Source: Candidatus Omnitrophota bacterium
GTDB lineage: Bacteria > Omnitrophota > Gorgyraeia > Ghiorseimicrobiales > Ghiorseimicrobiaceae
DNA length: 64,000 nt
Direction of reading: 5' to 3'
Assembly: GCA_030681595.1 (NCBI GenBank)
Contig: JAUXSB010000003.1
Location: 95,207-159,206 of the forward strand
Shown here: positions 1 through 64,000 of the stretch, piece by piece
How positions within the stretch are numbered: position 1 is the first letter of the stretch
Layout: every line of letters starts with the position of its first letter
Notes under the pieces: model-generated
The model's input: the letters and a program-made list of their open reading frames with translations, nothing else
What the model was told of the DNA's origin: nothing
The model's database searches: none
Program-made: the position numbers and the translations under genes

Positions 1-1371
1 CACAGATAAAACAGAAACCTCAATTTCTATATCTTTAAATTCCTCTTTGGTTACGGCCTTAAAACGCGGATCGTTTACTGCTGACTCTATCGCCATATCA
101 CGCACTGTCTTATATAAAGGGCCCTTACCCATGATATTTCCGATGCACCCGCGCAAATCACCGTGTTTACGCAAGGTAACAAACGCCCCTTTTTCTTCCA
201 AAAACACGGGGTCGGACTCATGAAAATCTTTTGTTTTACCCGTAGTTAAATATTCCGCGATTGTTTGACGGGCAATATCTAATAATCTTTTCTGCTCTGC
301 ATCTGTAAACATACCTTCCGTCCCTTCTTTTTTATCTTCCTCATTTTGAACGCCCGTATTATCATTTTTCATTTTTGATTCCTCATTTTTAATTTTACTT
401 TTATATATTACGGCGCTCAGATAACCTACAACTCTTGATTTATCTCCGGCAGTATCGCCGGAATTGGCATATTTAAGTATTTTTATACTATCTGCGCCTA
501 ATTTTTGCCCGGCCAACACTACCGCAGCCACGCCAGAAACTCCGCAAAACATATTCCCGCCGGATAAAATATTTTCCCTAAAAATAGAGTCCGCGGACAT
601 TTGTTTTAATATGCCTATTGTGCGCTTATCCCTCTCTATCGCATCTAAATAACTTAAATAATGCGACATATCTGTACTGGCGATTAAAAGGCAGTCTTTC
701 CTGTCTTTTAACACGTTGTAAAGGGCATCGGATAAGATTCTTACCGTGGAAAAATCCTGATCACCTATAGCCACAGGCACAATTAAGGCATCGGGAAATG
801 CCTTTTTTATAAAAGGCAGTTGAAGTTCTATAGAATTTTCTTCATCAAAAGCTGACGGGTAAGATTTAATTTTTTTGTTTTGGGAAATTAACGCCTCGGA
901 TAACTCTTTATCTATATTAAGCCGGCCTAACGGCGTATCAAAAGCACCTTGATTGTATACACTAACGCCATCGAATTGTTTCCTATGCGCAAAACCGATA
1001 ATGATAACAGTTTTTATGCCTAAACCTTTTACCGCCTTAACCCCGTATGCGGCAACAGGCCCGGAAAAAACTAATCCCGCATGCGGCTGGATTAGAGCAA
1101 TGACATCGCCGTTAATCTCTTGGGCGGAAACAACAGACAAAAAACTATCCAGTAGCGCTGATAATTCTTCTTTATTGGCAGGATACCAGCTACCTGCTAA
1201 ATCGGCATCTTTTATCTCTTGGGCAAAGCAGGAAAATGAAAAACAAAAAAAGAAAAGTGAAAAATTAAAAATAAATATTAAAAATTTAAAAATGACAAGC
1301 TTTAAATTATACTTTTTAATTCTTTCCGCCACTGCCGGATCCGCCTTCGGTGGAAATTTTGAATTTTTCAT
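1..1371 (-). CDS. Memo-like (AmmeMemoRadiSam system protein B) fused to a C-terminal AMMECR1 domain (system protein A); 3' end truncated by window edge
   Basis: Reverse-strand translation from ATG at 1371 gives a hydrophobic N-terminus (LVIFKFLIFIFNFSLFFFCFSFSCFA) and a Memo signature (DLAGSWYPANKEEL, IQPHAGLVFSGPVAAY). A K/E-rich linker follows, then an AMMECR1 signature (GAFVTLRKHGDLRGCIG); the ORF runs off the window. The ORF track lists only spurious antisense ORFs (464..652, 953..1381). The exact start is uncertain; a GTG a few codons downstream is possible and there is no clear SD. Confidence 0.75.
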   Translation of the reverse strand, partial: MKNSKFPPKADPAVAERIKKYNLKLVIFKFLIFIFNFSLFFFCFSFSCFAQEIKDADLAGSWYPANKEELSALLDSFLSVVSAQEINGDVIALIQPHAGLVFSGPVAAYGVKAVKGLGIKTVIIIGFAHRKQFDGVSVYNQGAFDTPLGRLNIDKELSEALISQNKKIKSYPSAFDEENSIELQLPFIKKAFPDALIVPVAIGDQDFSTVRILSDALYNVLKDRKDCLLIASTDMSHYLSYLDAIERDKRTIGILKQMSADSIFRENILSGGNMFCGVSGVAAVVLAGQKLGADSIKILKYANSGDTAGDKSRVVGYLSAVIYKSKIKNEESKMKNDNTGVQNEEDKKEGTEGMFTDAEQKRLLDIARQTIAEYLTTGKTKDFHESDPVFLEEKGAFVTLRKHGDLRGCIGNIMGKGPLYKTVRDMAIESAVNDPRFKAVTKEEFKDIEIEVSVLSV

Positions 1372-1381
1372 TTCGGAATGA

Positions 1382-1394
1382 TCAGGTGTTCGCT
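1382..1394. repeat. 13-bp direct repeat TCAGGTGTTCGCT (copy 1; partner at 1679..1691)
   Basis: Exact 13-mer seen at both positions. The pair brackets the partial tRNA fragment and three hairpins, immediately 3' of tRNA-Ala. Confidence 0.6.
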
Positions 1395-1517
1395 TTCTAA
1401 TCTGCCCCTTGCGTAAACGCTTGAAAATTTCGGAGAAATTTTCTGCGCACGCTTCGGGATTAGTTCAGCCAAATAACTTAGCTTCGTTATCACTCGCTAA
1501 GTTATGGCTTCACTAAG

Positions 1518-1553
1518 TGGAGCTGAGGGGAGTCGAACCCGCTAACCCGTCGC
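1518..1553 (-). pseudogene. Truncated duplicate of tRNA-Ala 3' half (T-arm plus acceptor 3' strand only)
   Basis: Plus-strand TGGAGCTGAGGGGAGTCGAACCC at 1518-1540 is identical over 23 nt to 1734-1756 of the intact tRNA. There is no D-arm, anticodon arm or 5' acceptor strand upstream of it. Confidence 0.6.
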
Positions 1554-1570
1554 TCGTAAAACTCGCTCCT

Positions 1571-1663
1571 TAAAAAGAAACCCTGATGGTTTCTTTTTAA
1601 TATTTTTCTTCCTTCCGCAGGAAGGTAAACGCCTCTTAAGGGGAAACAATCTTTCCCCTTAAG
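1571..1663. other. Three consecutive perfect hairpins between tRNA-Ala and its partial duplicate
   Basis: AAAAAGAAACC-ctgat-GGTTTCTTTTT (1571-1597); CCTTCC-gca-GGAAGG (about 1607-1624); CTTAAGGGGAAA-caatc-TTTCCCCTTAAG (1635-1663). Confidence 0.55.
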
Positions 1664-1678
1664 AATCCCCCTTTGGGG

Positions 1679-1691
1679 TCAGGTGTTCGCT
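1679..1691. repeat. 13-bp direct repeat TCAGGTGTTCGCT (copy 2)
   Basis: Exact match to 1382..1394. Confidence 0.6.
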
Positions 1692-1730
1692 ACATCATAG
1701 AATAAAACAATATTTTCAATAAACGCTTAT

Positions 1731-1806
1731 TGGTGGAGCTGAGGGGAGTCGAACCCCTGACCCCCTCGTTGCGAACGAGGTGCTCTCCCAACTGAGCTAC
1801 AGCCCC
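1731..1806 (-). tRNA. tRNA-Ala (anticodon CGC), CCA encoded
   Basis: The reverse complement reads GGGGCUGUAGCUCAGUUGGGAGAGCACCUCGUUCGCAACGAGGGGGUCAGGGGUUCGACUCCCCUCAGCUCCACCA. It has the G3:U70 Ala identity pair, a 7-nt anticodon loop UUCGCAA and the T-loop GGTTCGA. Confidence 0.9.
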
Positions 1807-1894
1807 AATTTTCACTAAAATATATCAGATAAAAAGTTTAGCTTAATTAAATTAACATAATATCTGAGTATTTGCAAATGGAAATTTTAATCCC

Positions 1895-2025
1895 GCAAGC
1901 CAGAGGGCAGTGGTTTGGCTTTCAATATAGCCAAAGCCGCAAGCCAGAGGGCGGTGGTTTGGCTTTCAATATAGCCAAAGCCGCAAGCCAGAGGGCAGTG
2001 GTTTGGCGCGCAATTTGCCAAAGCT
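1895..2025. repeat. Tandem 44-bp repeat x3 (third copy degenerate), unit GCAAGCCAGAGGGC(A/G)GTGGTTTGGCTTTCAATATAGCCAAAGCC
   Basis: Units at about 1895-1938, 1939-1982 and 1983-2025. Each contains the internal palindrome TTTGGCT..AGCCAAA. ORF-track ORF 1872..2072 is a repeat artefact. The array sits between tRNA-Ala and the 3' end of the pilin gene cluster. Confidence 0.8.
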
Positions 2026-2068
2026 ACTATAGGCGGCCGATTAGGAAAATTTTGTATTACAAATGGAA

Positions 2069-2656
2069 TTAATTGCCTGATTGGGAGATAGCGTAAGCCG
2101 TGGTAGTAAGAGTCATGATGGGATTATTGACAGTACCGCACTGATTAGGCGCTACGCCTGCCGGATTATAACAAGCAGTAATAGCTACATTAGCCCCAAT
2201 AGGAACAAGGGTAGGGCTGGTTCTAATGGCTAAAAAAAACACTGTAATCCTACTAGAAAGTACCCGGAAAGCCGCCGGTAAAGCTCCGGCGTATGGGCCA
2301 TAATATCTCATCTCGTTACCCACTGTCTGATAAGTATACCCGAAATCATCGGTAGTAGCCTTTGTGGGGGGGTTATGTTGATTACCAACATTATCTATAT
2401 CCATCCTAATGTTAATCCGGTTTGCCGCAATGGTTATTCCGGGATTATTCACCCAGCCCCCCGACCTGTTTATGTCTCTTTTAATACTCAAAAGAATGGG
2501 GCTAAGTTCGTTCTGCAGCTCTGCCTGACGGTCAGAAACCCTCAAGAATCTTCTTGAGGCTAAATCAACAGTTGCCCCGGTAAGCAGTATCATGCTAAGC
2601 AAAAAAACTGCTACCATTAACTCTACTAAAGTAACTGCCCGAGTTTTAACGCTCAC
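2069..2656 (-). CDS. Prepilin-type N-terminal cleavage/methylation domain protein (minor pilin/pseudopilin)
   Basis: N-terminus MSVKTRAVTLVELMVAVFLLSMILL is a class III signal with a hydrophobic helix. GTG start. Last gene of four pilin-like genes. Confidence 0.7.
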   Translation of the reverse strand: MSVKTRAVTLVELMVAVFLLSMILLTGATVDLASRRFLRVSDRQAELQNELSPILLSIKRDINRSGGWVNNPGITIAANRINIRMDIDNVGNQHNPPTKATTDDFGYTYQTVGNEMRYYGPYAGALPAAFRVLSSRITVFFLAIRTSPTLVPIGANVAITACYNPAGVAPNQCGTVNNPIMTLTTTAYAISQSGN

Positions 2657-3131
2657 TCCACCTTACCTGCATATAGGCCCTGCGGCATTGCCCGCCGTCG
2701 TTAACAAGGGATGGAAAATTATTGTGGGTATCTTGGTCGACTCTATAGCGATATTGCATCTGGAAAGGATCGCCGACAGCTGCAACTGACCAATTTGTCC
2801 ATGCGCCATTTATGGCCAGCCAGTTTAAAAGAGGGTCCGGGTTAGCTGCCATCAACCACCAGTCCTGCCGGACAGCCTGCCTGCGAAATTCAATTTCCTG
2901 CTGGATTAAGTTAACCGCCATCAGGCGCCTGCCTGTCCTAAACGTATACCTGTTACCGGCAATAAAAACACTGAATAGGCCGCCGATAGTTACCGCCATA
3001 ATCAGAGCTGAGATAATAATTTCGATTAAAGTAAACCCCGAACGATACCAACCCGGATTCGTTCTGACAAATGGTTTATCCTTAGGCAGACGCGAATTAA
3101 CCGTGTTATTCGCATAAAAACTATTTATCAT
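2646..3131 (-). CDS. Prepilin-type minor pilin-like protein
   Basis: GFTLIEIIISALIMAVTIGGLF motif follows a roughly 30-aa leader. The leader is unusually long, so the true start is uncertain. Confidence 0.6.
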   Translation of the reverse strand: MINSFYANNTVNSRLPKDKPFVRTNPGWYRSGFTLIEIIISALIMAVTIGGLFSVFIAGNRYTFRTGRRLMAVNLIQQEIEFRRQAVRQDWWLMAANPDPLLNWLAINGAWTNWSVAAVGDPFQMQYRYRVDQDTHNNFPSLVNDGGQCRRAYMQVRWSER

Positions 3132-3145
3132 ATTCTTTAGGATTA

Positions 3146-3595
3146 CTACATTGCCGCGGCTGGTATGGGACAGCGGCCGGTATTAGCAAGGGTGCCATTT
3201 TGATTAATCGTATAAGTACAGATATTTCCGACCGGCGCAAAAGGCCCGCGGGTCCTCGCAGCTTGGGCGGTAAAAGCATTTACATTGGCTACGGGAATAT
3301 CGTAATTCCAATTGATTTCATTAAGGTTAAGGCGTAACGCGGTGTTGCCTGAGCCGGCAGCGGTAAAATTACCCGCATTTATATCTACGCCGTAATAAAT
3401 GGCTAATTGGCTGTAATATATATCCTCGGCGGCGCGTATCAGGCGTAAAGCGGTAACTCCCTCCCGGGCAATGCTTTTTTCCACAGCCGAATAATACTGG
3501 CTAAAACTCAAAGTGGCCAAGATACCGATAATTACCACTACAACTACTAATTCTATGAGGGTAAGGCTTATCTTCGGCTTCTTGGCCACTAACAT
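3146..3595 (-). CDS. Type IV pilin / pseudopilin
   Basis: MLVAKKPKISLTLIELVVVVVIIGILATL is a canonical prepilin leader plus N-terminal helix. Confidence 0.75.
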   Translation of the reverse strand: MLVAKKPKISLTLIELVVVVVIIGILATLSFSQYYSAVEKSIAREGVTALRLIRAAEDIYYSQLAIYYGVDINAGNFTAAGSGNTALRLNLNEINWNYDIPVANVNAFTAQAARTRGPFAPVGNICTYTINQNGTLANTGRCPIPAAAM

Positions 3596-3640
3596 TATTT
3601 TTTTATTTCTGGGGATATTATAAGGTTTAAAATACCCTAA

Positions 3641-4117
3641 TTAATAACCGCCGGTTCCAGACCAGACATCTGTACCCGCAGGTAAACTTGTTCTAATTAG
3701 AAGCGTCCTACCGGTTGCAGTTGCGCTTGCCCCACCTTTACCCGAGCTACCGCACCTTGTTGCTGTAACCGTCAGAACAGGACTGTTGCCGGCGCTTGCT
3801 ACAAAACCATAACTAAAGTAATGCGAAGCCCTGCAGTTTCCAGCCGAAGGAACCTGATCGTTCTGTGTACCAATGCCGGCAGTCAACTCGATAAAATTTT
3901 CATTAGTATTTGCCATACCTGTTAACGCATTATATTGCATATAATGCGCTGCGGCTGAACCACGAACCTGTCCGAGTATTGCTTTTGCCTCAGCGCCGCG
4001 GCTTCTCTCCACCATCTGGCCATACTGGTTAAGGCCCAAAGAAGCCAGAATACCAATAATGATGATTACTACCACTAACTCCAAAAGCGTAAAACCCTTT
4101 CTGTCCAACATCCGCAC
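3641..4117 (-). CDS. Type IV pilin / GspG-like major (pseudo)pilin
   Basis: MRMLDRKGFTLLELVVVIIIIGILASLGLNQY. First gene after the leader cassette, with SD AAGGAGGTG. Confidence 0.75.
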   Translation of the reverse strand: MRMLDRKGFTLLELVVVIIIIGILASLGLNQYGQMVERSRGAEAKAILGQVRGSAAAHYMQYNALTGMANTNENFIELTAGIGTQNDQVPSAGNCRASHYFSYGFVASAGNSPVLTVTATRCGSSGKGGASATATGRTLLIRTSLPAGTDVWSGTGGY

Positions 4118-4210
4118 CTCCTTAATAGGCGCATAATCCCGAAGCTTCGGAATTATTTGCGCAAATTACTGTCGAAAGCTGCGAGAAAAATTTGGAACAA
4201 ATTTTTCAAG
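4118..4210 (-). promoter_or_regulatory. Conserved 5' leader cassette (copy 1) with palindrome AAAAATTTG-gaa-CAAATTTTT; near-identical copy upstream of dapB
   Basis: Minus-strand read: cttgaaaaatttgttccaaatttttctcgcagctttcgacagtaatttgcgcaaataa..ttatgcgcctattaaggagg. About 60 nt are nearly identical to 42248-42304, and a related SD-proximal block follows. Confidence 0.55.
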
Positions 4211-4311
4211 CATTTAGCATTCGGTTAAATTATATAAAAATTCTCGCTTTTACGGTACAAATTTCTATCTGCCATCAAGCAGATATACGTTCAGGCATCC
4301 ACCTCCATTTT

Positions 4312-4339
4312 AGTTTATCATGCTAACTTTTTTTGTCAA
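4312..4339 (-). promoter_or_regulatory. Candidate sigma70 promoter (TTGACA-16-TAAACT) driving the pilin leader
   Basis: Minus-strand read TTGACAaaaaaagttagcatgaTAAACT. Located about 190 nt upstream of the pilin start. Confidence 0.4.
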
Positions 4340-4379
4340 CCAAAATTTGCCAACTGGCGTTTAAATTTTGGTTGATGCC

Positions 4380-4560
4380 GCGAATCCTTTTGCGACGCAA
4401 GGAGAAGAAATCTGCCTGCCATAACGCTTGTCGGGCGCGGCCGCAAATACTTTCGCGGCCCGCCCGAACGACTGCTATTCAGCCCGCCTGACTCCCGCCC
4501 GAACGACATCCAGTCGGGCGCGGTCATTCGGGCAGGTCGGGCGCGGCGCATAAATCATGC
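4380..4560. repeat. GC-rich (about 60% GC) nested direct/inverted repeat island
   Basis: GTCGGGCGCGG x3 (about 4428, 4513, 4536). CCCGCCCGAACGAC x2 (about 4459, 4492). Palindrome GCGGCCGC-aaatacttt-CGCGGCC. GC content contrasts sharply with the flanking AT-rich DNA. ORF 4336..4551 here is judged repeat-driven. Confidence 0.6.
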
Positions 4561-5840
4561 TAAAGGCCGGCGCCTGTTGAAGAAGCCATATTCACCATAC
4601 TGAATATAGGTAAAAATAATGCTACCAGCATAACTCCTATTACACCGCCCATAAATAAAAGCATTATCGGCTCAAAAATAGTGGCGAACCTTGAAACAAA
4701 AGTCTCTAAATACTCATCATAAAAATTGGCAACACGCCTGAACATTTTTGCGAGCTCTCCTACTTCCTCACCTACGGAAATCATCTGCACAACCAGAGGT
4801 TCAAAAAAATTGCTTTTATCCAAAAGCTCTGCCAATGGCCTGCCCTCCCTGACATTCGTTTTGATGCTGCGAATTATCCCTTCTAATATTTTATTGCCTA
4901 CGCTGCGCTCGGTAATCTCTAAGGCATAAAGTATAGGCACGCCGCCTTCAATCAATGTAGCCATCTCGGAAGTAAACCTCTCTACGGCAAGAATCTTAAA
5001 AAAATTGCCAAACACCGGAAGCTTTATTTTTACAGCGTCAACAACACGCTTTCCTGACGGATTTTGGCTAAACTGTTTATAGGCAAAAGTCATTAAAACT
5101 AAAATACCTATCCCCGGGAAAAAACCTTTCCTGACTAAAACGCTAAGTTTAACCAGCATCACCGTCAAAACGGGCAGTTCCGCGCCGAAACTTTCAAACA
5201 GGCTGGCAAACGTAGGCACAATTTTTATTACAAAAAATATAATCGCGCCTGTCGCCACAAAAAAGAGCAGCGCCGGATAAATAAGCGCCGAGACTATCTT
5301 TCTTCTAAAATTAGCCTGCATCTCCAGGTATTTGGCAAGCCTGTCTAAAACTAAAGCTAAATTCCCGCTTGCCTCTCCTGATTCAACCAAGTTAACCCAT
5401 AAATCCGAAAATATCTTCGGATGCTTAGAAAGAGCATCTTTTAAGGTTAAGCCCTCCTCTACGCCTTTTTTTGCCTCAGCAGTTACGTTATATAACATGC
5501 TTGAATCTACCTGCTTCATTAAGGTATCCAAGCTTTTATGTATTGTAATACCTGAATCGAGAAGGGTGGCTAATTGCCGTGCAAAAAAAACCAAGTCGTA
5601 TAACTTAACCCTGCGGTGCGTAAATCTCCTGGTAGCCCGTCTGCCGAAGCTAGCGCCTGGGTCAACCTGCCTTTTGTCTAAAGAAGTAATTTTTACAACC
5701 AGAAGCCCTTTTTCCTGAAGCCTGCCTATCAAGGCCTCTTCCGAAGGGACATCCACGATTCCGGATTCCTTTTTACCATCTTTGGTCCTGGCTACATAAG
5801 AAAACCTGCCCAAATTATCCCTCCCAAAAATCAAATACAA
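4560..5840 (-). CDS. pilC: Type II secretion system F-family platform protein (PilC/GspF)
   Basis: 426 aa with a conserved GspF-type N-terminus (FSYVARTKDGKKESGIVDVPSEEALIGRLQEKGLLVV) and paired 3-TM modules. Confidence 0.9.
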   Translation of the reverse strand: MYLIFGRDNLGRFSYVARTKDGKKESGIVDVPSEEALIGRLQEKGLLVVKITSLDKRQVDPGASFGRRATRRFTHRRVKLYDLVFFARQLATLLDSGITIHKSLDTLMKQVDSSMLYNVTAEAKKGVEEGLTLKDALSKHPKIFSDLWVNLVESGEASGNLALVLDRLAKYLEMQANFRRKIVSALIYPALLFFVATGAIIFFVIKIVPTFASLFESFGAELPVLTVMLVKLSVLVRKGFFPGIGILVLMTFAYKQFSQNPSGKRVVDAVKIKLPVFGNFFKILAVERFTSEMATLIEGGVPILYALEITERSVGNKILEGIIRSIKTNVREGRPLAELLDKSNFFEPLVVQMISVGEEVGELAKMFRRVANFYDEYLETFVSRFATIFEPIMLLFMGGVIGVMLVALFLPIFSMVNMASSTGAGL

Positions 5841-5852
5841 ACATTGCCGGGA

Positions 5853-7568
5853 TTATCCCCCTAAAGCTACGCTCAGTACCTCTTCAAGGCTGGTAAGCCC
5901 CTTCTCTACCTTTTTTATTCCGCTTTCATACAGCGTGCGCATATTGTGCTTAACCGCTAGATCCCTGATTGCCTTTATCGACGCTCCATGAATAATAGCC
6001 TCGATAAATTCGTCATTTATCAGCATTACTTCAGCTATGGAAATACGGCCTTTATAGCCTATATTATTGCACTTAGCGCATCCTTTAGGCCGATAAATCA
6101 AATCCGCTTCTATTTTAACATCGCCGATTTTATCTATTGTCGGCTCATATGCCTCTTTGCATTCCGGGCACAAAACCCGCACTAAACGCTGGGCTACGAT
6201 TGCGATTAAGGAAGGCAACAAAAGATAAGGTTCAATGCCGATATCTATCAAGCGCGTAACAGCACTGGCCGCATCGTTGGTATGAAGGGTACTTAAAACC
6301 AAGTGGCCGGTAAGAGCGCTTCTTATGCAAATCTGAGCCGTCTCTAAATCCCTGACCTCTCCGACTAACATTATATCCGGGTCCTGCCTTAAAAAAGTCT
6401 TCAGCGCCTCCGCAAAAGTAAGGCCTATCTCAGGCCTGACCTGAACCTGATTAACGCCGTCAAGCCTGTATTCCACCGGGTCTTCAACGGTAATAATATT
6501 CTTATGAGGAGACTTCACTTCATTCAAAGCCGCATAAAGCGTAGTAGTCTTACCAGAGCCTGTGGGGCCGGTCAGAAATATTAAACCATACGGGCTCCTC
6601 ATCGCTTTCCTGAAATCTTCCAGCTGCCTTTCATCAAAACCAAGGCTAGCTAAATCAGTTTTTATGCTTTCTTTATCCAAAATCCTTAAGACCATTTTTT
6701 CGCCCCAGATAGTGGGTATTGTAGAAACACGGACATCGATATTTCTGTCTTTAGCTTTAACCATAAAGGCCCCTCCCTGAGGAAGCCTTTTTTCGGCAAT
6801 ATTCAAATTGGATAAAATTTTTATGCGGGAAAGGATCGGCAAATGTAAATGCTTTGCCGGCGGAGGAATTTCATAAAGCTTGCCGTCAATGCGGTAGCGC
6901 AGGTTAATCCTGTCCTTGAAAGGCTCGACATGGATATCCGATGCCCTTTCTTCAATAGCCTGTCCGATAATTAAATCCACCAATTTAACCACCGGGGCTT
7001 CTTCCGCTTTCTCAATAAGCTTATCAAGGCTTAAGCCTTCATCTATCTGATCCATATCCTCTTCTCTGGTGAAGGTCTTATCCATATGGTAAGATTCCCG
7101 GATTGCCTGTTTAAGCACGTCTGATTTACTATAAAATTTATCAATCGCCTCTTCAATGTCGGCCTTTGTGGCAATCACAGGGTTTATCTCGCAGCCAGTC
7201 ATCTTTCTTAAATTATCCAGGAGAATTAAATCAAAAGGGTCGGATATCGTGCAGGTAAGAGAGTTTAAATTACGTGATAAGGGAAGAATACAATGCTTCT
7301 GCGCATAATCCTTAACGATTAACTCTTCCAAGCCTTGGTCAACCGCAGGTTTAAGATGCCCGGTTCCTAAGCTAACATAAGGAATGGACAATTGCTTGCC
7401 GATAGCGGCAATCATATCCTGCTCAGAAATGAAACCTAATTTTACAAGGATTTCCCCCAGCCGGCCCTTTTCCTCTACCTGCATAGCCAATGCCTTATTA
7501 AGCTGGTCCTCAGTAATAAAACCTTCCTTAATTAATATCTGGCCTAATTTTAAATAAATGCGTGCCAT
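5853..7568 (-). CDS. pilB: PilB/GspE-family assembly ATPase with N-terminal MshEN/GSPII_E_N domain
   Basis: Walker A GPTGSGKTTTLYAAL, Asp/His boxes and a C-terminal tetracysteine (CPECKEAYEP..CAKCNNIGYKGR). N-terminal domain LGQILIKEGFITEDQLNKALAMQ. Confidence 0.9.
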   Translation of the reverse strand: MARIYLKLGQILIKEGFITEDQLNKALAMQVEEKGRLGEILVKLGFISEQDMIAAIGKQLSIPYVSLGTGHLKPAVDQGLEELIVKDYAQKHCILPLSRNLNSLTCTISDPFDLILLDNLRKMTGCEINPVIATKADIEEAIDKFYSKSDVLKQAIRESYHMDKTFTREEDMDQIDEGLSLDKLIEKAEEAPVVKLVDLIIGQAIEERASDIHVEPFKDRINLRYRIDGKLYEIPPPAKHLHLPILSRIKILSNLNIAEKRLPQGGAFMVKAKDRNIDVRVSTIPTIWGEKMVLRILDKESIKTDLASLGFDERQLEDFRKAMRSPYGLIFLTGPTGSGKTTTLYAALNEVKSPHKNIITVEDPVEYRLDGVNQVQVRPEIGLTFAEALKTFLRQDPDIMLVGEVRDLETAQICIRSALTGHLVLSTLHTNDAASAVTRLIDIGIEPYLLLPSLIAIVAQRLVRVLCPECKEAYEPTIDKIGDVKIEADLIYRPKGCAKCNNIGYKGRISIAEVMLINDEFIEAIIHGASIKAIRDLAVKHNMRTLYESGIKKVEKGLTSLEEVLSVALGG

Positions 7569-7587
7569 ACGAATCTCCGCGGGCTAT

Positions 7588-7664
7588 GGTTCGACTTCGT
7601 AGTTCGACAAGCTCACTATCCTGAGCAAAGTCGAAGGACTCACCATCCTGAGCCTGTCGAAGGA
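7588..7664. repeat. Intergenic structured repeats: GTTCGAC x2 followed by a tandem 27-bp unit x2 (CTCACYATCCTGAGC...GTCGAAGGA)
   Basis: Units at 7612-7638 and 7639-7664. GTTCGAC and GTCGAAC are complementary, giving potential hairpins. Located between the secretin and pilB. Confidence 0.5.
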
Positions 7665-7788
7665 AAGCCCTCTATTTCTTCTTTTCTGCGCCTTGTGCGC
7701 GGAATCCCGTCTACCATCTATCCTCGGCCACAAAGCCTAAGGTTTCCCAAGACGAGATAAACCTGCCTACCCCTCAAAGTAAATGAGG

Positions 7789-9246
7789 CTATTTTATTTC
7801 ATGCTGTTTAAGCAGCCTTTCAATCTCCAATTCACGGCCGGATAAGCTCTGCTCCCTGTTTAAATCCAAAGTCAGTTGAGGAAGGTTAAAATTATTATCC
7901 ATGGCCTTAGAATCCCTGATTATCCGCGGCGTAAGGAATACGAGCAGTTCCCTCTCAGTAGTATCCCGGTCTTTATTCCTGAAAAACATGCCTAATAATG
8001 GGATACTGGAAAAAAACGGGATCTTATTCCCCTCGGTTTTCCTGCTCTGGCGGATGAGCCCACCGATTAAAATCGTCTCGCCGTCCTTTATCTTTATCAC
8101 CGATTTCGTACTGCGTTCTTCGGGGTTAAGATATTTAAATTCTCTGCCATCAGATGTAAATGATGAGGAAGTCGGCACATCGGAACTCTTCGGATAAATA
8201 AACATATTAATGTCGCCTGTCTCCGTATTAGCCTGAGCAGTAACCGTTAAGACTATGCCGGTTTCTACCCTTTCCGGCGTAGCGCTGGAATTGCCCGCTG
8301 AATCGGTTGTTACGGTAACTCCGATGGCTTCATTACTTGCAATTTTAATTTCCGCGGTCTGATTGTTTAAAGTCATGATCCGCGGCCGCGCCAGCACTTT
8401 TGTATCGGTTTGCGTCGTAAGAAAATTAAAAATCGCGGCAAGATTAGGCGCGCTTAATGTGCCATAGGTAAAAGCGCTTGCAGTAGTACCACCTCTTGTT
8501 TTACCCCTCTCTAGCTCATTGCCCCAAAAAGGGAAGCTGGTGTTGATAGGCCCCCCTGCTTTTAATTGCAAAGAACCGGTGAGTCTTACGCCCAAATCGT
8601 CTGAAACGGATTTGTTGACATCCAACATTTCCACTTCAATCATTATTTGCGGAGTAGGAAGGTCCAGCTTTACAATTATATCCTCAATAACAGTAAACCG
8701 CTCGGGAATATCGGTAACAATCAAGCTGTTTGTCTGCGACTCCACAACTATTTTTCCGTACTCCGAGAGAAGATTCTGAATTACCGCCAAAATTTCTCCT
8801 TTACTTCCGCCCTCGCCTCCAATCGCGGCATCTAAGGGAGAGCCGGGGACACGCGCGTTTTTAAGATAAAACACTTTAGTAATGGTTTTGACTTCCGGCG
8901 CAAGAGATTTTTTTACTATAAATATATTGCTCTCCGGATCTAAGTCATAGATTAATTTATTGGCAGTCAGGAGCTTATCCATTGCCTGTTTGACGGTTAC
9001 ATTATCCAAATATAAAGTCAAGCTGGTATCCGCAACATCCTCTGCGGCAACAAAATTTAAGCCCGCCTGCTGGGAAAAAATCTTTAACACATCTTTTAGG
9101 TTAGCGTCTTTAAAATCCATGGAGATGCGCCTGTATAAATTAGAATAGGGAATGCCATCCATAGCTTTAATGCTTGAGGCAGGCATTAAAAATAAAAAAA
9201 TGGTTAGAGCTAAAAATATTCTCATCTTATTCTTAAGAGCGGCCAT
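7789..9246 (-). CDS. pilQ: Type IV pilus / T2SS secretin (PilQ/GspD family)
   Basis: C-terminal secretin signature (ILIGGLIRQSRKTEGNKIPFFSSIPLLGMFF..LLVFLTPRII). N-terminal signal peptide and STN-like domain. Confidence 0.85.
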   Translation of the reverse strand: MAALKNKMRIFLALTIFLFLMPASSIKAMDGIPYSNLYRRISMDFKDANLKDVLKIFSQQAGLNFVAAEDVADTSLTLYLDNVTVKQAMDKLLTANKLIYDLDPESNIFIVKKSLAPEVKTITKVFYLKNARVPGSPLDAAIGGEGGSKGEILAVIQNLLSEYGKIVVESQTNSLIVTDIPERFTVIEDIIVKLDLPTPQIMIEVEMLDVNKSVSDDLGVRLTGSLQLKAGGPINTSFPFWGNELERGKTRGGTTASAFTYGTLSAPNLAAIFNFLTTQTDTKVLARPRIMTLNNQTAEIKIASNEAIGVTVTTDSAGNSSATPERVETGIVLTVTAQANTETGDINMFIYPKSSDVPTSSSFTSDGREFKYLNPEERSTKSVIKIKDGETILIGGLIRQSRKTEGNKIPFFSSIPLLGMFFRNKDRDTTERELLVFLTPRIIRDSKAMDNNFNLPQLTLDLNREQSLSGRELEIERLLKQHEIK

Positions 9247-9279
9247 ATAAACCCTCCCGTTTAAAATACAAAAAATTAA

Positions 9280-9690
9280 CTATTCGCCTATATCTTCTGC
9301 GCTAACCCCAATAAAAAAATTTCTTCCTTTATACAATAACTTTATCTTATCCTTGGCTATCTCCAATATTTCCACGTCCTCAATCTTTTCCCCTGTTTTC
9401 ACCACGGTATTATTTATGATTGCCTGCGGGTATTGCCCTCCCCAAACTACCCCCTGTACTGTCAAGGAAGGCAATGGAAATTCATCCGGCCCATCCGGAT
9501 GAGTTGTATCGCCACCGCCTTGTTTCTCAGGCAGGCCGGACTTAAAAGGGCTAGCATAACCTGAACCTAAATAGACAACCTCGGGTTCTGTTTTATTATC
9601 ATCCGCATAACTATAATTATTTATTAATATACTACCGGTATAATATAAACCAACATAAATAAAAAGAATAATACAAGAGTTCGTCTTCAT
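9280..9690 (-). CDS. PilP-like secretin-interacting pilus assembly protein
   Basis: 136 aa with an N-terminal signal/anchor and C-terminal beta-rich segment LTVQGVVWGG..AIINNTVVKTGEKIED. Lies between PilO-like and secretin genes. Assignment rests on position and weak similarity. Confidence 0.4.
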   Translation of the reverse strand: MKTNSCIILFIYVGLYYTGSILINNYSYADDNKTEPEVVYLGSGYASPFKSGLPEKQGGGDTTHPDGPDEFPLPSLTVQGVVWGGQYPQAIINNTVVKTGEKIEDVEILEIAKDKIKLLYKGRNFFIGVSAEDIGE

Positions 9691-10226
9691 TCCGCTAAAG
9701 AAATCGCATAAATGGTTATGGCGGCATCAAGAACCTCTTCTTCCCTGGAAGAAGCGCCGGATTCATTCAATTGAAAAGAGATAATCTTAAGAGCGTATGC
9801 CGATGCCTCAATCTTCTCTATAAATTTTCCGATTCTATGATAACTACCCTGTATTCTCATAGTCAATGGCAGAAACTGAAATATCGCTGTTTTACTTATA
9901 CCGGAAGGCGTCAGAGAAAGCAACCTGACATCAGAATCAGACGCAAGTTTTGATATCTCCTGCATGATAAAATCCGGCTCCTTTAAGCTGTATATTTTCT
10001 TATAAACGCTGAAACGGTCATCCTGCAGCTTAATTAAGTTAATAAGCTCGCCAACCTTACTCTCTTCCTCTGTCTTTTGTTTCACTAATTCTAATTTTAC
10101 CATTTGCGCCTTATAGACATTAATCCCTATAAGCAAAGTCACAATAAATGTAATAGCCGGCAAGACTACCCACTGCTTCTTAAACAAAGAACCCAGATCT
10201 ATCTCGCTGCCTAAATTTATCTGCAT
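9687..10226 (-). CDS. PilO-like inner-membrane pilus assembly protein
   Basis: Single N-terminal TM (WVVLPAITFIVTLLIGINVY) followed by a coiled-coil region. Operon position between PilM/N and PilP. Confidence 0.5.
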   Translation of the reverse strand: MQINLGSEIDLGSLFKKQWVVLPAITFIVTLLIGINVYKAQMVKLELVKQKTEEESKVGELINLIKLQDDRFSVYKKIYSLKEPDFIMQEISKLASDSDVRLLSLTPSGISKTAIFQFLPLTMRIQGSYHRIGKFIEKIEASAYALKIISFQLNESGASSREEEVLDAAITIYAISLAE

Positions 10227-10306
10227 GCCTTAACCCTTACCGTACCACGGGTATTTAAACATTGCGCCCCGTCTGGCTATTCACACAATAAAAAACCTAC
10301 CATACT

Positions 10307-11857
10307 TTATTCGCAATAAACATCAAAATTACTCGCAAGATACTCCCCGAGCGCGCCACGCGAAAAAGAACCCATAGAAATTTTTTTAAAATTTGAAAAT
10401 GCTTTATTTTTTTTTAACTCAGACAGGAAATTGTTTGCCACGTCAAATTCTTCCTTTTCGCCGCCTAAATAAACCAAGCCCTGGAAAGCTAACTCCTGTT
10501 TTGTATCGCTGTCTTTAAAACTAATTCCAGTTATCCATATGCCTTTTTTTCTTAATATGGCAAGTGCGGAAAACTTATCTGTAAAATAAATTTTATTTCT
10601 CGCAAGATTATTCAAGGCAAAAATTTTATTGCTATAATCACCCTCGACTTCTTTTAAACTCTGATAAGTTACTGATTGGATATCCGGCACAAAATTCAAC
10701 GCGCTCCTTTTTTTCTTCATTTCACCCAGTTTATTTTCATGTATCTTAACCTGCATGACACTTAAGAAATAAACAGCAAAAATCATAGCCAGCGAAACCA
10801 ACACGTTCTTTATAAGAAAGGTTTTATCTACCTGCGAAATTACCTTTTTTAATGCATCTTCCTCAAACTCTTCCTTGATGACAGTCAGCGATTTAAACTT
10901 GATAAATAAATCAATTTTTAAGGGGAAACTCACGCTATCTCTCAAGGAAAGGCCGTAGGATTTAGCTAATTCCAAGTCAAGGTTAGCGCATATGGAAGCC
11001 ATTTCTTCCCGGATATTCACGGAAATTATAGGCATATCTAATTCTTTAGAAAGGGTTTCGACAGAGCCAACCATAAACTCATTGCTCAAAAGAATAACCT
11101 TGCTTATGTTTATGGGGTCGGAGGAAAACTGCCTGCGGCAATAATCCAATGAAATCCTTATTTCATTTACGAGCTTAAACAGCATATCCTCTTTGGGAAC
11201 AGTTTCTTTTTCACTCTGAATCTTTAAATTAAGGTCGCGGCTGAAACGAGGATAGAGGTCTTCAATGACCGTAATATCCCCGTATTCTGCATCAAAATCT
11301 GCCTCAACAATCGCTACCGGATTCTTTACATCAATATTTTTGGTTGATTTAAGCAGCCTTAAAGTACTGATAAAAACCGGCTCTATGGCTTTGATATTTA
11401 AACCCGCCTGCTCCAGTATGGATACGTATTTATCCAGCAAATCCCTGCGGATTGCGATAAATAACACTCTTATTTTTTTTGATTTTCGGTCAACACTGTG
11501 CTGAAAATCAAAGATCAACTCTTCTAATTTAAAAGGAATATATTTTCTGGACTCAAACCCTACCGTTGCTTCAAGTTCGGTGCGAGGGACCATAGGCACT
11601 TCAAAAAACCTTATTATTAAATCCCTGCTGAGAAGGCCCAAAACGGCGTCGCGGCCGGGGATATTATTCCGTGATAATTCTTCTTTGATAAGGTTAACTA
11701 TCTTAACCTCATCCATAACTATCTTGCCAAGGTCAAATTTTGCCTCTTCAAAAATACAGGGAATCTTAGCAAAATTAACTACTTTTTTATCCTGCTGTTC
11801 AACGATATTAATAAAATTATAACTAAAGTATATGCCTAATTGCGATTTTTTGACCAT
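10307..11857 (-). CDS. PilM (actin-like ATPase fold)-PilN fusion protein
   Basis: 516 aa. A roughly 340-aa PilM/FtsA-like region is followed by a TM segment (FLIKNVLVSLAMIFAVYFLSVMQV) and a PilN-like periplasmic tail. Confidence 0.55.
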   Translation of the reverse strand: MVKKSQLGIYFSYNFINIVEQQDKKVVNFAKIPCIFEEAKFDLGKIVMDEVKIVNLIKEELSRNNIPGRDAVLGLLSRDLIIRFFEVPMVPRTELEATVGFESRKYIPFKLEELIFDFQHSVDRKSKKIRVLFIAIRRDLLDKYVSILEQAGLNIKAIEPVFISTLRLLKSTKNIDVKNPVAIVEADFDAEYGDITVIEDLYPRFSRDLNLKIQSEKETVPKEDMLFKLVNEIRISLDYCRRQFSSDPINISKVILLSNEFMVGSVETLSKELDMPIISVNIREEMASICANLDLELAKSYGLSLRDSVSFPLKIDLFIKFKSLTVIKEEFEEDALKKVISQVDKTFLIKNVLVSLAMIFAVYFLSVMQVKIHENKLGEMKKKRSALNFVPDIQSVTYQSLKEVEGDYSNKIFALNNLARNKIYFTDKFSALAILRKKGIWITGISFKDSDTKQELAFQGLVYLGGEKEEFDVANNFLSELKKNKAFSNFKKISMGSFSRGALGEYLASNFDVYCE

Positions 11858-11860
11858 AGC

Positions 11861-12052
11861 TTATTCTACTTTATCTTTTATTGATACCCGGCGCTGATTT
11901 TTCAACCATAAGTCCACTTCTTTACGGTCAAAACGCCATACACCGCCCACTTTCATTCCGGAGATTTTTCTCTTATGCAACCAGTTATAGATAGTCTGTT
12001 TTCTTAATCTTAAATAATGAGCCAACTCCCCGATATTCATGAGTCTATTCAT
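11861..12052 (-). CDS. Small excisionase/AlpA-family helix-turn-helix DNA-binding protein
   Basis: 63 aa; IGELAHYLRLRKQTIYNWLHKRKISGMKVGGVWRFDRKEVDLWL matches the excisionase-family DNA-binding domain pattern. First gene of the pilM-N-O-P-Q-B-C operon on the same strand. Confidence 0.65.
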   Translation of the reverse strand: MNRLMNIGELAHYLRLRKQTIYNWLHKRKISGMKVGGVWRFDRKEVDLWLKNQRRVSIKDKVE

Positions 12053-12182
12053 ATTATCCCTCTCTAAAAAGAATAATCTATGATTAATTTATATAGACTT
12101 AATTAAATCATAATAGATTTACTTTGTCAACTGTTTTTTTGTACCAACTTAATTATATCATATTTTTTTATTTAGAAATAAT

Positions 12183-12213
12183 TTGCAACTTATTACAAAT
12201 AAGTAAGTTGCAA
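12183..12213. promoter_or_regulatory. Perfect 10-bp-arm palindrome TTGCAACTTA-n11-TAAGTTGCAA upstream of the HTH gene (candidate operator)
   Basis: Seen at about 12183-12213, roughly 130 bp upstream of the HTH start. The spacer TTACAAATAAG is itself quasi-palindromic. Confidence 0.5.
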
Positions 12214-12390
12214 CATAAGGGTTATAGAAACAGTAATAAATTTCTTTTTTTGATTAATTATAGAAACGAAGGGTAATTCTATCTGGAATAACTTAGATAA
12301 GATTAAAAGAACTACTTAAAAATCCGCAGGCTGAACCTATGAATGTGTGTTTTATAACGATAGGCGATAGTAGAAAAGGTGGGTTAAATA

Positions 12391-12837
12391 CTAATTCGGC
12401 CTATAGCTAACTGTTGCCCTGATCTGTCTTGCCTGGAGCCCGCCGGTAACAACAAGATTGGGATTATAAAGGACTGTTACCTGCCTTTGCTGGAGAACGT
12501 TTCCGGCACCGTCCAGCCTCCATTCAAACATATCTCCTGCCGCGCCATTCCAATTCCATTGCCAAACTCCCAGGCCTGCGCCCCCTGTATTGCACCATTG
12601 ATTGTTTTGTGGGCAAGCCGGTGGAATAGCCGTTATCCCCCGCACACGCAACGACTGATATGCCTTATTTATTGCTGACTCAACGGCGTAAAATCCTTTA
12701 ATCCTTCTTATTTGGTGTTCGGCAAGCCGGGCCTGTTTAGTCATGATAGAAAGAGCGGCACCTGCTATAATTGTAACCAGAAGCATAAAAACCAAAACCG
12801 TAAGCAAAGCAATAGCCCTTTTATCCCGTATAAACAC
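12391..12837 (-). CDS. PilX-N-terminal-domain minor pilin-like protein
   Basis: N-terminus MFIRDKRAIALLTVLVFMLLVTIIAGAALS is typical of the PilX N-terminal domain. Confidence 0.5.
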   Translation of the reverse strand: MFIRDKRAIALLTVLVFMLLVTIIAGAALSIMTKQARLAEHQIRRIKGFYAVESAINKAYQSLRVRGITAIPPACPQNNQWCNTGGAGLGVWQWNWNGAAGDMFEWRLDGAGNVLQQRQVTVLYNPNLVVTGGLQARQIRATVSYRPN

Positions 12838-12852
12838 TATCTAAACTCCCGA

Positions 12853-13059
12853 TTATTTATTCCTTCTTAGGGAAACTTTATAATCAGAGCCCTCTTGATT
12901 CAAAAGCACGTGGCCTTCCCTCGCTAACCAACCCAAGCTCATTAAGATATTATCGCGCGGCCTGTCAATACTGGAGATTACCTGCGATAAATTTACCTCG
13001 CCGTGTTGGTCAAGGTAATGCCAAATTTCACCAGCGACAATTCCTATTTCTATAATCAT
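12853..13059 (-). CDS. Small winged-helix protein (DUF2582-like)
   Basis: 68 aa; IAGEIWHYLDQHGEVNLSQV...LMSLGWLAREGHVLL fits the wHTH pattern. Confidence 0.45.
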   Translation of the reverse strand: MIIEIGIVAGEIWHYLDQHGEVNLSQVISSIDRPRDNILMSLGWLAREGHVLLNQEGSDYKVSLRRNK

Positions 13060-13158
13060 CGTATCATCTCCTCGATGAACCCCGAAGTAACTCCGGGATG
13101 AATTTAAAATGTTGAATGATTCTTCTATTATCTTATATACACTATTTTTTTTATCCTG

Positions 13159-15678
13159 TCAACGGTTAGTATTTTTCCTGATCCAATCAAGCCTTTCTTG
13201 CGCGAATTTTGCCTCTTCTATTTCCATAACGCTAAGTTTAGCATAAATATTTTCTGCCTCGCGCCAGTTCTCCCTGTCTTCAAAAATACGCGCCAGGCGC
13301 AGATAACTCTTTATCAGCCAATATCTACCTTCGGGATAAGTATCAATATTATTACGGTATTCTTCTATAGCTTGGTCAATCCTGCCGCTCTCTTCGAAAA
13401 TCTCGGCAATCTTAAACTGCGCCTGGGCAGATTCTCCTCCGGTAGTTTTATTTAACGCCTGCCTGTAAGCCTCTATAGATTCATCATATTTATTAAGCTG
13501 TTTATAAATATCTGCTGTTTTCAAATACGCCTCTTTGGAATAATCCCTATAATTCGTTATCACTTCTTGGTATTTTTTAAAAGCCGCCTCAAAATCGCCT
13601 TTTTTTGCATATAGATCGCCCAAGGCTAAAACTGCCTGCGCCTTAAATTCGCCTCCCTCAGCTTTTAGGACATTGCCGAAGTAGCTTACTGCATCATCAT
13701 ATTTATCCTGCCCTAAGTAAAGCAGGCCTAAAGAATAGTAGGCGCCGTATATTAAATTAGCCTCGGGATAATCTGAAATAATACGGTTAAAATACCGTAT
13801 TGCCACTTCTTCTTTCTGGGTACGTGAATAATATTCCCCCAAAAAAAAGATAACCTCTGGTGCGATATCAGAATCAGGGTAGTGTGAAATTATTTCCTGC
13901 ATTTTTTTTACTGCCGGCTCTATTTGGTTATCCTGATAAATCAAGCGCGCAATTTCAAATTCGCATTTTGACACAAAATTTTCATCTTTACTATATTCTT
14001 TTTTTGCCTGTTTAAATACATCCTGCGCTTGGCTATAGCGGCCCAGGCGCGATAAAGAAACCGCCCTAAGGTATAACGCATCTTGCCTTAAATAGCTTTC
14101 TGTAAACAGAGAGGTAAAATTGTCCAACTCGCCGGCGGCGCTTAGGAAATCCTGCTTCTGAAAGTAAGCCAACCCGGTGTAATAACTTATCTCGGGCTTA
14201 AGTTTAGTCCCCGGAAAATCCACTGCTATATTTTTCAATCCCGAGATGGCTTCATCGAATTTAGCCGTTTTAATCAAAGAAAGGCATAAACGGTAACGCA
14301 CATAATCATTGTATAAATTATCCGGATAGCCTTTAAGTATTTTTTCGTAACTATCTATTGCCTCCTGAAACTCTCCCAAGTCATAATAGGTATCGGCTAT
14401 CTGACAGATAGCGCTGGCCCTTAATTCCGGATCATTTGTTTCATCTATTAACTTTTTAAATTCCGTAATGGCCTGCGGAAAATTCCCTATTTTTAAATAT
14501 AGGCAGGCAGTGTTATAGCGGATTTTATCAATAAAAACTAAAGGGAAGGCTTTATTCGCTTTCCCGGAAAGAATATGGTTATAGGCTAAAATTGCATCCT
14601 CATATTTAAAAAGGGCGGCTAAGCTCTCAGCCTTACCTAAATAGGCAGAATAAATATATTCGTCATTTACAAAATTATCTATGAACCTATTGTATAGTTC
14701 TAAAGCAGGCGCATAATCCTCTTTTTCTTTGGCAATCTCAGCCCTGCCTAATAAAATACTACCCTCAGGCCGATTATCCAGTACGGATATTTTATTAAAA
14801 GCGTTTTCCGCTTCGGGATATTTTTTCAACTTGATATAAACCCAACCTAAGCCCGCCTGCGCTAATTCCGCTAATTTATTGCCTTCTGCCTTACTAATAA
14901 CTTTAAGATAATCTTCTTTTGCCTCGTTAAACTCACCCAAATAATATGAACATTCCGCGCGGTAAAACATGGCTTCATCAAGAACTTTAGATACCGGGTA
15001 TCCCTTGATGTAAAGGCTAAAATTTTCCCTTGCGTTTAAATAGTCTTTTAAATTATAAGAACAGAGCGCAATTTTAAAATCCGCGTCTTCTCTTAAGCTA
15101 TGTTGGGCGAACCTATTCCTAAACGCTAAAAATGCTGATTTCGCCTCTTCAAATTTTTCTTCTTCAAAAAAAGACCAGCCCAAAGAATACTGGGCAAGGG
15201 CGGCATAAGGCGACTGCGGAAATCCCTGGGCTAATTTCTGGTAATAGATTCTTGCCTGAACAAAATCTTTTCCCTTAAAGTACACTTCCGCAATCCAGTA
15301 GAGTGCTGAATCTTTTACCGCTTCCGCCTCCGGCGAATTTAATAGCTTTTCAAAAGTATTCCGCGCCTTTAAATATTTTTCTTTCTGAAATAAACACTCT
15401 CCGATTAAAAGATTTACCTTGGGCAAAAGCGCACTCTGGGGGTAATCTTTCATAAACCGCTCCAGCAGCCCTAAAGATATTTCATAAAAACCATCGGCAT
15501 AAGCCCTCTCGGCAACGAATAAATCCTCTTCTTCTTTTGCGGCACTTTGCGCAAAAGAAAAACGGCAAACGGCAAATGACAAGTAACAAGTAAACAACAA
15601 AATAACCAATAATAAAATTTTTGTTTTGATATTTGGATTTTTGATTTTGGATTTATTTTTGATTTTGGATTTTGGCAT
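13159..15678 (-). CDS. Large tetratricopeptide-repeat protein with N-terminal signal/anchor
   Basis: 839 aa of consecutive TPR-like units (YxxAL..Y..GxY.EA). Low-complexity KSKIKNKSKIKN N-terminus encoded by TTTTGGATTT-type tandem repeats. The start overlaps the uvrA 3' end. Confidence 0.8.
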   Translation of the reverse strand: MPKSKIKNKSKIKNPNIKTKILLLVILLFTCYLSFAVCRFSFAQSAAKEEEDLFVAERAYADGFYEISLGLLERFMKDYPQSALLPKVNLLIGECLFQKEKYLKARNTFEKLLNSPEAEAVKDSALYWIAEVYFKGKDFVQARIYYQKLAQGFPQSPYAALAQYSLGWSFFEEEKFEEAKSAFLAFRNRFAQHSLREDADFKIALCSYNLKDYLNARENFSLYIKGYPVSKVLDEAMFYRAECSYYLGEFNEAKEDYLKVISKAEGNKLAELAQAGLGWVYIKLKKYPEAENAFNKISVLDNRPEGSILLGRAEIAKEKEDYAPALELYNRFIDNFVNDEYIYSAYLGKAESLAALFKYEDAILAYNHILSGKANKAFPLVFIDKIRYNTACLYLKIGNFPQAITEFKKLIDETNDPELRASAICQIADTYYDLGEFQEAIDSYEKILKGYPDNLYNDYVRYRLCLSLIKTAKFDEAISGLKNIAVDFPGTKLKPEISYYTGLAYFQKQDFLSAAGELDNFTSLFTESYLRQDALYLRAVSLSRLGRYSQAQDVFKQAKKEYSKDENFVSKCEFEIARLIYQDNQIEPAVKKMQEIISHYPDSDIAPEVIFFLGEYYSRTQKEEVAIRYFNRIISDYPEANLIYGAYYSLGLLYLGQDKYDDAVSYFGNVLKAEGGEFKAQAVLALGDLYAKKGDFEAAFKKYQEVITNYRDYSKEAYLKTADIYKQLNKYDESIEAYRQALNKTTGGESAQAQFKIAEIFEESGRIDQAIEEYRNNIDTYPEGRYWLIKSYLRLARIFEDRENWREAENIYAKLSVMEIEEAKFAQERLDWIRKNTNR

Positions 15679-18544
15679 TTGTCATTAATACTTCTCTTAA
15701 AAACTGCCCTGTATATGAATTTTTATTCCTGGCTACTTCTTCGGGAGAGCCGCAGGCGACAACCTCGCCGCCTTTGTCTCCGCCTTGCGGCCCTAAATCA
15801 ATGATGTAATCAGCGCTTTTTAAAACATCCAAATTATGCTCCACTACGACTACGCTATTTTCACGTTCAACCAACCTACCTAGAACCTTGAGCAATTTAT
15901 CCACATCGGCAAAATGCAGCCCTGTTGTCGGCTCATCTAAAATATAAAAAGTATTTCCAGTAGAACGTTTGCTTAATTCAGAAGCAAGCTTCATCCTCTG
16001 GGCTTCACCTCCTGAAAGCGTAGTCGCGGACTGCCCTAATTGGATATAGCCTAAACCCACATCAATAAGCGTACCCAAAATATGCTTTATCGCAGGAATA
16101 TTTTCAAATAAGGCATAGGCCTCATCAACCGGCATCTCCAAAACATCAGAAATTGATTTGCCTTTATACATAACAGCCTGTGTTTGTTCGGTAAAACGTC
16201 TACCTTCACAAACTTCGCAAACTACATATACATCCGGTAAAAAATGCATCTCAATCTTCTTTATCCCATCGCCGGAACAAGCCTCGCAACGGCCGCCTTT
16301 CACATTAAAGCTGAAACGCCCCGGCTTATAGCCGCGTAATTTTGCCTCAGGCAATTGGCTGAAAAGCCCTCTGATAAAACTGAAAACCCCGGTATAGGTC
16401 GCCGGGTTTGAACGGGGCGTCCTGCCGATAGGAGACTGGTCTATTTCAATTACCTTATCAATATATTCTGCGCCTTTTATTTTTTCGAATTTTCCCGGTT
16501 TAACCTTAGACTTATAAATTTCACGCGCGAGCGCCTTAAACAGGATTTCGTCAATTAAAGTAGATTTACCCGAACCGGAGACTCCGCTGATACAGGTAAA
16601 AACCCCTAGAGGAATACGCACGTTAATATTTTTTAAATTATGCTGTTTACACCCGAATAACTCCAGGTATTTTTTATCTTTTATGCTCCTGCGCTCTTTA
16701 GGCAGGTAAACCGATAATTCTTTCCTTAGATATTTAGCGGTGAGGGAACGGCTATCTTTAAGCAGTCCGTTTACTTCTCCGGCAAACATTACTTCTCCTC
16801 CGAACCTTCCGGCGGCAGGCCCCAAATCCACCACATAATCACTTTCCCTGATGGTTGCCTCATCATGCTCAACGACAATAAGCGTATTACCTAAATCACG
16901 CAGAGATTTTAATGTAGCCAAGAGCCTCTGGTTATCTTTTTGATGCAAGCCTATACTGGGTTCGTCTAAAACATAAATCACTCCGGTCAGCCCTGAACCG
17001 ACCTGCGTTGCAAGCCTTATTCTTTGCGACTCCCCTCCGGAAAGTGTAGAGCTGCGGCGCTCTAAAGTTAAATAGTCCAACCCCACATTGATACAAAAAT
17101 TAAGCCTTGCGTTTATCTCTTTTAAAATATCTCCTGCCACAGCCTCTTCGCCGGATAAGAGGCGCAGCGTGCTAAAAAAATCCCTTGCCGCCTTAAGCGG
17201 CATTAAAGCAATATCGTAAATAGACTTCTCTCTAATTTTTACTGCTAAGCTTTCTTTTTTAAGGCGCGAACCGCCGCAGTCAGGACAAGGCAGGATAGAC
17301 ATAAATTTTGAAATCTGCTCTTTAAGATAGTCGCTATCCGTATGGTTAAACAGCCGTTCTAAATGCGGAAGGATTCCTTCAAAAGGTTTATTCCAGATCA
17401 GCTCGTCCGTACCATAAAGTATTGCCGTTTGTATTCTTTTGCCCAATTTATTAAACGGCGTATCCAGACTAAAATTTAATCTTCCGGCTAATTCACGTAA
17501 AAGCATACGGTAATAAATAAGATAGCCTCTTCCCCCCTTTCTCCATGGTTCAAGCGCTCCGGAAATTATAGATTTATTTTTATCCGGTATGATCAGGTCT
17601 ATATCAAATTCCATCTTTGTCCCCAAGCCGTTACAGGATGGGCATGCGCCGTAAGGCGAATTAAAAGAAAAAACTCTCGGCTCAATTTCGGATAAATTTA
17701 TGCCGCATTCGGCACAGGCGTATAGTTCACTGAAAACCAAATCGGTTTGCCTGTCCCCTTGTCCTCCCGTCTTCCCGTCTATTTTTTTTGACTGGTGACT
17801 GGTGACTGGCCTGTGCCCGTAAGGGTATGACTGGTGAACTATTATTGTTCCTTTGCCTGCCTTAAGCGCAGTCTCTACCGAATCCGTAATCCTTTTTTTA
17901 TTAACCTTATCCACCCTAACCCTATCTACCACAGCCTCAATATTGTGGACTTTATACTTATCGAGTTTTATGCGCTTATCCAACTCATAGACCTTGCCAT
18001 CAATGCGGGCGCGCACAAAACCTTCTTTTTGTATCAAATTTAAAATATCCCGGTATTCACCTTTTCTTCCTTTAATTAAAGGAGCTAATATTTCTATATT
18101 CGTACCTTGCGCAAGGCCGATAATCTGGCTGACTATCTCGCCAGAGGTCTGCCTTTGGATAACCTTACCGCACTTATAGCAATGAGGAATACCGATTCGT
18201 GCAAAAAGAAGCCTTAAATAATCGTTGATTTCGGTTTGAGTGCCTACGGTTGAACGCGGATTAGCACCGGCTGTCTTCTGCTCAATAGCGATGGCCGGAG
18301 ATAATCCTTCAATATATTCCACATCCGGCTTATCCAGCCTCTCTAAAAACTGACGGGCGTAACTGGAAAGGCTTTCTACATACCGGCGCTGCCCTTCTGC
18401 GTAAATTGTATCAAAGGCAAGGCTGGATTTACCTGAACCAGACAGTCCGGTAAATACCACAAGCTTATTACGCGGAAGCGCAAGAGAAATACCTTTTAAA
18501 TTATGTACCCTCGCTTTACGTATAACTATAAAATCATTCTGCAT
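15653..18544 (-). CDS. uvrA: Excinuclease ABC subunit A (UvrA) carrying an in-frame roughly 20-aa insertion
   Basis: Two ABC ATPase modules (GLSGSGKSSLAFDTIYAEGQRRYVESLS; GVSGSGKSTL) and zinc-finger cysteines. Insertion YPYGHRPVTSHQSKKIDGKTG sits before the conserved DLVFSELYACAECG block. Confidence 0.95.
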   Translation of the reverse strand: MQNDFIVIRKARVHNLKGISLALPRNKLVVFTGLSGSGKSSLAFDTIYAEGQRRYVESLSSYARQFLERLDKPDVEYIEGLSPAIAIEQKTAGANPRSTVGTQTEINDYLRLLFARIGIPHCYKCGKVIQRQTSGEIVSQIIGLAQGTNIEILAPLIKGRKGEYRDILNLIQKEGFVRARIDGKVYELDKRIKLDKYKVHNIEAVVDRVRVDKVNKKRITDSVETALKAGKGTIIVHQSYPYGHRPVTSHQSKKIDGKTGGQGDRQTDLVFSELYACAECGINLSEIEPRVFSFNSPYGACPSCNGLGTKMEFDIDLIIPDKNKSIISGALEPWRKGGRGYLIYYRMLLRELAGRLNFSLDTPFNKLGKRIQTAILYGTDELIWNKPFEGILPHLERLFNHTDSDYLKEQISKFMSILPCPDCGGSRLKKESLAVKIREKSIYDIALMPLKAARDFFSTLRLLSGEEAVAGDILKEINARLNFCINVGLDYLTLERRSSTLSGGESQRIRLATQVGSGLTGVIYVLDEPSIGLHQKDNQRLLATLKSLRDLGNTLIVVEHDEATIRESDYVVDLGPAAGRFGGEVMFAGEVNGLLKDSRSLTAKYLRKELSVYLPKERRSIKDKKYLELFGCKQHNLKNINVRIPLGVFTCISGVSGSGKSTLIDEILFKALAREIYKSKVKPGKFEKIKGAEYIDKVIEIDQSPIGRTPRSNPATYTGVFSFIRGLFSQLPEAKLRGYKPGRFSFNVKGGRCEACSGDGIKKIEMHFLPDVYVVCEVCEGRRFTEQTQAVMYKGKSISDVLEMPVDEAYALFENIPAIKHILGTLIDVGLGYIQLGQSATTLSGGEAQRMKLASELSKRSTGNTFYILDEPTTGLHFADVDKLLKVLGRLVERENSVVVVEHNLDVLKSADYIIDLGPQGGDKGGEVVACGSPEEVARNKNSYTGQFLREVLMTNAKIQNQK
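17778..17832. repeat. Intragenic repeat module, copy A (in-frame within uvrA)
   Basis: Plus-strand ttttttTGACTGGTGACTGGTGACTGGCCTGTGCCCGTAAGGGTATgactgg, homologous to 43734-43790 in dapF. Confidence 0.75.
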
Positions 18545-20102
18545 TTTTTATCTTCTCTTTTATTGACAGGTCCCCCGGATCAATCTCTAATGCCAAGTAG
18601 TAATATTTATCGGCTTTGAGAAAATCTTTCTTTACGGAGTATAAATCTCCCGCCAAGACCAAACTTGAGACGCAATATGGCTCGGTTTTTATACTTTCTA
18701 AAATAAACTCCAAAGCCTTCTCCGGCTCCCCTAATTCTTTATAGCACAAAGCAAGCCTTTGTGAAGCGTAAAAAATCTTCCTGTCTTTATTCAAAGCCAT
18801 CTTGTAATTTTCAATAGCTTTATCCAATTTTCCCAGGGCCAAATAATACTCGCCCCACACCAAATAAAGATGGCCTGTATCGGGATAATAGGCAGAAAAT
18901 TTTTTGGTTTCGGCAAGGGCGTCTTCATATAGCCCCAGGTTAAGATAATTTTGGATTAAATTTATACGCAGGTAATTTGATTCCGGGCTCTGCTCTAATA
19001 TATTTTCATGGAGTATAAGATCATTTTTCCAATAGCCGTTATTTACTATAGTCAAAAAACTCCAAAAAATAATAATACTGCCATAGGCCGCTCTCTTTAT
19101 AACTTTTTCTTTTAGATTAAGGCAAAAGGCAAAAATAATAAAGAAACCGCAAGATGAGACGTAAAGCCAGCTTTCTGCCATCATTAATTCACGAAAAAAT
19201 GCGTAGGCATCCATGTATGCAAAAACCGGCGTAAGCCCGATTATAAACCATAACGCGCTAAAAACTACCAATTTATTCTTACGTAGTTTTATAAGTATAA
19301 ATATAGAGAAAAAAACAAAAACGATGACTAATAGTGTCCTTATATCTAATAAATAATTTATAACGGGAATTGTCCTGCAGAGGTGCAGGTCCAAGGGAAA
19401 AATTAAAAGCCAGAGGTATCTTAAAATTATGCCAAAAAAATTAATTACCCTAAAAAATAATGGCACTAAACTGGCATGCACAACCAACCCCTCCCTGCCA
19501 AAAACAGAAATCCTTAAGCCCAGATACAAAAGGCCTAATAATATGAAGGGTAACAGGTACAAATATCTTTTTGGTTTTTCATTGTTCAGAAATAATAATA
19601 AGGCGATAAACAAGAATAAAATCAAGGCACTCTCGCGAGAAAGAAGCGCAAGCGCTGCAAAGAAAAGGCTAAAAGCATAACAGATTATCGATTCCAGCTT
19701 AATAAATTTCAAGAACATAATCATGCTTAAAAGCATAAAGAAACATGCCAACAGATCCGCCCTGCCGGATATGTATGATACGACCGAAGTATGGATAGGA
19801 TGGATTAAAAACATAATACTGGCAACTCGACAAGCCGGTAAGGCAATGGTTTGGCTTTCCATATAGCCAAAGCCATAAACCGGGTTATTCCCGAAAAGCA
19901 AACATAGCAAATAATAAATCAATAAGGCATTAAAAAGATGAAACAGGATATTTGTTAAATGAAATCCAAACGGGTTTAACTTCCATATCCGATAGTCAAA
20001 CCCGTATGTTAAAAGCTGTAACGGCCGGTATGTCCTATTGTACGATTTGGTAATCACTGAAGAATGCTGTGTTATGCTATTCTTAAAAACAAGGGGGAGC
20101 AA
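18534..20102 (-). CDS. TMTC/PMT-like polytopic membrane protein with C-terminal TPR repeats (putative protein O-glycosyltransferase); N-terminus probably extends to about 20231
   Basis: At least 10 TM helices, then TPR units (NYLNLGLYEDALAETKKF..YYLALGKLDKAIENYKMAL). The in-frame upstream sequence encodes the TMTC-like N-terminus (FFILGLILLSFLVYSNGLNNDFVLDDTTLIVNHPLIKS) with no canonical start codon. The ORF-track start is a TTG at 20102. Confidence 0.6.
   Translation of the reverse strand: MLPLVFKNSITQHSSVITKSYNRTYRPLQLLTYGFDYRIWKLNPFGFHLTNILFHLFNALLIYYLLCLLFGNNPVYGFGYMESQTIALPACRVASIMFLIHPIHTSVVSYISGRADLLACFFMLLSMIMFLKFIKLESIICYAFSLFFAALALLSRESALILFLFIALLLFLNNEKPKRYLYLLPFILLGLLYLGLRISVFGREGLVVHASLVPLFFRVINFFGIILRYLWLLIFPLDLHLCRTIPVINYLLDIRTLLVIVFVFFSIFILIKLRKNKLVVFSALWFIIGLTPVFAYMDAYAFFRELMMAESWLYVSSCGFFIIFAFCLNLKEKVIKRAAYGSIIIFWSFLTIVNNGYWKNDLILHENILEQSPESNYLRINLIQNYLNLGLYEDALAETKKFSAYYPDTGHLYLVWGEYYLALGKLDKAIENYKMALNKDRKIFYASQRLALCYKELGEPEKALEFILESIKTEPYCVSSLVLAGDLYSVKKDFLKADKYYYLALEIDPGDLSIKEKIKNAE
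19843..19873. repeat. Intragenic copy of the core of the 44-bp tandem repeat
   Basis: CAATGGTTTGGCTTTCCATATAGCCAAAGCCAT matches CAGTGGTTTGGCTTTCAATATAGCCAAAGCCGC from 1905-1938 at about 30/33 positions. It encodes GFGYMESQT inside the membrane protein. Confidence 0.6.
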
Positions 20103-20254
20103 TTTTGCAGATTTAATAAGAGGATGATTAACAATTAAAGTTGTATCGTCAAGGACAAAATCATTATTCAGGCCGTTAGAATAGACTAAAAAAGAAAGTA
20201 GTATTAATCCTAATATAAAAAAAATATTCTTCGTAATATTATTTTTACCAATAG

Positions 20255-21220
20255 CTATAATTTACTCCTCCAATAATTCAACAAATCTTTTAATGTTTTT
20301 TCAAGAGGAATCTTGGGTTTCCAGCCGGTTTCCTTTTTAAACTTTGAACTATCCGGTACCTGCAAGGTTACATCAGAAGGCCTGAGAAGATACGGCTCTA
20401 CTTTAATTTTTGGTTTTTTATTGGTCATGGTTAATAAAATATCCAGCATCTCGCCTACCGTCAGGCTTCTTTCACCGCCGATATTATAAACCTCTCCGGC
20501 TGGGCACTTATTAACTAACAACCAATAGGCGCGCACAGTATCCCTGACATCAGCGAAGGTCCTGACGCTTTTAAGATTGCCGACATGGATAACCGGCTCC
20601 TGCAATCCTTTTTCTATCCGCGCGATTTGTTTGGCAAAAGAAGAAGAGGCAAAAACCTCTCCCCGGCGCGGCCCGGTATGGGTAAACATGCGCGTCCTGA
20701 TCGTCTTTATGCCATATGACAAAAAGTATTGAAAGGCGATCATATCTTCGGCAACCTTGCTGACCGCATAGGGGCTGGCGGGACGAAAAGGCTGATTTTC
20801 ATTAATAGGCACTTCATCCGCGTTTACCTGCCCATAGACCTCCGAAGAGCTGCAGATATGGACAACCGGGTCGATCCCTGCATAGCGGATAGCCTCCAGT
20901 AAATTTATTGTCCCGCAGGCGTTTGTTTCCACTGTGTTAACGGGCGCGTTAAAACTGGTTGGGACAAAAGACTGCGCCGCCAGATGAAAAATAATATCCG
21001 GCTTTATTTTAGTTATCGTATCTAATACGGATTTAGAATCCAACAGTTCACAATAAGAAAAATTAATCCTATCTATAACAGATGCGACATTATCCATCGG
21101 GCTTCTCCAGCGGCGAATGCCGTAAATTTCTATATCCTTGTCTTTTAGCGACAAGATATATTCCGCAAGGTGGCTTCCGACAAAACCCGTAATCCCCGTA
21201 ATCAAGACTTTCTTTTTCAT
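20255..21220 (-). CDS. GDP-sugar 4,6-dehydratase (Gmd/DmhA-like extended SDR)
   Basis: N-terminus MKKKVLITGITGFVGSHLAEY..IYGIRRWRSPM parallels the Gmd pattern ITGITGQDGSYL..HGIKRRSS. YxxxK catalytic pattern present. Confidence 0.6.
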   Translation of the reverse strand: MKKKVLITGITGFVGSHLAEYILSLKDKDIEIYGIRRWRSPMDNVASVIDRINFSYCELLDSKSVLDTITKIKPDIIFHLAAQSFVPTSFNAPVNTVETNACGTINLLEAIRYAGIDPVVHICSSSEVYGQVNADEVPINENQPFRPASPYAVSKVAEDMIAFQYFLSYGIKTIRTRMFTHTGPRRGEVFASSSFAKQIARIEKGLQEPVIHVGNLKSVRTFADVRDTVRAYWLLVNKCPAGEVYNIGGERSLTVGEMLDILLTMTNKKPKIKVEPYLLRPSDVTLQVPDSSKFKKETGWKPKIPLEKTLKDLLNYWRSKL

Positions 21221-21437
21221 GACCGCGCCCCCTCTTATTTAAATTTTTTAATCGTGACGGGCATCGCATGCCCTATCAGGGACATAAAAGGCCTCATCAC
21301 CCATTCCATTAAATTAACAAAACCATACAACCATTTTGGCACAAAAGGCCTGTAACTTATTTTTTCGTTATCTACTGTACTCATACAGCAATTGGCTATT
21401 GAGTTCTGACATATTTCATTATGGAAGAGATTCGAGT

Positions 21438-22895
21438 TTAACTATCTTTAATTTTCTTATACACATCCGGCTGCTCATCGCCAATACCCTTAATAAACAT
21501 TTTGGGCGCATGCCAGAAATACATCAACGCTTGGAAGAAAGGTATACTAAAAAAGGAGGCATCCCGCCAGTAACTTAATAACATGACTGGCTTAAAGAGA
21601 TACGAAAACGATGAAGATAAAATTCGCTTAGAAAAACGCAGAAACAAGGGGTAGTGAATGAATAATTGTGCTGTCCAAATCAATTTTTTTATATTCTTAT
21701 ATTCATTATAGACATCTTTGGACTTATAGGTAAATTTCCCTGCAGCTTCAAGCAGATTTCTTTCGCGCAAAAATTCTGCCAGCTTTGTGCCTTTGTAAAT
21801 CTTAAGAATCCCTACCCTAATGCCATAAGGCTTAAGCACCCGGGCGAATCGAATACTTTCAATGGCATCTTCCATTCTCTCGCAAGGCAAACAAAGCATA
21901 ACGTTAGTCAAAAATTTTAAATTATACTTATTGAGCAACTTTGTGATTTCTATGTAATTTTTATTTGGCACTCTTTTATTCAAAATATTCATACGGATAT
22001 TTTCTACCCCATGTTCTAAACCAAAGGTTACCCCTTTACAGCCTGAATCCTTCAGACCTCGTATCATTTCTTCATTAATACCTAAAACAGAAATATTGCA
22101 AGTAAAAGACAAATCAATATGTTGCTTGTACTGCCTTAGAAATTCCATAACCCAATTTTCATTCAAATTAAATGTATCGTCGGAGAAATGAATCGCCCTA
22201 GTCGGATATTTAGAGATTACTGACTTCACTTCATTGATCACATATTCAACACTATGACGACGAACTAATTTTCCCTTGCCTTCATACATTTTCTTGAATG
22301 TAGGCTCAAAACAATAAGAGCAATCATGAGGACAGCCCCGCTGGGTCATAAATCTTTTTAAAGCAAAGTTTCGCAACAAAGGATATTTGTCATAATATAA
22401 CCCTCTATCCGGGAAGGGGTATTTATCCAAATCGGATTCCAACTTGCCAAGATCATTTTTTATCCATCTGTCTTTCTTCTTTATCCAGAGATTCGGGATA
22501 TCATCGGTTTCTTGACGTGCATCAATGCGATTCATAAGCGTCAACAAAGATTCCTCACCCTCTCCCCTACAAATAATATCAACGTATCCACTGTCTACGA
22601 CTTCTTCAGGCATAAACATACAATGAGCCCCTCCCCAGACAACTAAATGTCCGGTTGCTTCTTTAATAATTTTCGCTATGGGCCTGAATATATTTACTTG
22701 TGGTGTCATTACAGAAAACCCGACAAGATCAGGCGAGGTTTTTTTAATAAACTTCAAAAGGTCATCTATTTTTTTATATTCCCATAACAAAGTAAGCCTT
22801 ACATCGTGACTGTGTTTTTTTAAATACGAACTTAGGTACATAATCCCTAAGCTTTCGTTAATAAAAGTATCGCTGATAAATAATATTCTGGCCAT
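21438..22895 (-). CDS. B12-binding-domain radical SAM enzyme (class B, methyltransferase-like) 1
   Basis: N-terminal cobalamin-binding Rossmann-like region, then CPHDCSYC (CxxxCxxC). Confidence 0.8.
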   Translation of the reverse strand: MARILFISDTFINESLGIMYLSSYLKKHSHDVRLTLLWEYKKIDDLLKFIKKTSPDLVGFSVMTPQVNIFRPIAKIIKEATGHLVVWGGAHCMFMPEEVVDSGYVDIICRGEGEESLLTLMNRIDARQETDDIPNLWIKKKDRWIKNDLGKLESDLDKYPFPDRGLYYDKYPLLRNFALKRFMTQRGCPHDCSYCFEPTFKKMYEGKGKLVRRHSVEYVINEVKSVISKYPTRAIHFSDDTFNLNENWVMEFLRQYKQHIDLSFTCNISVLGINEEMIRGLKDSGCKGVTFGLEHGVENIRMNILNKRVPNKNYIEITKLLNKYNLKFLTNVMLCLPCERMEDAIESIRFARVLKPYGIRVGILKIYKGTKLAEFLRERNLLEAAGKFTYKSKDVYNEYKNIKKLIWTAQLFIHYPLFLRFSKRILSSSFSYLFKPVMLLSYWRDASFFSIPFFQALMYFWHAPKMFIKGIGDEQPDVYKKIKDS

Positions 22896-23012
22896 TATAA
22901 TTGGTTAATGAATTTTAACAATATTTCAATCGGGCTGAATAGCTGCCAACAAAACCTGTTATCCCCATAATAAGAATTTCTTCTTTATTACATGGAACTC
23001 TTTCAATAAAGT

Positions 23013-24230
23013 TTACTTAGTGAATTTTTTGATAAACTTTGTGAATGTTGCCAAGATATAGTCCAGATGTTTTACGCCTAAATCCTGATGTACGCCGATA
23101 TGCAGGCCGTTTTCACCGATATATTCAGCAGCAGGAAAATCGCCATAGCGGTGCCCCAAAAAGGAAAAACCGGAGCACTGGGTCGGCATCGACGAAAATA
23201 AGCTACGCGAGTCAATGTTATTTTGCGTCAAAAAACACACTAGGTCCTGACGCCTGAAAGGCGCTCCCCGACGAACCACAACGGGGAACGCATGGGGCCC
23301 GATTTTTTCATAAGACTCCTCTTCGATACTATAGAAAAATTCCTCGTTTTTTTTAAAACGTTTCATAAGATACAAAAGATTCCTACGCCGGCGCTCCAGG
23401 ATTTTTTTATAAATCCCTAAGTTCCCCAGGCCGACCGCCGCTTCGATTTCGTTCATCTTTGCCGAAAAACCTATGCGCTCAAAAAGAAACCGCATATCCT
23501 CGCCAGCACCATACTGGAACCTCTTCGGGCAAGACGCAGAAGCGATGTTGACTACGCACTGTTCACATTTACAGGCCCGACCGTGCGAACGCAAAGACCT
23601 CAAAATCTCGGCAAAATCTTTACGCTCCGTCACGACCATTCCGCCCTCTATCGAAGTAATGATATGCGCCACATAAAGACTAAACGCACCCAGATCCCCT
23701 AACGTCCCCACATGCCTGCCTTTGTACATCGCACCGTGCGCTTCCGCTGCATCCTCCACCACAAAAAGTTGGTGTTTTCGGGCTATGTGGTTAATTTCAT
23801 CCATAGCCGCTGGTTTTCCCATCAGATGAACCGGCATAATGGCCCTGGTCTTTTTTGTAACAGCCCGCTCAATAAGATCGGTGTCGATATTTAAGGTCTT
23901 TGGATCAATATCCACGAAGACCGGTTTAAATCCTGCCTGCAGAACCGCATTGCCCGTTGCCACAAAAGACAACGCTGGAACAATAACCTCATCGTTACGC
24001 TTGGCTCCGAAATCATAAAAAATGGCCAAAGCCAGGGCGTCTGCATCTGTTCCGGAACTCACGGCTACAGCCTGACGCGTAGCTATAAGCCGGGCGAAAC
24101 GTTTTTCAAACTCCCTAACATAGTAACCGCAAGAGACACGACCAGAATCCAAAATACGCCTCACCATATCTTTCGATTTTTTTGTGACCGTCATCGTTCC
24201 AAACGCAACTTTCATCGGATTTCTTATCAT
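23013..24230 (-). CDS. DegT-fold PLP/PMP sugar 3-dehydrase (E1/ColD-like), with His replacing the Schiff-base Lys
   Basis: DegT/DnrJ/EryC1 fold. In the PLP-lysine motif (ArnB SFHAIKNITCAEGG) this protein reads SLYVAHIITSIEGG, i.e. His at the Lys position. This is the hallmark of CDP-/GDP-4-keto-6-deoxy-sugar 3-dehydrases. C-terminal Cys cluster CKCEQC..x8..C. The true start is probably internal (MKVAFG..). Confidence 0.6.
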   Translation of the reverse strand: MIRNPMKVAFGTMTVTKKSKDMVRRILDSGRVSCGYYVREFEKRFARLIATRQAVAVSSGTDADALALAIFYDFGAKRNDEVIVPALSFVATGNAVLQAGFKPVFVDIDPKTLNIDTDLIERAVTKKTRAIMPVHLMGKPAAMDEINHIARKHQLFVVEDAAEAHGAMYKGRHVGTLGDLGAFSLYVAHIITSIEGGMVVTERKDFAEILRSLRSHGRACKCEQCVVNIASASCPKRFQYGAGEDMRFLFERIGFSAKMNEIEAAVGLGNLGIYKKILERRRRNLLYLMKRFKKNEEFFYSIEEESYEKIGPHAFPVVVRRGAPFRRQDLVCFLTQNNIDSRSLFSSMPTQCSGFSFLGHRYGDFPAAEYIGENGLHIGVHQDLGVKHLDYILATFTKFIKKFTK

Positions 24231-24964
24231 ACCAACCCCTTAGCCCAATGCCGTTTTGCATACGCGTACCTATCTGGGGTTCCAAAATCCAGAAGCCTCC
24301 CCTTCTGCACGAATCCAAAACATCTCTCTTTAAGAAAGAAAGGGAAAAAATCATACTCCAACGAAAAGGATTCTTTCCTGCGCATATGGTTAAAGACAGA
24401 GCGATCCATCAGATAAATACCTGCATTGTCAAAATGGTTTGGCTTGTAACTTGCCTTCTCTTCAAAACCGATGATGCGCTGACGGCTACCCAGAAGAACC
24501 TTACCGGAATCCACCTTACCGCAGCATCTGACTAAAACCAGAGAAAGCAACGCTTTTTTAACCAGATGGAATTTAAGAAATTTATCCAAACCGACGCGCA
24601 GAAAAGAATCGCCGTTTAAAACCAGAAAAACCCGGCTGCTGATCCACGGCTTGGCATGCCAAACAGCGCCACCCGTTCCCAGCGCTTTTGTTTCCCGACA
24701 AAACTCAATCTGCCAAGACGCAGGATGCTGCTGATAATATTTTTCAATCGTATGGCCCCGATAACCCGTACTCAAGATAAACCTTCTGAACCCAAACCCC
24801 GCCACATAAACCATCAGATGTGTCAGGAAAGGCTTACCTGAGAATACGCTCATGGGTTTCGGCCAGTCTTTGACAATTTTCTTGAGGCGCTTGCCTTTGC
24901 CGCCACAGAGAATAATCACGTCGATTTTTGCCGGATCCAGCATCTTTTTGGACTTTTGACCCAA
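24227..24964 (-). CDS. hddC: D-glycero-alpha-D-manno-heptose 1-phosphate guanylyltransferase (HddC-like)
   Basis: VIILCGGKGKRLKKIVKDWPKPMSVFSGKPFLTHL..ILSTGYRGHTIEKYY closely parallels HddC (ILAGGLGTRL..VKDLPKPM..GKPFLEYL..ILSVGYLGEQIKEYF). Confidence 0.65.
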   Translation of the reverse strand: MGQKSKKMLDPAKIDVIILCGGKGKRLKKIVKDWPKPMSVFSGKPFLTHLMVYVAGFGFRRFILSTGYRGHTIEKYYQQHPASWQIEFCRETKALGTGGAVWHAKPWISSRVFLVLNGDSFLRVGLDKFLKFHLVKKALLSLVLVRCCGKVDSGKVLLGSRQRIIGFEEKASYKPNHFDNAGIYLMDRSVFNHMRRKESFSLEYDFFPFFLKERCFGFVQKGRLLDFGTPDRYAYAKRHWAKGLV

Positions 24965-25963
24965 TCAATAATTCGAATTCGGCCGATAATAAATAATCTG
25001 GCTGCCGAGTTCGTCAAAACGGAACGGAACGTGAATAAGGCCTTTGAGCTTCTGTTTAACGCGGCTCTGTAATTCGCGCTTGACATAAAGGAGCATAAAG
25101 CCGCCGCCGCCGGCGCCAAGAATCTTACCTCCGATGGCCCCGGCCTTTCTAGCTCTAAGATAAATTTCATCAATTTTCGAATTCGTAATATTTTTGCTCA
25201 GCGTCTTTTTGATAAGCCAAGTCTCATGAAGCAATTTCCCGAAATTTTCCAAAGGCTTCTGCTCATGGTTGAGGATATTCAAGGCTTCATTCACCATCGC
25301 ATACATAGTTTTTAATTCCTTAATTTTGTGGGGAATATTCTTGATCTGCTCTTCGGCGATCTCCGATGCGGTGCGCGAAAAACCAGTGAAAAAAAGCATG
25401 AGGTGCTGCTGGAGAAACTTCATCCTCTTAACGCTAATCGTTACAGGCGAAACCTCGATGTTTTTGTATCCGTTGAATTCAATTTTGTTTAACCCCCCGA
25501 AGGCAGCACTGACCTGATCCTGCGAGCCCACGTTCTCTTTAATCCATTCCTGCTCTACCTCAATGGCTTGGAAAGCCAGCTCTTTTTTTGTAACCATCCT
25601 CCCCTGAAGAGCATGGAGCGCATGCAAGAAACCGACTGTAAAAGAAGAGCTTGAACCGATACCCGTACGCGCCGGAAGGTCTCCAACATGCTGCAGGCTG
25701 ATGCCACGCTTGATGTTCAGATAGCGCAGACCCTCCCGCACCGCTGGATGCTGAATTTCAGCTACCTTCCTAACCAGTTCCTGCTTGGAATAAACGATGC
25801 GGTATTTCCAATCGAAAAAAGGCGGCACATAACAAAGCGTGATGTAGCAGTATTTGTCGATCGTCGTAGCTAGCACAACTCCGGGATGGCCATGATACCA
25901 TTCCGGATAATCTGTGCCACCGCCGAAAAAAGAAATGCGAAAAGGTGTTCTGCTAATAATCAT
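24965..25963 (-). CDS. hddA: GHMP-family sugar kinase, D-glycero-D-manno-heptose 7-phosphate kinase-like (HddA)
   Basis: RTPFRISFFGGGTDYPEWY..VVLATTIDKY..PARTGIGSSSSFTVGFLHAL GHMP motifs. Adjacent to hddC. Confidence 0.65.
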   Translation of the reverse strand: MIISRTPFRISFFGGGTDYPEWYHGHPGVVLATTIDKYCYITLCYVPPFFDWKYRIVYSKQELVRKVAEIQHPAVREGLRYLNIKRGISLQHVGDLPARTGIGSSSSFTVGFLHALHALQGRMVTKKELAFQAIEVEQEWIKENVGSQDQVSAAFGGLNKIEFNGYKNIEVSPVTISVKRMKFLQQHLMLFFTGFSRTASEIAEEQIKNIPHKIKELKTMYAMVNEALNILNHEQKPLENFGKLLHETWLIKKTLSKNITNSKIDEIYLRARKAGAIGGKILGAGGGGFMLLYVKRELQSRVKQKLKGLIHVPFRFDELGSQIIYYRPNSNY

Positions 25964-26008
25964 TGTCTCACTCCGATAGTTTGAAGGTTAGAATGGCAAA
26001 TACGTGTT

Positions 26009-26506
26009 TCATGCATCCCTTTGCGAACAGATGGGGTTTGTGGACGACCAAAGAATGTTAAAACGCGGATCATCCCATTTATAGGAAAACTGCTTCTCCG
26101 GATTATAATACGTGGACTGCTTGTAACTAAAGATGACTTTATCACTTAAAACGTAATAGGCGTTGCCGTAACCCGGAGGAATCAAAACCTGCAGCCTGTT
26201 TTTGTCGCTTAATGTGAATGACTGCCATTTGCCGAAATCTTTGGACTTAGGATCGCAATTCACCACGACGAAGAAGATTTCGCCGTAAAAACACGAAATC
26301 AATTTCCATGTAACGAAATCACCGTGAATACCGCGCAACACATTGTGTTTGGAAATAGAAATATCGTCTTGGATAAACTTTATATTGATGCCGTGTTTTT
26401 GATACAGGCCTTCATTGTACGTCTCGACGTATTCACCACGAAAATCCTTAAACGGATCAAGGCGAATTAATAAAACCCCGCCTAACTTAGTCTTAACAGT
26501 TTTCAT
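26009..26506 (-). CDS. RmlC-like cupin NDP-4-keto-6-deoxy-sugar 3,5-epimerase
   Basis: F.DFRGEYVETYN..VLRGIHGD..KLISCFYGEIFFVVVNCD..FGKW..LIPPGYGNAYYVLSDK fits the dTDP-4-dehydrorhamnose 3,5-epimerase family. Confidence 0.7.
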   Translation of the reverse strand: MKTVKTKLGGVLLIRLDPFKDFRGEYVETYNEGLYQKHGINIKFIQDDISISKHNVLRGIHGDFVTWKLISCFYGEIFFVVVNCDPKSKDFGKWQSFTLSDKNRLQVLIPPGYGNAYYVLSDKVIFSYKQSTYYNPEKQFSYKWDDPRFNILWSSTNPICSQRDA

Positions 26507-27840
26507 ATTCCCGCTTTCTTAGACTTATCAAATCTTTCATAAGCTTCATCCTGATACCTCAAAAGGTCATTATCAGAAACCTTAGATAAATTTATGCCTA
26601 CGCTATCATAATAATTGGATGCTTCCATCTGCTCAAAGCTCCATATGTCAACAAGGCCTATCTGACAAGCAAGATCATAAACATGCGTGCCGGGATACGG
26701 GGCCAAGATCATAAACTTTGACTGATCGGCGTTCAACTCAAATGCGAAATCAATGGTTTCCTTAATCGTCTCCTGTGTATCTCCCGGAAGCCCAATAATA
26801 TAACTGGCTATGATTGGCAATCCTACTTCTTTCATAATTCTAGCGGCCTTCCTAAACTGTTCTTTCGTCTCCTTCTTGCCTATCCTAACCAACATCTCTT
26901 CATTGCCACTTTCAACTCCTATAGCCGCAAAACAACACCCTGATTTCTTTAAAATATCTGCCAACCTCTCGGTAACTGAATCTGCCCGTAACTGTACCGT
27001 ATAACTTATATCAAATTGTCCTTCTATAATGCGATCACAGATAGAGAATGCGCGCTGCTCATCAATCGCAAATGTATCATCCCAAAACATTAAGTTTCTT
27101 ACCTTTAAACGGTTAGCAATATCAGAAATCTCATGTATAACATTTTCTACTGAGCGTAACCTAAGCTTTCTTTTCCATGTAACAGCGGATGCGCAAAAAA
27201 TACAATCATAAGGGCATCCTCTGCCGGAATAGATTGCAAGATGGCTCCCGCTGAAATAAGTTGGATCATCATACTCCTTAATATCCATTAAATCCCACGC
27301 GGGAAACGGTAATGCGTCAAGGTTATTTATAAAAGGGCGGACCGGGTTGACTTTTACGGAAAGTCCATCCTTATAGACAATGTTTTTGACTCCGGACGGG
27401 TCCTGTTTATTCTCTATTTTTTCTAAAAGCTCAAGGAGCGCTTCTTCGCCTTCTCCGACAATACCATAGGAAATACCATCCATCATAGAAGTTAAAGGCG
27501 TGCCGGTCACGTGAGGGCCCCCAATAATTGTAAAAATATCCGGCTGCCTTCGTTTTATTTCCTGCGCTGTTTTAACGACAACGGGGAACCTCGGAGTCAA
27601 CGTTGTAAAACACACGTATTTTGGATGGCTTTGCAATATAATCTCAGCCATCTGATCCACAGAGCTAGCAGGAGTCACCTCAAAATCAATGATAGAGCAG
27701 TCAAAGCTTCCTTTTGTACGAATAAAAGAAGCTAAAAGCGCAATATTAAGAGGGCAACGGATTACTCCTTGTTTTTTCCATTGCCCGGACTTCTGCAGAT
27801 TCGGCGGGCGGACAAAAACAACTTTTGCTTTATTCCCCAT
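26503..27840 (-). CDS. B12-binding-domain radical SAM enzyme 2
   Basis: B12-binding region (IGGPHVTGTPL), then GRGCPYDCIFCAS. Confidence 0.8.
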   Translation of the reverse strand: MGNKAKVVFVRPPNLQKSGQWKKQGVIRCPLNIALLASFIRTKGSFDCSIIDFEVTPASSVDQMAEIILQSHPKYVCFTTLTPRFPVVVKTAQEIKRRQPDIFTIIGGPHVTGTPLTSMMDGISYGIVGEGEEALLELLEKIENKQDPSGVKNIVYKDGLSVKVNPVRPFINNLDALPFPAWDLMDIKEYDDPTYFSGSHLAIYSGRGCPYDCIFCASAVTWKRKLRLRSVENVIHEISDIANRLKVRNLMFWDDTFAIDEQRAFSICDRIIEGQFDISYTVQLRADSVTERLADILKKSGCCFAAIGVESGNEEMLVRIGKKETKEQFRKAARIMKEVGLPIIASYIIGLPGDTQETIKETIDFAFELNADQSKFMILAPYPGTHVYDLACQIGLVDIWSFEQMEASNYYDSVGINLSKVSDNDLLRYQDEAYERFDKSKKAGI

Positions 27841-27849
27841 AGTTAATCA

Positions 27850-28848
27850 TTAGCCTTCGGATAAAATGCTGTAACGCCGCGGAAGGGCAGATTTATGCTG
27901 TTGATACCATTTTAATGTTTCAGAAATTCCGCTATCCAAAGCCACTTTTGGCATCCATCCTAATTCATTTTTTGCTTTTTCTATACTGGCAACTCTATAT
28001 TTTTCGCCCGCCTCTTTAGCAGCATCCCATTGGATATTAATCTTTTTGCCGATAAATTTCTCCGCGCAATTAACAATCGTATCCGTAAGATCCCTGATAG
28101 AAACCGGCTTGCCGCTGCCTACATTATAAGGGCCGGCGGCATTTTTAAAAACCATTAAAAGCAAAAAATCAGCAACGTCTTCGGAAAATATAAAATCCCT
28201 TACAGCAGACCCATCACCCCAGACAACTAACGGGTCTTCCCCGCTAAAAATACGTAAAATTAACGACGGTATGACTAACGCCGAAACTGAATTAAAATTA
28301 TCGCATGGCCCATAAGTATTTACCGGGCGGGCTATTAAAAAATTTTCTAATTTATACTGAAGCTTATAAGCCTCGATCTGCATCTCGCCGATGAGTTTAG
28401 CCATTCCGCCAAATTTATCGGACGGATGAGGAAGGCCGTTTCCCGCATTTTCTTCCAGAAATATTTCAGCGGGCGGATAAACACAGATGCTGCTGGTATA
28501 TAAGAATTGTTTAACACCGGCAATTCTTGCGGCTTCCATAATCTGAATATCCATCAAAATATTTTTTACCAAAAAACTGGAAGCTTTCGATTTGGCAACG
28601 CCTATCCCGCCTTTAATCCCAGCCAAATGAAAAACAATATCTGCCCCTCTGACTGCTTGGGCGCATACCTTTTTATCGCATAGATCCCCTTTTACAAACT
28701 CAAACTTACCCCCAGCCGCCGATTCTTCATCAAGGCTTACAATCCTGACTTCTGCTTCCATCTCCTTGAGCTTCTTTACCAAAGGAGTACCTATTAATCC
28801 TGTACCGCCTGTTACTAATACTTTTTTATTACGAAAATAATTTTTCAT
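27850..28848 (-). CDS. GDP-L-fucose-synthase-like NAD(P)-dependent epimerase/4-reductase (Fcl paralog 1)
   Basis: VLVTGGTGLIGTPLV; NTYGPCDNFNSVSALVIPSLILRIF..VVWGDGSAVRDFIFSEDVA parallels Fcl NLYGPHDNF..HVIPALLRRF..VVWGSGTPMREFLHVDD. Confidence 0.65.
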   Translation of the reverse strand: MKNYFRNKKVLVTGGTGLIGTPLVKKLKEMEAEVRIVSLDEESAAGGKFEFVKGDLCDKKVCAQAVRGADIVFHLAGIKGGIGVAKSKASSFLVKNILMDIQIMEAARIAGVKQFLYTSSICVYPPAEIFLEENAGNGLPHPSDKFGGMAKLIGEMQIEAYKLQYKLENFLIARPVNTYGPCDNFNSVSALVIPSLILRIFSGEDPLVVWGDGSAVRDFIFSEDVADFLLLMVFKNAAGPYNVGSGKPVSIRDLTDTIVNCAEKFIGKKINIQWDAAKEAGEKYRVASIEKAKNELGWMPKVALDSGISETLKWYQQHKSALPRRYSILSEG

Positions 28849-28857
28849 ATTATAAAA

Positions 28858-29826
28858 TCAATTGAACTTAAATTTATTTTTTGACTCCTTATACCACCGA
28901 ACGGTATCTTCAATACCATCATTTAAAGAAATTTTCGGCCTAAAACCCAGTAATTTCTTTGCTTTTGATATATCAACCATCCTAAACGGTATAGTAGTAG
29001 GTTTAGAACTATTAAAGATAAGCCTGGCTTTTTCATGCCCGCAAGCCCGTAAAATTATTCGCACGACATCTTTGACCTTTACGGCCTCGCCGTAACCTAT
29101 GTTAACCGGATCGCATTCTGCGTTTTTCTCCAACATTAATAGACAGGCCAGCGCCAAATCAGATACATGCAAAAAATCACGTACTTCTTCGCCCGTTCCC
29201 CAAACCTCATAAGGATCTTGTTTTTCAACTGCCCTGCGTATTAACGCAGGGATTACATGGCTGGCCTTCGGGTCAAAATTATCCCAGCGGCCGTAAATAG
29301 CTGTTGGGCGGACAATAGCGATTTTTACTTTAGATTTCAATGCCACAAATTCCCCCAACCGCTCCAAATACCTCCGCATCCAGCCATAACCAAAATAACC
29401 TTCGTAAGGCGAGCCATTCCACATTTCTTCTTCCTTAATAGGATAATCGGCAACCGGATAACCGGTGCTACTGCTAAACAAGAGAAACCTTTCAACTCCA
29501 ATATCACATGCCGCCTGAAGCATCTGGCTTGTTAAAACAAGGTTGACCGTAATAGCTGACATAGGGTTTGCTGCCACCGCTCCTGAGCCGGCAACAACTC
29601 CTGCGGCATGAAAACAATAATCTACGCCGCTAAGCACCTTTAAACAATCTGCCTGTTTTGCCAGGTCGGCGCGCATCAACTCTATGCGCTTATCTTTAAT
29701 CGTCATCGGGCGTTTATGTATCGGGACACGCACGCGCGCTCCGGATTTTAAAAGTTCTTGCACAATATGCGTTCCCACAAAACCCGTCCCGCCGGTAACT
29801 AAAACAAGCCTATCCCGATAAAACAT
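28858..29826 (-). CDS. Fcl-like NAD(P)-dependent epimerase/4-reductase (paralog 2)
   Basis: LVLVTGGTGFVGTHIV; AIYGRWDNFDPKASHVIPALIRRAVEKQDPYEVWGTGEEVRDFLHVSD. Confidence 0.65.
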   Translation of the reverse strand: MFYRDRLVLVTGGTGFVGTHIVQELLKSGARVRVPIHKRPMTIKDKRIELMRADLAKQADCLKVLSGVDYCFHAAGVVAGSGAVAANPMSAITVNLVLTSQMLQAACDIGVERFLLFSSSTGYPVADYPIKEEEMWNGSPYEGYFGYGWMRRYLERLGEFVALKSKVKIAIVRPTAIYGRWDNFDPKASHVIPALIRRAVEKQDPYEVWGTGEEVRDFLHVSDLALACLLMLEKNAECDPVNIGYGEAVKVKDVVRIILRACGHEKARLIFNSSKPTTIPFRMVDISKAKKLLGFRPKISLNDGIEDTVRWYKESKNKFKFN

Positions 29827-29836
29827 CTTCCCTCTT

Positions 29837-30706
29837 TCAACGATTTTTTATCCTTTGCTCTATATTTTCCTTAATAGATTCAATATCCAAACCGATCTTC
29901 TTTCTTATATCTACCAGCGTCCCATACCAGCTGCAAAATTTATCCGGAAGCCCGTAATAAGAAACGGACAAATTTGGCACTTCGCAAACAGCCTCATACA
30001 AACCAAAAGCATCATGGATAACCATAATTTCTGTATGCCTGAATCTCTCAATCAGTTCTCTATCAATGGGTTTTATTGTATGAAAATAAACAAGATTGAC
30101 AGGCAAATTCCGGCAGGCTTCCATAACATTACCCAATATAGGGCCGGCTGTCATAACGGTAAGTTTAGAACCGGAATCCTTTAAAATAACCCCTTTGCCA
30201 AACTTCGCCGGAATATCAATATTATGCGGGTAGTCCGATAATCTGAAATAAGTAGCTTTCCCGTTGTTATACTGGCTTCTAAGCAAGGTATCTAATTCTT
30301 TTTTAGAACCCGGCTGAATTACTTCTATATCAGGCAATAATCTCAAAATAGCTAAATCGGTATAACAATGGTGCGTCGCGCCGTCCCAGGCATAATCAAA
30401 AGAAGCGCCGCAGGATACGATGTTGGCACCGAAGCGGTTATAACACAGGTCAATCTTAATCTGCTCAAGGCTTCTTTCGGTAATAAAAGGCGTGATGGTA
30501 TGGACAAAAGGAAAAAATCCCAGAAAACTCAAACCCGCCCCGATACTGATAAGCGCATTTTCACAAATACCAATATTATAAAATCTGTCCGGATACTTTG
30601 CTTTGAAATCGTTAAAAAGATAAACGCTGACGTCGCCGAATATCAGAACGATTTTATCGTCGTAGGCTGCCAAATCCATTACAGTATCTCTAAATTGCTT
30701 CCTCAT
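29837..30706 (-). CDS. Transketolase, C-terminal section (pyrimidine-binding/C-terminal domains)
   Basis: IFGDVSVYLFNDF..YNIGICENALISIGAGLSF.GFFPFVHTITPFITERSLEQIK matches transketolase and DXS-type Pyr domains. Confidence 0.75.
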   Translation of the reverse strand: MRKQFRDTVMDLAAYDDKIVLIFGDVSVYLFNDFKAKYPDRFYNIGICENALISIGAGLSFLGFFPFVHTITPFITERSLEQIKIDLCYNRFGANIVSCGASFDYAWDGATHHCYTDLAILRLLPDIEVIQPGSKKELDTLLRSQYNNGKATYFRLSDYPHNIDIPAKFGKGVILKDSGSKLTVMTAGPILGNVMEACRNLPVNLVYFHTIKPIDRELIERFRHTEIMVIHDAFGLYEAVCEVPNLSVSYYGLPDKFCSWYGTLVDIRKKIGLDIESIKENIEQRIKNR

Positions 30707-31472
30707 CCAACTCCTTCATCAGCTGTTCAAATTCTTTTTCATTCGGTGATTTTCTGTGCCATTCGTAAGGACTGGAAACAAATGTATTACAGCCGAAGCC
30801 TTTTTTTGTATGTGCTATAATGGCAATTACAGCATTCGCTTTCCTGAGTATCTCGCTTTTTAGAATATCTATATCGTGCCCGTCAGCTTCTCTAATCTCG
30901 CACCCGAACGCCGCAAATTTTTCAGCAGGATTAACTATCTGAAGCCCTCTTGAATGCGACATATTATTATCATAGATTATGGTCAAATTATTAAGCTTTA
31001 AGCTGGTTGCAACCATAATTGCTTCCCAGACAGAACCCTCGTTAGATTCTCCGTCGCCGATCACCACATAAACGCGCCGTTCGGATTTTTGTATCTTTAG
31101 CCCCAACGCTATACCAACGGCTAGGCCAATACCATGCCCTAACGAACCTGTGGAAGCTTCAACGCCGGAGACTTTAAACCTATCGGCATGACAGCCAAAG
31201 TCTGACATAAATCCGCCGAACGAATACACTTTTTTAAGGTCAAAATATCCGAACTTAGCCAAGACACAATAGTGCGCAAGACTTGCATGCCCTTTACTTA
31301 AAATAAATATATCTCGTTCTTGCCATGAAGGAAGCTTGGGATTATGCTTAATAGTACCATATATTGCATATACAATCTCAACTACAGAAAAACAAGATGG
31401 TATATGCCCATGACCACTTTTTCTTGATATATCAAGAATTTGCTTTCTTATTTCTTTACACCATTTATTCAT
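30690..31472 (-). CDS. Transketolase, N-terminal section (TPP-binding domain)
   Basis: SGHGHIPSCFSVVEIVYAIY..LSKGHASLAHY..GSLGHGIGLAVGIALG..VYVVIGDGESNEGSVWEA. Confidence 0.75.
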   Translation of the reverse strand: MNKWCKEIRKQILDISRKSGHGHIPSCFSVVEIVYAIYGTIKHNPKLPSWQERDIFILSKGHASLAHYCVLAKFGYFDLKKVYSFGGFMSDFGCHADRFKVSGVEASTGSLGHGIGLAVGIALGLKIQKSERRVYVVIGDGESNEGSVWEAIMVATSLKLNNLTIIYDNNMSHSRGLQIVNPAEKFAAFGCEIREADGHDIDILKSEILRKANAVIAIIAHTKKGFGCNTFVSSPYEWHRKSPNEKEFEQLMKELDEEAI

Positions 31473-31491
31473 TTTATAAAATAAAATTACA

Positions 31492-32931
31492 CTAAATATT
31501 AGTAATATTTTGACTCAACCGCTGCAAATAATCCGCTATCTTTTTCTTTGGATTACGCAAGTAAGCCATTTGCTGTAGTTCTTTTCTTTTTGACCAAGAT
31601 AACTCTTTGCTTTCCATTACACCTGGATCCTGTTTACCATAATGACTCCAATTATCAGAAACAATTTTCATGCCATATTCGCCTCTTAAAGCCATCTGTC
31701 TTAACTCTGTTCCGGGAAAAGGAACTGCTATAGGAAAAGTAACAGAATAAAGATCCAATTTCTCAGCCATTGCTATTGCTTTCATCACATGTTTCTCAGT
31801 ATCGCCCGGCAAACCAATAATGAATGCACCGACAGGTATAATCCCCGCCAGTTTAGTCCACCTTACCACATCCTCTATTTGCTTAGTAGTAATATTTTTC
31901 TTGATTAATTTTAAGGTCTGATCATCGGCACTTTCCAATCCAAAGAAAATAAAATAGCAACCGGCGTTTCTCATGCGTTTTAGTAATTCCAAAGACATAT
32001 CACTAACACGAGTACTGCATGACCAGGTAATTTTCTTATGTAACCCCCGGTCAACAAACACGTTCAGGAATTCATCAACCCATGCCATATTAATAAGAAA
32101 GGTTTCATCTAAAAAAGCAACGGACTTACAATTAAATTCGCTGATATTACGTTCTATTTCTGCAATGACCGAAAGAACACTTCGGTGGCGGACCGTAGAA
32201 CCCAATGCACGGCAGCAAAAGACACAACGATACGGGCACCCTCTCCCCGTTACCATAGGTAATTCAAGGTTTGTCCTATGCGGATAAGTCCCGGGGTATT
32301 TCGACAGATTAAACTCTTGCCATGCAGGAAAAGGTAGGGAATCAAGATTCAGAATAGGATTATTAGAGGCCCCGACAATAACTTTTTCCGTCATCCTGGT
32401 TATAACTCCATTTATTCTAGATAAAGCCTGATCATTTCCCAGAGAATCAAATATTTTCGGCAAAACCTCTTCGCCTTCTCCGCTTATAACAAAATCAAAC
32501 CAGGGAAATTCATCCAATGTTTCTTTAGGAATTGCTGTGACATGCGGTCCCCCTACGCATATTTTCACTTCAGGGAGTGTATGTTTTATTTTCTCTGCAA
32601 TAAAAGCCGCAGTTCTGACCTGGATTGTAAAAGCGGTAAAACCAACTACCGCCGGTTTCGTTTTGGAGACAAAATCAATAAGTTGTTCTATGGAAAAACA
32701 ATCTATAACCATATCTATGTATTTAACTTTTAACCCTTCTTTTTTTGCGATGGCTAAAAGATACGCTATCCCTATATGCGGAGTTTCCTGATTAGGAATA
32801 TCTTTCTCAATCCTCACATTCATTTTATTTTTCTGATCCAGTTCCCAATTAAGGCTGGGATTTATGAGAAGTAAATCAAGCTTATTTTCATCCCCCGCAT
32901 CATACTTCCCAATAAAAACATCTGCTACCAT
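31492..32931 (-). CDS. B12-binding-domain radical SAM enzyme 3
   Basis: B12-binding region (CVGGPHVTAIP), then GRGCPYRCVFCC. Confidence 0.8.
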   Translation of the reverse strand: MVADVFIGKYDAGDENKLDLLLINPSLNWELDQKNKMNVRIEKDIPNQETPHIGIAYLLAIAKKEGLKVKYIDMVIDCFSIEQLIDFVSKTKPAVVGFTAFTIQVRTAAFIAEKIKHTLPEVKICVGGPHVTAIPKETLDEFPWFDFVISGEGEEVLPKIFDSLGNDQALSRINGVITRMTEKVIVGASNNPILNLDSLPFPAWQEFNLSKYPGTYPHRTNLELPMVTGRGCPYRCVFCCRALGSTVRHRSVLSVIAEIERNISEFNCKSVAFLDETFLINMAWVDEFLNVFVDRGLHKKITWSCSTRVSDMSLELLKRMRNAGCYFIFFGLESADDQTLKLIKKNITTKQIEDVVRWTKLAGIIPVGAFIIGLPGDTEKHVMKAIAMAEKLDLYSVTFPIAVPFPGTELRQMALRGEYGMKIVSDNWSHYGKQDPGVMESKELSWSKRKELQQMAYLRNPKKKIADYLQRLSQNITNI

Positions 32932-32950
32932 TTACTCATCCTTTCTATGA

Positions 32951-33718
32951 CTATTTTATTTCAATATAGGAAATCCTTGAAGTCATAGGGAATCGTTCGA
33001 TTTTTGAATGTTTAAGCCCCAGGGTCTCTTTTAATGCCATTGTCTCTCCGGGAAAAATATCATCGCAGAGCTCATCAAAAACAAGAATACTTCCCCTGCA
33101 TAAATTCGGCATGATTGTTCTTAAAGCAACCTTTGTCGGTTTATAAATATCAAAGTCAAAAACTGCCAAAGAAATAATGGTTTCAGGATGTTTCTTAAAA
33201 TACGCGGGGACAGTTTTTATCGCATCGCCTTTCATAAGCTCATATCTTTTTAAATGTGACATGGGATTAAGCGCTTCCTGCTTCGCCAATACCTTATCTA
33301 GATAATCTTCATACCCAGAAGGCAATGAAAAGGACCCATCAACGCATTTACTGCGAGTTCCGTCTTTTTTATCCACTCCTTTAAACCCTTTAAAGGTATC
33401 GAAACCGACAATTTTCCTATGTCTGTTAAAAGGCTCAAATAGGCCGCGTAACGCCGACATCAATGAAAGAGTCTGACCCCATCTTACTCCGAATTCTACA
33501 ATAATGCCGTGAACATGAATTATCTTTTTATATATTTCGTAGAAGAATAATAACCTTGAGAGATTCTTTGAAGTTAAAAACAACCCCAGATTCGACAATA
33601 ATTCTTCGCTAGGCAACGGTGCGGTTTTCAAAAGATTGACGAATTGAGCCAAAATCTCCTTTTCTCCCTGGCTGGATAATACGATTGCATCATATTTTTT
33701 AGTTTTCATTTCTTCCAC
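32951..33718 (-). CDS. TylF/MycF/CmcI-family SAM-dependent methyltransferase
   Basis: 255 aa; GIIVEFGVRWGQTLSLM..GSILVFDE fits the macrocin-O-MT / CmcI class I MT pattern. Confidence 0.55.
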   Translation of the reverse strand: MEEMKTKKYDAIVLSSQGEKEILAQFVNLLKTAPLPSEELLSNLGLFLTSKNLSRLLFFYEIYKKIIHVHGIIVEFGVRWGQTLSLMSALRGLFEPFNRHRKIVGFDTFKGFKGVDKKDGTRSKCVDGSFSLPSGYEDYLDKVLAKQEALNPMSHLKRYELMKGDAIKTVPAYFKKHPETIISLAVFDFDIYKPTKVALRTIMPNLCRGSILVFDELCDDIFPGETMALKETLGLKHSKIERFPMTSRISYIEIK

Positions 33719-34686
33719 CGCCTTTTATTTTCAATCCACCATTGGGTAGTCATACTTATCCCTTCATCAACACTGTACTGCGGCTGCCACTGAAGTATGC
33801 TTTTTGCCTTTGCGCAATCAAGCGCCCTAAAGGGAATAGTTGAAGGTTCACGGCTGTTGTATTTGATTTTTTTGGGTATGTGTCCAGCATGTTTAAGCGC
33901 AAGCGTAACTACTTCGCGTACCGTCGTCTTAACTCCTGAGCCGATATTAAAAGTTTCATGTTTAATTAAATCATCATTCATCATTAATGCAATTGCCCTG
34001 GCAAAATCCTCCGAGTAAACCACATCTCTCGTCACCCCAGGGCTGCCCCAGACCTCAAAGGGATCCATTTTATCCACTGCCTTGCGAATAATAGCAGGAA
34101 TGAAATTGGACGTCTTGGGGTTAAATTTCGCATAAGGACCGAATATATTTGATACCCGCGCAACAACAATTTCCATCCCCGAATGCATGTTCCAAAATTG
34201 GCATACTTTTTCAATAAATCTAAACGCCCATCCAACTCCGAAGTAATTTTGATGCGGAGCATGGTTTAAATCAAGCTGTTCTTCCTTTATATGGCCAATG
34301 TATTCCTGATACACTGTTGCTGAACCAACAAATACCACTCTATTAATGTGTTCCCTGTAGAACGCCTGAAACATCTGAATATTCATTATCACATTATCAT
34401 ACATCTGCTCCCAAGAATAAACCGTGGCTGCGCCAGCACCCACGGAATTTGCCGCCACCATAATAGCACAATCACACCCCTTGCATATCTGCCTGCACTG
34501 TTTCTCAGACCTTAAATCGCCATATACATACGCTATCCTTTTATCCCTAATAAAGGGTTTTGTATGTTTGTAAAAAGAAGCTTTAATGCGGGTTTTTGGA
34601 TACTGTGCGAGAACATGCTTGATAACACTGGTACCCGCTAAACCAGTTGCACCGGCTACAAATAGTGTTTTATTATCCAAATACAT
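33706..34686 (-). CDS. Fcl-like NAD(P)-dependent epimerase/4-reductase (paralog 3)
   Basis: TLFVAGATGLAGTSVIKHVL; NIFGPYAKFNPKTSNFIPAIIRKAVDKMDPFEVWGSPGVTRDVVYSEDFA. Confidence 0.65.
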   Translation of the reverse strand: MYLDNKTLFVAGATGLAGTSVIKHVLAQYPKTRIKASFYKHTKPFIRDKRIAYVYGDLRSEKQCRQICKGCDCAIMVAANSVGAGAATVYSWEQMYDNVIMNIQMFQAFYREHINRVVFVGSATVYQEYIGHIKEEQLDLNHAPHQNYFGVGWAFRFIEKVCQFWNMHSGMEIVVARVSNIFGPYAKFNPKTSNFIPAIIRKAVDKMDPFEVWGSPGVTRDVVYSEDFARAIALMMNDDLIKHETFNIGSGVKTTVREVVTLALKHAGHIPKKIKYNSREPSTIPFRALDCAKAKSILQWQPQYSVDEGISMTTQWWIENKRRWKK

Positions 34687-34692
34687 AGTTTA

Positions 34693-35427
34693 TTATTTTT
34701 TTATATGCCAACCGCAAAAAATTTCCTGCAAGATAAGTAACAAAATGTATGAACCATTGATCAAGGGGCGATTCTTTCTTATCCCCCCTATGCGCTTCGG
34801 TTCATCACCTGGTATTTCGCCGACTTTTAGTTTTTGTTTAGCACATCGGATTGCCACAAGCGGTTCAAAACCAGCCATTTTTACATACCTATTGTCGAGC
34901 TGAAACAAACTTTTCTTCCATGCGCGAAAACCAACCAGAGTATCCGTATAATGCCCCCCAAATAATACATTAATCATAGCGGTAAACATCCAGTTACCAA
35001 AGGCAGTCACCACGTCATCATCGTAACTCTTGGCTCCCTTTAGATACCGGGAAACGATAACCAAATCATATCCCTTTTTCATTTCCTCAACTAACGGCGG
35101 GATCAATTCAGGAACCGAATTTCCATCGGGCGTAAAAGTAATGATAATATCTCCAATTGCCGCGTCCAAAGCACCCTGATACGCGTTTACCAACCCTTTT
35201 AATTTTTGCTGCACCACAGGATACCCTAGTGATTGCGCATATTCACTAGTGCCATCGGTTGAATTGCCGTCAACAACAATAATCTGATCAACCCATTCTT
35301 TTTTTATTTTGGGCATCACAGCCTTCATGCCGTCAATTTCATTAAACGTAGGTATAACTAACGTTACTTTCATATTTAACCTCTCCTGTCTAAAGAATAC
35401 TGATACCGCATAATTCAACCCAGCCAA
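34693..35427 (-). CDS. Family 2 glycosyltransferase (polyprenyl-phosphate sugar synthase-like)
   Basis: VTLVIPTFNEIDGMKAVMPKI..IIVVDGNSTDGTSEYA matches the GT2 DXD-region pattern. Confidence 0.7.
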   Translation of the reverse strand: MAGLNYAVSVFFRQERLNMKVTLVIPTFNEIDGMKAVMPKIKKEWVDQIIVVDGNSTDGTSEYAQSLGYPVVQQKLKGLVNAYQGALDAAIGDIIITFTPDGNSVPELIPPLVEEMKKGYDLVIVSRYLKGAKSYDDDVVTAFGNWMFTAMINVLFGGHYTDTLVGFRAWKKSLFQLDNRYVKMAGFEPLVAIRCAKQKLKVGEIPGDEPKRIGGIRKNRPLINGSYILLLILQEIFCGWHIKK

Positions 35428-37315
35428 TCTCTTTCTTCGTATCGGCCGGACTAATATTGCACAATTTCCCGGTTAAAGGATCAAGAATGCCTACGTAAAT
35501 TTTATACTTTCCGCTACTAATGCCCGAAGAAATAGAAAACCAGTAATTTTCCTTTACGATCTCCTCTTCCTGCCAGGAACTAGTAGGATAAATACGGTAA
35601 CACAACGGATGAATCATACTCTGCCTGATCATATCGCTTGAATCTACCAGCACAATGGATAAAGAATAATCTTTAGCTATTTTACCAAGTGCCTGCCAGA
35701 AAAAAGTAATCAAAATTTTATCCTTTTTGCCGAAAATATTTTTTTCTAACTTATAACCTATAATTTTTATACTACCGTCAAAAACATCAGCCTTTAAATT
35801 GCTATCTAGAGCCGAACCGACTGATTCATAAAGGCCAAAATCCCCCTTGTAATCACGCTTAAAAAGAACAGTATTTTCTAACGCTCTTACGGGGCGTAAC
35901 TGCCACCTCGCCAAAAAGCTTCTTAAATCCGCATATCCTGCGTACGGCTGATAGAAATTATAAAAAGTCATACTATCATCAAAATCTATTAACGCAAACT
36001 CTGGCTGATCCAAAACAAGCAAACTGCTATCTTCGCTTAAAGATGTTCCCGCCAATACGCGGTGCAACGAATACAGGCTATCCGTAATATTAGATAGTTT
36101 AGGCAAAAAATTAAAAGTTGCGATTACGGAGCTATTTTTAGGTATTATTTTTATAAAATTATCTTTTTCTATCGCATCGCCTGTTAATAAGCATCCTTTC
36201 CTTATCTGACGCGATATATCAGGTTGCGGCCCTAACCGGATACTAAACGACAACGCCACAAAGATAATAGTTGCGCTGATTAAATATTTGTATTTTTGCG
36301 TTACGCTAGACTTGAGTAAAAATTTTAGCCCAAATACCGCGGATACAAAAATAAATGCGAGCATTTCAGAAGGATAATAGTAATATAGCGTTGTTTCAGT
36401 TTCTCTCAGAGAAAGTAGGTGTTGCAGAAAATTAGGCAAAACTGCTAATAGAATTACCGGATTTAAAAAAGAAAGAAAACTTAACGGCCCGAAAAGATTA
36501 AATAAGTACTCCATCTTTTGCGGCATAGCTATAAATTTTAACATCGCAATAGGATGAAATATAATTGTTTTAGCCATTTGCGCTGGTGTCGCTCCCAGAT
36601 GCGCATAGAGGCTGCCAGATATTGATTTTGCCTGAGCGAGATTCGGTAATATAATCAAGCCATAAAATAAGAGATAAAGAAACCCCGAGAGAAATGGCAA
36701 GGCGAACCATTTTTTTTCCTTCTTTTCAATCAAGGCGTATACACTAAGCATAATCAGGATTAAAGACATATTTTCCTTGCTTAGTAAGCATAAGAAATTG
36801 AATATTGCAAATTTTTTAAAATCATTTTTTATAAAAAAATATAATAAACAAAATTGTATAAACGGCAGGAAACTTTCCGGGTGAAATTCATTAAGATTGG
36901 TATAGCCGACCGCAGGGTACAATAAATAAATAATTACAAAAACCAAACCCCAAGCTTCGCTCAATAGCTTTCGCGCTATAAGAAACAATGGGATTGCCGC
37001 CAAAGCTAACATAAGGCTTTGTATCGCTAACAAAGTAACCGGATGCGGGAACAAGGCGTATATCGGGGCAATTAAAACTGCCGGCGTGATTTCAATATGG
37101 TTTTGAAGAAAATGCACGCCAATCAAAGAGATAAAAGACCTGCCGCTTATTAAGTTGCGAAAAGTCTGGTTATAGATAGCCAGATCCCAATCGCCATAAT
37201 TAAAATTAGCGTATCTGCAAAGGGAAACTTTCACAAATACGACTGCATATATGAAAATTAAGAAAAGTACAAAAAACCACAATATGCGGCTATAATTATT
37301 TCTGGCTATATTCAT
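35390..37315 (-). CDS. Polytopic membrane protein, DUF2079 / GT-C-like putative glycosyltransferase
   Basis: 641 aa with about 12 TM helices, then a roughly 250-aa soluble C-terminal domain. N-terminal region (DWDLAIYNQTFRNLISG) resembles the DUF2079 family. Confidence 0.5.
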   Translation of the reverse strand: MNIARNNYSRILWFFVLFLIFIYAVVFVKVSLCRYANFNYGDWDLAIYNQTFRNLISGRSFISLIGVHFLQNHIEITPAVLIAPIYALFPHPVTLLAIQSLMLALAAIPLFLIARKLLSEAWGLVFVIIYLLYPAVGYTNLNEFHPESFLPFIQFCLLYFFIKNDFKKFAIFNFLCLLSKENMSLILIMLSVYALIEKKEKKWFALPFLSGFLYLLFYGLIILPNLAQAKSISGSLYAHLGATPAQMAKTIIFHPIAMLKFIAMPQKMEYLFNLFGPLSFLSFLNPVILLAVLPNFLQHLLSLRETETTLYYYYPSEMLAFIFVSAVFGLKFLLKSSVTQKYKYLISATIIFVALSFSIRLGPQPDISRQIRKGCLLTGDAIEKDNFIKIIPKNSSVIATFNFLPKLSNITDSLYSLHRVLAGTSLSEDSSLLVLDQPEFALIDFDDSMTFYNFYQPYAGYADLRSFLARWQLRPVRALENTVLFKRDYKGDFGLYESVGSALDSNLKADVFDGSIKIIGYKLEKNIFGKKDKILITFFWQALGKIAKDYSLSIVLVDSSDMIRQSMIHPLCYRIYPTSSWQEEEIVKENYWFSISSGISSGKYKIYVGILDPLTGKLCNISPADTKKEIGWVELCGISIL

Positions 37316-37391
37316 AACTAATACTCAATAAACTCGCCCGACACCGTAAAAAAGACGGGGAATCCCAGTTGGCATGAAAATTTACTGGCCC

Positions 37392-37465
37392 CTGGATTAA
37401 TGTATGATTTTAATCCAGGGGCCTTGTTAAATAAATCCCGTTAGAGAACTCCGTCCTCTAACGGG
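37392..37465 (-). terminator. Tandem hairpins downstream of the K-rich ORF (candidate terminators)
   Basis: GGCCCCTGGATTAA-n9-TTAATCCAGGGGCC (14-bp perfect stem, 37392-37428). CCCGTTAGAG-n9-CTCTAACGGG (37437-37465). A U-rich tract follows on the minus strand. Confidence 0.55.
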
Positions 37466-37471
37466 ATAAAC

Positions 37472-37714
37472 TTACTTTTTTTTCTTCTTTTTTCCGCCTC
37501 TGACCATCTTAGCACAAGAGATATCGCCTTGCTTATCGACGAAGTAAAGATAACCTTTTTCTTTCTTTACTCCAACCTTAGCGACTACGGTAGGGCTTCC
37601 ACCCTTTTTCTTGCCGCGGGCCATCTTTGCGCGGGATATGTTGCCTTTTTTATCCACGAAATAAAGATAACCATCTTCTCTTTTTACTCCTGCCTTCGCT
37701 ACTTTAGCTGCCAT
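37472..37714 (-). CDS. Lysine-rich small protein built from two tandem roughly 38-aa repeats
   Basis: VAKAGVKREDGYLYFVDKKGNISRAKMARGKKKGG / VAKVGVKKEKGYLYFVDKQGDISCAKMVRGGKKKK, about 75% identical halves. Poly-Lys C-terminus. Confidence 0.5.
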   Translation of the reverse strand: MAAKVAKAGVKREDGYLYFVDKKGNISRAKMARGKKKGGSPTVVAKVGVKKEKGYLYFVDKQGDISCAKMVRGGKKKKKK

Positions 37715-37736
37715 TCTGCGTCACCCCCTTTCGCAA

Positions 37737-37776
37737 TTAGTTTGTTTGTTAGTTCGTTTGTTTGTTGGTTAACAAA
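37737..37776. repeat. GTTTGTTAGTT-type tandem/inverted repeat (left arm; partner 38160..38184)
   Basis: ttagtttgtttgttagttcgtttgtttgttggttaac. The reverse complement of 38160-38184 (cttgattagtttgttagtttggtag) matches it imperfectly (about 16/19 core). The pair brackets the split four-helix-bundle ORFs. Confidence 0.35.
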
Positions 37777-38055
37777 CGCTTCCGTTGACTATTTATAAAA
37801 GAATTTAGCTGTGGCGCTAAATTATCAATATCTAAAATGAAGTTTTCATAATTCTCTCTCGATAATAATTTTCTATGTAATGCCCTTCTCAACCAATATT
37901 TTGTTTCTTTTAGTGAACCTCTCGCTATATAAAGAAAATTTATTACATCCTTTAGGATGATATCTACCTTGACTCTCAATAATATTTGCCCCTATTGAAT
38001 CCGCGGCTTTCACTAATTGTCTGCCTACGATATCTTTTGAAAAATAATCCCACAC
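37749..38055 (-). pseudogene. Frameshifted four-helix-bundle protein (23S rRNA intervening-sequence protein family)
   Basis: ORF 37873..38055 encodes the N-terminal half (QLVKAADSIGANIIESQGRYHPK). Overlapping ORF 37749..37979, in another frame, encodes the C-terminal half (FLYIARGSLKETKYWLRRAL). Together they span one roughly 120-aa family member. Confidence 0.6.
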
Positions 38056-38159
38056 GATAACTTAATCCCAGATTTTATCAGCGATTTCTTCTGCTTTTTT
38101 GAGTATTCTTAAATCTTCACTCTGCTCAAAAGCCATTTTTCAGCTATCTATCCAACAAG

Positions 38160-38184
38160 CTACCAAACTAACAAACTAATCAAG
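38160..38184. repeat. Right arm of the inverted repeat flanking the four-helix-bundle pseudogene
   Basis: ctaccaaactaacaaactaatcaag; see 37737..37776. Confidence 0.35.
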
Positions 38185-38986
38185 TACCAATCTTCACAGC
38201 GTCAAAAATTTGCTTTAATGTGGCAATCGCCGAAAGGGATGCCAAATAACTCGTCTTAGGGTTATCCGGAGACGGCACATTTTCTGTGCGGGTAAAAATC
38301 CTCCCGGCCTCGGATTCAATTTCTACTTCATGGATATTACGGTCAATTCCCGGCGAAGCGATAATACGCACAAAAGTCCTCTTTGCTCCTAAGCCGGCCA
38401 AACTTAGAGTTGCCGCTACATTGATATTCTGCGGAAATTTCCTCACTGCCTCGCAAGCATTACCTTTAAAAATTAGTGTTTCCTTTTTTATGTTGCTAAA
38501 ATAATCCGGCAAAGATTTAACGGGCTTTCGTGTCGTAAGAGTAATCTTTTTGATTTTTGAAATTGCCGCCGCCTTTAAACCATCTAATCCGCAGATTCCG
38601 CCCGAAGGAAAATAGATAGACGCGTTTTTCTTGCGCGCCTTTTGTAATAGATCCTCCCTCTCTAATAACCCCCCTGTACTCATCACCAAAATATCTTTTC
38701 CTTGAGAAATTACCTTCTCTGCCAGTTGCGCAGAAATGCCTACAGAAGCGCTCTCCACGACAAGGTCGCTTAAACGGATTAATCTATCCAAAGAACAAAT
38801 TCCTATTTTTTTATCTTTTAATTTATTCTTTAATTTTTCTGCTTTATTCTTATCTATATCACAAAGAGCAACAAGTTTTGCATAACTGCTAAAGTCTTTG
38901 GTTATCGCTTTAGCAATCCGCGAACCGATTGCACCGCAACCAACTATACCGATTTTTAATATATTCTTTCTCTTAATCCTCACCAC
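38180..38986 (-). CDS. nadX: L-aspartate dehydrogenase (NadX family)
   Basis: KIGIVGCGAIGSRIA..LVALCD..DLVVESASVGISAQLAEKVISQGKDILVMSTGGL..PSGGICGLDGLKAAA..ITLTTRKP matches NadX throughout. Confidence 0.7.
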   Translation of the reverse strand: MVRIKRKNILKIGIVGCGAIGSRIAKAITKDFSSYAKLVALCDIDKNKAEKLKNKLKDKKIGICSLDRLIRLSDLVVESASVGISAQLAEKVISQGKDILVMSTGGLLEREDLLQKARKKNASIYFPSGGICGLDGLKAAAISKIKKITLTTRKPVKSLPDYFSNIKKETLIFKGNACEAVRKFPQNINVAATLSLAGLGAKRTFVRIIASPGIDRNIHEVEIESEAGRIFTRTENVPSPDNPKTSYLASLSAIATLKQIFDAVKIGT

Positions 38987-40293
38987 TTAATCCCTGCCTG
39001 CCCGCCAGAACGAAGTCGGGCTAGCCGGCAGTTAGGCTTAGCCATAACTAAAATATTATCAATCAACCTCGTTTTGCCAAACCACACAGCCAAAGCTATG
39101 ACAACTTCACCATTGATTTTATCAACCTTTTCCAATGTTTCTGTGTCTGCCATTTCTACATAATCAATGCGGGCATAAGCTATCTTTTTTATTTCCTTCG
39201 TTATATTCCTGATGATAACTTTAACCACACGCTCGCCTCTTTTTACCGAGGCTTCAGCATTCCTTAAACTACGATAGAGCACAACCGCATCTTTCCTCTC
39301 CTGGGGGCTTAAATAAACGTTGCGTGAACTCATTGCCAAGCCGTCTGGCTCACGCACAATGGGCACAACTTTCACTTTTAACGGAATATTAAGATCAGAA
39401 ATTATTTTTTCAATTACCCTTGCCTGCTGAAAATCCTTTTGTCCAAAATAAGCGGTATCCGGCTGCACTATATTAAACAATTTCGTAACAATGGTGGCAA
39501 CGCCGCGAAAATGGCCCGGCCGATACTTTCCACACAACCTTTCGGTAATTTTTTCTACGCTAACATAAGTTAAATAACCCTTAGGATAAACCGCCTTAAC
39601 ACCGGGATAAAAAATAGCATCAACGCCTATTTGTTTAAGCAGTTTTTCATCGCGTTTCAGATCCCGCGGGTAACGGCGAAAATCTTCTTTTGACCCAAAT
39701 TGCGCGGGATTTACAAAAATACTTACTACGACTTTATCGCAATCTTTCTTTGCTGCGCGAACGAGCGACAAATGCCCCTGGTGCAGGTAACCCATCGTCG
39801 GCACAAACCCTATTGTTTTATTTTCTGCGCGTAACAATTTGATAAAAGCGCGCATTGCAGATATAGTCCTTATAATTTTATGCTTAAATAACTCGGGCGC
39901 AACATCGGCGAGCGGTGTTAGCACAAAATCTCTTGCGTACATTCGTGGATGTGGGATGGCCAAATCTTTAGTTTTTATTCTTTGATTACCGTAAATGAGG
40001 ATATCTAAGTCGATAATGCGCGGCCCGAAGCGAAAAGTTTCATATCTCCCTAAGTCTTTCTCGATTTTCTTAAGGTGGGTTAATAATTCGCCGGCTTCTA
40101 AATTAGTCTGCAAACGGATGGCTCCATTTAAAAAATCATTCTGCCTAATATATCCTTCTGGCCTGGTCCGATAAAGCCTGGAAACTTTTTCGATTTTTAT
40201 GTTTTTAATCTTGCGTAGTTTAGCTATCGCTTTCTCGATGTTTTTTTCTCTATTTCCTAAATTCGAGCCGATACCGATAAAACAAATTACCAT
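38980..40293 (-). CDS. Bifunctional fusion: HPPK (FolK) N-terminal domain + pantoate--beta-alanine ligase (PanC) C-terminal domain
   Basis: N-terminus VICFIGIGSNLGNREKN..FLNGAIRLQT..LDILIYG..PHPRMYARDFVLTPL is HPPK. C-terminus TIGFVPTMGYLHQGHLSLV..SIFVNPAQFG..GHFRGVATIVTKLFNIVQP.AYFGQKDFQQ is PanC. Confidence 0.8.
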   Translation of the reverse strand: MVICFIGIGSNLGNREKNIEKAIAKLRKIKNIKIEKVSRLYRTRPEGYIRQNDFLNGAIRLQTNLEAGELLTHLKKIEKDLGRYETFRFGPRIIDLDILIYGNQRIKTKDLAIPHPRMYARDFVLTPLADVAPELFKHKIIRTISAMRAFIKLLRAENKTIGFVPTMGYLHQGHLSLVRAAKKDCDKVVVSIFVNPAQFGSKEDFRRYPRDLKRDEKLLKQIGVDAIFYPGVKAVYPKGYLTYVSVEKITERLCGKYRPGHFRGVATIVTKLFNIVQPDTAYFGQKDFQQARVIEKIISDLNIPLKVKVVPIVREPDGLAMSSRNVYLSPQERKDAVVLYRSLRNAEASVKRGERVVKVIIRNITKEIKKIAYARIDYVEMADTETLEKVDKINGEVVIALAVWFGKTRLIDNILVMAKPNCRLARLRSGGQAGIKW

Positions 40294-40294
40294 T

Positions 40295-41461
40295 CTATAT
40301 AATTTTTTTCAATCTATCCACCGCCTCTTTAATCTTGTCTTCTGAAGCGGTTAGCGCCATCCTCACATAACCCTCAGCGGATTTTCCAAAACCGCATCCC
40401 GGAGTAAGCACAATATCCGTTTTTTCTAAAAGCATTTGGGAAAACTTTATAGAAGACCTGTATTTTTTAGGCAGCCTTGCCCAGACATAAAAAGTGGCTT
40501 TCGGCTTATTTACCTGCCAGCCAAGCTGATTCAGGCCGTCAACTAATAAATCCCTGCGGCGCTGATAGAGTTTACACATAGTATCCACATATTCCCCGGG
40601 CCCGCTAAGCGCAGCAACCCCTGCCAGCTGTATCGCCGAAAAAATACCTGAGTCGATGTTCGACTTTACTTTCGCTAAAGCCGCCACCACCTTTTCGTTT
40701 CCGCAGGCCCAGCCAACGCGCCAGCCGGTCATATTATAGGTTTTGGAAAGCGAATGAAACTCAATGCCAACCTCTTTTGCGCCTTTTATCTCTAAAAAAC
40801 TCCTCGGCTTATATCCGTCAAAATTTATCTCCGAATATGCCGCATCATGTAAAACAATAATATTATATTTTAGTGCAAACTTAATTACATTTTCGTAAAA
40901 ACCGGCTTCTGCCGTAGCTGAAGTAGGATTGTTGGGATAGTTTAAAAACAAAAGCTTTGCTTTTTTAAGCACGCTTTTAGGAATACGTGATAAATCCGGT
41001 AAGAAGTTATTTTCCTCTTTAAGCGGCAGAATAAAAGGCGCACCTCCTGCCAAAATCGTGCCGCCCTTATACGGCGGATAACACGGCTCAGGCACCAAAG
41101 AATAATCCCCCTTATTAAGGAAAGCAAGCGGTATATGCGCGATGCCTTCTTTTGAACCGATTAAAGGGAGGATCTCTTTATCCTGAGAAAGCTCCACCCT
41201 AAAACGATTGATATACCACTTTCGAATAGCAGTCCTTAAAGCCGGCATGCCCTGATCTAAAGCATAACGGTGATTAGCAGGGTCGCATGCAGCTTCGTAT
41301 AACTTTTCAATGATATGTTTCGGCGTAGGCTGGTCGGGATCACCTATGCCTAAATCAATTAAATCCCTGCCCTGCGCGCGCGCCTGCCTTTTCGCCTTGT
41401 CAATTTCAGCGAACAGATATGGCGGCAACTTCTTTAAATTATCAGACAATCCTACCTTCAT
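40295..41461 (-). CDS. dapL: LL-diaminopimelate aminotransferase (DapL-type class I aminotransferase)
   Basis: 388 aa PLP aminotransferase (LPPYLFAEIDKAKRQARAQGRDLIDLGIGDPD; SKTYNMTGWRVGWA) embedded in the dapB/dapA/dapF/lysA operon. Confidence 0.7.
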   Translation of the reverse strand: MKVGLSDNLKKLPPYLFAEIDKAKRQARAQGRDLIDLGIGDPDQPTPKHIIEKLYEAACDPANHRYALDQGMPALRTAIRKWYINRFRVELSQDKEILPLIGSKEGIAHIPLAFLNKGDYSLVPEPCYPPYKGGTILAGGAPFILPLKEENNFLPDLSRIPKSVLKKAKLLFLNYPNNPTSATAEAGFYENVIKFALKYNIIVLHDAAYSEINFDGYKPRSFLEIKGAKEVGIEFHSLSKTYNMTGWRVGWACGNEKVVAALAKVKSNIDSGIFSAIQLAGVAALSGPGEYVDTMCKLYQRRRDLLVDGLNQLGWQVNKPKATFYVWARLPKKYRSSIKFSQMLLEKTDIVLTPGCGFGKSAEGYVRMALTASEDKIKEAVDRLKKII

Positions 41462-41485
41462 TTTTTATTTTTTCCTTTTTTGGCT

Positions 41486-42199
41486 TTAACTTTTTAGCAC
41501 ATCCTGCATGGAATAAAGCCCAGCGGGCTTTCCAAAAACCCATTTCGCGGCCGCAAGCGCACCCAAAGCAAATAAATCCCGGGAATGCGCCTGATGCTTT
41601 ATTTCAATACGCTCGGAATTCCCGCAGAAAATTACTGTATGGTCTCCAACAATATCCCCTAACCTTATCGCATGTGTGGGTATATCTTTTTTAGTAACAT
41701 GCGCCAAAACCTCTGCCATCTTTTTAGCTGTGCCCGAGGGAGCGTCTTTTTTAGCTTTATGGTGCGCCTCTACTATTTCAATGCTATAATCCGGGCCTAA
41801 CCTTCTTGCTATCTCCGGCAATATCGAAAATAAAACATTAACCCCGATAGACATATTCGGTGAAAAAACTACTGGTACAATTCTCGCAATTTCATTAATT
41901 TTTTTAATTTGTGCCTCATTAAATCCGGTAGTACCCAACACCAAAGCCTTTTTGTATTTAGCAATATAGCCTAAATTCTCTATGCTTGCCTCAGGCACAG
42001 TAAAGTCTATAAATATATCTACCAAAAATAACCCATCGGGGCTGGAAGATATTTTTAGTTTTCCCAAGTCTTTACCGATCATCGGCGTACCTTTCATCTC
42101 CAGAGCAAAAGACAATTCAAATTCTTTATCCTGACTGGCCAAAGCAAAAATTCTTCCTCCCATTTTGCCGCAGGCACCAGCAATACCTAATTTAATCAT
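41486..42199 (-). CDS. dapB: 4-hydroxy-tetrahydrodipicolinate reductase (DapB)
   Basis: MIKLGIAGACGKMGGRI.. Likely ATG start preceded by GAGGAG. The ORF-track TTG start at 42304 lies inside the leader cassette and is probably not used. Confidence 0.85.
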   Translation of the reverse strand: MIKLGIAGACGKMGGRIFALASQDKEFELSFALEMKGTPMIGKDLGKLKISSSPDGLFLVDIFIDFTVPEASIENLGYIAKYKKALVLGTTGFNEAQIKKINEIARIVPVVFSPNMSIGVNVLFSILPEIARRLGPDYSIEIVEAHHKAKKDAPSGTAKKMAEVLAHVTKKDIPTHAIRLGDIVGDHTVIFCGNSERIEIKHQAHSRDLFALGALAAAKWVFGKPAGLYSMQDVLKS

Positions 42200-42247
42200 A
42201 GTAAACTCCTCAATGAGCGCATAACTTACGAATGCATAGCATGAGTA

Positions 42248-42304
42248 AGTTATTTGCGCGAATTGATGCCGAAAGCTGCGAGAAAATTTGTTACAAATTT
42301 TCAA
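42248..42304 (-). promoter_or_regulatory. Conserved 5' leader cassette (copy 2) with perfect palindrome AAATTTGT-a-ACAAATTT, upstream of dapB
   Basis: Minus-strand read cttgaaaatttgtaacaaattttctcgcagctttcggcatcaattcgcgcaaataac, near-identical to 4154-4210. Confidence 0.55.
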
Positions 42305-42328
42305 GTGTTTTGCTTTCGGCGCAACTCC

Positions 42329-43204
42329 TTATAACAATCCGTACTCCTTCAACGCCTTCTTTAGTTTCTCCAGATTTTCAGGCGACATCGGGCACAAAGG
42401 AAGCCTTAAATCCGGCTCACACATCCCCAATAAGCCCATCGCAGTTTTAATCGGAATGGGATTGGTTTCTAAAAATACTGCTTTAATCAAAGGCAATAAT
42501 TTATAGTGCATGTTTTGCGCCTTCTTAATATGCCCTTTTTCAAATTCGCTGACTAAAGTAGCCACATCGCGAGGTACAATGTTTGATACCACCGAAATTA
42601 TGCCGCAACCGCCGATGGCTAAAAGCGGCAGGGTTAAACTATCATCTCCGGAAATAAGAACAAAATTTTCCGGGCAAAGCAACTTTATCCGCGACATTTG
42701 GTCGAGACTCCCCGATGCCTCTTTTACACCAACAATATTTTCGCAATCTTTGGCTAATCGCGCAATAGTCTCCGGCTCGATATTTACTCCGGTACGCGAA
42801 GCGATATTATAAAGGATAATTGGGATATCCACCGAGCTGGCTATCGCTTTAAAATGCTCATACAGCCCCTTCTGCGTCGGACGGTTATAATAAGGAGAAA
42901 CCTGTAAAGAGGCGTCTGCGCCTGCGCGTTCGGCATGCTTGGTTAAAATTATCGCCTCCTCTGTAGAATTAGCACCTGTTCCGGCGATAACCAGAACCCT
43001 TTTATTTACTTTTTCAATGGTAATTTCAATCACCCGTTCGTGCTCGGCCATAGAAAGCGTGGGCGATTCTCCGGTTGTACCGCAAGGAACAATGCCTGAA
43101 GTGCCATTTTTAATCTGGAATTCTATTAATTCCTTTAATTTTTTTTCATCGAGCTTGCTGTTTTTGAAAGGCGTGACAATCGCGGTCATTGAACCCTTAA
43201 ACAT
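42329..43204 (-). CDS. dapA: 4-hydroxy-tetrahydrodipicolinate synthase (DapA)
   Basis: GSMTAIVTPF..GIVPCGTTGESPTLS..VIAGTGANST matches DapA. Likely start is ATG at 43204 preceded by AAGGAGAG, overlapping the dapF stop by 8 nt. Confidence 0.9.
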   Translation of the reverse strand: MFKGSMTAIVTPFKNSKLDEKKLKELIEFQIKNGTSGIVPCGTTGESPTLSMAEHERVIEITIEKVNKRVLVIAGTGANSTEEAIILTKHAERAGADASLQVSPYYNRPTQKGLYEHFKAIASSVDIPIILYNIASRTGVNIEPETIARLAKDCENIVGVKEASGSLDQMSRIKLLCPENFVLISGDDSLTLPLLAIGGCGIISVVSNIVPRDVATLVSEFEKGHIKKAQNMHYKLLPLIKAVFLETNPIPIKTAMGLLGMCEPDLRLPLCPMSPENLEKLKKALKEYGLL

Positions 43205-44039
43205 AGTTATACTCTCCTTTAAAGACAATTTTTGCTTTTCCTTCCAGGCAAACATTTTTAAAACTGTTGCCAACCGTATCAAAATAAACTTTTAGTACTT
43301 CCCCGCCTTGAGTCCTTACATTAATTTTACGCATAGCGCATGGCGCATAACGCATAGCAGCAATTAACGCCGAGGCGACAGACCCTGTCCCGCAGGCAAG
43401 CGTTTCATCCTCTACCCCTCTTTCATAGGTACGCACTTTTATAGAATCATCATTCAATATTTGTACAAAATTTACATTTGTGCCGCCAGGCTTAAATTCT
43501 TTATGCTGCCGGATTTCTCTTCCGATATCGGCCACATCAATTTTATCTAGCCCTTCAACAAAAATAACTGTGTGCGGAACACCGGTATTAATAAAATTAA
43601 CTTTTATCAAACGACCTTTAATCTTAATCGGAACATCTAATTTCACATCTTTTGGGCTAGTAAGCTTTATTCTAACATTAGCGCCATTAACTTCCGATTC
43701 AATAATTCCTGCCCTTGTTTCTATTTTAATTTTTTTCTGGTTGCTGGTTACTGGTTTCTGGCCTGTGCCCGAAAGGGTATTTCTTGCGCTGTAAAGCGCA
43801 GCACATCGCGCGCCATTACCGCACATCTGGGCATGGGAACCATCGGCATTAAAAATACGCATTTTTATATCAGCGGTTTTGGTCTTCTCTAGCAATAATA
43901 AGCCATCCGCGCCAACGCCATATTTCCTATTACATACCTTCTTGGCTAAATCTCTTAGTTCTAAGTTCTTAGTTCTTAGTTCTGTAATAACAAAGTCATT
44001 ACCGGAGGCAACCATTTTGGTAAAATTTATTTTTTCCAT
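43197..44039 (-). CDS. dapF: Diaminopimelate epimerase (DapF) carrying an in-frame roughly 12-aa insertion
   Basis: FTKMVASGNDFVI..GADGLLLLE..CGNGARCAALY are DapF motifs. Insertion SGTGQKPVTSNQ lies between CGNGARC...RNTL and KKIKIETRAG. Confidence 0.9.
   Translation of the reverse strand: MEKINFTKMVASGNDFVITELRTKNLELRDLAKKVCNRKYGVGADGLLLLEKTKTADIKMRIFNADGSHAQMCGNGARCAALYSARNTLSGTGQKPVTSNQKKIKIETRAGIIESEVNGANVRIKLTSPKDVKLDVPIKIKGRLIKVNFINTGVPHTVIFVEGLDKIDVADIGREIRQHKEFKPGGTNVNFVQILNDDSIKVRTYERGVEDETLACGTGSVASALIAAMRYAPCAMRKINVRTQGGEVLKVYFDTVGNSFKNVCLEGKAKIVFKGEYNYV
43734..43790. repeat. Intragenic repeat module, copy B (in-frame within dapF)
   Basis: ttttttCTGGTTGCTGGTTACTGGTTTCTGGCCTGTGCCCGAAAGGGTATttc, homologous to 17778-17832 in uvrA. 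Confidence 0.75.
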
Positions 44040-44082
44040 CTTAAAACCCGTTCAACCGATTCAACCGCGGGGGTTGACACGG

Positions 44083-45351
44083 CTATAAGCCAAAGAGAAA
44101 CGGCGGAATTTTTTCATTGCGCACTAAATCCGCATAACTTTCCCTTTTTCTAATCACGAATATCCTATCTTTCGCTACTAAAACTTCCTGCGCGCGGCGC
44201 CTTGAATTATAGTTGCTGGACATGCTAAAACCGTAAGCGCCCGCGCTCATTACAGCAAGAAATTCACCTTCTTTTACATGCGGCATATACCTATCCTTGG
44301 CAAAAAAATCTCCTGACTCACATATTGGCCCGACAATATCATATTTAGTATGGCGCAAATGAATCCCTGTTTTATGTAACGGCAGGAGATCATGGTATGC
44401 GCCGTAAAGGCTAGGCCTCACCAAATCATTCATCCCGCCGTCTACAATGATAAATTTCTTAAGCGGGGTCTTCTTAACGTATAGTATCTTTGTCGCCAGA
44501 ATTCCGGAATTTCCCGCGATAAACCTTCCTGGCTCCATAATTATTTTAAGGCCGGAATTCTTTAAGATAGGCAAAACTTTTTTGCTAAACTCATCCGCGG
44601 TCTGGGGGGTTTCCTTATCATAAACAATGCCTAACCCGCCACCGATATTAAGATATTTTAAGCGAACTTCCCTTTTACGTAATTCAGCGATAAAACTAAC
44701 CACCTTTTTTATTGCTGCGACGTATGGGGAGCTTTCAGTAATTTGGGAGCCGATATGAATATGAATACAAGAAATATCCAAATGCGGGAATTCGCGGCCG
44801 GAGAGAAAAATAATCCGCGCGGTCTCAAAATCAATGCCGAACTTATTGGTAAGTTTTCCGGTGGTAATATAATGATGCGTTTTTGGCTCAACATCCGGAT
44901 TGATACGTATTGCCACGCGAACTTTACGCGCTAGGCGGCAGGCAATTTTATTTATCAGCTCTAATTCCTGCGTAGACTCTACATTAAAAAATAAGATACC
45001 TTTTTTTATCGCCTCTTCTATTTCTTTGTCGGTTTTTCCCACCGAGGCATAAACTATTTTTTCCGCTGGACATCCTGCCTTAATCGCGCGGAATAACTCC
45101 CCGCCTGAGACAATATCTAACCCCGCGCCTTTATCCACCAACGCTTTTAAAATCGCTAAATTGGAATTTGCCTTAACCGAATAGCAGATAAGCGGGTTGA
45201 CGCTTTTAAAAGCATCCCTTAATTTTAAAAAATGGCCGATTAAGGTATGGTAGCTATAGACATAAAGCGGTGTGCCGAATCTTTTTACCAAATCTTCTAT
45301 TTTTACCTGTTCGCAGTAAAGATGGTTATTTATATATTTAAATTCGTGCAT
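44083..45351 (-). CDS. lysA: Diaminopimelate decarboxylase (LysA)
   Basis: Fold-III PLP decarboxylase motifs: ICYSVKANSNLAIL, GGGLGIVY, EPGRFIAGNSG, CESGD. Confidence 0.9.
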   Translation of the reverse strand: MHEFKYINNHLYCEQVKIEDLVKRFGTPLYVYSYHTLIGHFLKLRDAFKSVNPLICYSVKANSNLAILKALVDKGAGLDIVSGGELFRAIKAGCPAEKIVYASVGKTDKEIEEAIKKGILFFNVESTQELELINKIACRLARKVRVAIRINPDVEPKTHHYITTGKLTNKFGIDFETARIIFLSGREFPHLDISCIHIHIGSQITESSPYVAAIKKVVSFIAELRKREVRLKYLNIGGGLGIVYDKETPQTADEFSKKVLPILKNSGLKIIMEPGRFIAGNSGILATKILYVKKTPLKKFIIVDGGMNDLVRPSLYGAYHDLLPLHKTGIHLRHTKYDIVGPICESGDFFAKDRYMPHVKEGEFLAVMSAGAYGFSMSSNYNSRRRAQEVLVAKDRIFVIRKRESYADLVRNEKIPPFLFGL

Positions 45352-45356
45352 AAAAG

Positions 45357-46709
45357 CTATCTCTTAATAGACTTTTTAGATTTTACAGAAACTAACGGGT
45401 CGAATAATTTAACAAATTCTTTTTTAACAATCTTATCAGAGAATTTCTTTAATAAATTTTCCGGCATATCTTTTATTAAAATTTCATTATCTAAAGAATA
45501 TTTAATCAGCTTACCGATAATCGTATGCGCGTTTTTAAAGGCAATGCCCTCATCCACAAGATAATAGACTAAATCCGTAGCATACAAAGATTCATCTTTT
45601 AAATGCTCGGCTATTTTTTCCTTGTTAAATTTTAATGTCTTAATTAAACCGGTTAAAACTTTTAATTCCGACGAAACTATCTCCAAAGAATTAAATAACG
45701 GCTCTTTATCTAACTGCATATCTCTATTGTAAGTTAGGGGCAGCCCTTTCATCATTGTTAAGACGCTGACTAAATTACCATACAACCTGCCGGCATAACC
45801 CCTTACTAATTCTAATACATCGGCATTTTTTTTCTGGGGCATAAGTGAACTACCAGTACAAAATGCTTCGTCTATTTCAATAAAATCAAACTCCTTAGTT
45901 GACCAGATAATAAAATCCTCTGCCAATCTTGATAAATGCATTGCTAAAATTGACAACGCGCTAATAATTTCAATTACAAAATCCCGGTCGCTGACCGCAT
46001 CTAAAGAGTTAGTTACAGCCTGCACATTACAAGCTTCCCCCATTTTTATTTCTTTTATAAATTCTTCTGCCTTTAGCTTATATTCTTCCGCGCTAATTGG
46101 GGTTCCTGCCAAGGCACCTGCGCCCATACAGATCTTTATATTATCTGAAACATAACCTAACCGATCAACATCTCTGACCAACATCTCTTTATAAGCACTA
46201 AGATAATCGTTTAAATAAACTGGCTGAGCATGTTGCATATGGGTAAAACCCGGGATAATGATTTGAGCGTTATCGTTTGCAACTTCGATTATTGTTTTCG
46301 CCAATCGCAAAATATCTATTTTTAAATAACCGATGGCCATATTACAATACATCTTTGTCGCGAATACTACTTGGTCGTTTCTAGAACGGGCGGTATGTAA
46401 TTTTAAAGCTAAATCACCGACTTTTTTTTGTAATGCGTTCTGGATAGCGGTATGTATATCCTCACATTTCCTGTCAAATTTAAACTTTTTCTTTTTGACG
46501 GTGTCACAGATATAGTCCAATCCATCAGAAAGCTTATTCGCCTCATCAGAAGTCAGGTAACCAGTTTTCTTTAATATTTTCACATGAATAATAGACCCAA
46601 TTAAATCATATTCAGCCAACTTATAATCATACTGGATAGATTTAGTAAATTCCTCCACTAGCGGATCAGTCTTTTTACTAAACCTACCGCCCCATAATTT
46701 TTTTGCCAT
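45357..46709 (-). CDS. argH: Argininosuccinate lyase (ArgH)
   Basis: MAKKLWGGRF, TARSRNDQV and GSSLMPQKKNADVLE (fumarate-lyase signature). Confidence 0.95.
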   Translation of the reverse strand: MAKKLWGGRFSKKTDPLVEEFTKSIQYDYKLAEYDLIGSIIHVKILKKTGYLTSDEANKLSDGLDYICDTVKKKKFKFDRKCEDIHTAIQNALQKKVGDLALKLHTARSRNDQVVFATKMYCNMAIGYLKIDILRLAKTIIEVANDNAQIIIPGFTHMQHAQPVYLNDYLSAYKEMLVRDVDRLGYVSDNIKICMGAGALAGTPISAEEYKLKAEEFIKEIKMGEACNVQAVTNSLDAVSDRDFVIEIISALSILAMHLSRLAEDFIIWSTKEFDFIEIDEAFCTGSSLMPQKKNADVLELVRGYAGRLYGNLVSVLTMMKGLPLTYNRDMQLDKEPLFNSLEIVSSELKVLTGLIKTLKFNKEKIAEHLKDESLYATDLVYYLVDEGIAFKNAHTIIGKLIKYSLDNEILIKDMPENLLKKFSDKIVKKEFVKLFDPLVSVKSKKSIKR

Positions 46710-46748
46710 TATAGCTCCCTTAACTTATAATTTATAACTTCTCACTTA

Positions 46749-47921
46749 TCACTTTTTCCGATACGGCATCCCCCACAACCGGATAAAACCTTCGGCTAAC
46801 TTTTGATCAAACTTATCTTTTTCGGTATAAGTCGCCAACTCTTCCTTATATAAAGAGTACGGCGATTTTCTCCCCACCACAACGCAACTGCCTTTATATA
46901 ACTTAAGCCGCACGGTACCGGTAACTTTTTTCTGCGTTTCTTTAATAAAAGCATCGAGCGCCTTTTTTAAATCGGAATACCAAAGGCCGTAATAGGCCAG
47001 TTCTGCGTATTTTGCGCTCAAGGTTTGTTTAAAATGCAAGAGTTCCCTATCTAAAACCAGGCTTTCTAAATCCTCGTGTGCCTTATACAGGCAGGTTGCC
47101 GCGGGTGCCTCATAAATCTCTCTAGATTTTATCCCAACGAGCCTATTTTCCACCATATCCACCCTGCCTACGCCATATTTTCCGGCGATCTCGTTTAGCT
47201 TCTTAATTAAATCGATAAGGCTGTATTTTTTCCCGTTGATTTTTGAGGGAACGCCCTTTTCAAAATCTATCTCAATATAAAGAGGCTTTGCTGGTGCATC
47301 TTCCGGTGCTACCGTCATCTGATAAGCGTCATTAGGAGGCTCGGCCCAGGGATTTTCCAACACACCGCACTCAATACTTATCCCCCATAAATTTTTATCT
47401 ATACTATAGACTTTTTTCTTAGTCACGGTTAAAGGAATATTATTCTCGTTAGCGTAATCTATTTCCTCTTCCCGAGACTTAAACTCCCAAACCCGGACAG
47501 GAGCGACTATTTCCAGCTTCGGATCAAGTATATGCGCTGTGACTTCAAATCTTACCTGATCATTACCTTTTCCGGTACAGCCATGCGCAATTGCACTTGC
47601 TTTTTCCCTGTGCGCGGTTTCCACCAAATGCTTGGCAATTATTGGGCGGCTTAAGGCGGTTGCCAAAAGATATTTTCCTTCGTAAGCGGCATTCGCCTGC
47701 AATGTCGGAATAACAAAATCATTGATGAATTCCTGTTTTAAATCTCCGATATATACTTTTTTGGCTCCGGTAACAAGTGCCCGTTTTTCTATTTTTTCAA
47801 AGTCTTCGCCTTGGCCGACATCGCCGATATAAGCAATGACTTCATAGCCCCGGTCTTTAAGCCATTTGACGCATACTGATGTATCTAATCCGCCGGAATA
47901 TGCTAATACTATTTTTTTCAT
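46749..47921 (-). CDS. argG: Argininosuccinate synthase (ArgG)
   Basis: KIVLAYSGGLDTSV..AHGCTGKGNDQVRFE. Confidence 0.95.
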   Translation of the reverse strand: MKKIVLAYSGGLDTSVCVKWLKDRGYEVIAYIGDVGQGEDFEKIEKRALVTGAKKVYIGDLKQEFINDFVIPTLQANAAYEGKYLLATALSRPIIAKHLVETAHREKASAIAHGCTGKGNDQVRFEVTAHILDPKLEIVAPVRVWEFKSREEEIDYANENNIPLTVTKKKVYSIDKNLWGISIECGVLENPWAEPPNDAYQMTVAPEDAPAKPLYIEIDFEKGVPSKINGKKYSLIDLIKKLNEIAGKYGVGRVDMVENRLVGIKSREIYEAPAATCLYKAHEDLESLVLDRELLHFKQTLSAKYAELAYYGLWYSDLKKALDAFIKETQKKVTGTVRLKLYKGSCVVVGRKSPYSLYKEELATYTEKDKFDQKLAEGFIRLWGMPYRKK

Positions 47922-48841
47922 CTTTTTTCTCCTAGCAACTTAATCATTATCGCCTTTTGCGCATGTAATCTATTCTCCGCTTGATCAAAAATAACCGAAT
48001 TTTTGCTCTCAATTACTTCTTCGGTAATCTCTTCTCCTCTGTGCGCCGGAAGGCAATGCATCACCAAGCAATCTTTTTTCGCTAAAGACACTAAATTTTT
48101 ATTTATCTGAAAATCTTTAAATATTTCGATGCGTTTTTCTCTTTCTTGCTCCTGCCCCATGCTCGTCCAGACATCGGTATAAATTACGTCCGCGTCTTTT
48201 ACGGCAGAGCTTGCGTCAAAGAAAATATTAATTTTTGCGCCGGTTTCACCGGCAATTTTCCTTGATTGGGCTAAAATGTCATCCTGCGGGCTGTAGCCCA
48301 TGGGCGAAGCAACATTTACGTTAATCCCTAATTTGGCGCAAATATGCAAGAGGCTGTTACAAACATTGTTCCCATCGCCAACATAAGCAAAAACAGTACC
48401 TTTAATTTGTTTTATTTTTTCTTGTATGGTAAATATATCCGCCAACGCCTGACAAGGATGCAATAAATCTGATAAGCCATTTATTACCGGAACAGTTGCA
48501 TACCTGGCAAGGTCAAGCACATATTTATGGTCGAATGTCCTGGCAACAATTCCGTCTACATAACGGGAAAGGGTCTTGGCTACATCAGAAATAGACTCGC
48601 GCACGCCTAAATTTACGTCCTCGCGCCCTAAATAAACAGCACTCCCGCCTAATTGCTTTACCCCAACCTCAAAAGATACCCGCGTGCGCAAAGATGGCTT
48701 TTGGAAAATAAGCGCAATTGTTTTACCTAAAAGCGACTTCGCGTATTTCTTCTTATTTTTCTTTACATCTACGGTTTGCGAAAAAACACTGCTAATTTCA
48801 GAAATAGTTAAATCTGTAATCGAAATAAAATCTTTCTTCAT
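47918..48841 (-). CDS. argF: Ornithine carbamoyltransferase (ArgF)
   Basis: STRTRVSFE, HPCQALAD and HCLPAHRGEE motifs. Confidence 0.9.
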   Translation of the reverse strand: MKKDFISITDLTISEISSVFSQTVDVKKNKKKYAKSLLGKTIALIFQKPSLRTRVSFEVGVKQLGGSAVYLGREDVNLGVRESISDVAKTLSRYVDGIVARTFDHKYVLDLARYATVPVINGLSDLLHPCQALADIFTIQEKIKQIKGTVFAYVGDGNNVCNSLLHICAKLGINVNVASPMGYSPQDDILAQSRKIAGETGAKINIFFDASSAVKDADVIYTDVWTSMGQEQEREKRIEIFKDFQINKNLVSLAKKDCLVMHCLPAHRGEEITEEVIESKNSVIFDQAENRLHAQKAIMIKLLGEKR

Positions 48842-50025
48842 AGCGCTTCCGCCTCGCTTAACGAATTATCTAAAATTCCCACCGCTTTATCAATCTGTTT
48901 CTTATTTACATCTAACGCCGGCATAAGCCGCAATACCGTGTTATGCGTACAATTAATAATCAGGCCTTTATCAAGGCATGAATTAACAATATCGTAACCT
49001 TCCTTGTTTAACTCTACGCCCCACATCATGCCTAAACCCCGCACTTCTTTAATTATCTTATGTTTATTTTTTAATTCGTTTAACTTCTCCTGCATATAAG
49101 GGCTAAGCCCTGAAACATTTTTCAATAATTTTTCTTTTTGTATTGAACGTAATACCGCCAAAGCCGCCTTACATACTAAGGGGCTGCCGCCAAAAGTAGA
49201 AGCATGCGTGCCGGCAGTTAATAAATCGGATATATTTCTTTTGGCTATCATTACCCCTATCGGCAAGCCTCCGCCTAATGCCTTAGCCAAAGTTATTACA
49301 TCCGGAGTAATTCCGTAATTTTGATAACAGAACATTTTACCCGTCCGGCCGATTCCGGTCTGGACTTCATCTATAATTAAAAGGAGGTTCTTCTCATCGC
49401 AAAGTTTCCTTAAGCCCAAAACAAAATCTTTTTCGGCGATATTTATTCCGCCTTCGCCCTGAATAAGCTCAAGCATTACGGCGACGGTTTTATCATTGAC
49501 AGCGCTTTTTACTGCCGACAAATCATTAAAAGGCAAAATCTTAAAGGCCGGCACTAAAGGCGCAAAACCTTCCTGGTGTTTTGCCTGCCCGGTTGCCGAA
49601 AGGGCCGCCATGGTCCTACCGTGAAAAGAATTTTCAAAGGTGATTATTTCAAAACGCGCGCCTTTACCAAATTTACGCGAAAGCTTTATCGCTGCCTCAT
49701 TTGCCTCAGCGCCCGAATTACAAAAGAATACCTTACCATCAAAGCTTAAATAAATTATTTCCTTTGCTAATTGCGCCTGTTGCAGAGAATGGAAATTATT
49801 CGGTAAATGTATAAGCTTGCTTACCTGATCCCTTACTGCGCTCATTACTTTTGGATGACAATGCCCTAAATTAGAAACTCCCCAGCCCGGAAAAAAATCC
49901 AGGTAGGCTTTTGCGTCAATATCAATCATTTTTGAGCCCTTGCCTTTGACAAAAATATAAGGCAGGCGCTTATAGCTGGGGACAATATAATCTTCGTAGG
50001 CTTTAAATACTTCTTGTTTAGTCAT
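48838..50025 (-). CDS. argD: Acetylornithine aminotransferase (ArgD)
   Basis: Class III aminotransferase: LIIDEVQTGIGRTGKMF, TLAKALGGGLPIG. Confidence 0.9.
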   Translation of the reverse strand: MTKQEVFKAYEDYIVPSYKRLPYIFVKGKGSKMIDIDAKAYLDFFPGWGVSNLGHCHPKVMSAVRDQVSKLIHLPNNFHSLQQAQLAKEIIYLSFDGKVFFCNSGAEANEAAIKLSRKFGKGARFEIITFENSFHGRTMAALSATGQAKHQEGFAPLVPAFKILPFNDLSAVKSAVNDKTVAVMLELIQGEGGINIAEKDFVLGLRKLCDEKNLLLIIDEVQTGIGRTGKMFCYQNYGITPDVITLAKALGGGLPIGVMIAKRNISDLLTAGTHASTFGGSPLVCKAALAVLRSIQKEKLLKNVSGLSPYMQEKLNELKNKHKIIKEVRGLGMMWGVELNKEGYDIVNSCLDKGLIINCTHNTVLRLMPALDVNKKQIDKAVGILDNSLSEAEAL

Positions 50026-50026
50026 G

Positions 50027-50097
50027 TGTTAGCGTTTAGCGTTTAGCGTTTAGCGTTTAGGATTTTCTATTCCCTATACGCTCTACGCTATACGCTA
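50027..50097. repeat. Intercistronic (argD-argB) tandem heptamer array TAGCGTT x4 facing a complementary ACGCT array
   Basis: gtgTTAGCGTTTAGCGTTTAGCGTTTAGCGTTTAGGattttctattcccTATACGCTCTACGCTATACGCTAT. The reverse complement of the second half is AGCGTATAGCGTAGAGCGTATA, giving an imperfect roughly 22-bp stem with A/T mismatches. Confidence 0.6.
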
Positions 50098-50949
50098 TTT
50101 CACGATTTCCGTCCCAATCCCCTCATCAGTAAAAATCTCTAGGAGGAGCGCATGCGGTATGCGTGCATCAATAATATGGGTCTTTTTAACTCCTTTATCT
50201 AGCGCTAAAATACACGCCTTTACCTTAGGAATCATGCCTTCCTGGATTACTTTATCCCTGATTAGCCCCCCTACCTCTTCCTCTGTTAGGGCGGCAATGA
50301 ATGAATTAGGATCTTCGGAATTACGCATAATGCCCTTGACATTAGTAAGCAAAACCAGCTTTTCCGCCGAAAGCGCCCCGGAAACATTCGACGCTACCTC
50401 ATCCGCATTTATATTATACACCAAGCCATCCCTGCCCTTGCCCATAGGGCATATTACGGCAATCGCCTCGTGCTCTAATTCTTTTAAAATAAAGCTCGTA
50501 TCAACCCTCACAACCTCTCCGACAAGGCCAAGGTCTATTTTAGATTTCTTTTTCTGCGCCTGAATTAAATCATTATCTTTTCCATTAAGCGATTTTACTT
50601 TCCCGCCCAATTTTTCAATTTCTTCAACTATTTTTCTATTTAAGCTGACTAATTCTTCTTCTACTATTTTCAGAGTTTCCGCGTCAGTTACGCGCATCCC
50701 GTCAACAAAATCGGTTTTCTTGCCCGAGCTTTTCATCTTCTCGCTGATATTCGGCCCTCCGCCGTGTACTAAAACCGGACGCAGGCCCATATAGCTTAAA
50801 AAAACAATATCCTCTAAAACGCCGAGGCGGATTTTTTCATCCCCCAATATACTCCCGCCGTATTTTATCACGGTTATCTTTTTATGAAATTTTTTAATAT
50901 ACGGCAACGCTTCAATTAACACATGCGCTTTATTGATTATATCCTGCAT
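50095..50949 (-). CDS. argB: Acetylglutamate kinase (ArgB)
   Basis: VIKYGGS..LVHGGGPNIS..amino-acid kinase fold. Confidence 0.9.
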   Translation of the reverse strand: MQDIINKAHVLIEALPYIKKFHKKITVIKYGGSILGDEKIRLGVLEDIVFLSYMGLRPVLVHGGGPNISEKMKSSGKKTDFVDGMRVTDAETLKIVEEELVSLNRKIVEEIEKLGGKVKSLNGKDNDLIQAQKKKSKIDLGLVGEVVRVDTSFILKELEHEAIAVICPMGKGRDGLVYNINADEVASNVSGALSAEKLVLLTNVKGIMRNSEDPNSFIAALTEEEVGGLIRDKVIQEGMIPKVKACILALDKGVKKTHIIDARIPHALLLEIFTDEGIGTEIVK

Positions 50950-51038
50950 AATTATTCCCTTCGTTCTTAAATTAGAGGTTTTAAATTTTGAGTTATAAAT
51001 TTTTAAAACTTATAACTTATCACTCATCATTTATAACT

Positions 51039-52181
51039 TCAGTTATATGCCGCATTTATTTTCACATATTCCGGGGTCAAATCCGAAGTATATATCCGGC
51101 ATCCGGCTTTTCCTATACCCAAAATTATATCTATTTTAACATTTTTCCTGCGAAAAGAGCTAAATTTTATCCTAATATTTTCCTCTTTTACCTTTAAGCC
51201 AAACGAACCAACCGCCGCGATGATCCTACCCCAGTTGGGGCTTTCGCCGTATACGGCAGTCTTAAAGAGGTTGGAGTTAGCCACAGATAAACCTATTTCG
51301 CGCGCAAGCGCTTCATCCCTGGCGCCTTCTACATTTATCTCGATAAATTTCGTTGCGCCCTCGGCATCCCTGACAATCGCTCGTGCCATCTCTAAACATA
51401 CATAGCTTAATGTTTCGCAAAAGAGAGAGAAATTTTTATCTCTTAAACTAATGCAGGGATTTTTGGCTAAACCATTTGCCAAAACGAAGATTGTATCATT
51501 AGTGCTCATACAACCATCTACGGTAATATTGTTAAAAGATTTATCCGCCGCAATTTTTATAGCATACCTCAATGCCTCCGGCGTAATTAATACGTCGGTA
51601 GTGATAAAACAAAACATTGTAGAAAGCCGGGGAGAAATCATGCCGGCGCCTTTGGCCATTGCCCCGATTTTTACAGAAGAATTACCTATTCTGGCCTGGA
51701 CGGCTATTTCCTTAATAAAAGTATCTGTGGTTAATATTGCTTCTGCGGCAGAAGAATCTCCTTTGTCGCTTAAGGATTCTACTAATTTCGGGATGCTTTT
51801 TTCTATGCGCTCTATCGGTAGTGGCCTGCCGATAATACCGGTTGAAGCAACCAAAACATCCTCTTTTTTTACGGCTAAGGCGCCAGCCGCCGCATCCGCC
51901 ATTCTTTCGGCATAGATTAAGCCGTATGTCCCGGTAAAACAATTCGCATTTCCGCTATTGGCAATAATTGCCTGCGCCTTTCCAGTAGATAGATATTTTT
52001 TGCTCAAACGTACTGGTGCCGCCTTAAATGTATTCGCGGTAAATAGGCCGGCGGCCACCGCCGGAACTTTTGAATAAATAAGCGCTAAATCTTTCTTCTT
52101 CTTTTTTATACCGCAATTTATGCCTGCTGCGACAAAACCGCCGGGGGCACAAACTCCTCCTGAAATAACCCGCATTATCAT
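51039..52181 (-). CDS. argJ: Bifunctional glutamate N-acetyltransferase/amino-acid acetyltransferase (ArgJ)
   Basis: ArgJ family; PRLSTMFCFITTDV corresponds to the autoproteolytic ATML region. Confidence 0.85.
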   Translation of the reverse strand: MIMRVISGGVCAPGGFVAAGINCGIKKKKKDLALIYSKVPAVAAGLFTANTFKAAPVRLSKKYLSTGKAQAIIANSGNANCFTGTYGLIYAERMADAAAGALAVKKEDVLVASTGIIGRPLPIERIEKSIPKLVESLSDKGDSSAAEAILTTDTFIKEIAVQARIGNSSVKIGAMAKGAGMISPRLSTMFCFITTDVLITPEALRYAIKIAADKSFNNITVDGCMSTNDTIFVLANGLAKNPCISLRDKNFSLFCETLSYVCLEMARAIVRDAEGATKFIEINVEGARDEALAREIGLSVANSNLFKTAVYGESPNWGRIIAAVGSFGLKVKEENIRIKFSSFRRKNVKIDIILGIGKAGCRIYTSDLTPEYVKINAAYN

Positions 52182-52191
52182 TTACTCCTTT

Positions 52192-53178
52192 TTAAATCAA
52201 ACCATCCGTTTCTTTAAAACCATACATCAAATTCATATTCTGTACGGCTTGGCCTGCTGCTCCTTTTAACAAATTATCTATGGCGCTTACAATAACCAAC
52301 ATTTTGTTTTTTTTGTGGTAAAAAATCCCTATATCGCAAAAATTAGTTCCTGAGACGTCCTTAACCTGAGGGATCCTTCCTTCGTCAGCTATACGCACAA
52401 AAACTTCATTCCTATAAAAATTTTTGTATAGTTGCCTTATTCTCTCTTCAGATACGGCTCTTTCCGAGGCCGTTTTTACATAAATTGTCGCCAATAACCC
52501 CCTGAAAATCGGTAATAAATGCGGCACGAAATTTACACTTATTTTTCTGCCGGAAAACTTTGATAGTTCCTGGTTTATCTCCGGCATATGCTGGTGATAA
52601 TTGACTTTGTAGGGGCGAAAATTATCTTTTAAATCCTCCGATAGGCCGGCTTCTACAGACTTCCTACCCGCTCCTGACAAACCTGATTTCGCATCAATAA
52701 CAATTGAACCTAATCCGATTATTTTTTTCTTTAATAACGGTAGGAGCGCTAAAATTACCACGGTCGGATAACATCCGGGGTTAGCAATCAAATTCGCCTT
52801 CTTGATTTTTTTGCGGTAAGCTTCAGGCAGGCCATATACAGAAAGCATAACATTTTGCTTATCCAGGTGCTTTGCCTTATACCAAGTTTCGTATTCGGCA
52901 ATGTTTTTCAGCCGGTAATCCGCGCCTAAATCAACAATCCTTCTTCCTGTCGCCAATATCTGTGGGATGAACTTCATCGCCTCCGTGTGCGGAAGGGCAA
53001 AAAACAACAAATCACAAAGAGTAACCGCCTCCTGAGGGCTAAAAGCCCTGATACGGGAATTTTCTTTAGCGCTGGTTGCTGCAAGATAAGTAAGATTGAC
53101 TTTAGGATGCCTGCTTAAAATTTTATCTAACTCTTCCCCTGCATATCCAGACGCGCCAACAATGCCTACATTTAACAT
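52192..53178 (-). CDS. argC: N-acetyl-gamma-glutamyl-phosphate reductase (ArgC)
   Basis: VGIVGASGYAGEEL..ANPGCYPTVVILAL..active-site Cys context. Confidence 0.9.
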   Translation of the reverse strand: MLNVGIVGASGYAGEELDKILSRHPKVNLTYLAATSAKENSRIRAFSPQEAVTLCDLLFFALPHTEAMKFIPQILATGRRIVDLGADYRLKNIAEYETWYKAKHLDKQNVMLSVYGLPEAYRKKIKKANLIANPGCYPTVVILALLPLLKKKIIGLGSIVIDAKSGLSGAGRKSVEAGLSEDLKDNFRPYKVNYHQHMPEINQELSKFSGRKISVNFVPHLLPIFRGLLATIYVKTASERAVSEERIRQLYKNFYRNEVFVRIADEGRIPQVKDVSGTNFCDIGIFYHKKNKMLVIVSAIDNLLKGAAGQAVQNMNLMYGFKETDGLI

Positions 53179-53204
53179 TACCTTAATTCTCCAGTATTAG
53201 ACTT

Positions 53205-53380
53205 TCCGACGAGCGCAAAAAAACAGCATATTAATATTATAGTATTAAAATTGACGAGGTCAAGCCCCGTCAGAAATACGCCAAAATCCGGCGATAAAAC
53301 CCACCCACGCTAAAACCCCTTGTCTAACTTTTTAATAATAACACAGATTTTCTAACGGGGCAAGGATTTTTCTCGTCGGA
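53205..53380. repeat. Nested inverted-repeat module in the arg leader: outer TCCGACGAG/CTCGTCGGA; inner GCCCCGTCAGAAA/TTTCTAACGGGGC
   Basis: Outer arms at about 53205-53213 and 53372-53380. Inner arms at about 53263-53275 and 53341-53353 (12/13). The inner arm is a variant of the CCCCGTTAGAGA motif seen at 37.4 and 61.7 kb. The module contains the arg promoter. Confidence 0.5.
53235..53262 (-). promoter_or_regulatory. Candidate sigma70 promoter for the argCJBDFGH operon (TTGACC-16-TATAAT)
   Basis: Minus-strand read TTGACCtcgtcaattttaatacTATAAT, about 55 nt upstream of the argC ATG. SD GGAG/AAGG lies upstream of the start. Confidence 0.55.
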
Positions 53381-53409
53381 TATAATAAACCAAAATTTGG
53401 ACAAATAAA

Positions 53410-53434
53410 AAGTCCCGCTTCGCTAGCGGGACTT
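53410..53434 (-). terminator. Rho-independent terminator of rplM-rpsI
   Basis: AAGTCCCGC-ttcgcta-GCGGGACTT (9-bp GC-rich stem), followed on the minus strand by TTTTTATTTG. About 45 nt after the rpsI stop. Confidence 0.75.
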
Positions 53435-53476
53435 AGTTATTTTCTTTATCTTAGTTATTAGTTTAATTCTCTCCTC

Positions 53477-53872
53477 TTACCTCTTCGTCCACTGGAAGCG
53501 CTTGCGAGCACCCTTACGGCCGTATTTCTTGCGCTCTTTCATCCTGGGGTCGCGGGTTAAAAATCCGCCTTTTCTTAAAGACGGCCTTAAAGCTTCATCA
53601 ACTTTTAACAAGACTCGTGAAAGAGCATGCCTCAATGCCCCAGCCTGCCCCGAAATGCCGCCGCCGCATACCTGAGCAACGCAATCAAATTTATCCAAAC
53701 TATTGGCGACATTTAAAGGCTGCCTAATAAATATTCTGTCTGTTTCGCGCACAAAATAATCGTCACATTTGCGGCTGTTAACCGTAAGATTGCCGCTGCC
53801 CGGCATAATCCTGACTTTAGCCACAGATTCTTTACGCCTTCCAGTCGCTCTATATACATTAGGTTTTTCCAA
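53477..53872 (-). CDS. rpsI: 30S ribosomal protein S9
   Basis: GRRKESVAKVRIMPGSG..GGGISGQAGALRHALSRVL..KKYGRKGARKRFQWTKR. Confidence 0.95.
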   Translation of the reverse strand: MEKPNVYRATGRRKESVAKVRIMPGSGNLTVNSRKCDDYFVRETDRIFIRQPLNVANSLDKFDCVAQVCGGGISGQAGALRHALSRVLLKVDEALRPSLRKGGFLTRDPRMKERKKYGRKGARKRFQWTKR

Positions 53873-53890
53873 AACCAGCCTCCCCTATCA

Positions 53891-54322
53891 TTAAATAGCT
53901 AATTTAACCGGTTTCTGCGCTTGGTGAATAAATTTCTCATCCGCAAAAACCCTTAACTTCTTAACCATCTTCCTGCCTAAAGGACCTGAAGGAAGCATCC
54001 TTTTTACTGCAAGCCTTATCACCTGAGCAGGATTTTTCCTTAACATCACTTCAAGCGGCACTTCCCTTAAACCACCCGGATAGCCTGAATAACGGCGGTA
54101 TATCTTATCCGTAAGCTTTCTTCCCGTTACAACTATATCTTTGGCATTAATAACAATAACATTGTCACCCGTATCTACATGCGGAGTATACGACGGTTTA
54201 TGCTTACCGCGCAATATACGGGCCACCTGCGAAGCAAGCCTGCCTAAAATTTTACCCTTGGCATCAATTAAATACCAGGCTTGTTTAATATTATCTTTCC
54301 GGGCCATAAATGTCTTTTTCAT
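53891..54322 (-). CDS. rplM: 50S ribosomal protein L13
   Basis: [45 protein letters not shown]. Confidence 0.95.
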
Positions 54323-54365
54323 CGGCTGATTTCCTTATATTTAACGTATTTAACGAAGAATAAAT

Positions 54366-54393
54366 AGTATAACGTATTTTTTAAAAAAGTCAA
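54366..54393 (-). promoter_or_regulatory. Candidate sigma70 promoter for rplM-rpsI (TTGACT-16/17-TATACT)
   Basis: Minus-strand read TTGACTttttttaaaaaatacgtTATACT. SD AAGGA lies 9 nt before the rplM ATG. Confidence 0.55.
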
Positions 54394-54455
54394 TATTTTT
54401 TTTATGGATTAACGGGTGGATAGCCGTCAGAGGAGGGATAAAAAAACTGGCCTAC

Positions 54456-54905
54456 CTACTTATTATTATTATAATAATCTCTGCCTCTTTCAATAAACTG
54501 CTCATCAACCTTCTCGGGCAGAAAAAAACTGCGGGTAAATTCCTTTGCTTTGTTAGTATCAAATTCCTTGCAGCAATATATATCCACGGAGATAAAATTT
54601 TTCGGGGTTAAGGTATGGATTACAATAGAGCTTTCGATTAACGGCGCCCATCCGGAAAGGCCCGCCTTATCCGGAAACCTTACGCCGTCGCTTCGAAAAA
54701 TATAAGGCGGAGACTGCTTTTCCATCCCTAGGAAATTTACAATCTCATCCAGATACCTGTAGCAAAGATCTAAATCGTCGCAGGTGCCGGGCTTGCAATT
54801 GTACAAATCCAGTAAAAGCTCATAACCGAATACCGCTGTTTCTTTGGTTAATTCGCTTATGCCATTTACCCCAATAGCAGTTTCTTTATCGGTTAGCCTA
54901 TTCAT
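54456..54905 (-). CDS. speH: S-adenosylmethionine decarboxylase proenzyme, small bacterial/archaeal type (SpeH)
   Basis: LLLDLYNC..SGWAPLIESSIVIHTLTPKNFISVDIYCC parallels the SpeH self-cleavage region (..ESH/S..IHTWPE..VDIFTCG). Confidence 0.7.
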   Translation of the reverse strand: MNRLTDKETAIGVNGISELTKETAVFGYELLLDLYNCKPGTCDDLDLCYRYLDEIVNFLGMEKQSPPYIFRSDGVRFPDKAGLSGWAPLIESSIVIHTLTPKNFISVDIYCCKEFDTNKAKEFTRSFFLPEKVDEQFIERGRDYYNNNK

Positions 54906-54945
54906 CTGTTTATTGATATTATATTAATGTATAAAAAAATAAAAA

Positions 54946-55674
54946 TCAAGTATTTTTTTTAATAAGGCGCAAATCCCGCCAAGCCAAGGCCGGCACCCTC
55001 AGCATGGCCTCAAAGATTATTCTTTTAGAAATTTTTGAAATACCTTTACTGCGGTTTATAAATAATATGGGGATCTCTTTTATGGCAAAGCCCATTTTGT
55101 ACGCCTTAAATGTCGTCTCTATCTGAAAAACATAACCTTCGGAATTTATGGGTGTAGCTAAAATTCCTTCCAACACTTGCCTCCTAAAACACTTATACCC
55201 ACCAGTCAAATCCTTAACGCTTAATCCTAAGAGGTAACGCGCATAAAGGCTGCCGAGGCGGCTTAAGGCCCTTCTAAATATGCTCCAGCCTAAAACAGCG
55301 CCGCCTTTAACATAACGAGAGCCCAAAACTACAGGATAATTCTCCGCTTCCTTAAGAAGCTGGGCTAAATATTTTGGCTGATGAGAAAAATCCGCGTCCA
55401 TCTGAAAAATAAACTCATAATCTTTGTTACAGGCATATTTAAAACCTGCTACATAGGCGCTGCCTAAACCAAGCTTCCCTTCTCTCTTTATCAACTTCAC
55501 TCTTGAGTCTTCTCTTGAAATTGCCTCAACCGCCTCTGCCGTCTTATCAGGCGAATTATCATCTATAACCAAAATATCAGCCTGCGGCAGAACATTAAAT
55601 ATATTTTCAATAAGAAAAACTATATTTTCTCTCTCATTATAGGTGGGGATAATGACTAAAGCCTTATTCGGCAT
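54946..55674 (-). CDS. Polyprenyl-phosphate mannose synthase (Dpm1-like GT2)
   Basis: ALVIIPTYNERENI..ILVIDDNSPDKTAE..KLIKREGKLGLGSAY. Confidence 0.75.
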   Translation of the reverse strand: MPNKALVIIPTYNERENIVFLIENIFNVLPQADILVIDDNSPDKTAEAVEAISREDSRVKLIKREGKLGLGSAYVAGFKYACNKDYEFIFQMDADFSHQPKYLAQLLKEAENYPVVLGSRYVKGGAVLGWSIFRRALSRLGSLYARYLLGLSVKDLTGGYKCFRRQVLEGILATPINSEGYVFQIETTFKAYKMGFAIKEIPILFINRSKGISKISKRIIFEAMLRVPALAWRDLRLIKKNT

Positions 55675-56992
55675 AGGAGCTACCCCTTAAACGGTATGCT
55701 GCCCTCAGCAAAGCCATATACAATAATAAAGTTCCTGCTGTCATATTAGAATAAAGGCTAACTACATCATCCAATGACTTTAAGACTTCCGGGTTCAATA
55801 TGCTGTTTAAAACAAAGGATGCTATAACCAAGACTAAAGCTACCTTATCTTTATGGTTTTTCATTAAATAATAGACCAAAACCATATGCCCAACCAGTAG
55901 ATGCAAAAAAGTATGCTTCCAAGCCAAGGGAGAAAATAAAACCATGCAGATTAAAATTAAAGAAAACTCAAGCAGATGCCCAAAGCTGAATTCCTTCTTC
56001 TTATAGAAAACCAGGTTCCGGCAAAAATAAAGCGCAAAAAATATCATTAATGACGCGATCAGCAAAAAAATACCTTTTATAAGTAACGGGGGCAGGAGAA
56101 AAATTCTGACCGGGGAATTTCCGGAAAATAACCTAAAAATACAGCTTAACAATGATTGATTCTTATACCAAAGGATTAATTCAGGCGTAGAAGCAAAGAG
56201 CAGGTTAAGCCAGCCTTTAAGATAGCTGACATTCTTTTCCCACCCCAAGTTTAGGCTAGGCAGCCACAGATATAACAAAATCCCGGCGCAAGAAGCAAAG
56301 GCCGCTTTATAGAACTTCCGATAGATAAAATAAGGGATAAATATTAAAGGTGTTATCTTGACCATAATTGCTGTGGCCAGGCTAAATCCGCTTAATACCT
56401 CTCTTTTTAAACGAAGAAACCAAATAGATAACACAAGAAAAAATAAAACTAAAAAATCGGATTGCACGCGGGAAAGCAAAACCAAGAGGAAGCGCAAAGT
56501 TAAAAAAAATGATAAAAAATAGAAATATACCGGGAGGCTTTTTTCTTTATTGGATTCAATAATTATTCTTTTTACCAGGTATATTGAAGATAAAATTAAA
56601 ATAAAAGTAAATAAATACCAGATAGGCACGCTAATATGCATATGCACTTTGGTAAAAGGCGACATAAAACATGCAAAGGCCGGCGAATATTTATATAAAT
56701 CAATGCCATAATTACTGCTATCCGAAGGATCATAAATCGGCTCGCCCTTAATAATCCTTTGGCCTGCCCTATGCATAACTGTAAAATCCGTCCATGATGT
56801 ACCCCAAGGTTGATATATGCGGGTGAAATAATAAATTGAAAGGATTAAAAATATAATAAAAAAAATTGCGGAAAATATTAAAAAATTTTTATCAAAATTA
56901 TGTTTACGCATCAATGGGGGTTTCTTTAACATATTTTTATATTTTACTCTTTTTGTTGGATAAATCAATATCTTGTCATATAATAAAGCCAT
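55664..56992 (-). CDS. GT87/DUF2029-family polyprenyl-phospho-sugar-dependent glycosyltransferase (membrane)
   Basis: About 11 TM helices; MHRAGQRIIKGEPIYDP..YKYSPAFACFMSPF matches the GT87 motif. Probable true start is MLKKPP (about 56932). Confidence 0.6.
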   Translation of the reverse strand: MALLYDKILIYPTKRVKYKNMLKKPPLMRKHNFDKNFLIFSAIFFIIFLILSIYYFTRIYQPWGTSWTDFTVMHRAGQRIIKGEPIYDPSDSSNYGIDLYKYSPAFACFMSPFTKVHMHISVPIWYLFTFILILSSIYLVKRIIIESNKEKSLPVYFYFLSFFLTLRFLLVLLSRVQSDFLVLFFLVLSIWFLRLKREVLSGFSLATAIMVKITPLIFIPYFIYRKFYKAAFASCAGILLYLWLPSLNLGWEKNVSYLKGWLNLLFASTPELILWYKNQSLLSCIFRLFSGNSPVRIFLLPPLLIKGIFLLIASLMIFFALYFCRNLVFYKKKEFSFGHLLEFSLILICMVLFSPLAWKHTFLHLLVGHMVLVYYLMKNHKDKVALVLVIASFVLNSILNPEVLKSLDDVVSLYSNMTAGTLLLYMALLRAAYRLRGSSYAE

Positions 56993-58916
56993 GCAATACG
57001 ACCGTTTTCAAGAAGAAGCCATCGGTTATATTAATCAGGGTTTTTCGGTAATCGTCTCTGCCCCTACCGGTGCCGGGAAAACCGCCATTGCCGAACATGT
57101 AATTGAAGACTCTATCAAAAAAAATGAAGGCGTGATCTATACCGCTCCGATAAAAACGCTCTCTAATCAAAAATTCCGCGATTTCCAAGCGCAATTCGGA
57201 GAAAAAATCGGTATCCTCACCGGCGACGTCACCATCAACCAGTATGCCCCTGTCCTGATTATGACTACGGAGATTTTCCGCAACAAAACTATCGAAGAAC
57301 CGGATACGCTGAAAGCTTATTCCTGGGTTATTTTTGACGAAGTACACTACATCGATAATCACGAACGCGGCACTGTCTGGGAAGAATCGTTGATTTTTCT
57401 GCCTAAACACATAAAAACCCTTTGCCTTTCTGCTACAATCCCCAATATAGAAGAATTTGCCGCATGGCTTAGCGCCCTATGCGATACTCCGGTAAAAGTC
57501 GTAAAGGAAGACAAACGCCCCGTCCCCCTGCATTTCTTCTTCCAGTGCCAAAACGAAATTTTCGATAATGTACATAAGATAAAATTCCCCGAATACACAT
57601 CATTACAATACCACCAACGCGGAAGGCATTTTCGGCATAGGATAAGTTTAAAACCTAACCGCCTAAACGCTTTAATAAACCATATCCGACAGGCAAAAAA
57701 CCTGCCCTTAATTTATTTTGTCTTCGGCAGGCGAAGAGCCGAAGACTTAGCCAGTGAACTCATAACCTACAACTTCCTGAATGACCAAGAAAAAAATGAA
57801 ATCCTTGCCTTATTTGATGCTTTATGCAAAAGATTTGAACTGACACACGAAAGAAGCGCGGCTGAACTTTATCCCCTGATTCAAAGAGGCATCGCCTATC
57901 ACCATGCCGGGATGCTCCCCACCTTAAAAGAAGTAATTGAACAATTATTCACCAGCCGCTTATTAAAAGTAATTTTTACTACGGAAACTTTTGCTTTAGG
58001 CATCAATATGCCTGCGCGCTCCGTCATCTTTGACGACTTAAGGAAATTTTACGGCGACTCGATAAGGCCATTAAAAACGCGCGATTTCTTCCAGATGGCT
58101 GGCCGCGCCGGAAGGCGCGGAATGGACAAGGAGGGGTTTGTTTACCTGCGTATCAACCCCTACAATATATCTTATGGCGAGATAAAACGCATTGTTTACG
58201 GAAAACCTGAAAGCATATACAGCCAGCTAAACAACTCTTATGCCACTATCTTAAACCTTTATGATAAATACCGCGAGAATATCTTTGAGGTTTACCGGCT
58301 CTCCTTCCATCATTACCAGTCAAACCAGCATAGCCAAAAGGAAGCGCAGAATCTGATGCTAGCAAAGATAAATCTTTTAAAGGAGCTCGGCCATATAAGC
58401 GAAGAAAGTTTATCGGATAAAGGCAACTTCGCCAAATCAGTTTACGGATATGAACTTATCCTTTCAGAGCTATACGAAGAAGGCTTTCTTGAAGAATTAG
58501 ACGAAACCAGCCTAGGGATATTATCTTGCGCGGTTATATTTGAACCGAGAAAAAATCAAGAAATACTTTCGCTTTCTAAAAAAGCAAAAGAGATAAAGAA
58601 AAAATGCGAAACGGCTATTGAACAAATCCGCCATAAAGAAATGAGTTGCAGAATCCACCCCCTAAGCAAAAAACCCTACTTTCATCTCTCATCAAGCATA
58701 GAAGCCTGGATAGAAGGGCAAAGCTTTAATAAGATAGTTTCGCTTTGCGATGTTGATGAAGGAGAACTCGTGCGTTATTTTAGGATGAGCCTGCAGATTC
58801 TACGTGAGATAAATTCGTCCCCCGCATCCAGCCCGTTTTTAAAAGAAAGAGCACGGAATGTCATTGCCAGAATTAAACGCGATATAGTAGATGCGGAGAA
58901 ACAACTACGGGAATAA
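56973..58916 (+). CDS. Ski2-like superfamily-2 DEAD/DEAH-box helicase
   Basis: Motif I SAPTGAGKT, DEVH (IFDEVHY), SAT (LSATIPN), HHAGM, QMAGRAGRRG. Only clear plus-strand gene; probable ATG start at 56991 (MQYDRFQ). Confidence 0.8.
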   Translation: MSYNKAMQYDRFQEEAIGYINQGFSVIVSAPTGAGKTAIAEHVIEDSIKKNEGVIYTAPIKTLSNQKFRDFQAQFGEKIGILTGDVTINQYAPVLIMTTEIFRNKTIEEPDTLKAYSWVIFDEVHYIDNHERGTVWEESLIFLPKHIKTLCLSATIPNIEEFAAWLSALCDTPVKVVKEDKRPVPLHFFFQCQNEIFDNVHKIKFPEYTSLQYHQRGRHFRHRISLKPNRLNALINHIRQAKNLPLIYFVFGRRRAEDLASELITYNFLNDQEKNEILALFDALCKRFELTHERSAAELYPLIQRGIAYHHAGMLPTLKEVIEQLFTSRLLKVIFTTETFALGINMPARSVIFDDLRKFYGDSIRPLKTRDFFQMAGRAGRRGMDKEGFVYLRINPYNISYGEIKRIVYGKPESIYSQLNNSYATILNLYDKYRENIFEVYRLSFHHYQSNQHSQKEAQNLMLAKINLLKELGHISEESLSDKGNFAKSVYGYELILSELYEEGFLEELDETSLGILSCAVIFEPRKNQEILSLSKKAKEIKKKCETAIEQIRHKEMSCRIHPLSKKPYFHLSSSIEAWIEGQSFNKIVSLCDVDEGELVRYFRMSLQILREINSSPASSPFLKERARNVIARIKRDIVDAEKQLRE

Positions 58917-58918
58917 CC

Positions 58919-60301
58919 CTAAGCGTACAACTTGACCCTTACCTTCTTCCAACATCCGATTTCAAACCAAATCAAAGTAAGCAAACCGTTTAGAGCATAA
59001 GAAGTAGCCACCGCCCACCAAATACCCCTTAGCCCAAAACTGGTATATTTAGCCATGTAATACGCCAAAGGCACCAGGTAACCCCAGAGGCTGATAAAAG
59101 TAATCAGCATCGGAACAACCGTATCTCCGGCGCCGCCTAAGGCGCGGTTTAAAACTACACCGAAGGCAATGAAAATATAGAAAAACGCGGAAATACGCAT
59201 AAATTCTGAACCGATGGCAATTACCTGGGCGTCTTTTGTAAATAAGGACATAATCGCTCTCGAAAAATTATAAAAAATAACTCCGGCGATAAACATCAAA
59301 ATCAGATTGATCATTGTGGCAACCCATACGCTTTTTCTGGCACGCTCAATATTGCCTGCGCCCAAATTCTGACCCATTAAAGTAGCCGCAGCGCCACCCA
59401 AGGCAAAAGCGGGTAATAATGCATTAATGTGTATCCGCATAACTATACCAAACGCGGCAGTCGCCGCTATTCCAAACCCGGCTACGATATTTATGATAAA
59501 CATGCTCATTACCGAACGGAAAAACATCTGCAGCATCGTCGGCACGCCTACTTTTAATATATCCCGCATAATATCAAGCCTAAGCTTGATCTTTGAAAAC
59601 GTAAGGCAGATTTTTGAACTCCCTTGAGAAAAAAGCCTTAATGCTAAAAAAAGTGCAACCCCCTGGGCAATTACCGTAGCTACTGCCGCCCCCTTTGTGT
59701 ACATCGGCTTAACCCCTATCCCAAAGATAAAAATCGGATCCAGCACAATATTAAAAAGATTAGCGATAACCATGAAAATCATCGGGTTTATCACATCTCC
59801 CGCGCCCTGCAGGATTGAACTGCTTAAAAGAAACAGAATCATCGTAAAATTCCCTAAAAGCAAAATTTTTAAATAATCCTCGCCTGCGGCGATTATTTCT
59901 TTTTCCGCTCCAAGCCAAGACAAAAAATGGCCGGAAAAAAATATCCCTAAGATTGCCGCAATAAAAGAAAGCAAAATCCCGAAAATAAGCGCCTGGTGTG
60001 CGCAGGCCTGGGCGCCGGAAATATTATTTGCCCCCATATTTTTAGAAACCAACGAAACGGCACCCATGCCTATACCGGAAACAATGGTAAACATAAGCAT
60101 CATCAAAATCCCGCTCATTGCCACAGCGGCAATTGCAGCTGGCCCTAAACTCCCCACCCAGAACATATCTACTAAGCTCTGCGTACTCTGCAGGAACGCG
60201 CCAATCATCAAGGGGGTGGCCAAAGAGATAACATTTTTAGTAATATCTCCTTCAGTAATCTTTTTATTACTGCTAAAAATATTTTTAATAATACGCTTCA
60301 T
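58919..60301 (-). CDS. MATE-family efflux transporter
   Basis: 460 aa with 12 TM helices and a two-fold internal repeat pattern typical of MATE/NorM. Confidence 0.8.
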   Translation of the reverse strand: MKRIIKNIFSSNKKITEGDITKNVISLATPLMIGAFLQSTQSLVDMFWVGSLGPAAIAAVAMSGILMMLMFTIVSGIGMGAVSLVSKNMGANNISGAQACAHQALIFGILLSFIAAILGIFFSGHFLSWLGAEKEIIAAGEDYLKILLLGNFTMILFLLSSSILQGAGDVINPMIFMVIANLFNIVLDPIFIFGIGVKPMYTKGAAVATVIAQGVALFLALRLFSQGSSKICLTFSKIKLRLDIMRDILKVGVPTMLQMFFRSVMSMFIINIVAGFGIAATAAFGIVMRIHINALLPAFALGGAAATLMGQNLGAGNIERARKSVWVATMINLILMFIAGVIFYNFSRAIMSLFTKDAQVIAIGSEFMRISAFFYIFIAFGVVLNRALGGAGDTVVPMLITFISLWGYLVPLAYYMAKYTSFGLRGIWWAVATSYALNGLLTLIWFEIGCWKKVRVKLYA

Positions 60302-60906
60302 TGCCTTGATAAATAAAAAACCAGGGTTTTCTTTATTTTTTCCAATGCTCGCGCGCGATGGCTCATTGTATGTTTTACTTTTTCCCCTAATTCAGCAAAG
60401 GTTTTTTTATATTTAGGGATAACAAACAATGGGTCATAGCCGAAGCCAGAATTTCCCCTCGGCTCATAGCCGATAACTCCGTGGCATCCGCCTTCCACGA
60501 CTTTGATTAAACCGTCTTTATCCGCAAGGGCAACCGCGCTTTTATAAGCTGCTTTTCTTTTTGAAAACGCAACTCCTTTTAACAATTTCAGCAGCTTGCG
60601 GTTATTCCTCTGGTCACTCTTCGGCCAGCCACCGAAACGCGAAGAATATATTCCCGGCGCGCCATTTAACGCTTTAACCTCCAAGCCTGAATCTTCCCCT
60701 AAGGTAAGTTTCTGAGTAAGCCGGGCAAGGCGCACAGCTTTTTTTACGGCATTTTCTTTAAAAGTCAAACCATTTTCTTTAACATTCGGCGCTTTCGAAA
60801 AATCTTCCAGGCAGCACAGTTTGATTTTATAACCTTTAAGCAACTGCCTTATTTCTCTTAATTTTTTCCTATTTTTTGTCGCTATCACGAGTTCTTTAAC
60901 AAGCAT
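60298..60906 (-). CDS. rdgB: Non-canonical purine NTP pyrophosphatase (RdgB/HAM1)
   Basis: LVIATKNRKKLREI..EDSGLEV.ALNGAPGIYSSRF..GFGYDPLF..TFAEL..K..SHRARAL. Confidence 0.85.
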   Translation of the reverse strand: MLVKELVIATKNRKKLREIRQLLKGYKIKLCCLEDFSKAPNVKENGLTFKENAVKKAVRLARLTQKLTLGEDSGLEVKALNGAPGIYSSRFGGWPKSDQRNNRKLLKLLKGVAFSKRKAAYKSAVALADKDGLIKVVEGGCHGVIGYEPRGNSGFGYDPLFVIPKYKKTFAELGEKVKHTMSHRARALEKIKKTLVFYLSRQ

Positions 60907-60987
60907 ATTTTAGGCTATAAATAAAACAGCGAGCAACAAATATAGGATTAACCTTTTAGCAATTAATCGTTGCTCGCTGTTCTTTTT

Positions 60988-61707
60988 TTATAAAAAAATA
61001 TCCCTCAATAAACCCTTCTGGATATCTATCAACTTTATGATTCCTGATTTTGCCAAGGCAATCAGTTCATTCATCCGGTCCTGGTTAAAAGGCCTGCGTT
61101 CGGCTGTCCCTTGCAGTTCGATAAACTCGCCTTTACCGGTCATAACAACATTCATATCTACTTCCGCGTTAGAATCCTCCTCGTAGGTAAGGTCCAATAC
61201 CGGCACACCCTGCACAACCCCTACACTGGTTGCCGCGACATAATCTGAAAGAGGTATTTTTTTAATCAAAGCGTCGCGCCTTAGGCGATCCAATGCCTTA
61301 GCCAAAGCGATAAAACTCCCGGTAATAGATGCCGTACGCGTGCCCCCGTCGGCTTGAATTACGTCGCAATCAACCCAGATAGTACGCTCGCCAAGCTCTC
61401 TCATGTCCACTATAGTGCGCAGGCTTCTTCCGATAAGCCGCTGAATTTCGGTAGTCCTGCCGCCTGTCTTATCCACTCTGGGTATACGCACCTTACAAGA
61501 CCGTGGAATCATCCCGTATTCAGCCGTTACCCATCCCGTACCGGTATTGCGTAAAAATGGCGGCACCGTATTTTCTACCGATGCCGTACAAATTACTTTT
61601 GTATTGCCTAATTCAATAAGGCAGGAGCCCTCAGCATATTTGTTAAAATCCAAAGTTATATTAATATTTCTTAATTTATCAAACGCCCTGTTGTCTAATC
61701 TCGCCAT
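60988..61707 (-). CDS. rph: Ribonuclease PH
   Basis: [45 protein letters not shown]. Confidence 0.9.
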
Positions 61708-61728
61708 TGCCGCTATCCCTCCGATTCA

Positions 61729-61848
61729 CCCCGTTAGAGATAGCCCCGAAACTTCGGGGCGTCTATAGGGGGCTAAATTTTATATTAGCTAATGCTTCCT
61801 TAAGGTGTAATTTTACCAAATGTGAAATACTTACAATCTCTAACGGGG
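61729..61848. repeat. Inverted-repeat-bounded module: CCCCGTTAGAGAT ... ATCTCTAACGGGG (perfect 13-bp IRs) with internal hairpin GCCCCGAA-ac-TTCGGGGC
   Basis: Left arm 61729-61741, right arm 61836-61848. A third direct copy of ATCTCTAACGGGG at 61908-61920 lies inside the last codons (PVRDNC) of the fumarase beta gene. Confidence 0.6.
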
Positions 61849-61898
61849 TTTAAAAATATCCCAGCTTCTATATTATAGCACCTACCTATATAAACAAT

Positions 61899-62501
61899 TT
61901 AGCAGTTATCTCTAACGGGGTAAAGATCATTCCCATAAGCATCGATACCAACAATTACGGGAAATTCTTGTACTGCTAATTTATAAATTGCCTCTGTGCC
62001 CAAATCCGGATAAGCAACAAGTTCTGCTTTTTTAACAAAAGTGGACAGGAGCGCTCCGCAGCCAGAGTAAGCTAAAAAATATACTGCCTTATGCCTTTTT
62101 ATTACTTGCCTTACCTCTTCTGAACGCATACCTTTGCCAATCATCCCTTTTAGGCCTGCTTTAAGCAATAGAGGCACGAAACTATCCATCCTTGAACTGG
62201 TCGTCGGCCCGCAGGAACCGATAACTTCCCCTTCTCTTGCCGGCGTCGGCCCGCAGTAATAAATTAAAGCACCCTTTAAATTAACAGGTAAAGTTTTATT
62301 ATCTTTAATCGCCTCGGACAATCTCTTGTGTGCCTGGTCGCGGGCGGTATAAATTACACCACTCAATAAAACCTCATCGCCAGCCGCCAACTTTTCTATT
62401 TCGGATTTCTTTAACGGCAATTTTATTTTTTTTGTTTTATTCATCTTTTGACGCCATGCCGCAATAACTCTATAATGTTTTTGTCGCGCTGCGAAGAGCA
62501 T
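61899..62501 (-). CDS. Class I fumarate hydratase / tartrate dehydratase beta subunit (Fe-S hydro-lyase, beta region)
   Basis: GDEVLLSGVIYTARDQAHKRL..YYCGPTPAREGEVIGSCGPTTSSRMD..GMIGKGMR. Likely start MNKTKK (about 62444). Confidence 0.8.
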   Translation of the reverse strand: MLFAARQKHYRVIAAWRQKMNKTKKIKLPLKKSEIEKLAAGDEVLLSGVIYTARDQAHKRLSEAIKDNKTLPVNLKGALIYYCGPTPAREGEVIGSCGPTTSSRMDSFVPLLLKAGLKGMIGKGMRSEEVRQVIKRHKAVYFLAYSGCGALLSTFVKKAELVAYPDLGTEAIYKLAVQEFPVIVGIDAYGNDLYPVRDNC

Positions 62502-63294
62502 GACAACTGATATTTACACATACAGGAAGCCCCGCAATATGTGTAGGATAAGTTTCTATATTTACACCCAAACAAGTGGCTTTCCCGCCTAACCCCATCG
62601 GCCCGATTTTTAACCTGTTTATCCTTGTTAATAATTCTCCTTCTAATTTCGAACCCTTACGCCCTATGGGCCTAAGCAGGGCCTTTTTTGCCAAAAGACA
62701 GGCATAATCTGCAGTGCCCCCGATACCTACACCCAAGACATACGGCGGGCAGGCATCGGGCCCGGCAGACTTAATCGCCTCAATTATGAAATTTTTAATG
62801 TCGCTGATGCCGGCTGTCGGCTTAAACATCATTAACTGCGATTTGTTTTCGCAGCCAAACCCTTTAGGAGAAACAGTTATCATTAATCTGTTACCCTTAA
62901 CAATATCTATATGAATTACGGCAGGAGAATATCCCGGCTTGTTTCTTTTGAGGGGGTCGTTGACAATAGAAGCCCTAAGGTAACCTTTTACATAACCTAA
63001 AGTAATTCCTCTATTAATAGCTTCATTAAAATCACCTCCGCTGATATGTATATCTTGGCCAAGCTCTACAAATACAACCGGCATACCGGTATCCTGGCAA
63101 ACCGCCAACTGCCTCTCTGCGGCAATCTCCGCATTCTTCAACAGTTCTCGTAAGATTTGTTTTGGGCGCTTCTCGGATTCTTTCCGGTAAGCTTTTTTTA
63201 ATTCGCCTAAAACGTCCTCTCTTAAATCGGTATTTGCCTGAATAGACAAAGCCACTACTGTCGTTGTTATTAAATTTACGCTGATATCTCTCAT
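62470..63294 (-). CDS. Class I fumarate hydratase / tartrate dehydratase alpha subunit
   Basis: AVCQDTGMPVVFVELGQDIHISGG..YLRASIVNDPL matches the Fe-S hydro-lyase alpha domain. Confidence 0.8.
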   Translation of the reverse strand: MRDISVNLITTTVVALSIQANTDLREDVLGELKKAYRKESEKRPKQILRELLKNAEIAAERQLAVCQDTGMPVVFVELGQDIHISGGDFNEAINRGITLGYVKGYLRASIVNDPLKRNKPGYSPAVIHIDIVKGNRLMITVSPKGFGCENKSQLMMFKPTAGISDIKNFIIEAIKSAGPDACPPYVLGVGIGGTADYACLLAKKALLRPIGRKGSKLEGELLTRINRLKIGPMGLGGKATCLGVNIETYPTHIAGLPVCVNISCHALRSATKTL

Positions 63295-63693
63295 TTATTC
63301 CCCCTGGTATTCCCGCACAACACTGGTTGTTATCCCGCCGCGGGGGTTAAACACACCGCTGATTTTTACCCATCTGGGACTGACGGCATTTACGAAATCA
63401 TCCGTAATTTTATTAATTACATTTTCATGAAATATCCCGAGGTTGCGGTAAAAAATCGTATACATCTTAAATGACTTTAGTTCCACGCAATATTTATCAG
63501 GGGAATAATCAATCTTTATTACTGCAAAATCCGGCAAGCCTGTCTTTGGGCAAATACAGCTAAATTCAGGCATATCTAAAGAAACAATATAATCTTTATC
63601 GCTATATTGATTCTTAAAAACATCTATTTTAGGAGTTTTGAGGCTGCGAATACTACTCTGCAGGCCTTCATAAGAAGCCTTCTTGTTTTGCAT
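63295..63693 (-). CDS. queF: NADPH-dependent 7-cyano-7-deazaguanine reductase (QueF, unimodular type)
   Basis: MPEFSCICPKTGLPDFAVIKIDYSPDKYCVELKSFKMY..FRNLGIFHENVINKITDD..GVFNPRGGI. Confidence 0.85.
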   Translation of the reverse strand: MQNKKASYEGLQSSIRSLKTPKIDVFKNQYSDKDYIVSLDMPEFSCICPKTGLPDFAVIKIDYSPDKYCVELKSFKMYTIFYRNLGIFHENVINKITDDFVNAVSPRWVKISGVFNPRGGITTSVVREYQGE

Positions 63694-63716
63694 ATTTACC
63701 CTGTTTAAAATTTTTT

Positions 63717-64000
63717 CTAATGCACCGCCAGATACTTATGTACCTGCGGGATAATCCGTACGTCAGAAACAGTATGGAATAAAGTATCCTGGTACGCCTT
63801 GGCTTTATCTAACAGGCGCCTGCCTAATTCAAATGTGTTCGGCTGAATAATCAAAGGGATATCTTTTCCAGAGCCTTTTATTAGGCTCATTACTTTCTCG
63901 ATATCTTCATCATGAGTTGACAGGCACACAATGCATTTAACAAAAACTTCTTTTCTAACGGCGGTCTCTAAAAATTTTTTATGCTCCTGCCAATACTCTT
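63717..64000 (-). CDS. queE: Probable 7-carboxy-7-deazaguanine synthase (QueE), C-terminal part; 5' end outside window
   Basis: ORF continues to the window edge. C-terminal IQPNTFEL..RIIPQVHKYLAVH resembles the QueE C-terminus (PQLHK). Adjacent to queF. Assignment tentative. Confidence 0.45.
   Translation of the reverse strand, partial: EYWQEHKKFLETAVRKEVFVKCIVCLSTHDEDIEKVMSLIKGSGKDIPLIIQPNTFELGRRLLDKAKAYQDTLFHTVSDVRIIPQVHKYLAVH

Follow-up and report, generated by a model that had tools for sequence, protein, structure and literature searches.

A modular hairpin repeat with translation signals at gene boundaries of Candidatus Omnitrophota

Why should a major pilin gene and dapB, two functionally unrelated genes, be preceded by almost the same leader? 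The question arises in a stretch of 64,000 nucleotides of a Candidatus Omnitrophota genome, which was analysed as a whole and is called the window below. In a preliminary description, the shared leader, with a perfect AAATTTG..CAAATTT palindrome in it, was read as a duplicated promoter/operator or 5′-UTR module, the palindrome as the site of a dimeric transcription factor, and the pair as a hint of a regulon linking pili with lysine/DAP synthesis. The comparisons described here point elsewhere. The two leaders are probably copies of a dispersed, modular family of hairpin repeats of Candidatus Omnitrophota, mobile or convertible and similar in kind to REP, BOX, and ERIC, and not a gene-specific regulator.

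Copies of the cassette in the window

The shared leader is real, and it lies on the minus strand at both positions. The pilin leader (4117-4228) and the dapA-dapB spacer (42205-42323) hold a common cassette of about 115 nt, with a similarity far above chance: the alignment of the two leaders has a mean column identity of 78% over 195 columns, with long identical blocks. The exact CTCGCAGCTTTCG box occurs in the window at 4173-4185 and 42270-42282 only. The pattern GCGCAAATAA-N(5-35)-TTATGCGC has two matches in the window, which are both leaders, where shuffles give an expectation of 0.00, and the palindrome pattern again matches these two leaders only, with 0.03 matches expected. The palindrome reads GAAAAATTTG-ttc-CAAATTTTTC in the pilin leader (4185-4207) and GAAAATTTG-taa-CAAATTTTC in the dapB leader (42282-42302), and its arms are perfect over 9-10 nt in both. 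The repeat is not a product of chance, and the proposal of a duplicated 5′-leader module ending in a Shine-Dalgarno (SD) sequence stands. The module had been put in the right place but drawn too small. An outer stem, CCGAAWGC / GCTTTCG[G], which had been overlooked, lies inside the cassette, and the ttatgcgcYYattRaggag block, which is indeed present and had been labelled as an SD block, consists of one arm (the 3′ one) of a long hairpin with the SD sequence next to it. The copies and their parts, together with the nearest promoter, are as follows.

4117..4228, minus strand: cassette copy A, 5′ UTR of the pilin gene (ATG 4111-4109)
4224-4217 paired with 4179-4173, minus strand: outer stem of copy A, CCGAATGC with GCTTTCG
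4207-4185, minus strand: inner hairpin of copy A, the palindrome of the preliminary description
4168-4123, minus strand: long bulged hairpin (P3) of copy A
4122-4117, minus strand: SD of copy A, AGGAGG
4312..4339, minus strand: sigma-70-like pilin promoter (TTGACA, 16 nt, TG-TAAACT), about 85 nt upstream of copy A
42205..42323, minus strand: cassette copy B, filling the spacer from the dapA stop (42331-42329) to the dapB ATG (42199-42197)
42319-42312 paired with 42276-42269, minus strand: outer stem of copy B
42302-42282, minus strand: inner hairpin of copy B
42266-42210, minus strand: P3 of copy B
42211-42206, minus strand: SD of copy B, GAGGAG
1402..1521, plus strand: cassette copy C
1423-1443, plus strand: inner hairpin of copy C, with a compensatory G-C to C-G swap
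1460-1516, plus strand: P3 of copy C
About 13068-13110, minus strand: cassette copy D, a short variant

The gene names given earlier, major pilin and dapB, agree with the Pfam identities, which are a pilin with an N-terminal methylation motif (3641-4111), DapB (41486-42199), and DapA (42329-43282). The pilin gene, with its N_methyl motif, lies downstream of a T2SSF/PilC gene, and dapB belongs to a lysA-dapF-dapA-dapB-dapL operon (dapL codes for an aminotransferase), all on the minus strand.

Copies C and D were missed by the preliminary description. Copy C came out of a blastn-short self-search of the window and is more diverged than A and B; its palindrome, AAAATTTC-gga-GAAATTTT, is the compensatory swap listed above. 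It is of the "TCACTAAG" end type, lacking an SD and a start codon, and does not precede a gene; what comes right behind it is a 29-nt duplicate of the tRNA-Ala gene's 3′ portion (1517-1545). Copy D is a weak model match (13067-13149) with the sequence AAATTCA-TCCCGGAG-tta-CTTCGGGG-TTCATCGAGGAG, then 8 nt and the ATG (13059) that starts an ORF of 68 aa; the orthologous protein on a sister contig (L129) belongs to the DUF2582 family. The SD end of copy D is mapped at 13068-13078, while its upstream limit at 13110 is approximate. A first covariance model was built from the three copies A, B, and C, and a later one from 90 matches. Copy A scores 107.6 bits with the three-copy model and 67.8 bits in another model search, copy B 128.6 bits, and copy C 122.4 bits.

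Could the cassette be a promoter or an operator? According to this explanation, the palindrome binds a dimeric factor that co-regulates the pilus and DAP/lysine synthesis. The perfect arms in both copies speak for it, and so does the TTGAAA in the palindrome, which resembles a -35 hexamer; there is also a separate perfect 13-nt inverted repeat with an AAAATTT-like core, which overlaps the pilin promoter (4336-4375). However, no -10-like hexamer is found 16-18 nt after the TTGAAA in either leader. The only sigma-70-like site lies upstream of copy A, outside the cassette, so copy A is a transcribed leader, and the promoter scan at dapB found no promoter-like site; copy B is internal to its operon. 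The pilin promoter is conserved in the sister contig together with two copies of GGAGGTG that flank copy A in the window, whereas the cassette downstream of it is not.

Fold and anatomy of the unit

When copies A and B are folded and compared with shuffles, they reach z = -3.7 and -4.0, and the same fold is predicted for both. The outer stem (CCGAAWGC / GCUUUCG[G]) encloses the palindrome hairpin and is followed by a linker and the long hairpin. The latter is built of UAAUU/CAAUU, GCGCA, a 2-nt bulge, UAAYUU..., a variable apex, ...AARUUA, UGCGC, and AUUA/AUUG, with its 3′ foot touching the SD sequence. Between A and B the apex of the long hairpin is wholly different and still paired, and a U-A pair of the outer helix has become C-G. 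The consensus of copies A, B, and C (MAFFT/RNAalifold) has 40 pairs, 15 of them with compensatory changes.

The cassette folds into two domains, a 5′ stem-loop and a long bulged hairpin, with a conserved TCAATTC between them and TCATTGAGGAGG after them. A complete unit measures about 95-135 nt and can be divided into four. It begins with a 5′ stem-loop whose sequence varies and which often holds an A/T-rich inner hairpin, the palindrome noted earlier; next come a conserved linker, (GGGA)TCAATTC, and a hairpin of about 20 bp, interrupted by a UC/UC internal loop and a bulge of 2 nt (CAnAyAAyTTA...TAArTTrTG); TCATTG forms the 3′ end. The linker TCAATTC is near-invariant, even though it was outside the pattern by which the copies were found. 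P3 is 98.6% paired across copies. In the alignment of 81 distinct copies, which was fitted to the model and so favours structure, 39 of the 40 base pairs show compensatory changes and 91.9% of the cells are paired. Sliding the partners by 1-3 columns brings the paired share down to 32-44%, and none of 500 shuffles reaches the observed values. The slid controls, together with the plain MAFFT alignment of the three window copies, argue that the covariation is real.

This covariation also bears on the nature of the palindrome. Across the family it varies by paired changes (AAAATTTG/CAAATTTT, AAAATTTC/GAAATTTT, CAGATTTC/GAAATCTG), and in whole subtypes it is replaced by other, unrelated hairpins. 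It thus behaves as a stem rather than as a conserved operator, and the idea of a dimeric transcription-factor site is not supported. The 5′ domain as a whole is modular, with several unrelated hairpin types in the place of the window-type P1/P2, and P3 has been seen alone, in a short form, in tandem, and in divergent overlapping pairs (L057, L105, L017). The tandem arrangements include three units of 160 nt at one locus (L040) and a P3-P1-P1 order at another (L071).

It is worth stressing that covariation does not discriminate between the two classes of explanation that are left, since it is common to regulatory RNAs and to structured mobile repeats. The preference for G-U over A-C combinations, 52 against 31 on the sense strand of SD-type copies, was considered as an arbiter between RNA and DNA and set aside, the bias being just about 2:1 and confounded by the model-fitted alignment. 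Several features expected of a switch were looked for as well. In the predicted ensemble the SD has a mean unpaired probability of 0.52, compared with 0.44 in ordinary leaders (p = 0.02), so by prediction the SD of the cassette is not sequestered. The cassette contains no terminator-like U-tract. A three-way switch, with a 5′ CATTG and the 3′ CATTGA competing for the TCAATT linker, was rejected as a general feature because a 5′ CATTG mostly marks where the unit before it in a tandem ends. An anti-SD (CCUC) was rejected too: some subtypes have one in their 5′ stem, but the window copies do not. Searching the whole window against Rfam 15 at the gathering threshold returned tRNA only; the two leaders, searched with E up to 10, gave chance-level matches to eukaryotic snoRNA and miRNA families (14-23 bits, compared with thresholds of 38-100).

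Distribution, turnover, and the nature of the family

One scan of JGI metagenomes, with a degenerate pattern made up of the long hairpin and TCATTGAG, underlies the wider survey. The scan produced 94 stretches, mainly from groundwater and freshwater sediment; searches with the covariance model gave 90 matches, and with the model rebuilt from these, the number became 103 + 25, about 130. These counts refer to metagenome stretches and not to copies per genome, and the share of SD-bearing copies among them is inflated since the pattern needed TCATTGAG. Protein clusters that carry organism names belong to Omnitrophota, and the named homologues of DapB and PilC come from Candidatus Omnitrophota. 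Members of the family number well above one hundred and sit at gene boundaries across the genomes of this phylum. Two simpler scans were uninformative: CTCGCAGCTTTC-N(7-15)-GCGCAAAT, run on genome contigs, gave 12 single matches in unrelated high-GC bacteria with no flank similarity, about the number expected by chance, and the palindrome pattern, run on viral contigs, gave 14 AT-rich chance matches and is thus too weak for a metagenome scan. A search of the literature on Omnitrophota repeats or RNA motifs found nothing relevant, and within Rfam 15 and this literature the family is undescribed.

The pattern-selected copies nearly always end in TCATTGAGGAGG (or GAGAGG), and the start of a long ORF follows 4-8 nt on. 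Since the pattern imposed just "...GAG", the spacing to the start codon is an independent observation, and it means that a unit of the commonest end type carries the ribosome-binding site of the downstream gene. The genes served in this manner form no coherent set and are functionally unrelated. Ten downstream ORFs were identified by Pfam (YebC, RpoA, IF-3, L31, L20, L7/L12, S20, Hsp20, rubredoxin, and GcvH), and others include dapB in two further lineages (L050, L081), argG, purQ, and several junctions of an ilv/leu operon. The 33 copies found by the model only, which are unbiased by the pattern, show no preferred orientation, with 15 co-oriented with the downstream gene and 13 opposed to it. 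In a second end type, TCACTTA (TAAGTGA as its reverse complement), the cassette lies inverted against the end of a convergent gene, whose stop codon it provides; in five of nine cases the TAA or TGA of a TAAGTGA end closes an ORF that is 100 aa or longer. Window copy C, which adjoins the tRNA-Ala gene fragment, belongs to this type. The proposed regulon of pili and lysine/DAP synthesis is not sustained by this distribution. The preliminary description had itself named a cassette in front of dozens of genes as a sign of something generic, and dozens of unrelated genes are what the survey found.

Comparison between close relatives tells the same story from another direction. In three related genomes (L015, L017, L019), whose DapB is 95%, 89%, and 81% identical to that of the window, dapA and dapB are spaced by 9, -4, and 14 nt with no cassette between them; relative to these adjacent or overlapping genes, copy B is an insertion. 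Full copies are found elsewhere in the same relatives with the three-copy model. At the OTCase-argG junction the situation is reversed, as L017 has a cassette there while the OTCase and argG genes of the window overlap and leave the junction empty. The other outcome foreseen at the outset, absence from all relatives, therefore holds only in part: the dapA-dapB junction is empty in the three genomes and filled in the two lineages mentioned above. The sister genome, a single contig represented by loci L015 and L129, differs from the window at two more leaders. In front of its pilin gene stands a diverged cassette, short in P3, where the window has a full copy, and its DUF2582 leader holds a full-length copy where the window has the short copy D. 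With the only promoter-like site outside the cassette, a palindrome that keeps no constant sequence across the family, a dapB copy missing from three relatives, and dozens of unrelated downstream genes, the promoter/operator explanation is largely refuted, and we consider it very improbable.

Not only presence but also the identity of the unit can change. An exact-protein look-up of DapB led to two groundwater contigs of 1.3 kb; in one of them (L001), DapB is identical to that of the window and the cassette at the same site is of a different subtype. There dapB and the gene downstream of it are about 99% identical to the window, while the cassette differs at about 35 of 125 positions, by paired changes, and resembles the subtype at the argG junction of L017. 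Near-identical flanks around a divergent cassette of another subtype indicate that the unit was swapped. In another pair (L071/L110), with flanks 95-98% identical, a 21-nt spacer in one corresponds to a 130-nt cassette in the other, exactly between the stop codon and the native SD. The converse is also seen. At the purS-purQ junction (L082 compared with L059) the cassettes are 99% identical and the flanks 79.5% and 84.7%, and between L097 and L040 the cassette is 97.7% identical while the flanks reach 56% and 83%; window and L050, on the other hand, have a cassette identity of 70.7% with flanks of 92-99%. The near-identity across divergent flanks includes the apical loops. In L082/L059 and L097/L040, the two pairs with divergent flanks that were inspected, the conserved block stops right after the SD, which argues that the SD belongs to the unit. 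This decoupling of the cassette from its flanks, as judged from the sequences, fits mobile or converted DNA and fits poorly a regulatory RNA that is inherited vertically.

What, then, is the unit? It is a structured, modular, multi-copy element at gene boundaries that carries translation signals, and close relatives differ at the same junctions by the gain, loss, and swapping of units. Its spread would be that of mobile DNA, by transposition, or one copy would convert another. New units seem to go preferentially to a position directly 3′ of an SD already present or of the TCATTG of a previous unit, and the units may persist because their ends restore translation signals. Once transcribed, a unit would place two stable hairpins next to an exposed SD, on its 5′ side. 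Its role as RNA in the cistrons of pilin and dapB is probably that of a structural insulator, a 5′ stabiliser, or a processing site. Such a role, or plain neutrality, is favoured over a switch that responds to a ligand or a factor, given the greater predicted exposure of the SD and the long hairpin that ends at it.

Signs of insertion were looked for as well. Copy A is flanked by GGAGGTG at 4306-4300 and 4121-4115 (minus strand), the latter being the functional SD, and copy B by AGGAGTT at 42329-42323 and 42210-42204 (minus strand). Taken with the new units that elsewhere follow a TCATTG, these 7-nt words suggest insertion 3′ of an SD or a TCATTG; as target-site duplications they are not consistent, with nothing comparable at four other loci (L001, L081, L017, L071). 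The ends and the consensus show no terminal inverted repeats: T[G/A]TCCC..., at the 5′ end, has no inverted repeat in common with CCTCCTCAATGAGC..., which is the 3′ end read as its reverse complement.

A sharper version of the repeat explanation, and not a contradiction of it, is a single-stranded DNA transposon. The cassettes would then be palindrome-associated IS200/IS605 elements or remnants of the REP/RAYT type, moved in trans by an HUH tyrosine transposase, to which the subterminal hairpins would serve as recognition sites, and inserted 3′ of CATTG or GGAG. The lack of terminal inverted repeats agrees with it, as do the hairpins near both ends and the directionality of the element. New units lie directly 3′ of the TCATTG of a previous unit (L129:688 compared with copy D, and the arrays in L040, L079, and L103) or, as copies A and B do, behind a native SD, and left flanks often end in ATTG or TTTG. 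Placement after TCATTG or a native GGAG(G) is frequent; it is, however, not consistent across copies. Events such as L071/L110 look like the replacement of a spacer rather than a simple insertion, and P3 is longer than typical REPs and has no GTAG head. In about 0.7 Mb of fetched loci, a crude regular expression found no HUH...Y motif in 1463 open frames, and a tblastn search with an approximate IS200 TnpA query gave a best E of 0.29, both being weak tests for a Y1 transposase. On balance we hold this particular route to be quite unlikely.

The main competitor of a dispersed repeat is a phylum-wide cis-regulatory leader, such as a riboswitch, an RNA thermometer, or a site for a global RNA-binding protein or RNase, through which numerous highly expressed genes would be controlled in their translation or stability; the regulon would then be very large, and pilin and dapB just two of its members. 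The very strong covariation, the conserved unpaired nucleotides (TCAATTC, the UC/UC internal loop, the 2-nt bulge), and the precise position 4-8 nt before start codons are what one would expect of such an RNA, and many of the downstream genes have translation or stress functions. The sense-strand excess of G-U combinations points the same way. Some junctions (dapA-dapB, purS-purQ, ilvC-DUF3352) are occupied in several species, which could mean long-term functional retention and not repeated insertion. Against this, the target genes lack functional coherence, the unselected copies lack an orientation bias and in part form the 3′ ends of convergent genes, tandem and partial copies occur, and the same essential junction can be empty in close relatives. 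Purifying selection on a fold does not predict cassettes that are near-identical down to their apical loops where the flanks differ by 15-45%. An SD that is not sequestered in the predicted ensemble and the absence of a match to an Rfam family add to these objections. We therefore regard a regulatory leader of this kind as unlikely. The dispersed repeat has its own weak points: the crude tests among the fetched loci revealed no mobility machinery, the copies show no clean insertion signature, and the upkeep of the stems, the G-U bias, and the precise placement of the SD-type copies would fit selection for an RNA function as well.

One bolder form of the dispersed-repeat explanation deserves mention, although we find it rather doubtful. 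The cassette might be a self-propagating "portable ribosome-binding-site" element that homes to translation-initiation regions, settles directly 3′ of an SD or of an older copy, replaces the displaced SD by its own behind a structured RNA insulator, and is exchanged as a precise unit between Omnitrophota lineages, constantly rewiring the 5′ leaders and intercistronic junctions of housekeeping operons. In a variant of this idea, a dedicated protein would recognise the conserved P3 both as DNA, for mobility, and as RNA, for the control of expression.

For those who annotate Omnitrophota genomes, the practical consequence is that the tempting regulon of pili and lysine/cell-wall synthesis finds no evidence, and the cassette should be expected in front of many genes. 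As far as Rfam 15 and the literature searched go, a new and abundant structured repeat has been added to a phylum known only from metagenomes, with a covariance model that can be used to mask or annotate it. Two features are unusual among small bacterial repeats: its ends carry an SD at the correct spacing or, inverted, stop codons, and strains that are almost identical can have a different complete unit at one and the same gene junction. If the RNA form does insulate or stabilise the ribosome-binding site, the cassette would be a natural counterpart of the synthetic RBS insulators; if it homes to SD sequences, it would represent a new choice of target for mobile DNA.

Comparison with known small repeats and leader RNAs

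The REP, BIME, and REPIN sequences of Proteobacteria, which are mobilised by RAYT, are high-copy extragenic imperfect palindromes that occur singly, as inverted pairs, or in clusters, often inside operons, where they influence mRNA stability. The divergent overlapping pairs of the cassette resemble them. The P3 hairpin with its flanks is, however, about 55-60 nt long, compared with 20-40 nt for REPs; the cassette has no GTAG-type head and possesses a second, variable hairpin domain on the 5′ side. A strong subset of the cassettes points in the direction of the downstream gene and provides the SD of that gene, and no RAYT gene was found near the cassettes in the fetched loci, which is a weak test. 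Attenuation has been described for BIMEs (PMC3049150).

The BOX elements of Streptococcus pneumoniae (boxA-boxB(n)-boxC), along with RUP and SPRITE, are small modular repeats, from under 200 nt to a few hundred nt long, interspersed in intergenic regions (PMC3049150). BOX elements are predicted to form stable stem-loops on transcription and are located at the 5′ and 3′ ends of transcription units; their modules occur alone or in variable number, insert beside or into one another, and can affect downstream expression (PMC3049150). In much of this the cassette is alike, as it is small, modular, intergenic, and hairpin-forming, with modules that are separable, occur alone, recombined, or in tandem, and populate many loci. 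It shares no sequence similarity with BOX and comes from a different phylum, so membership in the streptococcal BOX family is not claimed. Terminal inverted repeats and target-site duplications are features of BOX and RUP; for the cassette no such termini and no consistent duplication were found, and the 3′ end of the cassette, unlike that of BOX, is an SD at the correct spacing to the start codon, with an alternative end that supplies stop codons. The lack of terminal inverted repeats also separates it from classical MITEs derived from DDE transposases.

The ERIC/IRU sequences of enterobacteria and the Correia elements of Neisseria are structured repeats of about 100-150 nt in transcribed intergenic regions (PMC3049150). 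They alter processing (through RNase E or RNase III sites), stability, or the expression of neighbours, and are polymorphic in presence between strains (PMC3049150). Their sequences form long, nearly perfect palindromes whose ends are inverted, and a TA is duplicated by Correia elements; the cassette is asymmetric, with two different hairpin domains, direct rather than inverted terminal motifs, and ends that act as translation signals.

Riboswitches and ribosomal-protein leaders, finally, are like the cassette in their place in the 5′ UTR with an end at the SD, in a multi-stem covarying fold, and in conserved loop nucleotides. The cassette differs from them in having no coherent regulon, in occurring in both orientations and in tandem or partial copies, in its rapid gain, loss, and swapping, in an SD that is predicted to be exposed instead of alternately sequestered, and in matching no Rfam family. 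Seen against all of these systems, the cassette is ordinary in kind, but it is an undescribed, abundant, and phylum-specific family that is unusual in carrying ribosome-binding sites.

Cassette alleles at purS and dapA-dapB

Upstream of purS, two near-identical strains carry filled and empty alleles of the cassette, the dispersed hairpin-forming repeat found at gene boundaries (locus L071, 2808-2939, versus locus L110, 488-510). The cassette in the filled allele, in which the long bulged hairpin P3 is followed by two CCCGCC...GGCGGG hairpins, stands in place of a 21-nt spacer and extends exactly from the upstream stop codon to the native SD.

At the dapA-dapB junction the cassette subtype differs between two strains. 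When two related loci (L001 and L050) are compared with the window at 42200-42430, dapB and the downstream gene are about 99% identical, yet the cassettes belong to different subtypes. Several mismatches also fall in the final ~95 nt of dapA, in a flank that is otherwise about 99% identical, and the upstream 149-nt segment is 91.9% identical. The differing subtypes together with the mismatches at the dapA end indicate a short recombination tract with one boundary at the dapB start codon.

The cassettes can also reach a very high density locally. Three tandem 160-nt units, each made of a cassette and a 32-nt spacer, lie upstream of a 146-aa ORF in one locus (L040, 11186-11635), and in another there are five covariance-model hits inside 12 kb, at the junctions of an ilv/leu operon (L124, 5102-11783).

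Sequence elements around the pilin promoter

A perfect inverted repeat distinct from the cassette is found at 4336-4375, with 13-nt arms (TCAACCAAAATTT and AAATTTTGGTTGA) separated by 14 nt. Its right arm overlaps the pilin promoter at the -35 hexamer, and its left arm falls within a stretch that the sister genome lacks. At this promoter the repeat could serve as a genuine operator or as a terminator lying upstream.

The pilC-pilin spacer (4430-4550) contains short GC-rich repeats and inverted repeats, among them GTCGGGCGCGGC three times and CCCGCCCGAACGAC twice; two blocks of these are missing from the sister contig, L129. They may represent a second small repeat family, unrelated to the cassette.

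Just past the promoter, at 4275-4306, a 5'-proximal GGAGGTG precedes a small ORF:

4298-4275: 7-codon ORF, ATGCCTGAACGTATATCTGCTTGA, after the 5'-proximal GGAGGTG

In L129 the GGAGGTG is kept and the ORF is not. This GGAGGTG may once have served the pilin gene as its ribosome-binding site and since been displaced.

The tRNA-Ala neighbourhood

1731-1806, minus strand: tRNA-Ala(cgc)

The 3' part of this gene is duplicated as a 29-nt copy at 1517-1545, and the 13-mer TCAGGTGTTCGCT is present twice, at 1383-1395 and 1680-1692. A tandem repeat (1893-2007; 44-nt unit CCGCAAGCCAGAGGGCAGTGGTTTGGCTTTCAATATAGCCAAAG, 2.6 copies, 97% identity) lies between the tRNA gene and the final pilin-cluster gene.

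Synteny with L129 ends at the tRNA-Ala region (1383-1806), and the tRNA fragment is adjoined by a cassette (copy C, 1402-1521, plus strand). The 1383-1806 interval resembles a scar left by integration or rearrangement at the tRNA-Ala gene.

Follow-up and report, generated by a model that had tools for sequence, protein, structure and literature searches.

The stretch of Candidatus Omnitrophota DNA analysed here (64,000 nucleotides, hereafter the window) contains 16 tightly packed minus-strand genes that fill positions 20255-37315, with all ORFs located as listed in Table 1. Apart from the methyltransferase, the products of these genes yielded Pfam matches with E <= 1e-11, and none of the 16 reached an NCBIfam equivalog cut-off. 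The gene content, as judged from Pfam, NCBIfam and PDB matches, supports the proposal of a first-pass annotation that the region forms a single, contiguous locus for nucleotide-sugar tailoring. The domain content agrees with that annotation: a Gmd-like SDR, three further SDRs, three proteins combining B12-binding and Radical_SAM domains, a DegT-fold enzyme, an NTP_transferase, a GHMP kinase, an RmlC-like protein, two transketolase halves, a GT2 and a DUF2079 protein. Upstream of the last of these, a hairpin delimits the operon at its 5' end.

Table 1. Features of the tailoring locus and its flanks (window coordinates).
Feature	Coordinates	Strand	Evidence and remarks
TPR membrane protein, TMTC-like motifs, possible extra glycosyltransferase	18534..20258	-	~10 TM helices, C-terminal TPRs; system membership uncertain
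Gmd-like NDP-sugar 4,6-dehydratase	20255..21220	-	Pfam GDP_Man_Dehyd 2e-79; TIGR01472 gmd 182 bits
rSAM1, B12-binding + radical SAM, accessory	21438..22895	-	Pfam; C188PHDCSYC
E1-type PMP-dependent 3-dehydrase, accessory	23013..24230	-	PDB E1 3bcx 197 bits, ColD 172-176 bits
Sugar-1-phosphate nucleotidylyltransferase	24227..24964	-	Pfam NTP_transferase 9.5e-21; best matches guanylyltransferases (ManC-type, HddC)
HddA/WcbL-like GHMP sugar kinase	24965..25963	-	NCBIfam HddA 142 bits (cut-off 600); heptokinase PDB matches
RmlC-like cupin, putative 3,5- or 5-epimerase on 4-keto sugar	26009..26506	-	Pfam dTDP_sugar_isom 4.2e-47
rSAM2, B12-binding-type N-terminal domain + radical SAM core	26503..27840	-	Pfam
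SDR_A, Fcl/GME-related extended SDR	27850..28848	-	FGGMAK; no catalytic Tyr
SDR_B, Fcl/GME-related extended SDR	28858..29826	-	YGWMR; Tyr kept, Lys -> Arg; Fcl His179 equivalent kept
Split transketolase-like, Pyr/C half (TK-C)	29837..30706	-	Pfam Transket_pyr 2.1e-20
Split transketolase-like, N-terminal (PP/ThDP-binding) half (TK-N)	30690..31472	-	Pfam Transketolase_N 6.9e-32; PDB 6yak 168 bits
rSAM3, B12-binding + radical SAM, accessory	31492..32931	-	Pfam B12-binding 2.7e-21, Radical_SAM 1.1e-22
CalS11-like (TylF superfamily) NDP-sugar O-methyltransferase	32951..33718	-	PDB 4gf5/3tos CalS11 E 4e-59, residues 11-247
SDR_C, extended SDR related to GDP-fucose synthase	33706..34686	-	Dinucleotide-binding motif kept; YxxxK without Tyr and Lys
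GT2, polyprenyl-phosphate sugar synthase type (AglJ / Dol-P-hexose transferase / ArnC-like)	34693..35427	-	Pfam Glycos_transf_2 3.7e-18
DUF2079 membrane protein, GT-C fold	35390..37315	-	Pfam DUF2079 4.8e-57
Terminator-like hairpin, 15-bp stem	37435..37467	-	Closes upstream 80-aa gene

A conserved 11-gene cassette

Eleven genes of the locus form a collinear cassette (in the order Gmd-like, SDR_C, CalS11-like methyltransferase, TK-N, TK-C, SDR_B, SDR_A, rSAM2, RmlC-like, HddA-like kinase, guanylyltransferase-like). With 50-95% identity, it is also found in no fewer than eight other complete metagenome loci (L002, L087, L093, L100, L101, L110, L111 and L112); truncated copies are present in L091, L092, L095 and L102. 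The most conserved gene is that of rSAM2 (64-91% identity between orthologues in bacteria, 50-52% in archaea), which always adjoins the RmlC-like gene and overlaps it by 4 nt in the window, while orthologues of the methyltransferase and SDR_C share 63-75% and 47-59% identity, respectively.

Three tailoring genes of the window, encoding the E1-type 3-dehydrase, rSAM1 and rSAM3, are accessory to the cassette. The closest relative, L112 (UvrA 81% identical), carries the cassette in bare form, likewise at the site next to uvrA; as in other relatives, a class-I methyltransferase gene takes the place of the E1-like and rSAM1 genes, and rSAM3 is missing. The E1-like gene is also missing from L002, and rSAM3 orthologues occupy varying cassette positions in L002 (70%), L111 (56%) and L091 (53%). 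rSAM1 belongs to a separate orthologue family (45-70% identity) that includes a Paramagnetospirillum sequence; one member of this family has many GT2/PMT_2 pairs in its locus. The term "supercluster" used in the first-pass annotation conceals this arrangement, a widely conserved 11-gene cassette with lineage-specific insertions.

Reduced versions were also identified. The short cassettes of L004 and L115 possess the transketolase and rSAM2 genes and no Fcl-like reductase. In the archaeal version kinase and NTP transferase form one fusion protein, whose gene adjoins one for a GmhB-like HAD protein; rSAM2 is present and a transketolase is not. Short and archaeal cassettes alike encode a single SDR devoid of the dehydratase Glu and of the canonical 4,6-dehydratase signature. 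Literature searches for the cassette retrieved no published description, and those for a described pathway matching the locus were empty or irrelevant, in agreement with the first-pass annotation, which could match the locus to none.

Proposed activation and deoxygenation of the sugar

The only solved structures matching the kinase above 110 bits are heptokinases (WcbL 4usk, 125 bits; 3k85, 112; 4n3o, 111), with mevalonate kinase at 57 bits. The nucleotidylyltransferase scores 133 bits against the NCBIfam mannose-1-phosphate guanylyltransferase model and 124 bits against HddC, both under cut-off. Since the best matches of the locus enzymes are Gmd-like, Fcl/GME-like and ManC/HddC-like, GDP is indicated as the nucleotide. 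The modules for activation, 4,6-dehydration, 3-deoxygenation and epimerisation follow the logic of the known GDP-(3,6-di)deoxy-heptose pathways, in which a GDP-3,6-dideoxy-heptose is made by a dehydratase, a 3-dehydratase, an epimerase and a reductase (PMC10440746). The heptose identity put forward initially is therefore plausible and, together with GDP, the best-supported reading of these sequences; it is unproven because all NCBIfam matches fall under cut-off and neither the window nor the bacterial cassettes contain gmhA or gmhB.

The same shortfalls speak for an alternative in which the substrate is a different sugar-1-phosphate, for instance that of a hexose or of a free sugar salvaged and phosphorylated at C1, and in which the nucleotide might also differ. 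The scores for HddA, HddC, Gmd and Fcl are far below the equivalog cut-offs, the dehydratase matches the models for dTDP-glucose dehydratase (166 bits) and LegB (161 bits) nearly as well as it does gmd (182 bits), and the characterised CalS11 and RmlC act on dTDP-sugars. We nevertheless regard this alternative as unlikely, given that among solved structures only heptokinases match the kinase above 110 bits, and given the guanylyltransferase matches, the best matches of the SDRs to GDP-fucose synthase and GDP-mannose epimerase, and the GmhB-like gene adjoining the archaeal locus; RmlC-like cupins, moreover, are used in GDP-heptose pathways too (PMC10440746).

The canonical catalytic residues (SSSE...YAVSK) are visible in the alignment of the Gmd-like protein, and the RmlC-like cupin scores 141 bits against TIGR01221 (cut-off 156). 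The DegT-fold enzyme indeed has His at the position of the PLP-binding Lys, aligned with His220 of E1 (PDB 3bcx), a column occupied by Lys in the H220K mutant (3bb8). It is of the E1 type rather than the ColD type, with a conserved cysteine loop, C220-x-C222-xx-C225-x8-C234 (CxCxxCx8C). This loop with its four Cys, as well as the His, is preserved in the L096 and L111 orthologues, whereas in DegT paralogues the loop is missing and the His is replaced by Lys. No E3-type reductase partner is encoded in the locus.

Atypical SDRs and the methyltransferase

GDP-fucose synthase is the best NCBIfam match of all three SDRs, in line with their initial description as Fcl-like. However, they are not ordinary Fcl enzymes: in an alignment with E. 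coli Fcl each deviates at the YxxxK motif, which makes a reductase role doubtful and the label epimerase/4-reductase unsafe. The methyltransferase, described earlier as TylF/CmcI-like, matches Pfam TylF only at E 1e-3, under threshold; its homology to CalS11, a TDP-rhamnose 3'-O-methyltransferase, is clear.

Radical SAM proteins

All three rSAMs possess the anticipated domains and a CxxxCxxC motif (C188PHDCSYC, C209PYDCIFC and C232PYRCVFC, the last belonging to rSAM3), with Pfam B12-binding scores of 63-76 bits (cut-off 32). Their C-methylation of the sugar, which the first-pass annotation had taken over from characterised pathways, is an assumption, because for each of them the closest solved relative, AprD4, works without bound cobalamin, as a radical diol dehydratase (PMC12931638). 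In all long-cassette loci examined, the gene directly upstream of rSAM2 is that of SDR_A, an arrangement reminiscent of AprD4 and AprD3, which form a dehydratase-reductase pair.

It is accordingly a serious, if less than evenly weighted, possibility that the rSAMs, or at least rSAM2, are radical dehydratases or rearrangement enzymes (compare AprD4 and the ring contractions of HpnJ and OxsB), converting for example a heptose C6-C7 diol into a carbonyl on which the transketolase-like enzyme and the atypical SDRs would subsequently act. The AF2 model of rSAM2 (pLDDT 92.5) has AprD4 as its best full-length structural neighbour (TM 0.78/0.77), but MgmA, TsrM and TokK are nearly as close (TM 0.68-0.72), and the sequence match to AprD4 (108 bits) amounts to only ~23% identity. 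The best NCBIfam match of rSAM2, HpnJ, is a non-methylase acting on a sugar moiety, and the short and archaeal cassettes, as noted, have no canonical 4,6-dehydratase signature. Several non-methylase chemistries are listed for the superfamily in a review, in which C-methyltransferases, including the sugar- or nucleotide-linked GenK, GenD1 and Fom3, nonetheless constitute by far the largest characterised group (PMC12931638); the B12-binding scores clearly above threshold likewise argue for cobalamin-dependent methylation. The sequence of rSAM2 is equally compatible with methylation, dehydration and rearrangement.

A split transketolase-like enzyme

The transketolase halves are encoded, as first reported, by separate ORFs, which overlap. 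TK-N carries the motifs SGHGH, SKGH, GDGESNEG, DNN and EWH and matches 6yak, the N component of a split-chain transketolase; the closest solved relative of the enzyme is a genuine split-chain transketolase (6yak/6yaj). Alignment of TK-C with PDB 6yaj and with 11 orthologues revealed that the cofactor Glu, the Asp and the His are retained, while the Ser, His and Arg that bind phosphate in canonical transketolases (E. coli R358, S385, H461 and R520) are replaced in every orthologue (DADLSKST by GDVSVYL, THAGLTVGEDGASHQ by CGASFDYAWDGATHH, and RLGRSGVP by RLSD-P). The enzyme thus possesses ThDP-binding and catalytic residues and lacks the canonical sugar-phosphate pocket, which argues against sugar-phosphate substrates.

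The missing phosphate pocket, together with the gene context, leads us to assign a nucleotide sugar as the putative substrate. We know of no transketolase that acts on one; a precedent is provided by a 3,6-dideoxy-4-keto NDP-sugar that is branched in a ThDP-dependent reaction and then reduced (PMC9306805). The co-occurrence of transketolase and rSAM2 with no Fcl-like reductase in L004 and L115 is compatible with consumption of the ketone by C-C bond formation.

In lincosamide biosynthesis, a dedicated C-C-bond-forming enzyme, the transaldolase LmbR, makes an octulose phosphate, and HddA-, GmhB- and HddC-like steps complete the GDP-octose of lincomycin. By analogy, the split transketolase might act solely in precursor supply, making sedoheptulose-7-phosphate or an octulose phosphate for activation by the kinase and nucleotidyltransferase, with no contact with the nucleotide sugar. 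Its kinship with a genuine split-chain transketolase would fit such a role, as would its association with the HddA-like kinase and NTP transferase in long and short cassettes. We consider this improbable: the substrate-phosphate residues are replaced in all cassette orthologues, the bacterial cassettes lack a GmhA-type isomerase and a GmhB-type phosphatase, and in archaea the kinase, NTP transferase, HAD protein and rSAM2 occur without a transketolase.

Probable delivery of the sugar

The GT2 and the GT-C-like membrane protein noted at the outset do accompany the sugar genes. The GT2 scores 96 bits against AglJ and 75 bits against Dol-P-hexose transferase, followed by ArnC and PpgS, all under cut-off; its true start is likely at 35373, giving 226 aa, the length of the gene call in L001. 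The DUF2079 protein is predicted from hydropathy to have ~9-11 TM helices; it ends in a C-terminal beta-sandwich domain. Foldseek searches with its AF2 model (pLDDT 91.5) retrieved STT3/PglB/AglB, ArnT and ALG9 from the PDB (E 1e-6 to 4e-4), supporting the GT-C fold, and the C-terminal domain resembles the carbohydrate-binding domain of Wzt. D42 and D44 (DWD, first external loop) are invariant in a 51-sequence alignment. A GT-C-fold protein next to a polyprenyl-phosphate-type GT2 suggests delivery through a lipid carrier.

The first-pass annotation favoured protein O-glycosylation as the destination, with type IV pilins or an S-layer protein as acceptor and the flanking TPR membrane protein as the enzyme. 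Downstream of the locus, at 8-18 kb, there are indeed pilMOQ/T2SS-E/F and four pilin-like (N_methyl) genes, but uvrA and an 839-aa TPR gene intervene, and in the contig stretch examined around the L112 cassette, where uvrA also adjoins, no pilus genes were found. The TPR protein does carry TMTC-like motifs (FVLDD, YRPL, TPRs); however, its TMTC_DUF1736 match is sub-threshold (E 0.0015), its ORF (18534-20102) encodes nine TM helices, and the in-frame upstream stretch encoding TM1 and NDFVLDD (20103-20258) has no ATG, GTG or TTG. The gene is missing at this position in L112. Although the L111 cassette is flanked by one GT41-TPR and one N_methyl gene, other cassettes lie among ordinary polysaccharide genes (GT2, GT4, ABC transporter, MBOAT), and it is DUF2079 that accompanies the cassette in Omnitrophota as the conserved transferase. 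With proximity as its basis, a pilin or S-layer destination is in our view very doubtful.

A possible pathway

Family membership suggests the following route. A heptose would be converted to a GDP-sugar by the HddA-like kinase and the guanylyltransferase-like enzyme, and the canonical Gmd-like enzyme would generate a 4-keto-6-deoxy intermediate. In this strain the E1-type Fe-S/PMP dehydrase would then remove the 3-OH, and the RmlC-like cupin would epimerise next to the ketone. More speculatively, the rSAMs might modify unactivated carbons, by C-methylation (as GenK and Fom3) or radical dehydration (as AprD4), and the split transketolase-like enzyme might extend the nucleotide sugar itself by two carbons at a carbonyl, either the C4 ketone (branching, analogous to YerE/ErwE) or a side-chain aldehyde (chain extension). 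The resulting carbonyls would be processed by the atypical SDRs and the NDP-sugar O-methylated by the CalS11-like enzyme. Finally, the GT2 would load the finished sugar onto polyprenyl phosphate and, after flipping, the DUF2079 protein would transfer it to an acceptor outside the cytoplasm. The single SDR without the dehydratase Glu in short and archaeal cassettes implies that the order of steps may differ.

We regard this explanation as a whole, the route above together with the reading of the block as one operon by which this Omnitrophota bacterium makes and exports a highly tailored surface-glycan sugar, as about as likely as not; the product is most likely a heavily modified, probably GDP-linked, heptose-type surface sugar. 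The core cassette, with its radical-SAM and transketolase-like enzymes, is undescribed and recurs in many environmental genomes.

A divergent nucleotide-sugar operon

The sugar locus is a conserved operon of nucleotide-sugar enzymes and then a glycosyltransferase pair of the GT2/GT-C type. It comprises 16 consecutive minus-strand ORFs, mostly 0-45 nt apart or overlapping, with only two larger gaps of 117 and 217 nt (Table). Pfam and NCBIfam scans recovered every domain that the first-pass annotation had named for this region: a Gmd-like SDR (GDP_Man_Dehyd, 2e-79), an RmlC-like cupin (4e-47), an NTP_transferase, a GHMP kinase, a DegT-fold protein, a GT2, a DUF2079 protein, three B12-binding plus Radical_SAM proteins that all carry CxxxCxxC, and a transketolase split into Transketolase_N and Transket_pyr/C on two overlapping ORFs. 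No gene of the locus reaches an NCBIfam equivalog cut-off, and all are therefore divergent members of their families.

Upstream of the locus, on the side of the higher coordinates, are genes of housekeeping function (aspartate dehydrogenase, panC-folK, dap, lysA, arg), and downstream are a protein with nine transmembrane helices and TPRs, uvrA, a TPR protein of 839 aa and genes for a type IV pilus. The idea of a horizontally acquired island found no support, the GC content being 0.39-0.46 against a window mean of ~0.41 and the nearest relative having the same uvrA-adjacent site. A promoter scan gave 64 matches against 53 +/- 7 in shuffled sequence, which is not above expectation, and no promoter is claimed.

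Several small features adjoin the operon. A very basic 80-aa protein, with no significant Pfam match, consists of two copies of a ~35-aa motif, K(A/V)GVK(R/K)E(D/K)GYLYFVDK(K/Q)G(N/D)IS(R/C)AKM.RG, and a terminator-like hairpin with a perfect 15-bp stem lies 3' of its gene; the same gene was called in L001, and an 80-aa gene stands at the equivalent place in L112. Beyond it are two overlapping short ORFs of 76 and 60 aa, 'GRQLVKAADSIGANI' and 'ARGSLKETKYWLRRA', which look like the halves of one frameshifted four-helix-bundle protein and which we take to resemble proteins encoded by 23S rRNA intervening sequences.

Coordinates of the features discussed (proteins of the window have NCBI accessions within MDP1852692-MDP1852721; L-numbers are relative loci)
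Feature	Sequence	Coordinates	Strand	Remark
Type IV pilus or MSHA-like genes	window	2069-4117, 4560-12837	-	
TPR membrane protein, ORF as listed	window	18534-20102	-	TTG start
TPR membrane protein, extended	window	18534-20258	-	
In-frame extension	window	20103-20258	-	
Sugar locus	window	20255-37315	-	16 genes
Gap	window	21221-21437		217 nt
rSAM1 (radical SAM)	window	21438-22895	-	accessory
Gap	window	22896-23012		117 nt
E1-type 3-dehydrase	window	23013-24230	-	accessory
rSAM2 (radical SAM)	window	26503-27840	-	cassette
SDR_A	window	27850-28848	-	cassette
SDR_B	window	28858-29826	-	cassette
TK-C (transketolase half)	window	29837-30706	-	cassette
TK-N (transketolase half)	window	30690-31472	-	cassette
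rSAM3 (radical SAM)	window	31492-32931	-	accessory
SDR_C	window	33706-34686	-	cassette
DUF2079 C-terminal beta-sandwich	window	35390-35900	-	~residues 470-641
Terminator-like hairpin	window	37435-37467	-	
80-aa basic protein	window	37472-37714	-	
Two short overlapping ORFs	window	37749-38055	-	76 and 60 aa
Second GT2/GT-C pair	window	54946-56992	-	
~315-aa protein	L002	8049-9002		
~315-aa protein	L004	9041-10000		
~315-aa protein	L110	11175-12113		
SDR of short/archaeal cassettes	L004	4378-5316		
SDR of short/archaeal cassettes	L115	4357-5295		
SDR of short/archaeal cassettes	L005	5714-6652		

A cassette shared by uncultured lineages

The core of the locus is a collinear cassette of 11 genes (Gmd-like dehydratase, SDR_C, methyltransferase, TK-N, TK-C, SDR_B, SDR_A, rSAM2, RmlC-like cupin, kinase and NTP transferase). 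Synteny was assessed by a metagenome scan and by exact-protein look-ups of rSAM2 contexts, with ORFs matched to the window proteins; the cassette is complete in eight loci (L002, L087, L093, L100, L101, L110, L111, L112) and cut by contig ends in four others (L091, L092, L095, L102), its proteins being 50-95% identical to their counterparts in the window. Orthologues of rSAM2 occur at 64-91% identity in many metagenomes and bacterial loci and at 50-52% in archaeal MAGs, and the gene adjoins that of the RmlC-like protein in every complete cassette, a few loci having a single extra ORF (for example methyltransferase-like or DegT-like) between the two. The names attached to a few of the matches span Omnitrophota, Planctomycetota, Phycisphaerales, Geobacteraceae and Nanoarchaeota. 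Among the matches listed from a scan of genome contigs with the degenerate motif RGCPx[DN]CxFC, derived from the rSAM2 alignment, there were only paralogues of 26-36% identity, and the plasmids of PLSDB yielded no rSAM2 orthologue (maximum ~31% identity). Since it is kept at 50-95% identity across many uncultured lineages, the cassette presumably makes one defined product under selection.

The accessory genes are exchanged between related strains. The nearest relative, the groundwater locus L112 (UvrA 81% identical), likewise carries the cassette beside uvrA, at the same site, together with the DUF2079 gene and the GT2; a class-I methyltransferase replaces the E1-like gene and rSAM1 of the window, rSAM3 is absent, and a small NTP transferase takes the place of the TPR membrane gene. 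Orthologues of rSAM3 are found in L002, L091 and L111 at varying positions inside the cassette. The E1-like gene has orthologues (64-65%) in L096 and L111 and is absent from L002 as well as from L112. The orthologue family of rSAM1 (45-70% identity) includes a Paramagnetospirillum homologue, and one of its members lies in a locus that is rich in GT2/PMT_2 pairs and has additional radical SAM genes of the B12 type. Compared with L112, the window shows a mosaic of identities, exceeding that of UvrA for SDR_A (95%), rSAM2 (91%), SDR_B and the Gmd-like enzyme (89% each) and falling below it for the NTP transferase (54%), SDR_C (56%), the DUF2079 protein (65%) and TK-N (68%), a pattern that suggests recombination or uneven selection within the locus.

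Shorter versions of the cassette also exist. One, found in a Planctomycetota MAG and in L004, encodes a single SDR, an NTP transferase, a kinase, a more distant transketolase pair, a methyltransferase-like 319-aa protein, rSAM2, an RmlC-like protein and a GT2; an archaeal one (L005) has an NTP-transferase/kinase fusion, a GmhB-like HAD protein, an RmlC-like protein, SDRs and rSAM2, without transketolase. The single conserved SDR of these short and archaeal cassettes (TTNSGYG...FYGKTK) has a canonical YxxxK and is devoid of the Glu typical of 4,6-dehydratases. A ~315-aa protein with no Pfam match on record recurs inside the cassette in eight loci (three are in the Table); it carries a class-I SAM-methyltransferase-like motif, YEFGCGxCQN, and neither the window nor L112 has it. 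Another methyltransferase-like protein, of 364 aa, recurs in L091 and L111.

Activation, dehydration and 3-deoxygenation

The best NCBIfam model for the GHMP kinase is HddA (142 bits against a cut-off of 600), and its top three PDB matches, at 111-125 bits, are all heptokinases (WcbL 125 bits, 3k85, 4n3o), followed by mevalonate kinase at 57 bits. The NTP transferase scores 133 bits with mannose-1-phosphate guanylyltransferase (cut-off 440) and 124 bits with HddC (cut-off 300). The Gmd-like enzyme, an extended SDR with Ser/Thr-Glu and YxxxK, has canonical catalytic residues (CSSSEVYG and SPYAVSK), and its gmd score of 182 bits falls short of the equivalog cut-off of 415. Together with the Fcl- and GME-like matches of the other SDRs, these similarities make GDP-heptose the best reading of the substrate. 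Neither gmhA nor gmhB was found among the window ORFs scanned or among the recurrent non-cassette ORFs of the bacterial loci, and the only GmhB candidate is the HAD gene adjacent to the archaeal cassette; we regard a substrate other than GDP-heptose as unlikely.

The DegT-fold protein had been described as a His-for-Lys 3-dehydrase by reference to ColD and E1. The histidine is borne out, and by sequence the enzyme is E1-type with a Cys loop rather than ColD-type. It aligns over its full length with E1 (PDB 3bcx, 197 bits), and the His of its YVAHIIT motif, kept in orthologues, falls in the column of E1 His220, where the H220K mutant (3bb8) has Lys. The protein and its orthologues share a CxCxxCx8C loop, which aligns with the E1 region of C251, C253 and C261; in the same loci, DegT paralogues of the ordinary kind carry Lys and are without the loop. 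The [2Fe-2S] ligands of E1 are presumably C193, C251, C253 and C261; C220 and C222 of the window protein align with C251 and C253, C225 and C234 lie in the same loop, and the C193 equivalent is Ala; Fe-S cluster binding is putative. No flavodoxin-reductase- or ferredoxin-type gene that might encode an E3 (AscD) partner occurs between 18.5 and 38 kb, and the gene for such a partner may lie in another part of the genome. Characterised C3-dehydratases of heptose pathways resemble ColD and use glutamate rather than an Fe-S cluster; those of C. jejuni share 62-67% identity with the characterised enzymes of E. coli O55 and Y. pseudotuberculosis, i.e. ColD (PMC10440746, PMC10680097).

Enzymes with altered active sites

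Both halves of the transketolase find their best PDB match in the split-chain transketolase of Carboxydothermus hydrogenoformans (6yak/6yaj; 168 and 108 bits), with which they share the division into a PP half and a Pyr/C half as well as the ThDP-binding and catalytic histidine motifs. TK-N keeps the ThDP/Mg and histidine motifs GDGESNEG, DNN, SGHGH, SKGH and EWH, and TK-C the cofactor Glu, Asp and His (CEN, WDG, THH). Unlike the Carboxydothermus enzyme, the cassette family is embedded in a nucleotide-sugar operon and has the phosphate-binding Ser, His and Arg of canonical transketolases replaced; we take these to be S385, H461 and R520 in E. coli transketolase. The replacements relative to 6yaj are seen in the window TK-C, in all ten close cassette orthologues and in the more distant homologue of the short L004 cassette, which argues that the substrates are not ordinary sugar phosphates. 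That the transketolase supplies a sugar precursor appears improbable in view of the lost phosphate pocket and of the missing GmhA and GmhB.

The three SDRs had been labelled Fcl-like epimerase/4-reductases. GDP-fucose synthase is indeed their best NCBIfam model, and the dinucleotide-binding motif is kept in each; however, YxxxK deviates in all three, and the epimerase/4-reductase role is therefore unsafe. SDR_A reads FGGMAK, with Gly or Phe at the Tyr position, and its lack of Tyr is borne out by HMMER alignment to GDP-fucose synthase (7ll6) and to the GME Y174F structure (2c5a); SDR_B reads YGWMR, i.e. YxxxR; SDR_C has neither Tyr nor Lys. We assume here an Fcl catalytic triad of S107, Y136 and K140, a numbering consistent within the E. 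coli sequence that we took for Fcl. The deviations are conserved in 10-16 orthologues per SDR.

The proposed TylF/CmcI-like methyltransferase matches Pfam TylF below threshold (E 1e-3) and is closer to CalS11, a TDP-rhamnose 3'-O-methyltransferase, to which it aligns at E 4e-59 over residues 11-247 of 255; judged by this full-length similarity, it is a member of the NDP-sugar O-methyltransferase superfamily.

The three radical SAM proteins are mutually only 25-29% identical, and AprD4 is the best PDB sequence match for each. In structure, too, AprD4 is the best full-length neighbour of the rSAM2 model (pLDDT 92.5; TM 0.78/0.77), with the cobalamin enzymes MgmA, TsrM, OxsB, TokK and CysS close behind (TM 0.68-0.73 on the rSAM2 query). 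AprD4 is a radical 1,2-diol dehydratase that acts on an aminoglycoside sugar and binds no cobalamin (PMC12931638; PDB 6fd2). With AprD4 and the cobalamin radical SAM C-methyltransferases GenK, GenD1, Fms7 and Fom3, the window proteins share a Rossmann-type B12-like N-terminal domain, a CxxxCxxC radical SAM core and a sugar-tailoring context (PMC12931638); unlike these, they form orthologue families of their own, at most ~23-30% identical to any characterised member. Their Pfam B12-binding scores are strong, at 63-76 bits, and no NCBIfam model comes near its cut-off. Sequence cannot separate methylation, dehydration and rearrangement for these enzymes; given the AprD4 resemblance on one side and the structurally close cobalamin enzymes on the other, a non-methylating rSAM2 is a possibility that we hold tentatively, at somewhat less than an even chance.

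Delivery of the sugar

The GT2 scores best with NCBIfam models of polyprenyl-phosphate glycosyltransferases, namely AglJ (96 bits; cut-off 325), Dol-P-hexose transferase, ArnC and PpgS, and reaches the cut-off of none of them. Its gene is a direct neighbour of the GT-C gene in L002 and L112 as well as in the window. The AF2 model of the DUF2079 protein (pLDDT 91.5) matches STT3/PglB/AglB, ArnT and ALG9 (E 1e-6 to 4e-4, with TM of only 0.34-0.47), and all 51 sequences compared keep D42 and D44 of the first extracytoplasmic loop, so the model points to a polytopic GT-C fold with conserved acidic loop residues. The C-terminal beta-sandwich of the protein matches the carbohydrate-binding domain of Aquifex Wzt (Foldseek E 1e-4, TMt 0.49-0.54), a component of an O-antigen ABC transporter that recognises a 3-O-methyl-mannose cap. 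The occurrence of a Wzt-like domain near a CalS11-like O-methyltransferase is intriguing, though this may reflect generic beta-sandwich similarity.

ArnC/ArnT, GtrB/GtrC, Ppm1/Pmt and PpgS/Rv3779 are two-component lipid-carrier glycosylation systems comparable to the window pair, in which a small GT2 that finds its best matches among polyprenyl-phosphate glycosyltransferases stands beside a polytopic GT-C-fold protein with an acidic motif in its first external loop. The window differs from them in that its GT-C protein belongs to the uncharacterised DUF2079 family and has the additional beta-sandwich, and in that no flippase gene was seen. A second pair, consisting of a 242-aa DPM1-like GT2 (IIPTYNERENI...DDNSPD...DADFSH) whose gene overlaps that of a GT87-family GT-C (Pfam GT87, 3.6e-22), lies elsewhere in the window, and the organism thus seems to use several polyprenyl-P-sugar/GT-C systems.

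As for the acceptor, the first-pass annotation had proposed O-glycosylation of a pilin or S-layer protein through the TMTC-like TPR membrane protein. The support for this consists of proximity, motif-level similarity to TMTC and a pilin-like gene next to one further locus; in the window, the pilus apparatus is set off from the sugar locus by the TPR gene and uvrA. TPRs are present in the membrane protein, and its DUF1736 match (E 0.0015-0.0017) is below threshold. We consider such a destination quite doubtful. In its listed form, the TPR membrane ORF begins with a TTG that follows the first transmembrane helix; the in-frame sequence preceding it contains no stop and no ATG, GTG or TTG and encodes 'IFFILGLILLSFLVY...NDFVLDD', a would-be TM1 and GT-C-type acidic loop, pointing either to a start codon of a non-canonical kind or to an error in the sequencing. 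An exact match to the protein as listed is absent from the protein collection, and the upstream extension did not improve its Pfam assignment. The pilus region itself encodes four small proteins with N-terminal prepilin methylation motifs beside T2SS-F, T2SS-E/MshEN, secretin, PilO-like, PilM-like and PilX_N proteins, i.e. a complete type IV pilus or MSHA-like apparatus.

Proposed pathway and comparison with known systems

Judging from family membership, a heptose would be activated as a GDP-sugar and undergo 4,6-dehydration, with E1-type 3-deoxygenation as well in this strain; it would then be epimerised, with O-methylation at the NDP-sugar stage, and the finished sugar would be moved onto polyprenyl phosphate and passed by the GT-C protein to an extracytoplasmic acceptor. 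More speculatively, the transketolase-like enzyme might extend the nucleotide sugar by a C2 unit at one of its carbonyls, either the C4 ketone, much as YerE/ErwE and then YerF/ErwF act, or a side-chain aldehyde, while the radical SAM enzymes might methylate or dehydrate unactivated positions and the odd SDRs process the products. Short cassettes that contain the transketolase and rSAM2 and no Fcl-like reductase fit a ketone consumed by C-C bond formation, although a reductase could be encoded elsewhere in the genome.

The first half of this scheme resembles the GDP-6-deoxy- and GDP-3,6-dideoxy-heptose pathways of C. jejuni capsules, Y. pseudotuberculosis and B. pseudomallei, in which HddA/WcbL, HddC, DmhA/WcbK, a PLP C3-dehydratase, RmlC-like epimerases and C4-reductases act (PMC10440746, PMC10680097). 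Heptokinase-like and guanylyltransferase-like activation, a Gmd-like 4,6-dehydratase, a His-for-Lys DegT-fold 3-dehydrase, an RmlC-like cupin and Fcl-related SDRs are common to both (PMC10440746, PMC10680097). The window differs in its E1-type, Cys-loop 3-dehydrase, in its SDRs without canonical YxxxK and in having no gmhA in the locus; the heptose pathways, for their part, have no counterpart of the radical SAM enzymes, the split transketolase or the CalS11-like methyltransferase, and deliver their sugars by capsule polymerases rather than by a GT2 and a GT-C protein.

The ThDP enzymes YerE and ErwE consist of a single chain and are of the acetolactate-synthase type. In yersiniose, erwiniose and caryophyllose biosynthesis, YerE/ErwE and the reductases YerF/ErwF act on CDP-3,6-dideoxy-4-keto-glucose from E1/E3 (PMC9306805). 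Both there and in the window an E1-type 3-dehydrase and a 4,6-dehydratase, which would yield a 3,6-dideoxy-4-keto NDP-sugar, are accompanied in the same locus by a ThDP enzyme and extra NAD(P)-type reductases; the window enzyme, however, has a two-chain transketolase fold, and the nucleotide is probably GDP rather than CDP. Yersiniose/erwiniose branching is thus a plausible functional analogue for the addition of a C2 branch followed by reduction. Since the transketolase belongs to the conserved cassette and the E1-like gene is only accessory, branching cannot depend on 3-deoxygenation. Erwiniose or caryophyllose themselves (3,6-dideoxy, higher-carbon, C2-branched) were dropped as a direct match for the product class, their pathways using YerE-type enzymes on a CDP-hexose with long keto-acid donors.

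We propose, as a speculative reading that we think somewhat unlikely as a whole, that the cassette builds higher-carbon or branched sugars directly on the nucleotide sugar: an AprD4-like radical SAM enzyme would act on GDP-heptose, where it would introduce or alter a carbonyl or alter an unactivated carbon, the pocketless transketolase would transfer a C2 unit to give a C9 or C2-branched product, and the non-canonical SDRs would finish it. Known already are the activation, dehydratase, 3-dehydrase and epimerase logic of GDP-(3,6-di)deoxy-heptose, the idea of a ThDP enzyme with reductases from yersiniose and erwiniose, and ArnC/ArnT-like GT2/GT-C delivery. The conserved combination of an AprD4/B12-type radical SAM enzyme, a pocketless split transketolase, three SDRs with altered motifs and a CalS11-like methyltransferase in one heptose-type cassette, coupled to a DUF2079 GT-C protein, is not known as such, and we found no paper on it; literature searches for DUF2079, for transketolase with radical SAM and heptose, for transketolase with O-antigen cluster and heptose, and for hddA/hddC with radical SAM found no description of the cassette. 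We see a small but real chance that it hides new enzyme chemistry.

Significance

Deoxy- and branched-sugar pathways have been a classic source of new enzymology and shape cell-surface recognition. The rSAM2 family, the pocketless transketolase, the SDRs lacking the catalytic Tyr and the DUF2079 GT-C protein are without a characterised counterpart in nucleotide-sugar chemistry. Since the enzymes are soluble and of ordinary size, and GDP-heptose substrates of the Raushel type are obtainable, the hypotheses are open to direct in vitro tests. If the speculative reading of sugar building directly on the nucleotide sugar is true, a transketolase would for the first time be seen to act on such a substrate, and the cassette would define at least one new radical SAM reaction on sugars that is common among uncultured anaerobes (Omnitrophota and Planctomycetota, and DPANN-type archaea for part of the pathway).

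Members of the Omnitrophota are very small and are believed to attach to other cells or to prey on them. The swapping of accessories between related strains (a class-I methyltransferase for the E1-type dehydrase and rSAM1, with or without rSAM3), combined with mosaic identities of 54% to 95% against 81% for UvrA, is the pattern expected of surface-antigen diversification in this group.

Follow-up and report, generated by a model that had tools for sequence, protein, structure and literature searches.

We asked what reaction is carried out by a DegT-fold protein encoded in the sugar-building cassette of a Candidatus Omnitrophota bacterium (Table 1); the window, that is, the whole stretch of DNA analysed, spans 64,000 nucleotides. 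The protein is annotated in databases as an aminotransferase, and an earlier note on this DNA had predicted a PMP-dependent sugar 3-dehydrase. A full-length match to Pfam DegT_DnrJ_EryC1 (PF01041; residues 16–395, E = 3.6e-94, 316 bits versus a gathering cutoff of 19.8) places it, at the sequence level, among the DegT/DnrJ/EryC1/StrS fold-type I sugar PLP/PMP enzymes. The best PDB match by sequence, also full length, was E1, the CDP-6-deoxy-L-threo-D-glycero-4-hexulose-3-dehydrase (AscC/DdhC/RfbH) of Yersinia pseudotuberculosis (3bcx, E = 3.8e-57 in HMMER). E1 was likewise the top Foldseek match (TM 0.86, with DegT-fold structures at TM 0.8–0.87) of an AF2 model with a pLDDT of 91. ColD structures matched strongly as well (2gms, E = 8.6e-51), and identity was ~29% to E1 and ~28% to ColD. 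The best NCBIfam model was RfbH, at 267.4 bits below the equivalog cutoff of 423 (NF011936).

Table 1 Features of the cassette and of the target protein, in window coordinates
Feature	Coordinates	Strand	Remarks
GDP-heptose 4,6-dehydratase-like SDR	20255..21220	-	PDB 7us5, E 2e-88, full length; motifs SSSEVYG, YAVSK, GPRRG
B12-binding radical SAM enzyme, first of three	21438..22895	-	Pfam B12-binding + Radical_SAM
Target gene, DegT-fold His-type Cys-loop enzyme	23013..24230	-	ORF, 405 aa
Cys loop C220-K-C222-E-Q-C225-VVNIASAS-C234, predicted Fe–S cluster site	23529..23573	-	aligned to E1 C251/C253/C257/C261
Active-site motif SLYVAHIITSIEGG, residues 184–197	23640..23681	-	His189 (23664..23666) replaces the Schiff-base Lys
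Ala161-Ala162 in EDAAEAHG	23745..23750	-	positions of E1 Cys192/Cys193; distal ligand missing
HddC-like sugar-1-phosphate guanylyltransferase	24227..24964	-	PDB 5xhw/6jq8 (6-deoxy-D-mannoheptose pathway protein), E 4.5e-31
HddA/WcbL-like GHMP heptose-7-phosphate kinase	24965..25963	-	PDB 4usk, 3k85, 4n3o, E 3.6e-35 to 8.6e-31
RmlC-fold GDP-4-keto-heptose 3-/3,5-epimerase-like cupin	26009..26506	-	PDB 8dcl, 8dak, 7m14, E ~5e-36
B12-binding radical SAM enzyme, second of three	26503..27840	-	type conserved beside the kinase in the cassette
Two GDP-fucose-synthase-like SDRs	27850..28848, 28858..29826	-	predicted 4-ketoreductases or epimerase/reductases
Split transketolase-like ThDP enzyme	C-terminal half 29837..30706, N-terminal half 30690..31472	-
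B12-binding radical SAM enzyme, third of three	31492..32931	-
Weak TylF-like methyltransferase	32951..33718	-
Third Fcl-like SDR	33706..34686	-
Small GT2, polyprenyl-phosphate glycosyltransferase-like	34693..35427	-	closest to AglJ, Dol-P-hexose transferase, ArnC and PpgS models, all under curated cutoffs
DUF2079 membrane protein	35390..37315	-	DUF2079 4.8e-57

In HMMER alignments, His189 paired with His220 of E1 (3bcx, sfypaHhitm), with the mutant Lys of the E1 H220K structure (3bb8, sfypaKhitm) and with the Lys of the sugar aminotransferase 7b0m (sfngnKiitt), bearing out the earlier claim that a His occupies the Schiff-base Lys position. As far as alignment can tell, the protein therefore carries the His-for-Lys replacement that marks nucleotide-sugar 3-dehydrases (E1/ColD/SpnQ). 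A conserved Lys elsewhere in the motif, which the earlier note had named as the sign of an ordinary aminotransferase, was looked for: the sole Lys in residues 171–210 is K204, a position that varies in the family (E/K/S/P/R). With Lys neither at nor near the site, an ordinary aminotransferase was ruled out. A functional or bifunctional sugar aminotransferase that works without the Schiff-base Lys would agree with the database annotation and with the side activity of SpnQ, which acts as an aminotransferase with PLP and glutamate when no reductase is supplied (PMC8987622). We regard it as most improbable, given that none of 120 homologues has a Lys at or near the site, that transamination by the E1 H220K variant is not catalytic (PMC8987622) and that related loci encode ordinary Lys-type DegT proteins in separate genes.

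Among His-type enzymes, in which the His is the catalytic base, E1 and SpnQ hold a [2Fe-2S] cluster that is absent from ColD (PMC8987622). In the target, C220, C222, C225 and C234 form a Cys loop that starts 31 residues past His189 and overlies the Fe–S loop of E1, which lies in the same position ~30 residues past its His and is matched at C251/C253/(C257)/C261. This is the CKCEQC...C cluster of the earlier note, which had placed it near the C terminus; at residues 220–234 of 405 it is in fact mid-protein. The loop is a low-confidence segment of the AF2 model, which was built without cofactor. The [2Fe-2S] motif, reportedly given by Agnihotri et al. in 2004 as C-X57-C-X1-C-X7-C, agrees in spacing with the E1 residues in the HMMER alignment, and we take the E1 cluster ligands to be C193, C251, C253 and C261. 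The equivalents of the last three are C220, C222 and C234, whereas E1 Cys192/Cys193 are replaced by Ala, with Ala162, at the C193 position, exactly 57 residues ahead of C220. The two loops also differ in spacing (C-X-C-X3-C-X3-C in E1 versus C-X-C-X2-C-X8-C here). Because of the Ala at the Cys193 position, all four candidate ligands would lie within one loop, the extra invariant Cys225 could serve in place of E1 Cys193, and cluster type and ligation are predictions.

His189 and all four Cys proposed as ligands were invariant in 120/120 homologues (66–100% identity) and in a 63-sequence alignment reaching down to 32% identity. The signature AH...C-X-C-X2-C-X(6-10)-C was present in 85/85 non-redundant related loci, which span at least six phyla; in these alignments, the conservation of His189 and the four Cys exceeds chance. 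ColD-like representatives (SFYFSHH...HGW) lack the Cys loop. In a neighbour-joining tree of 50%-identity representatives, too crude to tell an ancestral Cys loop from two origins, the target clade was not adjacent to E1.

These patterns bear on whether the target is instead a ColD-type 3-dehydratase, in which the same His-dependent dehydration would be followed by enamine hydrolysis and loss of ammonia, with L-glutamate regenerating PMP, no electron transfer and a Cys loop that is structural or Zn-binding. The sole characterised GDP-heptose 3-dehydratases are ColD-type (PMC10440746), and the strong match to ColD and the lack of a reductase partner encoded nearby would also fit. This reading is quite unlikely: four invariant Cys overlie the E1 Fe–S loop, and identity to ColD is far from the 62–67% found for the Campylobacter jejuni enzymes (PMC10440746). 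The target thus appears to be E1/SpnQ-like and not ColD-like.

The surrounding genes point to a GDP-heptose substrate. An ATGA overlap couples translation of the HddC-like gene to that of the target. Of 53 related loci, 51 have the HddA-like kinase alongside the target (median 58% identity) and 46 the nucleotidyltransferase. Both fell short of NCBIfam cutoffs (HddC, 124 bits versus 300; HddA, below the equivalog cutoff). Two genes downstream of the target, in the same operon, lies the 4,6-dehydratase-like SDR, whose closest structure, 7us5, is the C. jejuni GDP-D-glycero-D-manno-heptose 4,6-dehydratase, GDP-mannose dehydratases matching at only ~1e-45; it is predicted to supply the 4-keto-6-deoxy substrate, and the target would act after a nucleotide-sugar 4,6-dehydratase as E1 does. 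The closest solved relatives of the cupin are C. jejuni GDP-4-keto-heptose epimerases. Neither GmhA nor GmhB was found in the 64-kb window; one or both lie inside the cassette at L025, L078, L072, L013, L046, L003, L080 and L047. The GDP-heptose context assumed in the earlier note is thus strongly supported by the relationships of the HddA, HddC, 4,6-dehydratase and epimerase homologues alongside the target.

The sugar itself may vary across the family. The 7us5-like dehydratase was detected in only 26/53 related loci, and minimal cassettes carry a different, unrelated single SDR with a TTNSGY motif, so the family substrate may not always be 6-deoxygenated. It is conceivable, but on balance fairly unlikely, that the target applies E1-type chemistry to another substrate: a hexose, a GDP-4-keto-heptose with the 6-OH intact, formed by an SDR that oxidises C4, or a sugar on which the radical SAM or ThDP enzymes have already acted. 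The product would then be something other than a 3,6-dideoxyheptose. In several related loci a B12-radical-SAM gene separates the DegT gene from the nucleotidyltransferase gene, which would suit such a substrate, as would the patchy dehydratase and the minimal-cassette SDR; the full-length 4,6-dehydratase relative in the same operon and, at L072, a dehydratase gene adjacent to the DegT gene on its upstream side argue against it.

No dedicated electron donor was apparent. An E3/AscD-like reductase or ferredoxin was absent from the annotated window genes and related cassettes, and Pfam searches of the window flanks returned lysine, arginine and pilus genes only, with no reductase or ferredoxin. 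When the cluster region of the window and 87 loci were scanned for CxxCxxCxxxCP, no consistently linked ferredoxin emerged; the motif turned up only in an LUD/CCG protein (two loci) and a NIL-ferredoxin (one locus). Rosetta-stone fusions to a reductase were not found either; the fusions were to GT2 (target clade) or SDRs (E1-like clade). E1 belongs to a CDP-glucose context with E3/AscD, whereas a search beside the target for CDP-glucose pathway genes with a dedicated E3/AscD found none, the neighbours being of GDP-heptose type. With no E3/AscD-type reductase gene in the vicinity, the presumed electron source is a general ferredoxin or flavodoxin, the donors reported to serve SpnQ (PMC8987622). 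SpnQ, the TDP-4-keto-2,6-dideoxyglucose 3-dehydrase of the spinosyn forosamine pathway, which we compared by description, is an E1-type enzyme with His and [2Fe-2S] and without a dedicated reductase (PMC8987622), an arrangement predicted for the target as well, although the substrate of SpnQ is a TDP-hexose and its setting actinomycete secondary metabolism.

We consider it probable that the target is a PMP- and Fe–S-dependent nucleotide-sugar 3-dehydrase of the E1/SpnQ type, acting on GDP-6-deoxy-4-keto-heptose without a dedicated E3 reductase. The earlier prediction is supported by E1 being the best match by sequence and fold, by the His on His220 and by the Cys loop on the Fe–S loop. From the observed homology, residue identities, their conservation and gene context, we infer the following course for substrate, cluster, electrons and downstream steps. 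The HddA-like kinase, HddC-like guanylyltransferase and 4,6-dehydratase-like SDR would make GDP-6-deoxy-4-keto-D-lyxo-heptose, whose C4 keto group would form a Schiff base with bound PMP. His189 would remove the C4' proton from PMP, with expulsion of the 3-OH. The resulting delta-3,4-ene intermediate would then be reduced by two one-electron transfers through an Fe–S cluster in the C220/C222/C225/C234 loop, yielding GDP-3,6-dideoxy-4-keto-heptose and regenerating PMP. The keto product would be tailored by the epimerase, Fcl-like reductases, ThDP enzyme and B12-radical-SAM enzymes, after which the small GT2 would pass the sugar to polyprenyl phosphate and thence to a GT-C-type transferase.

C3 deoxygenation by E1 is textbook PMP-plus-iron-sulfur radical chemistry; to our knowledge, E1-type chemistry is known from very few enzymes, all acting on CDP- or TDP-hexoses. 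The product predicted here is reached by another route in C. jejuni, in which 4,6-dehydration followed by C3-dehydration of GDP-heptose has been demonstrated and serotypes HS:5 and HS:11 make GDP-3,6-dideoxyheptoses with ColD-type dehydratases (PMC10440746). Like ColD, these are His-type DegT enzymes, and they convert the substrate predicted for the target, GDP-6-deoxy-4-keto-heptose, to GDP-3,6-dideoxy-4-keto-heptose (PMC10440746). Unlike the target as proposed here, they lack the Cys loop and Fe–S cluster and use a glutamate-dependent, non-reductive mechanism. A 3,6-dideoxy-heptose, which the earlier note had called unusual, is thus rare but has precedent, and what would be new is a GDP-heptose 3-dehydrase that probably works in the rarer, iron-sulfur-assisted way.

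Several cassette genes could extend the product further. In yersiniose-type pathways, E1/E3 are followed by the ThDP enzyme YerE; a predicted 3-dehydrase and a ThDP enzyme co-occur here too, and the latter could place a carbon branch on the 3,6-dideoxy-4-keto sugar (PMC9306805). YerE is of the acetolactate-synthase type, whereas the ThDP enzyme here is a split transketolase, present in 30/53 related loci and replaced in the L001 cluster by a two-subunit PDH-E1 alpha/beta-type enzyme; its role is a prediction, and it could equally supply sedoheptulose 7-phosphate. A literature search on transketolases in sugar branching found nothing relevant. The GT2 and DUF2079 protein are predicted to form an export and transfer arm, the same role being filled by GT2 and PMT_2 at L001 and L007.

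More tentatively, the target may represent a large, uncharacterised clade of Fe–S-dependent GDP-heptose 3-dehydrases in which a single C-X-C-X2-C-X8-C loop holds the cluster, with neither the distal Cys nor a dedicated reductase. Such enzymes would commit sugars to the pathway of a conserved cassette (HddA, HddC, split transketolase, B12-radical-SAM, SDR, GT2 and GT-C) whose product, an as yet undescribed 3,6-dideoxyheptose with C-branches and/or C-methyl groups, would reach the cell envelope via polyprenyl phosphate in Omnitrophota, Nitrospirota, anammox Planctomycetota, Elusimicrobiota and Thermodesulfobacteriota. In this clade, PMP- and Fe–S-dependent C3 deoxygenation would extend to GDP-heptoses, with an alternative cluster ligation by four Cys in one loop, and thousands of database entries now labelled 'aminotransferase' would be re-annotated. 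The very strong conservation of the protein within one cassette, at 62–70% identity between phyla, points to an uncharacterised envelope sugar that is widespread among uncultured anaerobes, anammox bacteria included. Conservation of this unstudied sugar-building cassette, with its split transketolase, B12-radical-SAM enzymes, GT2 and GT-C, across many uncultured bacterial phyla adds to its interest.

The true start of the target may be Met6 (24213..24215): this codon and the ATGA overlap with the stop codon of the upstream gene are legible in the target sequence, and the alignment begins at query residue 6 in most of the top 80 homologous loci.

The target, a 405-residue product 100% identical to a Candidatus Omnitrophota MAG protein labelled only as a DegT-family aminotransferase, matched the Pfam family DegT_DnrJ_EryC1 (3.6e-94). 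Its best solved-structure match was the Yersinia pseudotuberculosis dehydrase E1 (3bcx; E 3.8e-57, residues 11–400 versus 38–433), followed by ColD (8.6e-51), around which many Lys-type sugar aminotransferases scored. In the HMMER alignment, His189 (residues 184–197, SLYVAHIITSIEGG) paired with His220 of E1, a column that holds Lys in the E1 H220K mutant 3bb8 and into which the sugar transaminase 7b0m also places its own Lys. The earlier note had described a DegT fold with His replacing the Schiff-base Lys and a Cys cluster near the C terminus; all of this was correct except for the position of the cluster, which lies mid-protein (residues 220–234 of 405, CKCEQCVVNIASASC), 31 residues past His189. 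The AlphaFold2 model (63-sequence alignment; pLDDT 91, pTM 0.91) was confident outside the Cys loop, and its top Foldseek match in the PDB was again 3bcx (TM 0.86). Ten-residue block means were 51–79 over residues 211–260, and residues 227–232 scored below 50, as a loop that binds a cofactor would be expected to do when the cofactor is left out of the model. The best NCBIfam model was RfbH, at 267 bits versus an equivalog cutoff of 423; the protein is not an RfbH orthologue. The first ATG of the target and the upstream gene's stop codon share an ATGA, but the alignment to most homologues begins at residue 6, which makes Met6 a possible true start.

In E1 (numbering from the alignment), C192 and C193 lie in 'EDCCDALG', and C251, C253, C257 and C261 in 'GRDCYCAPGCDNTCKKRF'. 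The [2Fe-2S] motif of E1, reportedly C-X57-C-X1-C-X7-C (Agnihotri et al. 2004), exactly fits the spacing of C193, C251, C253 and C261. The equivalents of the last three in the target are C220, C222 and C234, with Cys225 near E1 C257, whereas the C192/C193 positions read 'EDAAEAHG', Ala162 lying exactly 57 residues ahead of C220. Since Ala162 replaces C193, a putative cluster would have to take all its ligands from the loop (C-X-C-X2-C-X8-C) or combine three Cys with a non-Cys ligand. The lack of a distal Cys, with all candidate ligands in one loop, is a real departure from the E1 cluster motif. Among homologue representatives at 50% identity, most His-type DegT clades have a Cys at the C193 position, even many that lack any Cys loop, and the clade of the window protein has Ala; this raises the question of whether that Cys is primarily an Fe-S ligand.

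His189, C220, C222, C225 and C234 were invariant among the best 120 database homologues (66–100% identity), and position 204, the sole nearby Lys in the target, varied. A scan of species-representative genomes yielded 470 related loci, the top 80 of which (62–69% identical to the target) were all from MAGs, spanning Omnitrophota, Nitrospirota, Planctomycetota (including Brocadia), Elusimicrobiota, Thermodesulfobacteriota/Deltaproteobacteria and Firestonebacteria. All 85 of 85 non-redundant related loci carried the signature AH...C-X-C-X2-C-X(6-10)-C. Most of the best 150 representatives at 50% identity had His, not Lys; the clade of the window protein was AA-H-CCCC and the E1-like clade CC-H-CCCC, and ColD-like sequences and several other His clades were without the Cys loop. 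A crude NJ tree of these 50%-identity representatives did not place the window protein's clade beside E1; the Cys loop could be ancestral with repeated losses, or could have two separate origins. Another large His-type clade (for example, P0163, P0167, P0172, P0178, P0182 and P0229) is marked by the motif STYVAHLLVTGVGG and, where the Cys loop would be, by an acidic 'IYLSIDDDD' loop; its members frequently carry fused GT1, GT2, methyltransferase or SDR domains, with no function apparent.

E1, ColD and SpnQ share their first steps: the 4-keto sugar is bound to PMP as a Schiff base, and the active-site His takes the PMP C4' proton as the 3-OH leaves (PMC8987622). In the ColD reaction the enamine is then hydrolysed and glutamate is used to restore PMP; E1 and SpnQ each have a [2Fe-2S] cluster through which the ene intermediate is instead reduced, with electrons from the dedicated reductase E3 for E1 and from general ferredoxin or flavodoxin systems for SpnQ (PMC8987622). 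No E3 was found for the window protein, and across the related loci no reductase or ferredoxin was consistently linked to the cassette. Together with the His and the invariant Cys loop, this suggests that electron supply would be SpnQ-like. The proposed reaction would convert GDP-6-deoxy-4-keto-D-lyxo-heptose to GDP-3,6-dideoxy-4-keto-D-threo-heptose. C. jejuni HS:5 and HS:11 have been shown to carry out the same conversion with ColD-type enzymes 62–67% identical to ColD (PMC10440746), whereas the window protein is only ~28% identical to ColD. The sugar 3-dehydrase predicted in the earlier note is supported and can be sharpened to a putative GDP-heptose 3-dehydrase of E1/SpnQ type, not ColD type. 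C3-dehydration chemistry and 3,6-dideoxyheptoses are already known; new are the combination of a predicted Fe-S-type enzyme with GDP-heptose, the all-in-loop Cys4 motif and a very widespread uncharacterised cassette.

The proposed GDP-heptose context was borne out by solved-structure relatives. The GMD-like SDR matched C. jejuni GDP-D-glycero-D-manno-heptose 4,6-dehydratase (7us5) over its full length (E 2e-88), versus only ~1e-45 for true GDP-mannose dehydratases, and carries SSSEVYG, YAVSK and GPRRG, motifs of the dehydratase type. The kinase matched WcbL and other heptose-7-phosphate kinases, the nucleotidyltransferase HddC (annotated '6-deoxy-D-mannoheptose pathway protein'), the cupin C. 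jejuni GDP-4-keto-heptose 3- and 3,5-epimerases, and the Fcl-like SDRs GDP-fucose-synthase-type reductases. The kinase and nucleotidyltransferase did not reach the HddA and HddC NCBIfam equivalog cutoffs and are thus relatives of heptose enzymes, not proven orthologues. When GmhA and GmhB of E. coli served as probes against the related loci, clear homologues emerged within several cassettes: GmhA, GmhB, kinase, DegT and nucleotidyltransferase in an uninterrupted row (L025); GmhA, kinase, nucleotidyltransferase and DegT (L078); and GmhA, nucleotidyltransferase, kinase, SDR, 4,6-dehydratase, DegT and transketolase (L072). These ties link the clade to sedoheptulose-7-phosphate-derived GDP-heptose.

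Features of the window and of related loci (L handles); cluster genes are tightly packed, all on the minus strand, and listed in transcription order.
Feature	Locus	Coordinates	Strand
DUF2079 membrane protein	window	35390..37315	-
Small GT2	window	34693..35427	-
Fcl-like SDR	window	33706..34686	-
Weak TylF-like methyltransferase	window	32951..33718	-
B12-radical SAM	window	31492..32931	-
Split transketolase	window	29837..31472	-
Two Fcl-like SDRs	window	27850..29826	-
B12-radical SAM	window	26503..27840	-
RmlC-fold epimerase (cupin)	window	26009..26506	-
GHMP kinase	window	24965..25963	-
Nucleotidyltransferase	window	24227..24964	-
Target	window	23013..24230	-
Target start ambiguity	window	24213..24230	-
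Target His189	window	23664..23666	-
Target Cys loop	window	23529..23573	-
B12-radical SAM	window	21438..22895	-
GMD-like SDR	window	20255..21220	-
Stretch between cluster and next gene	window	37316..38179	
Long plus-strand ORF	window	56973..58916	+
tRNA-Ala(CGC)	window	1731..1806	
Minimal-cassette SDR	L050	7360..8313	
Minimal-cassette SDR	L059	4064..5017	
Minimal-cassette SDR	L078	1724..2671	
Minimal-cassette SDR	L077	7141..8310	
PDH-E1 alpha/beta-type ThDP enzyme	L001	1910..3909	

Five homologues looked up individually and 53 related loci of at least 17 kb shared a common neighbourhood. Among the 53 loci, it comprised an HddA-like kinase (51; median identity 58%), nucleotidyltransferase (46; 40%), B12-radical SAM (44; 27–28%), Fcl-like SDR (43; 31%), split transketolase (30; 28–37%), 7us5-like dehydratase (26; 50%) and small GT2 (21; 54%), most commonly ordered transketolase N, transketolase C, rSAM, kinase, nucleotidyltransferase, DegT. 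The 7us5-like dehydratase was undetected in half of these loci, and in minimal cassettes one distinct extended SDR (TTNSGY...YGxxK motif, ~22–26% identical to the window's SDRs) replaces it, so, across the family, 6-deoxygenation of the 4-keto-heptose substrate may not be universal. In one minimal cassette (L078), a DAO-type FAD oxidoreductase lies between the rSAM gene and GmhA.

The window's cluster holds three B12-binding radical SAM genes, whose best NCBIfam models (HpnJ, PhpK, BchE and AprD4) all scored far under cutoff; possible roles are C-methylation of the heptose or diol-dehydratase-like chemistry on it. By analogy with yersiniose synthesis, in which YerE acts after E1/E3 (PMC9306805), the transketolase could possibly add a carbon branch to the 3,6-dideoxy-4-keto sugar; another possibility is sedoheptulose 7-phosphate supply. 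In L001, a two-subunit PDH-E1-type enzyme takes the place of the split transketolase, which is compatible with carbon-branching of a keto sugar. In two 50%-identity representatives (P0122 and P0124), the DegT(His, Cys4) domain is followed by a fused GT2 domain at the C terminus. The window's GT2, which together with DUF2079 flanks the pathway, most resembled polyprenyl-phosphate glycosyltransferases (AglJ, Dol-P-hexose transferase, ArnC and PpgS), scoring under the curated cutoff for each, and a GT-C-type membrane protein usually lies near the cassette (DUF2079 in the window, PMT_2 in L001 and L007). By analogy with Arn, this arrangement suggests sugar delivery via a lipid-phosphate carrier.

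The cluster is flanked by housekeeping genes (UvrA, TPR proteins, PanC/HPPK, lysine and arginine biosynthesis, type IV pilus genes). In the 865-bp stretch between it and an aspartate-dehydrogenase-like ORF, ORFs of 100 aa or more were absent, as were Rfam and tRNA matches; the stretch may be a promoter or regulatory region of the cluster. Almost all genes in the window are on the minus strand, with only one long plus-strand ORF; GC skew was negative in each 2-kb bin, and the tRNA-Ala(CGC) was the only RNA gene found.
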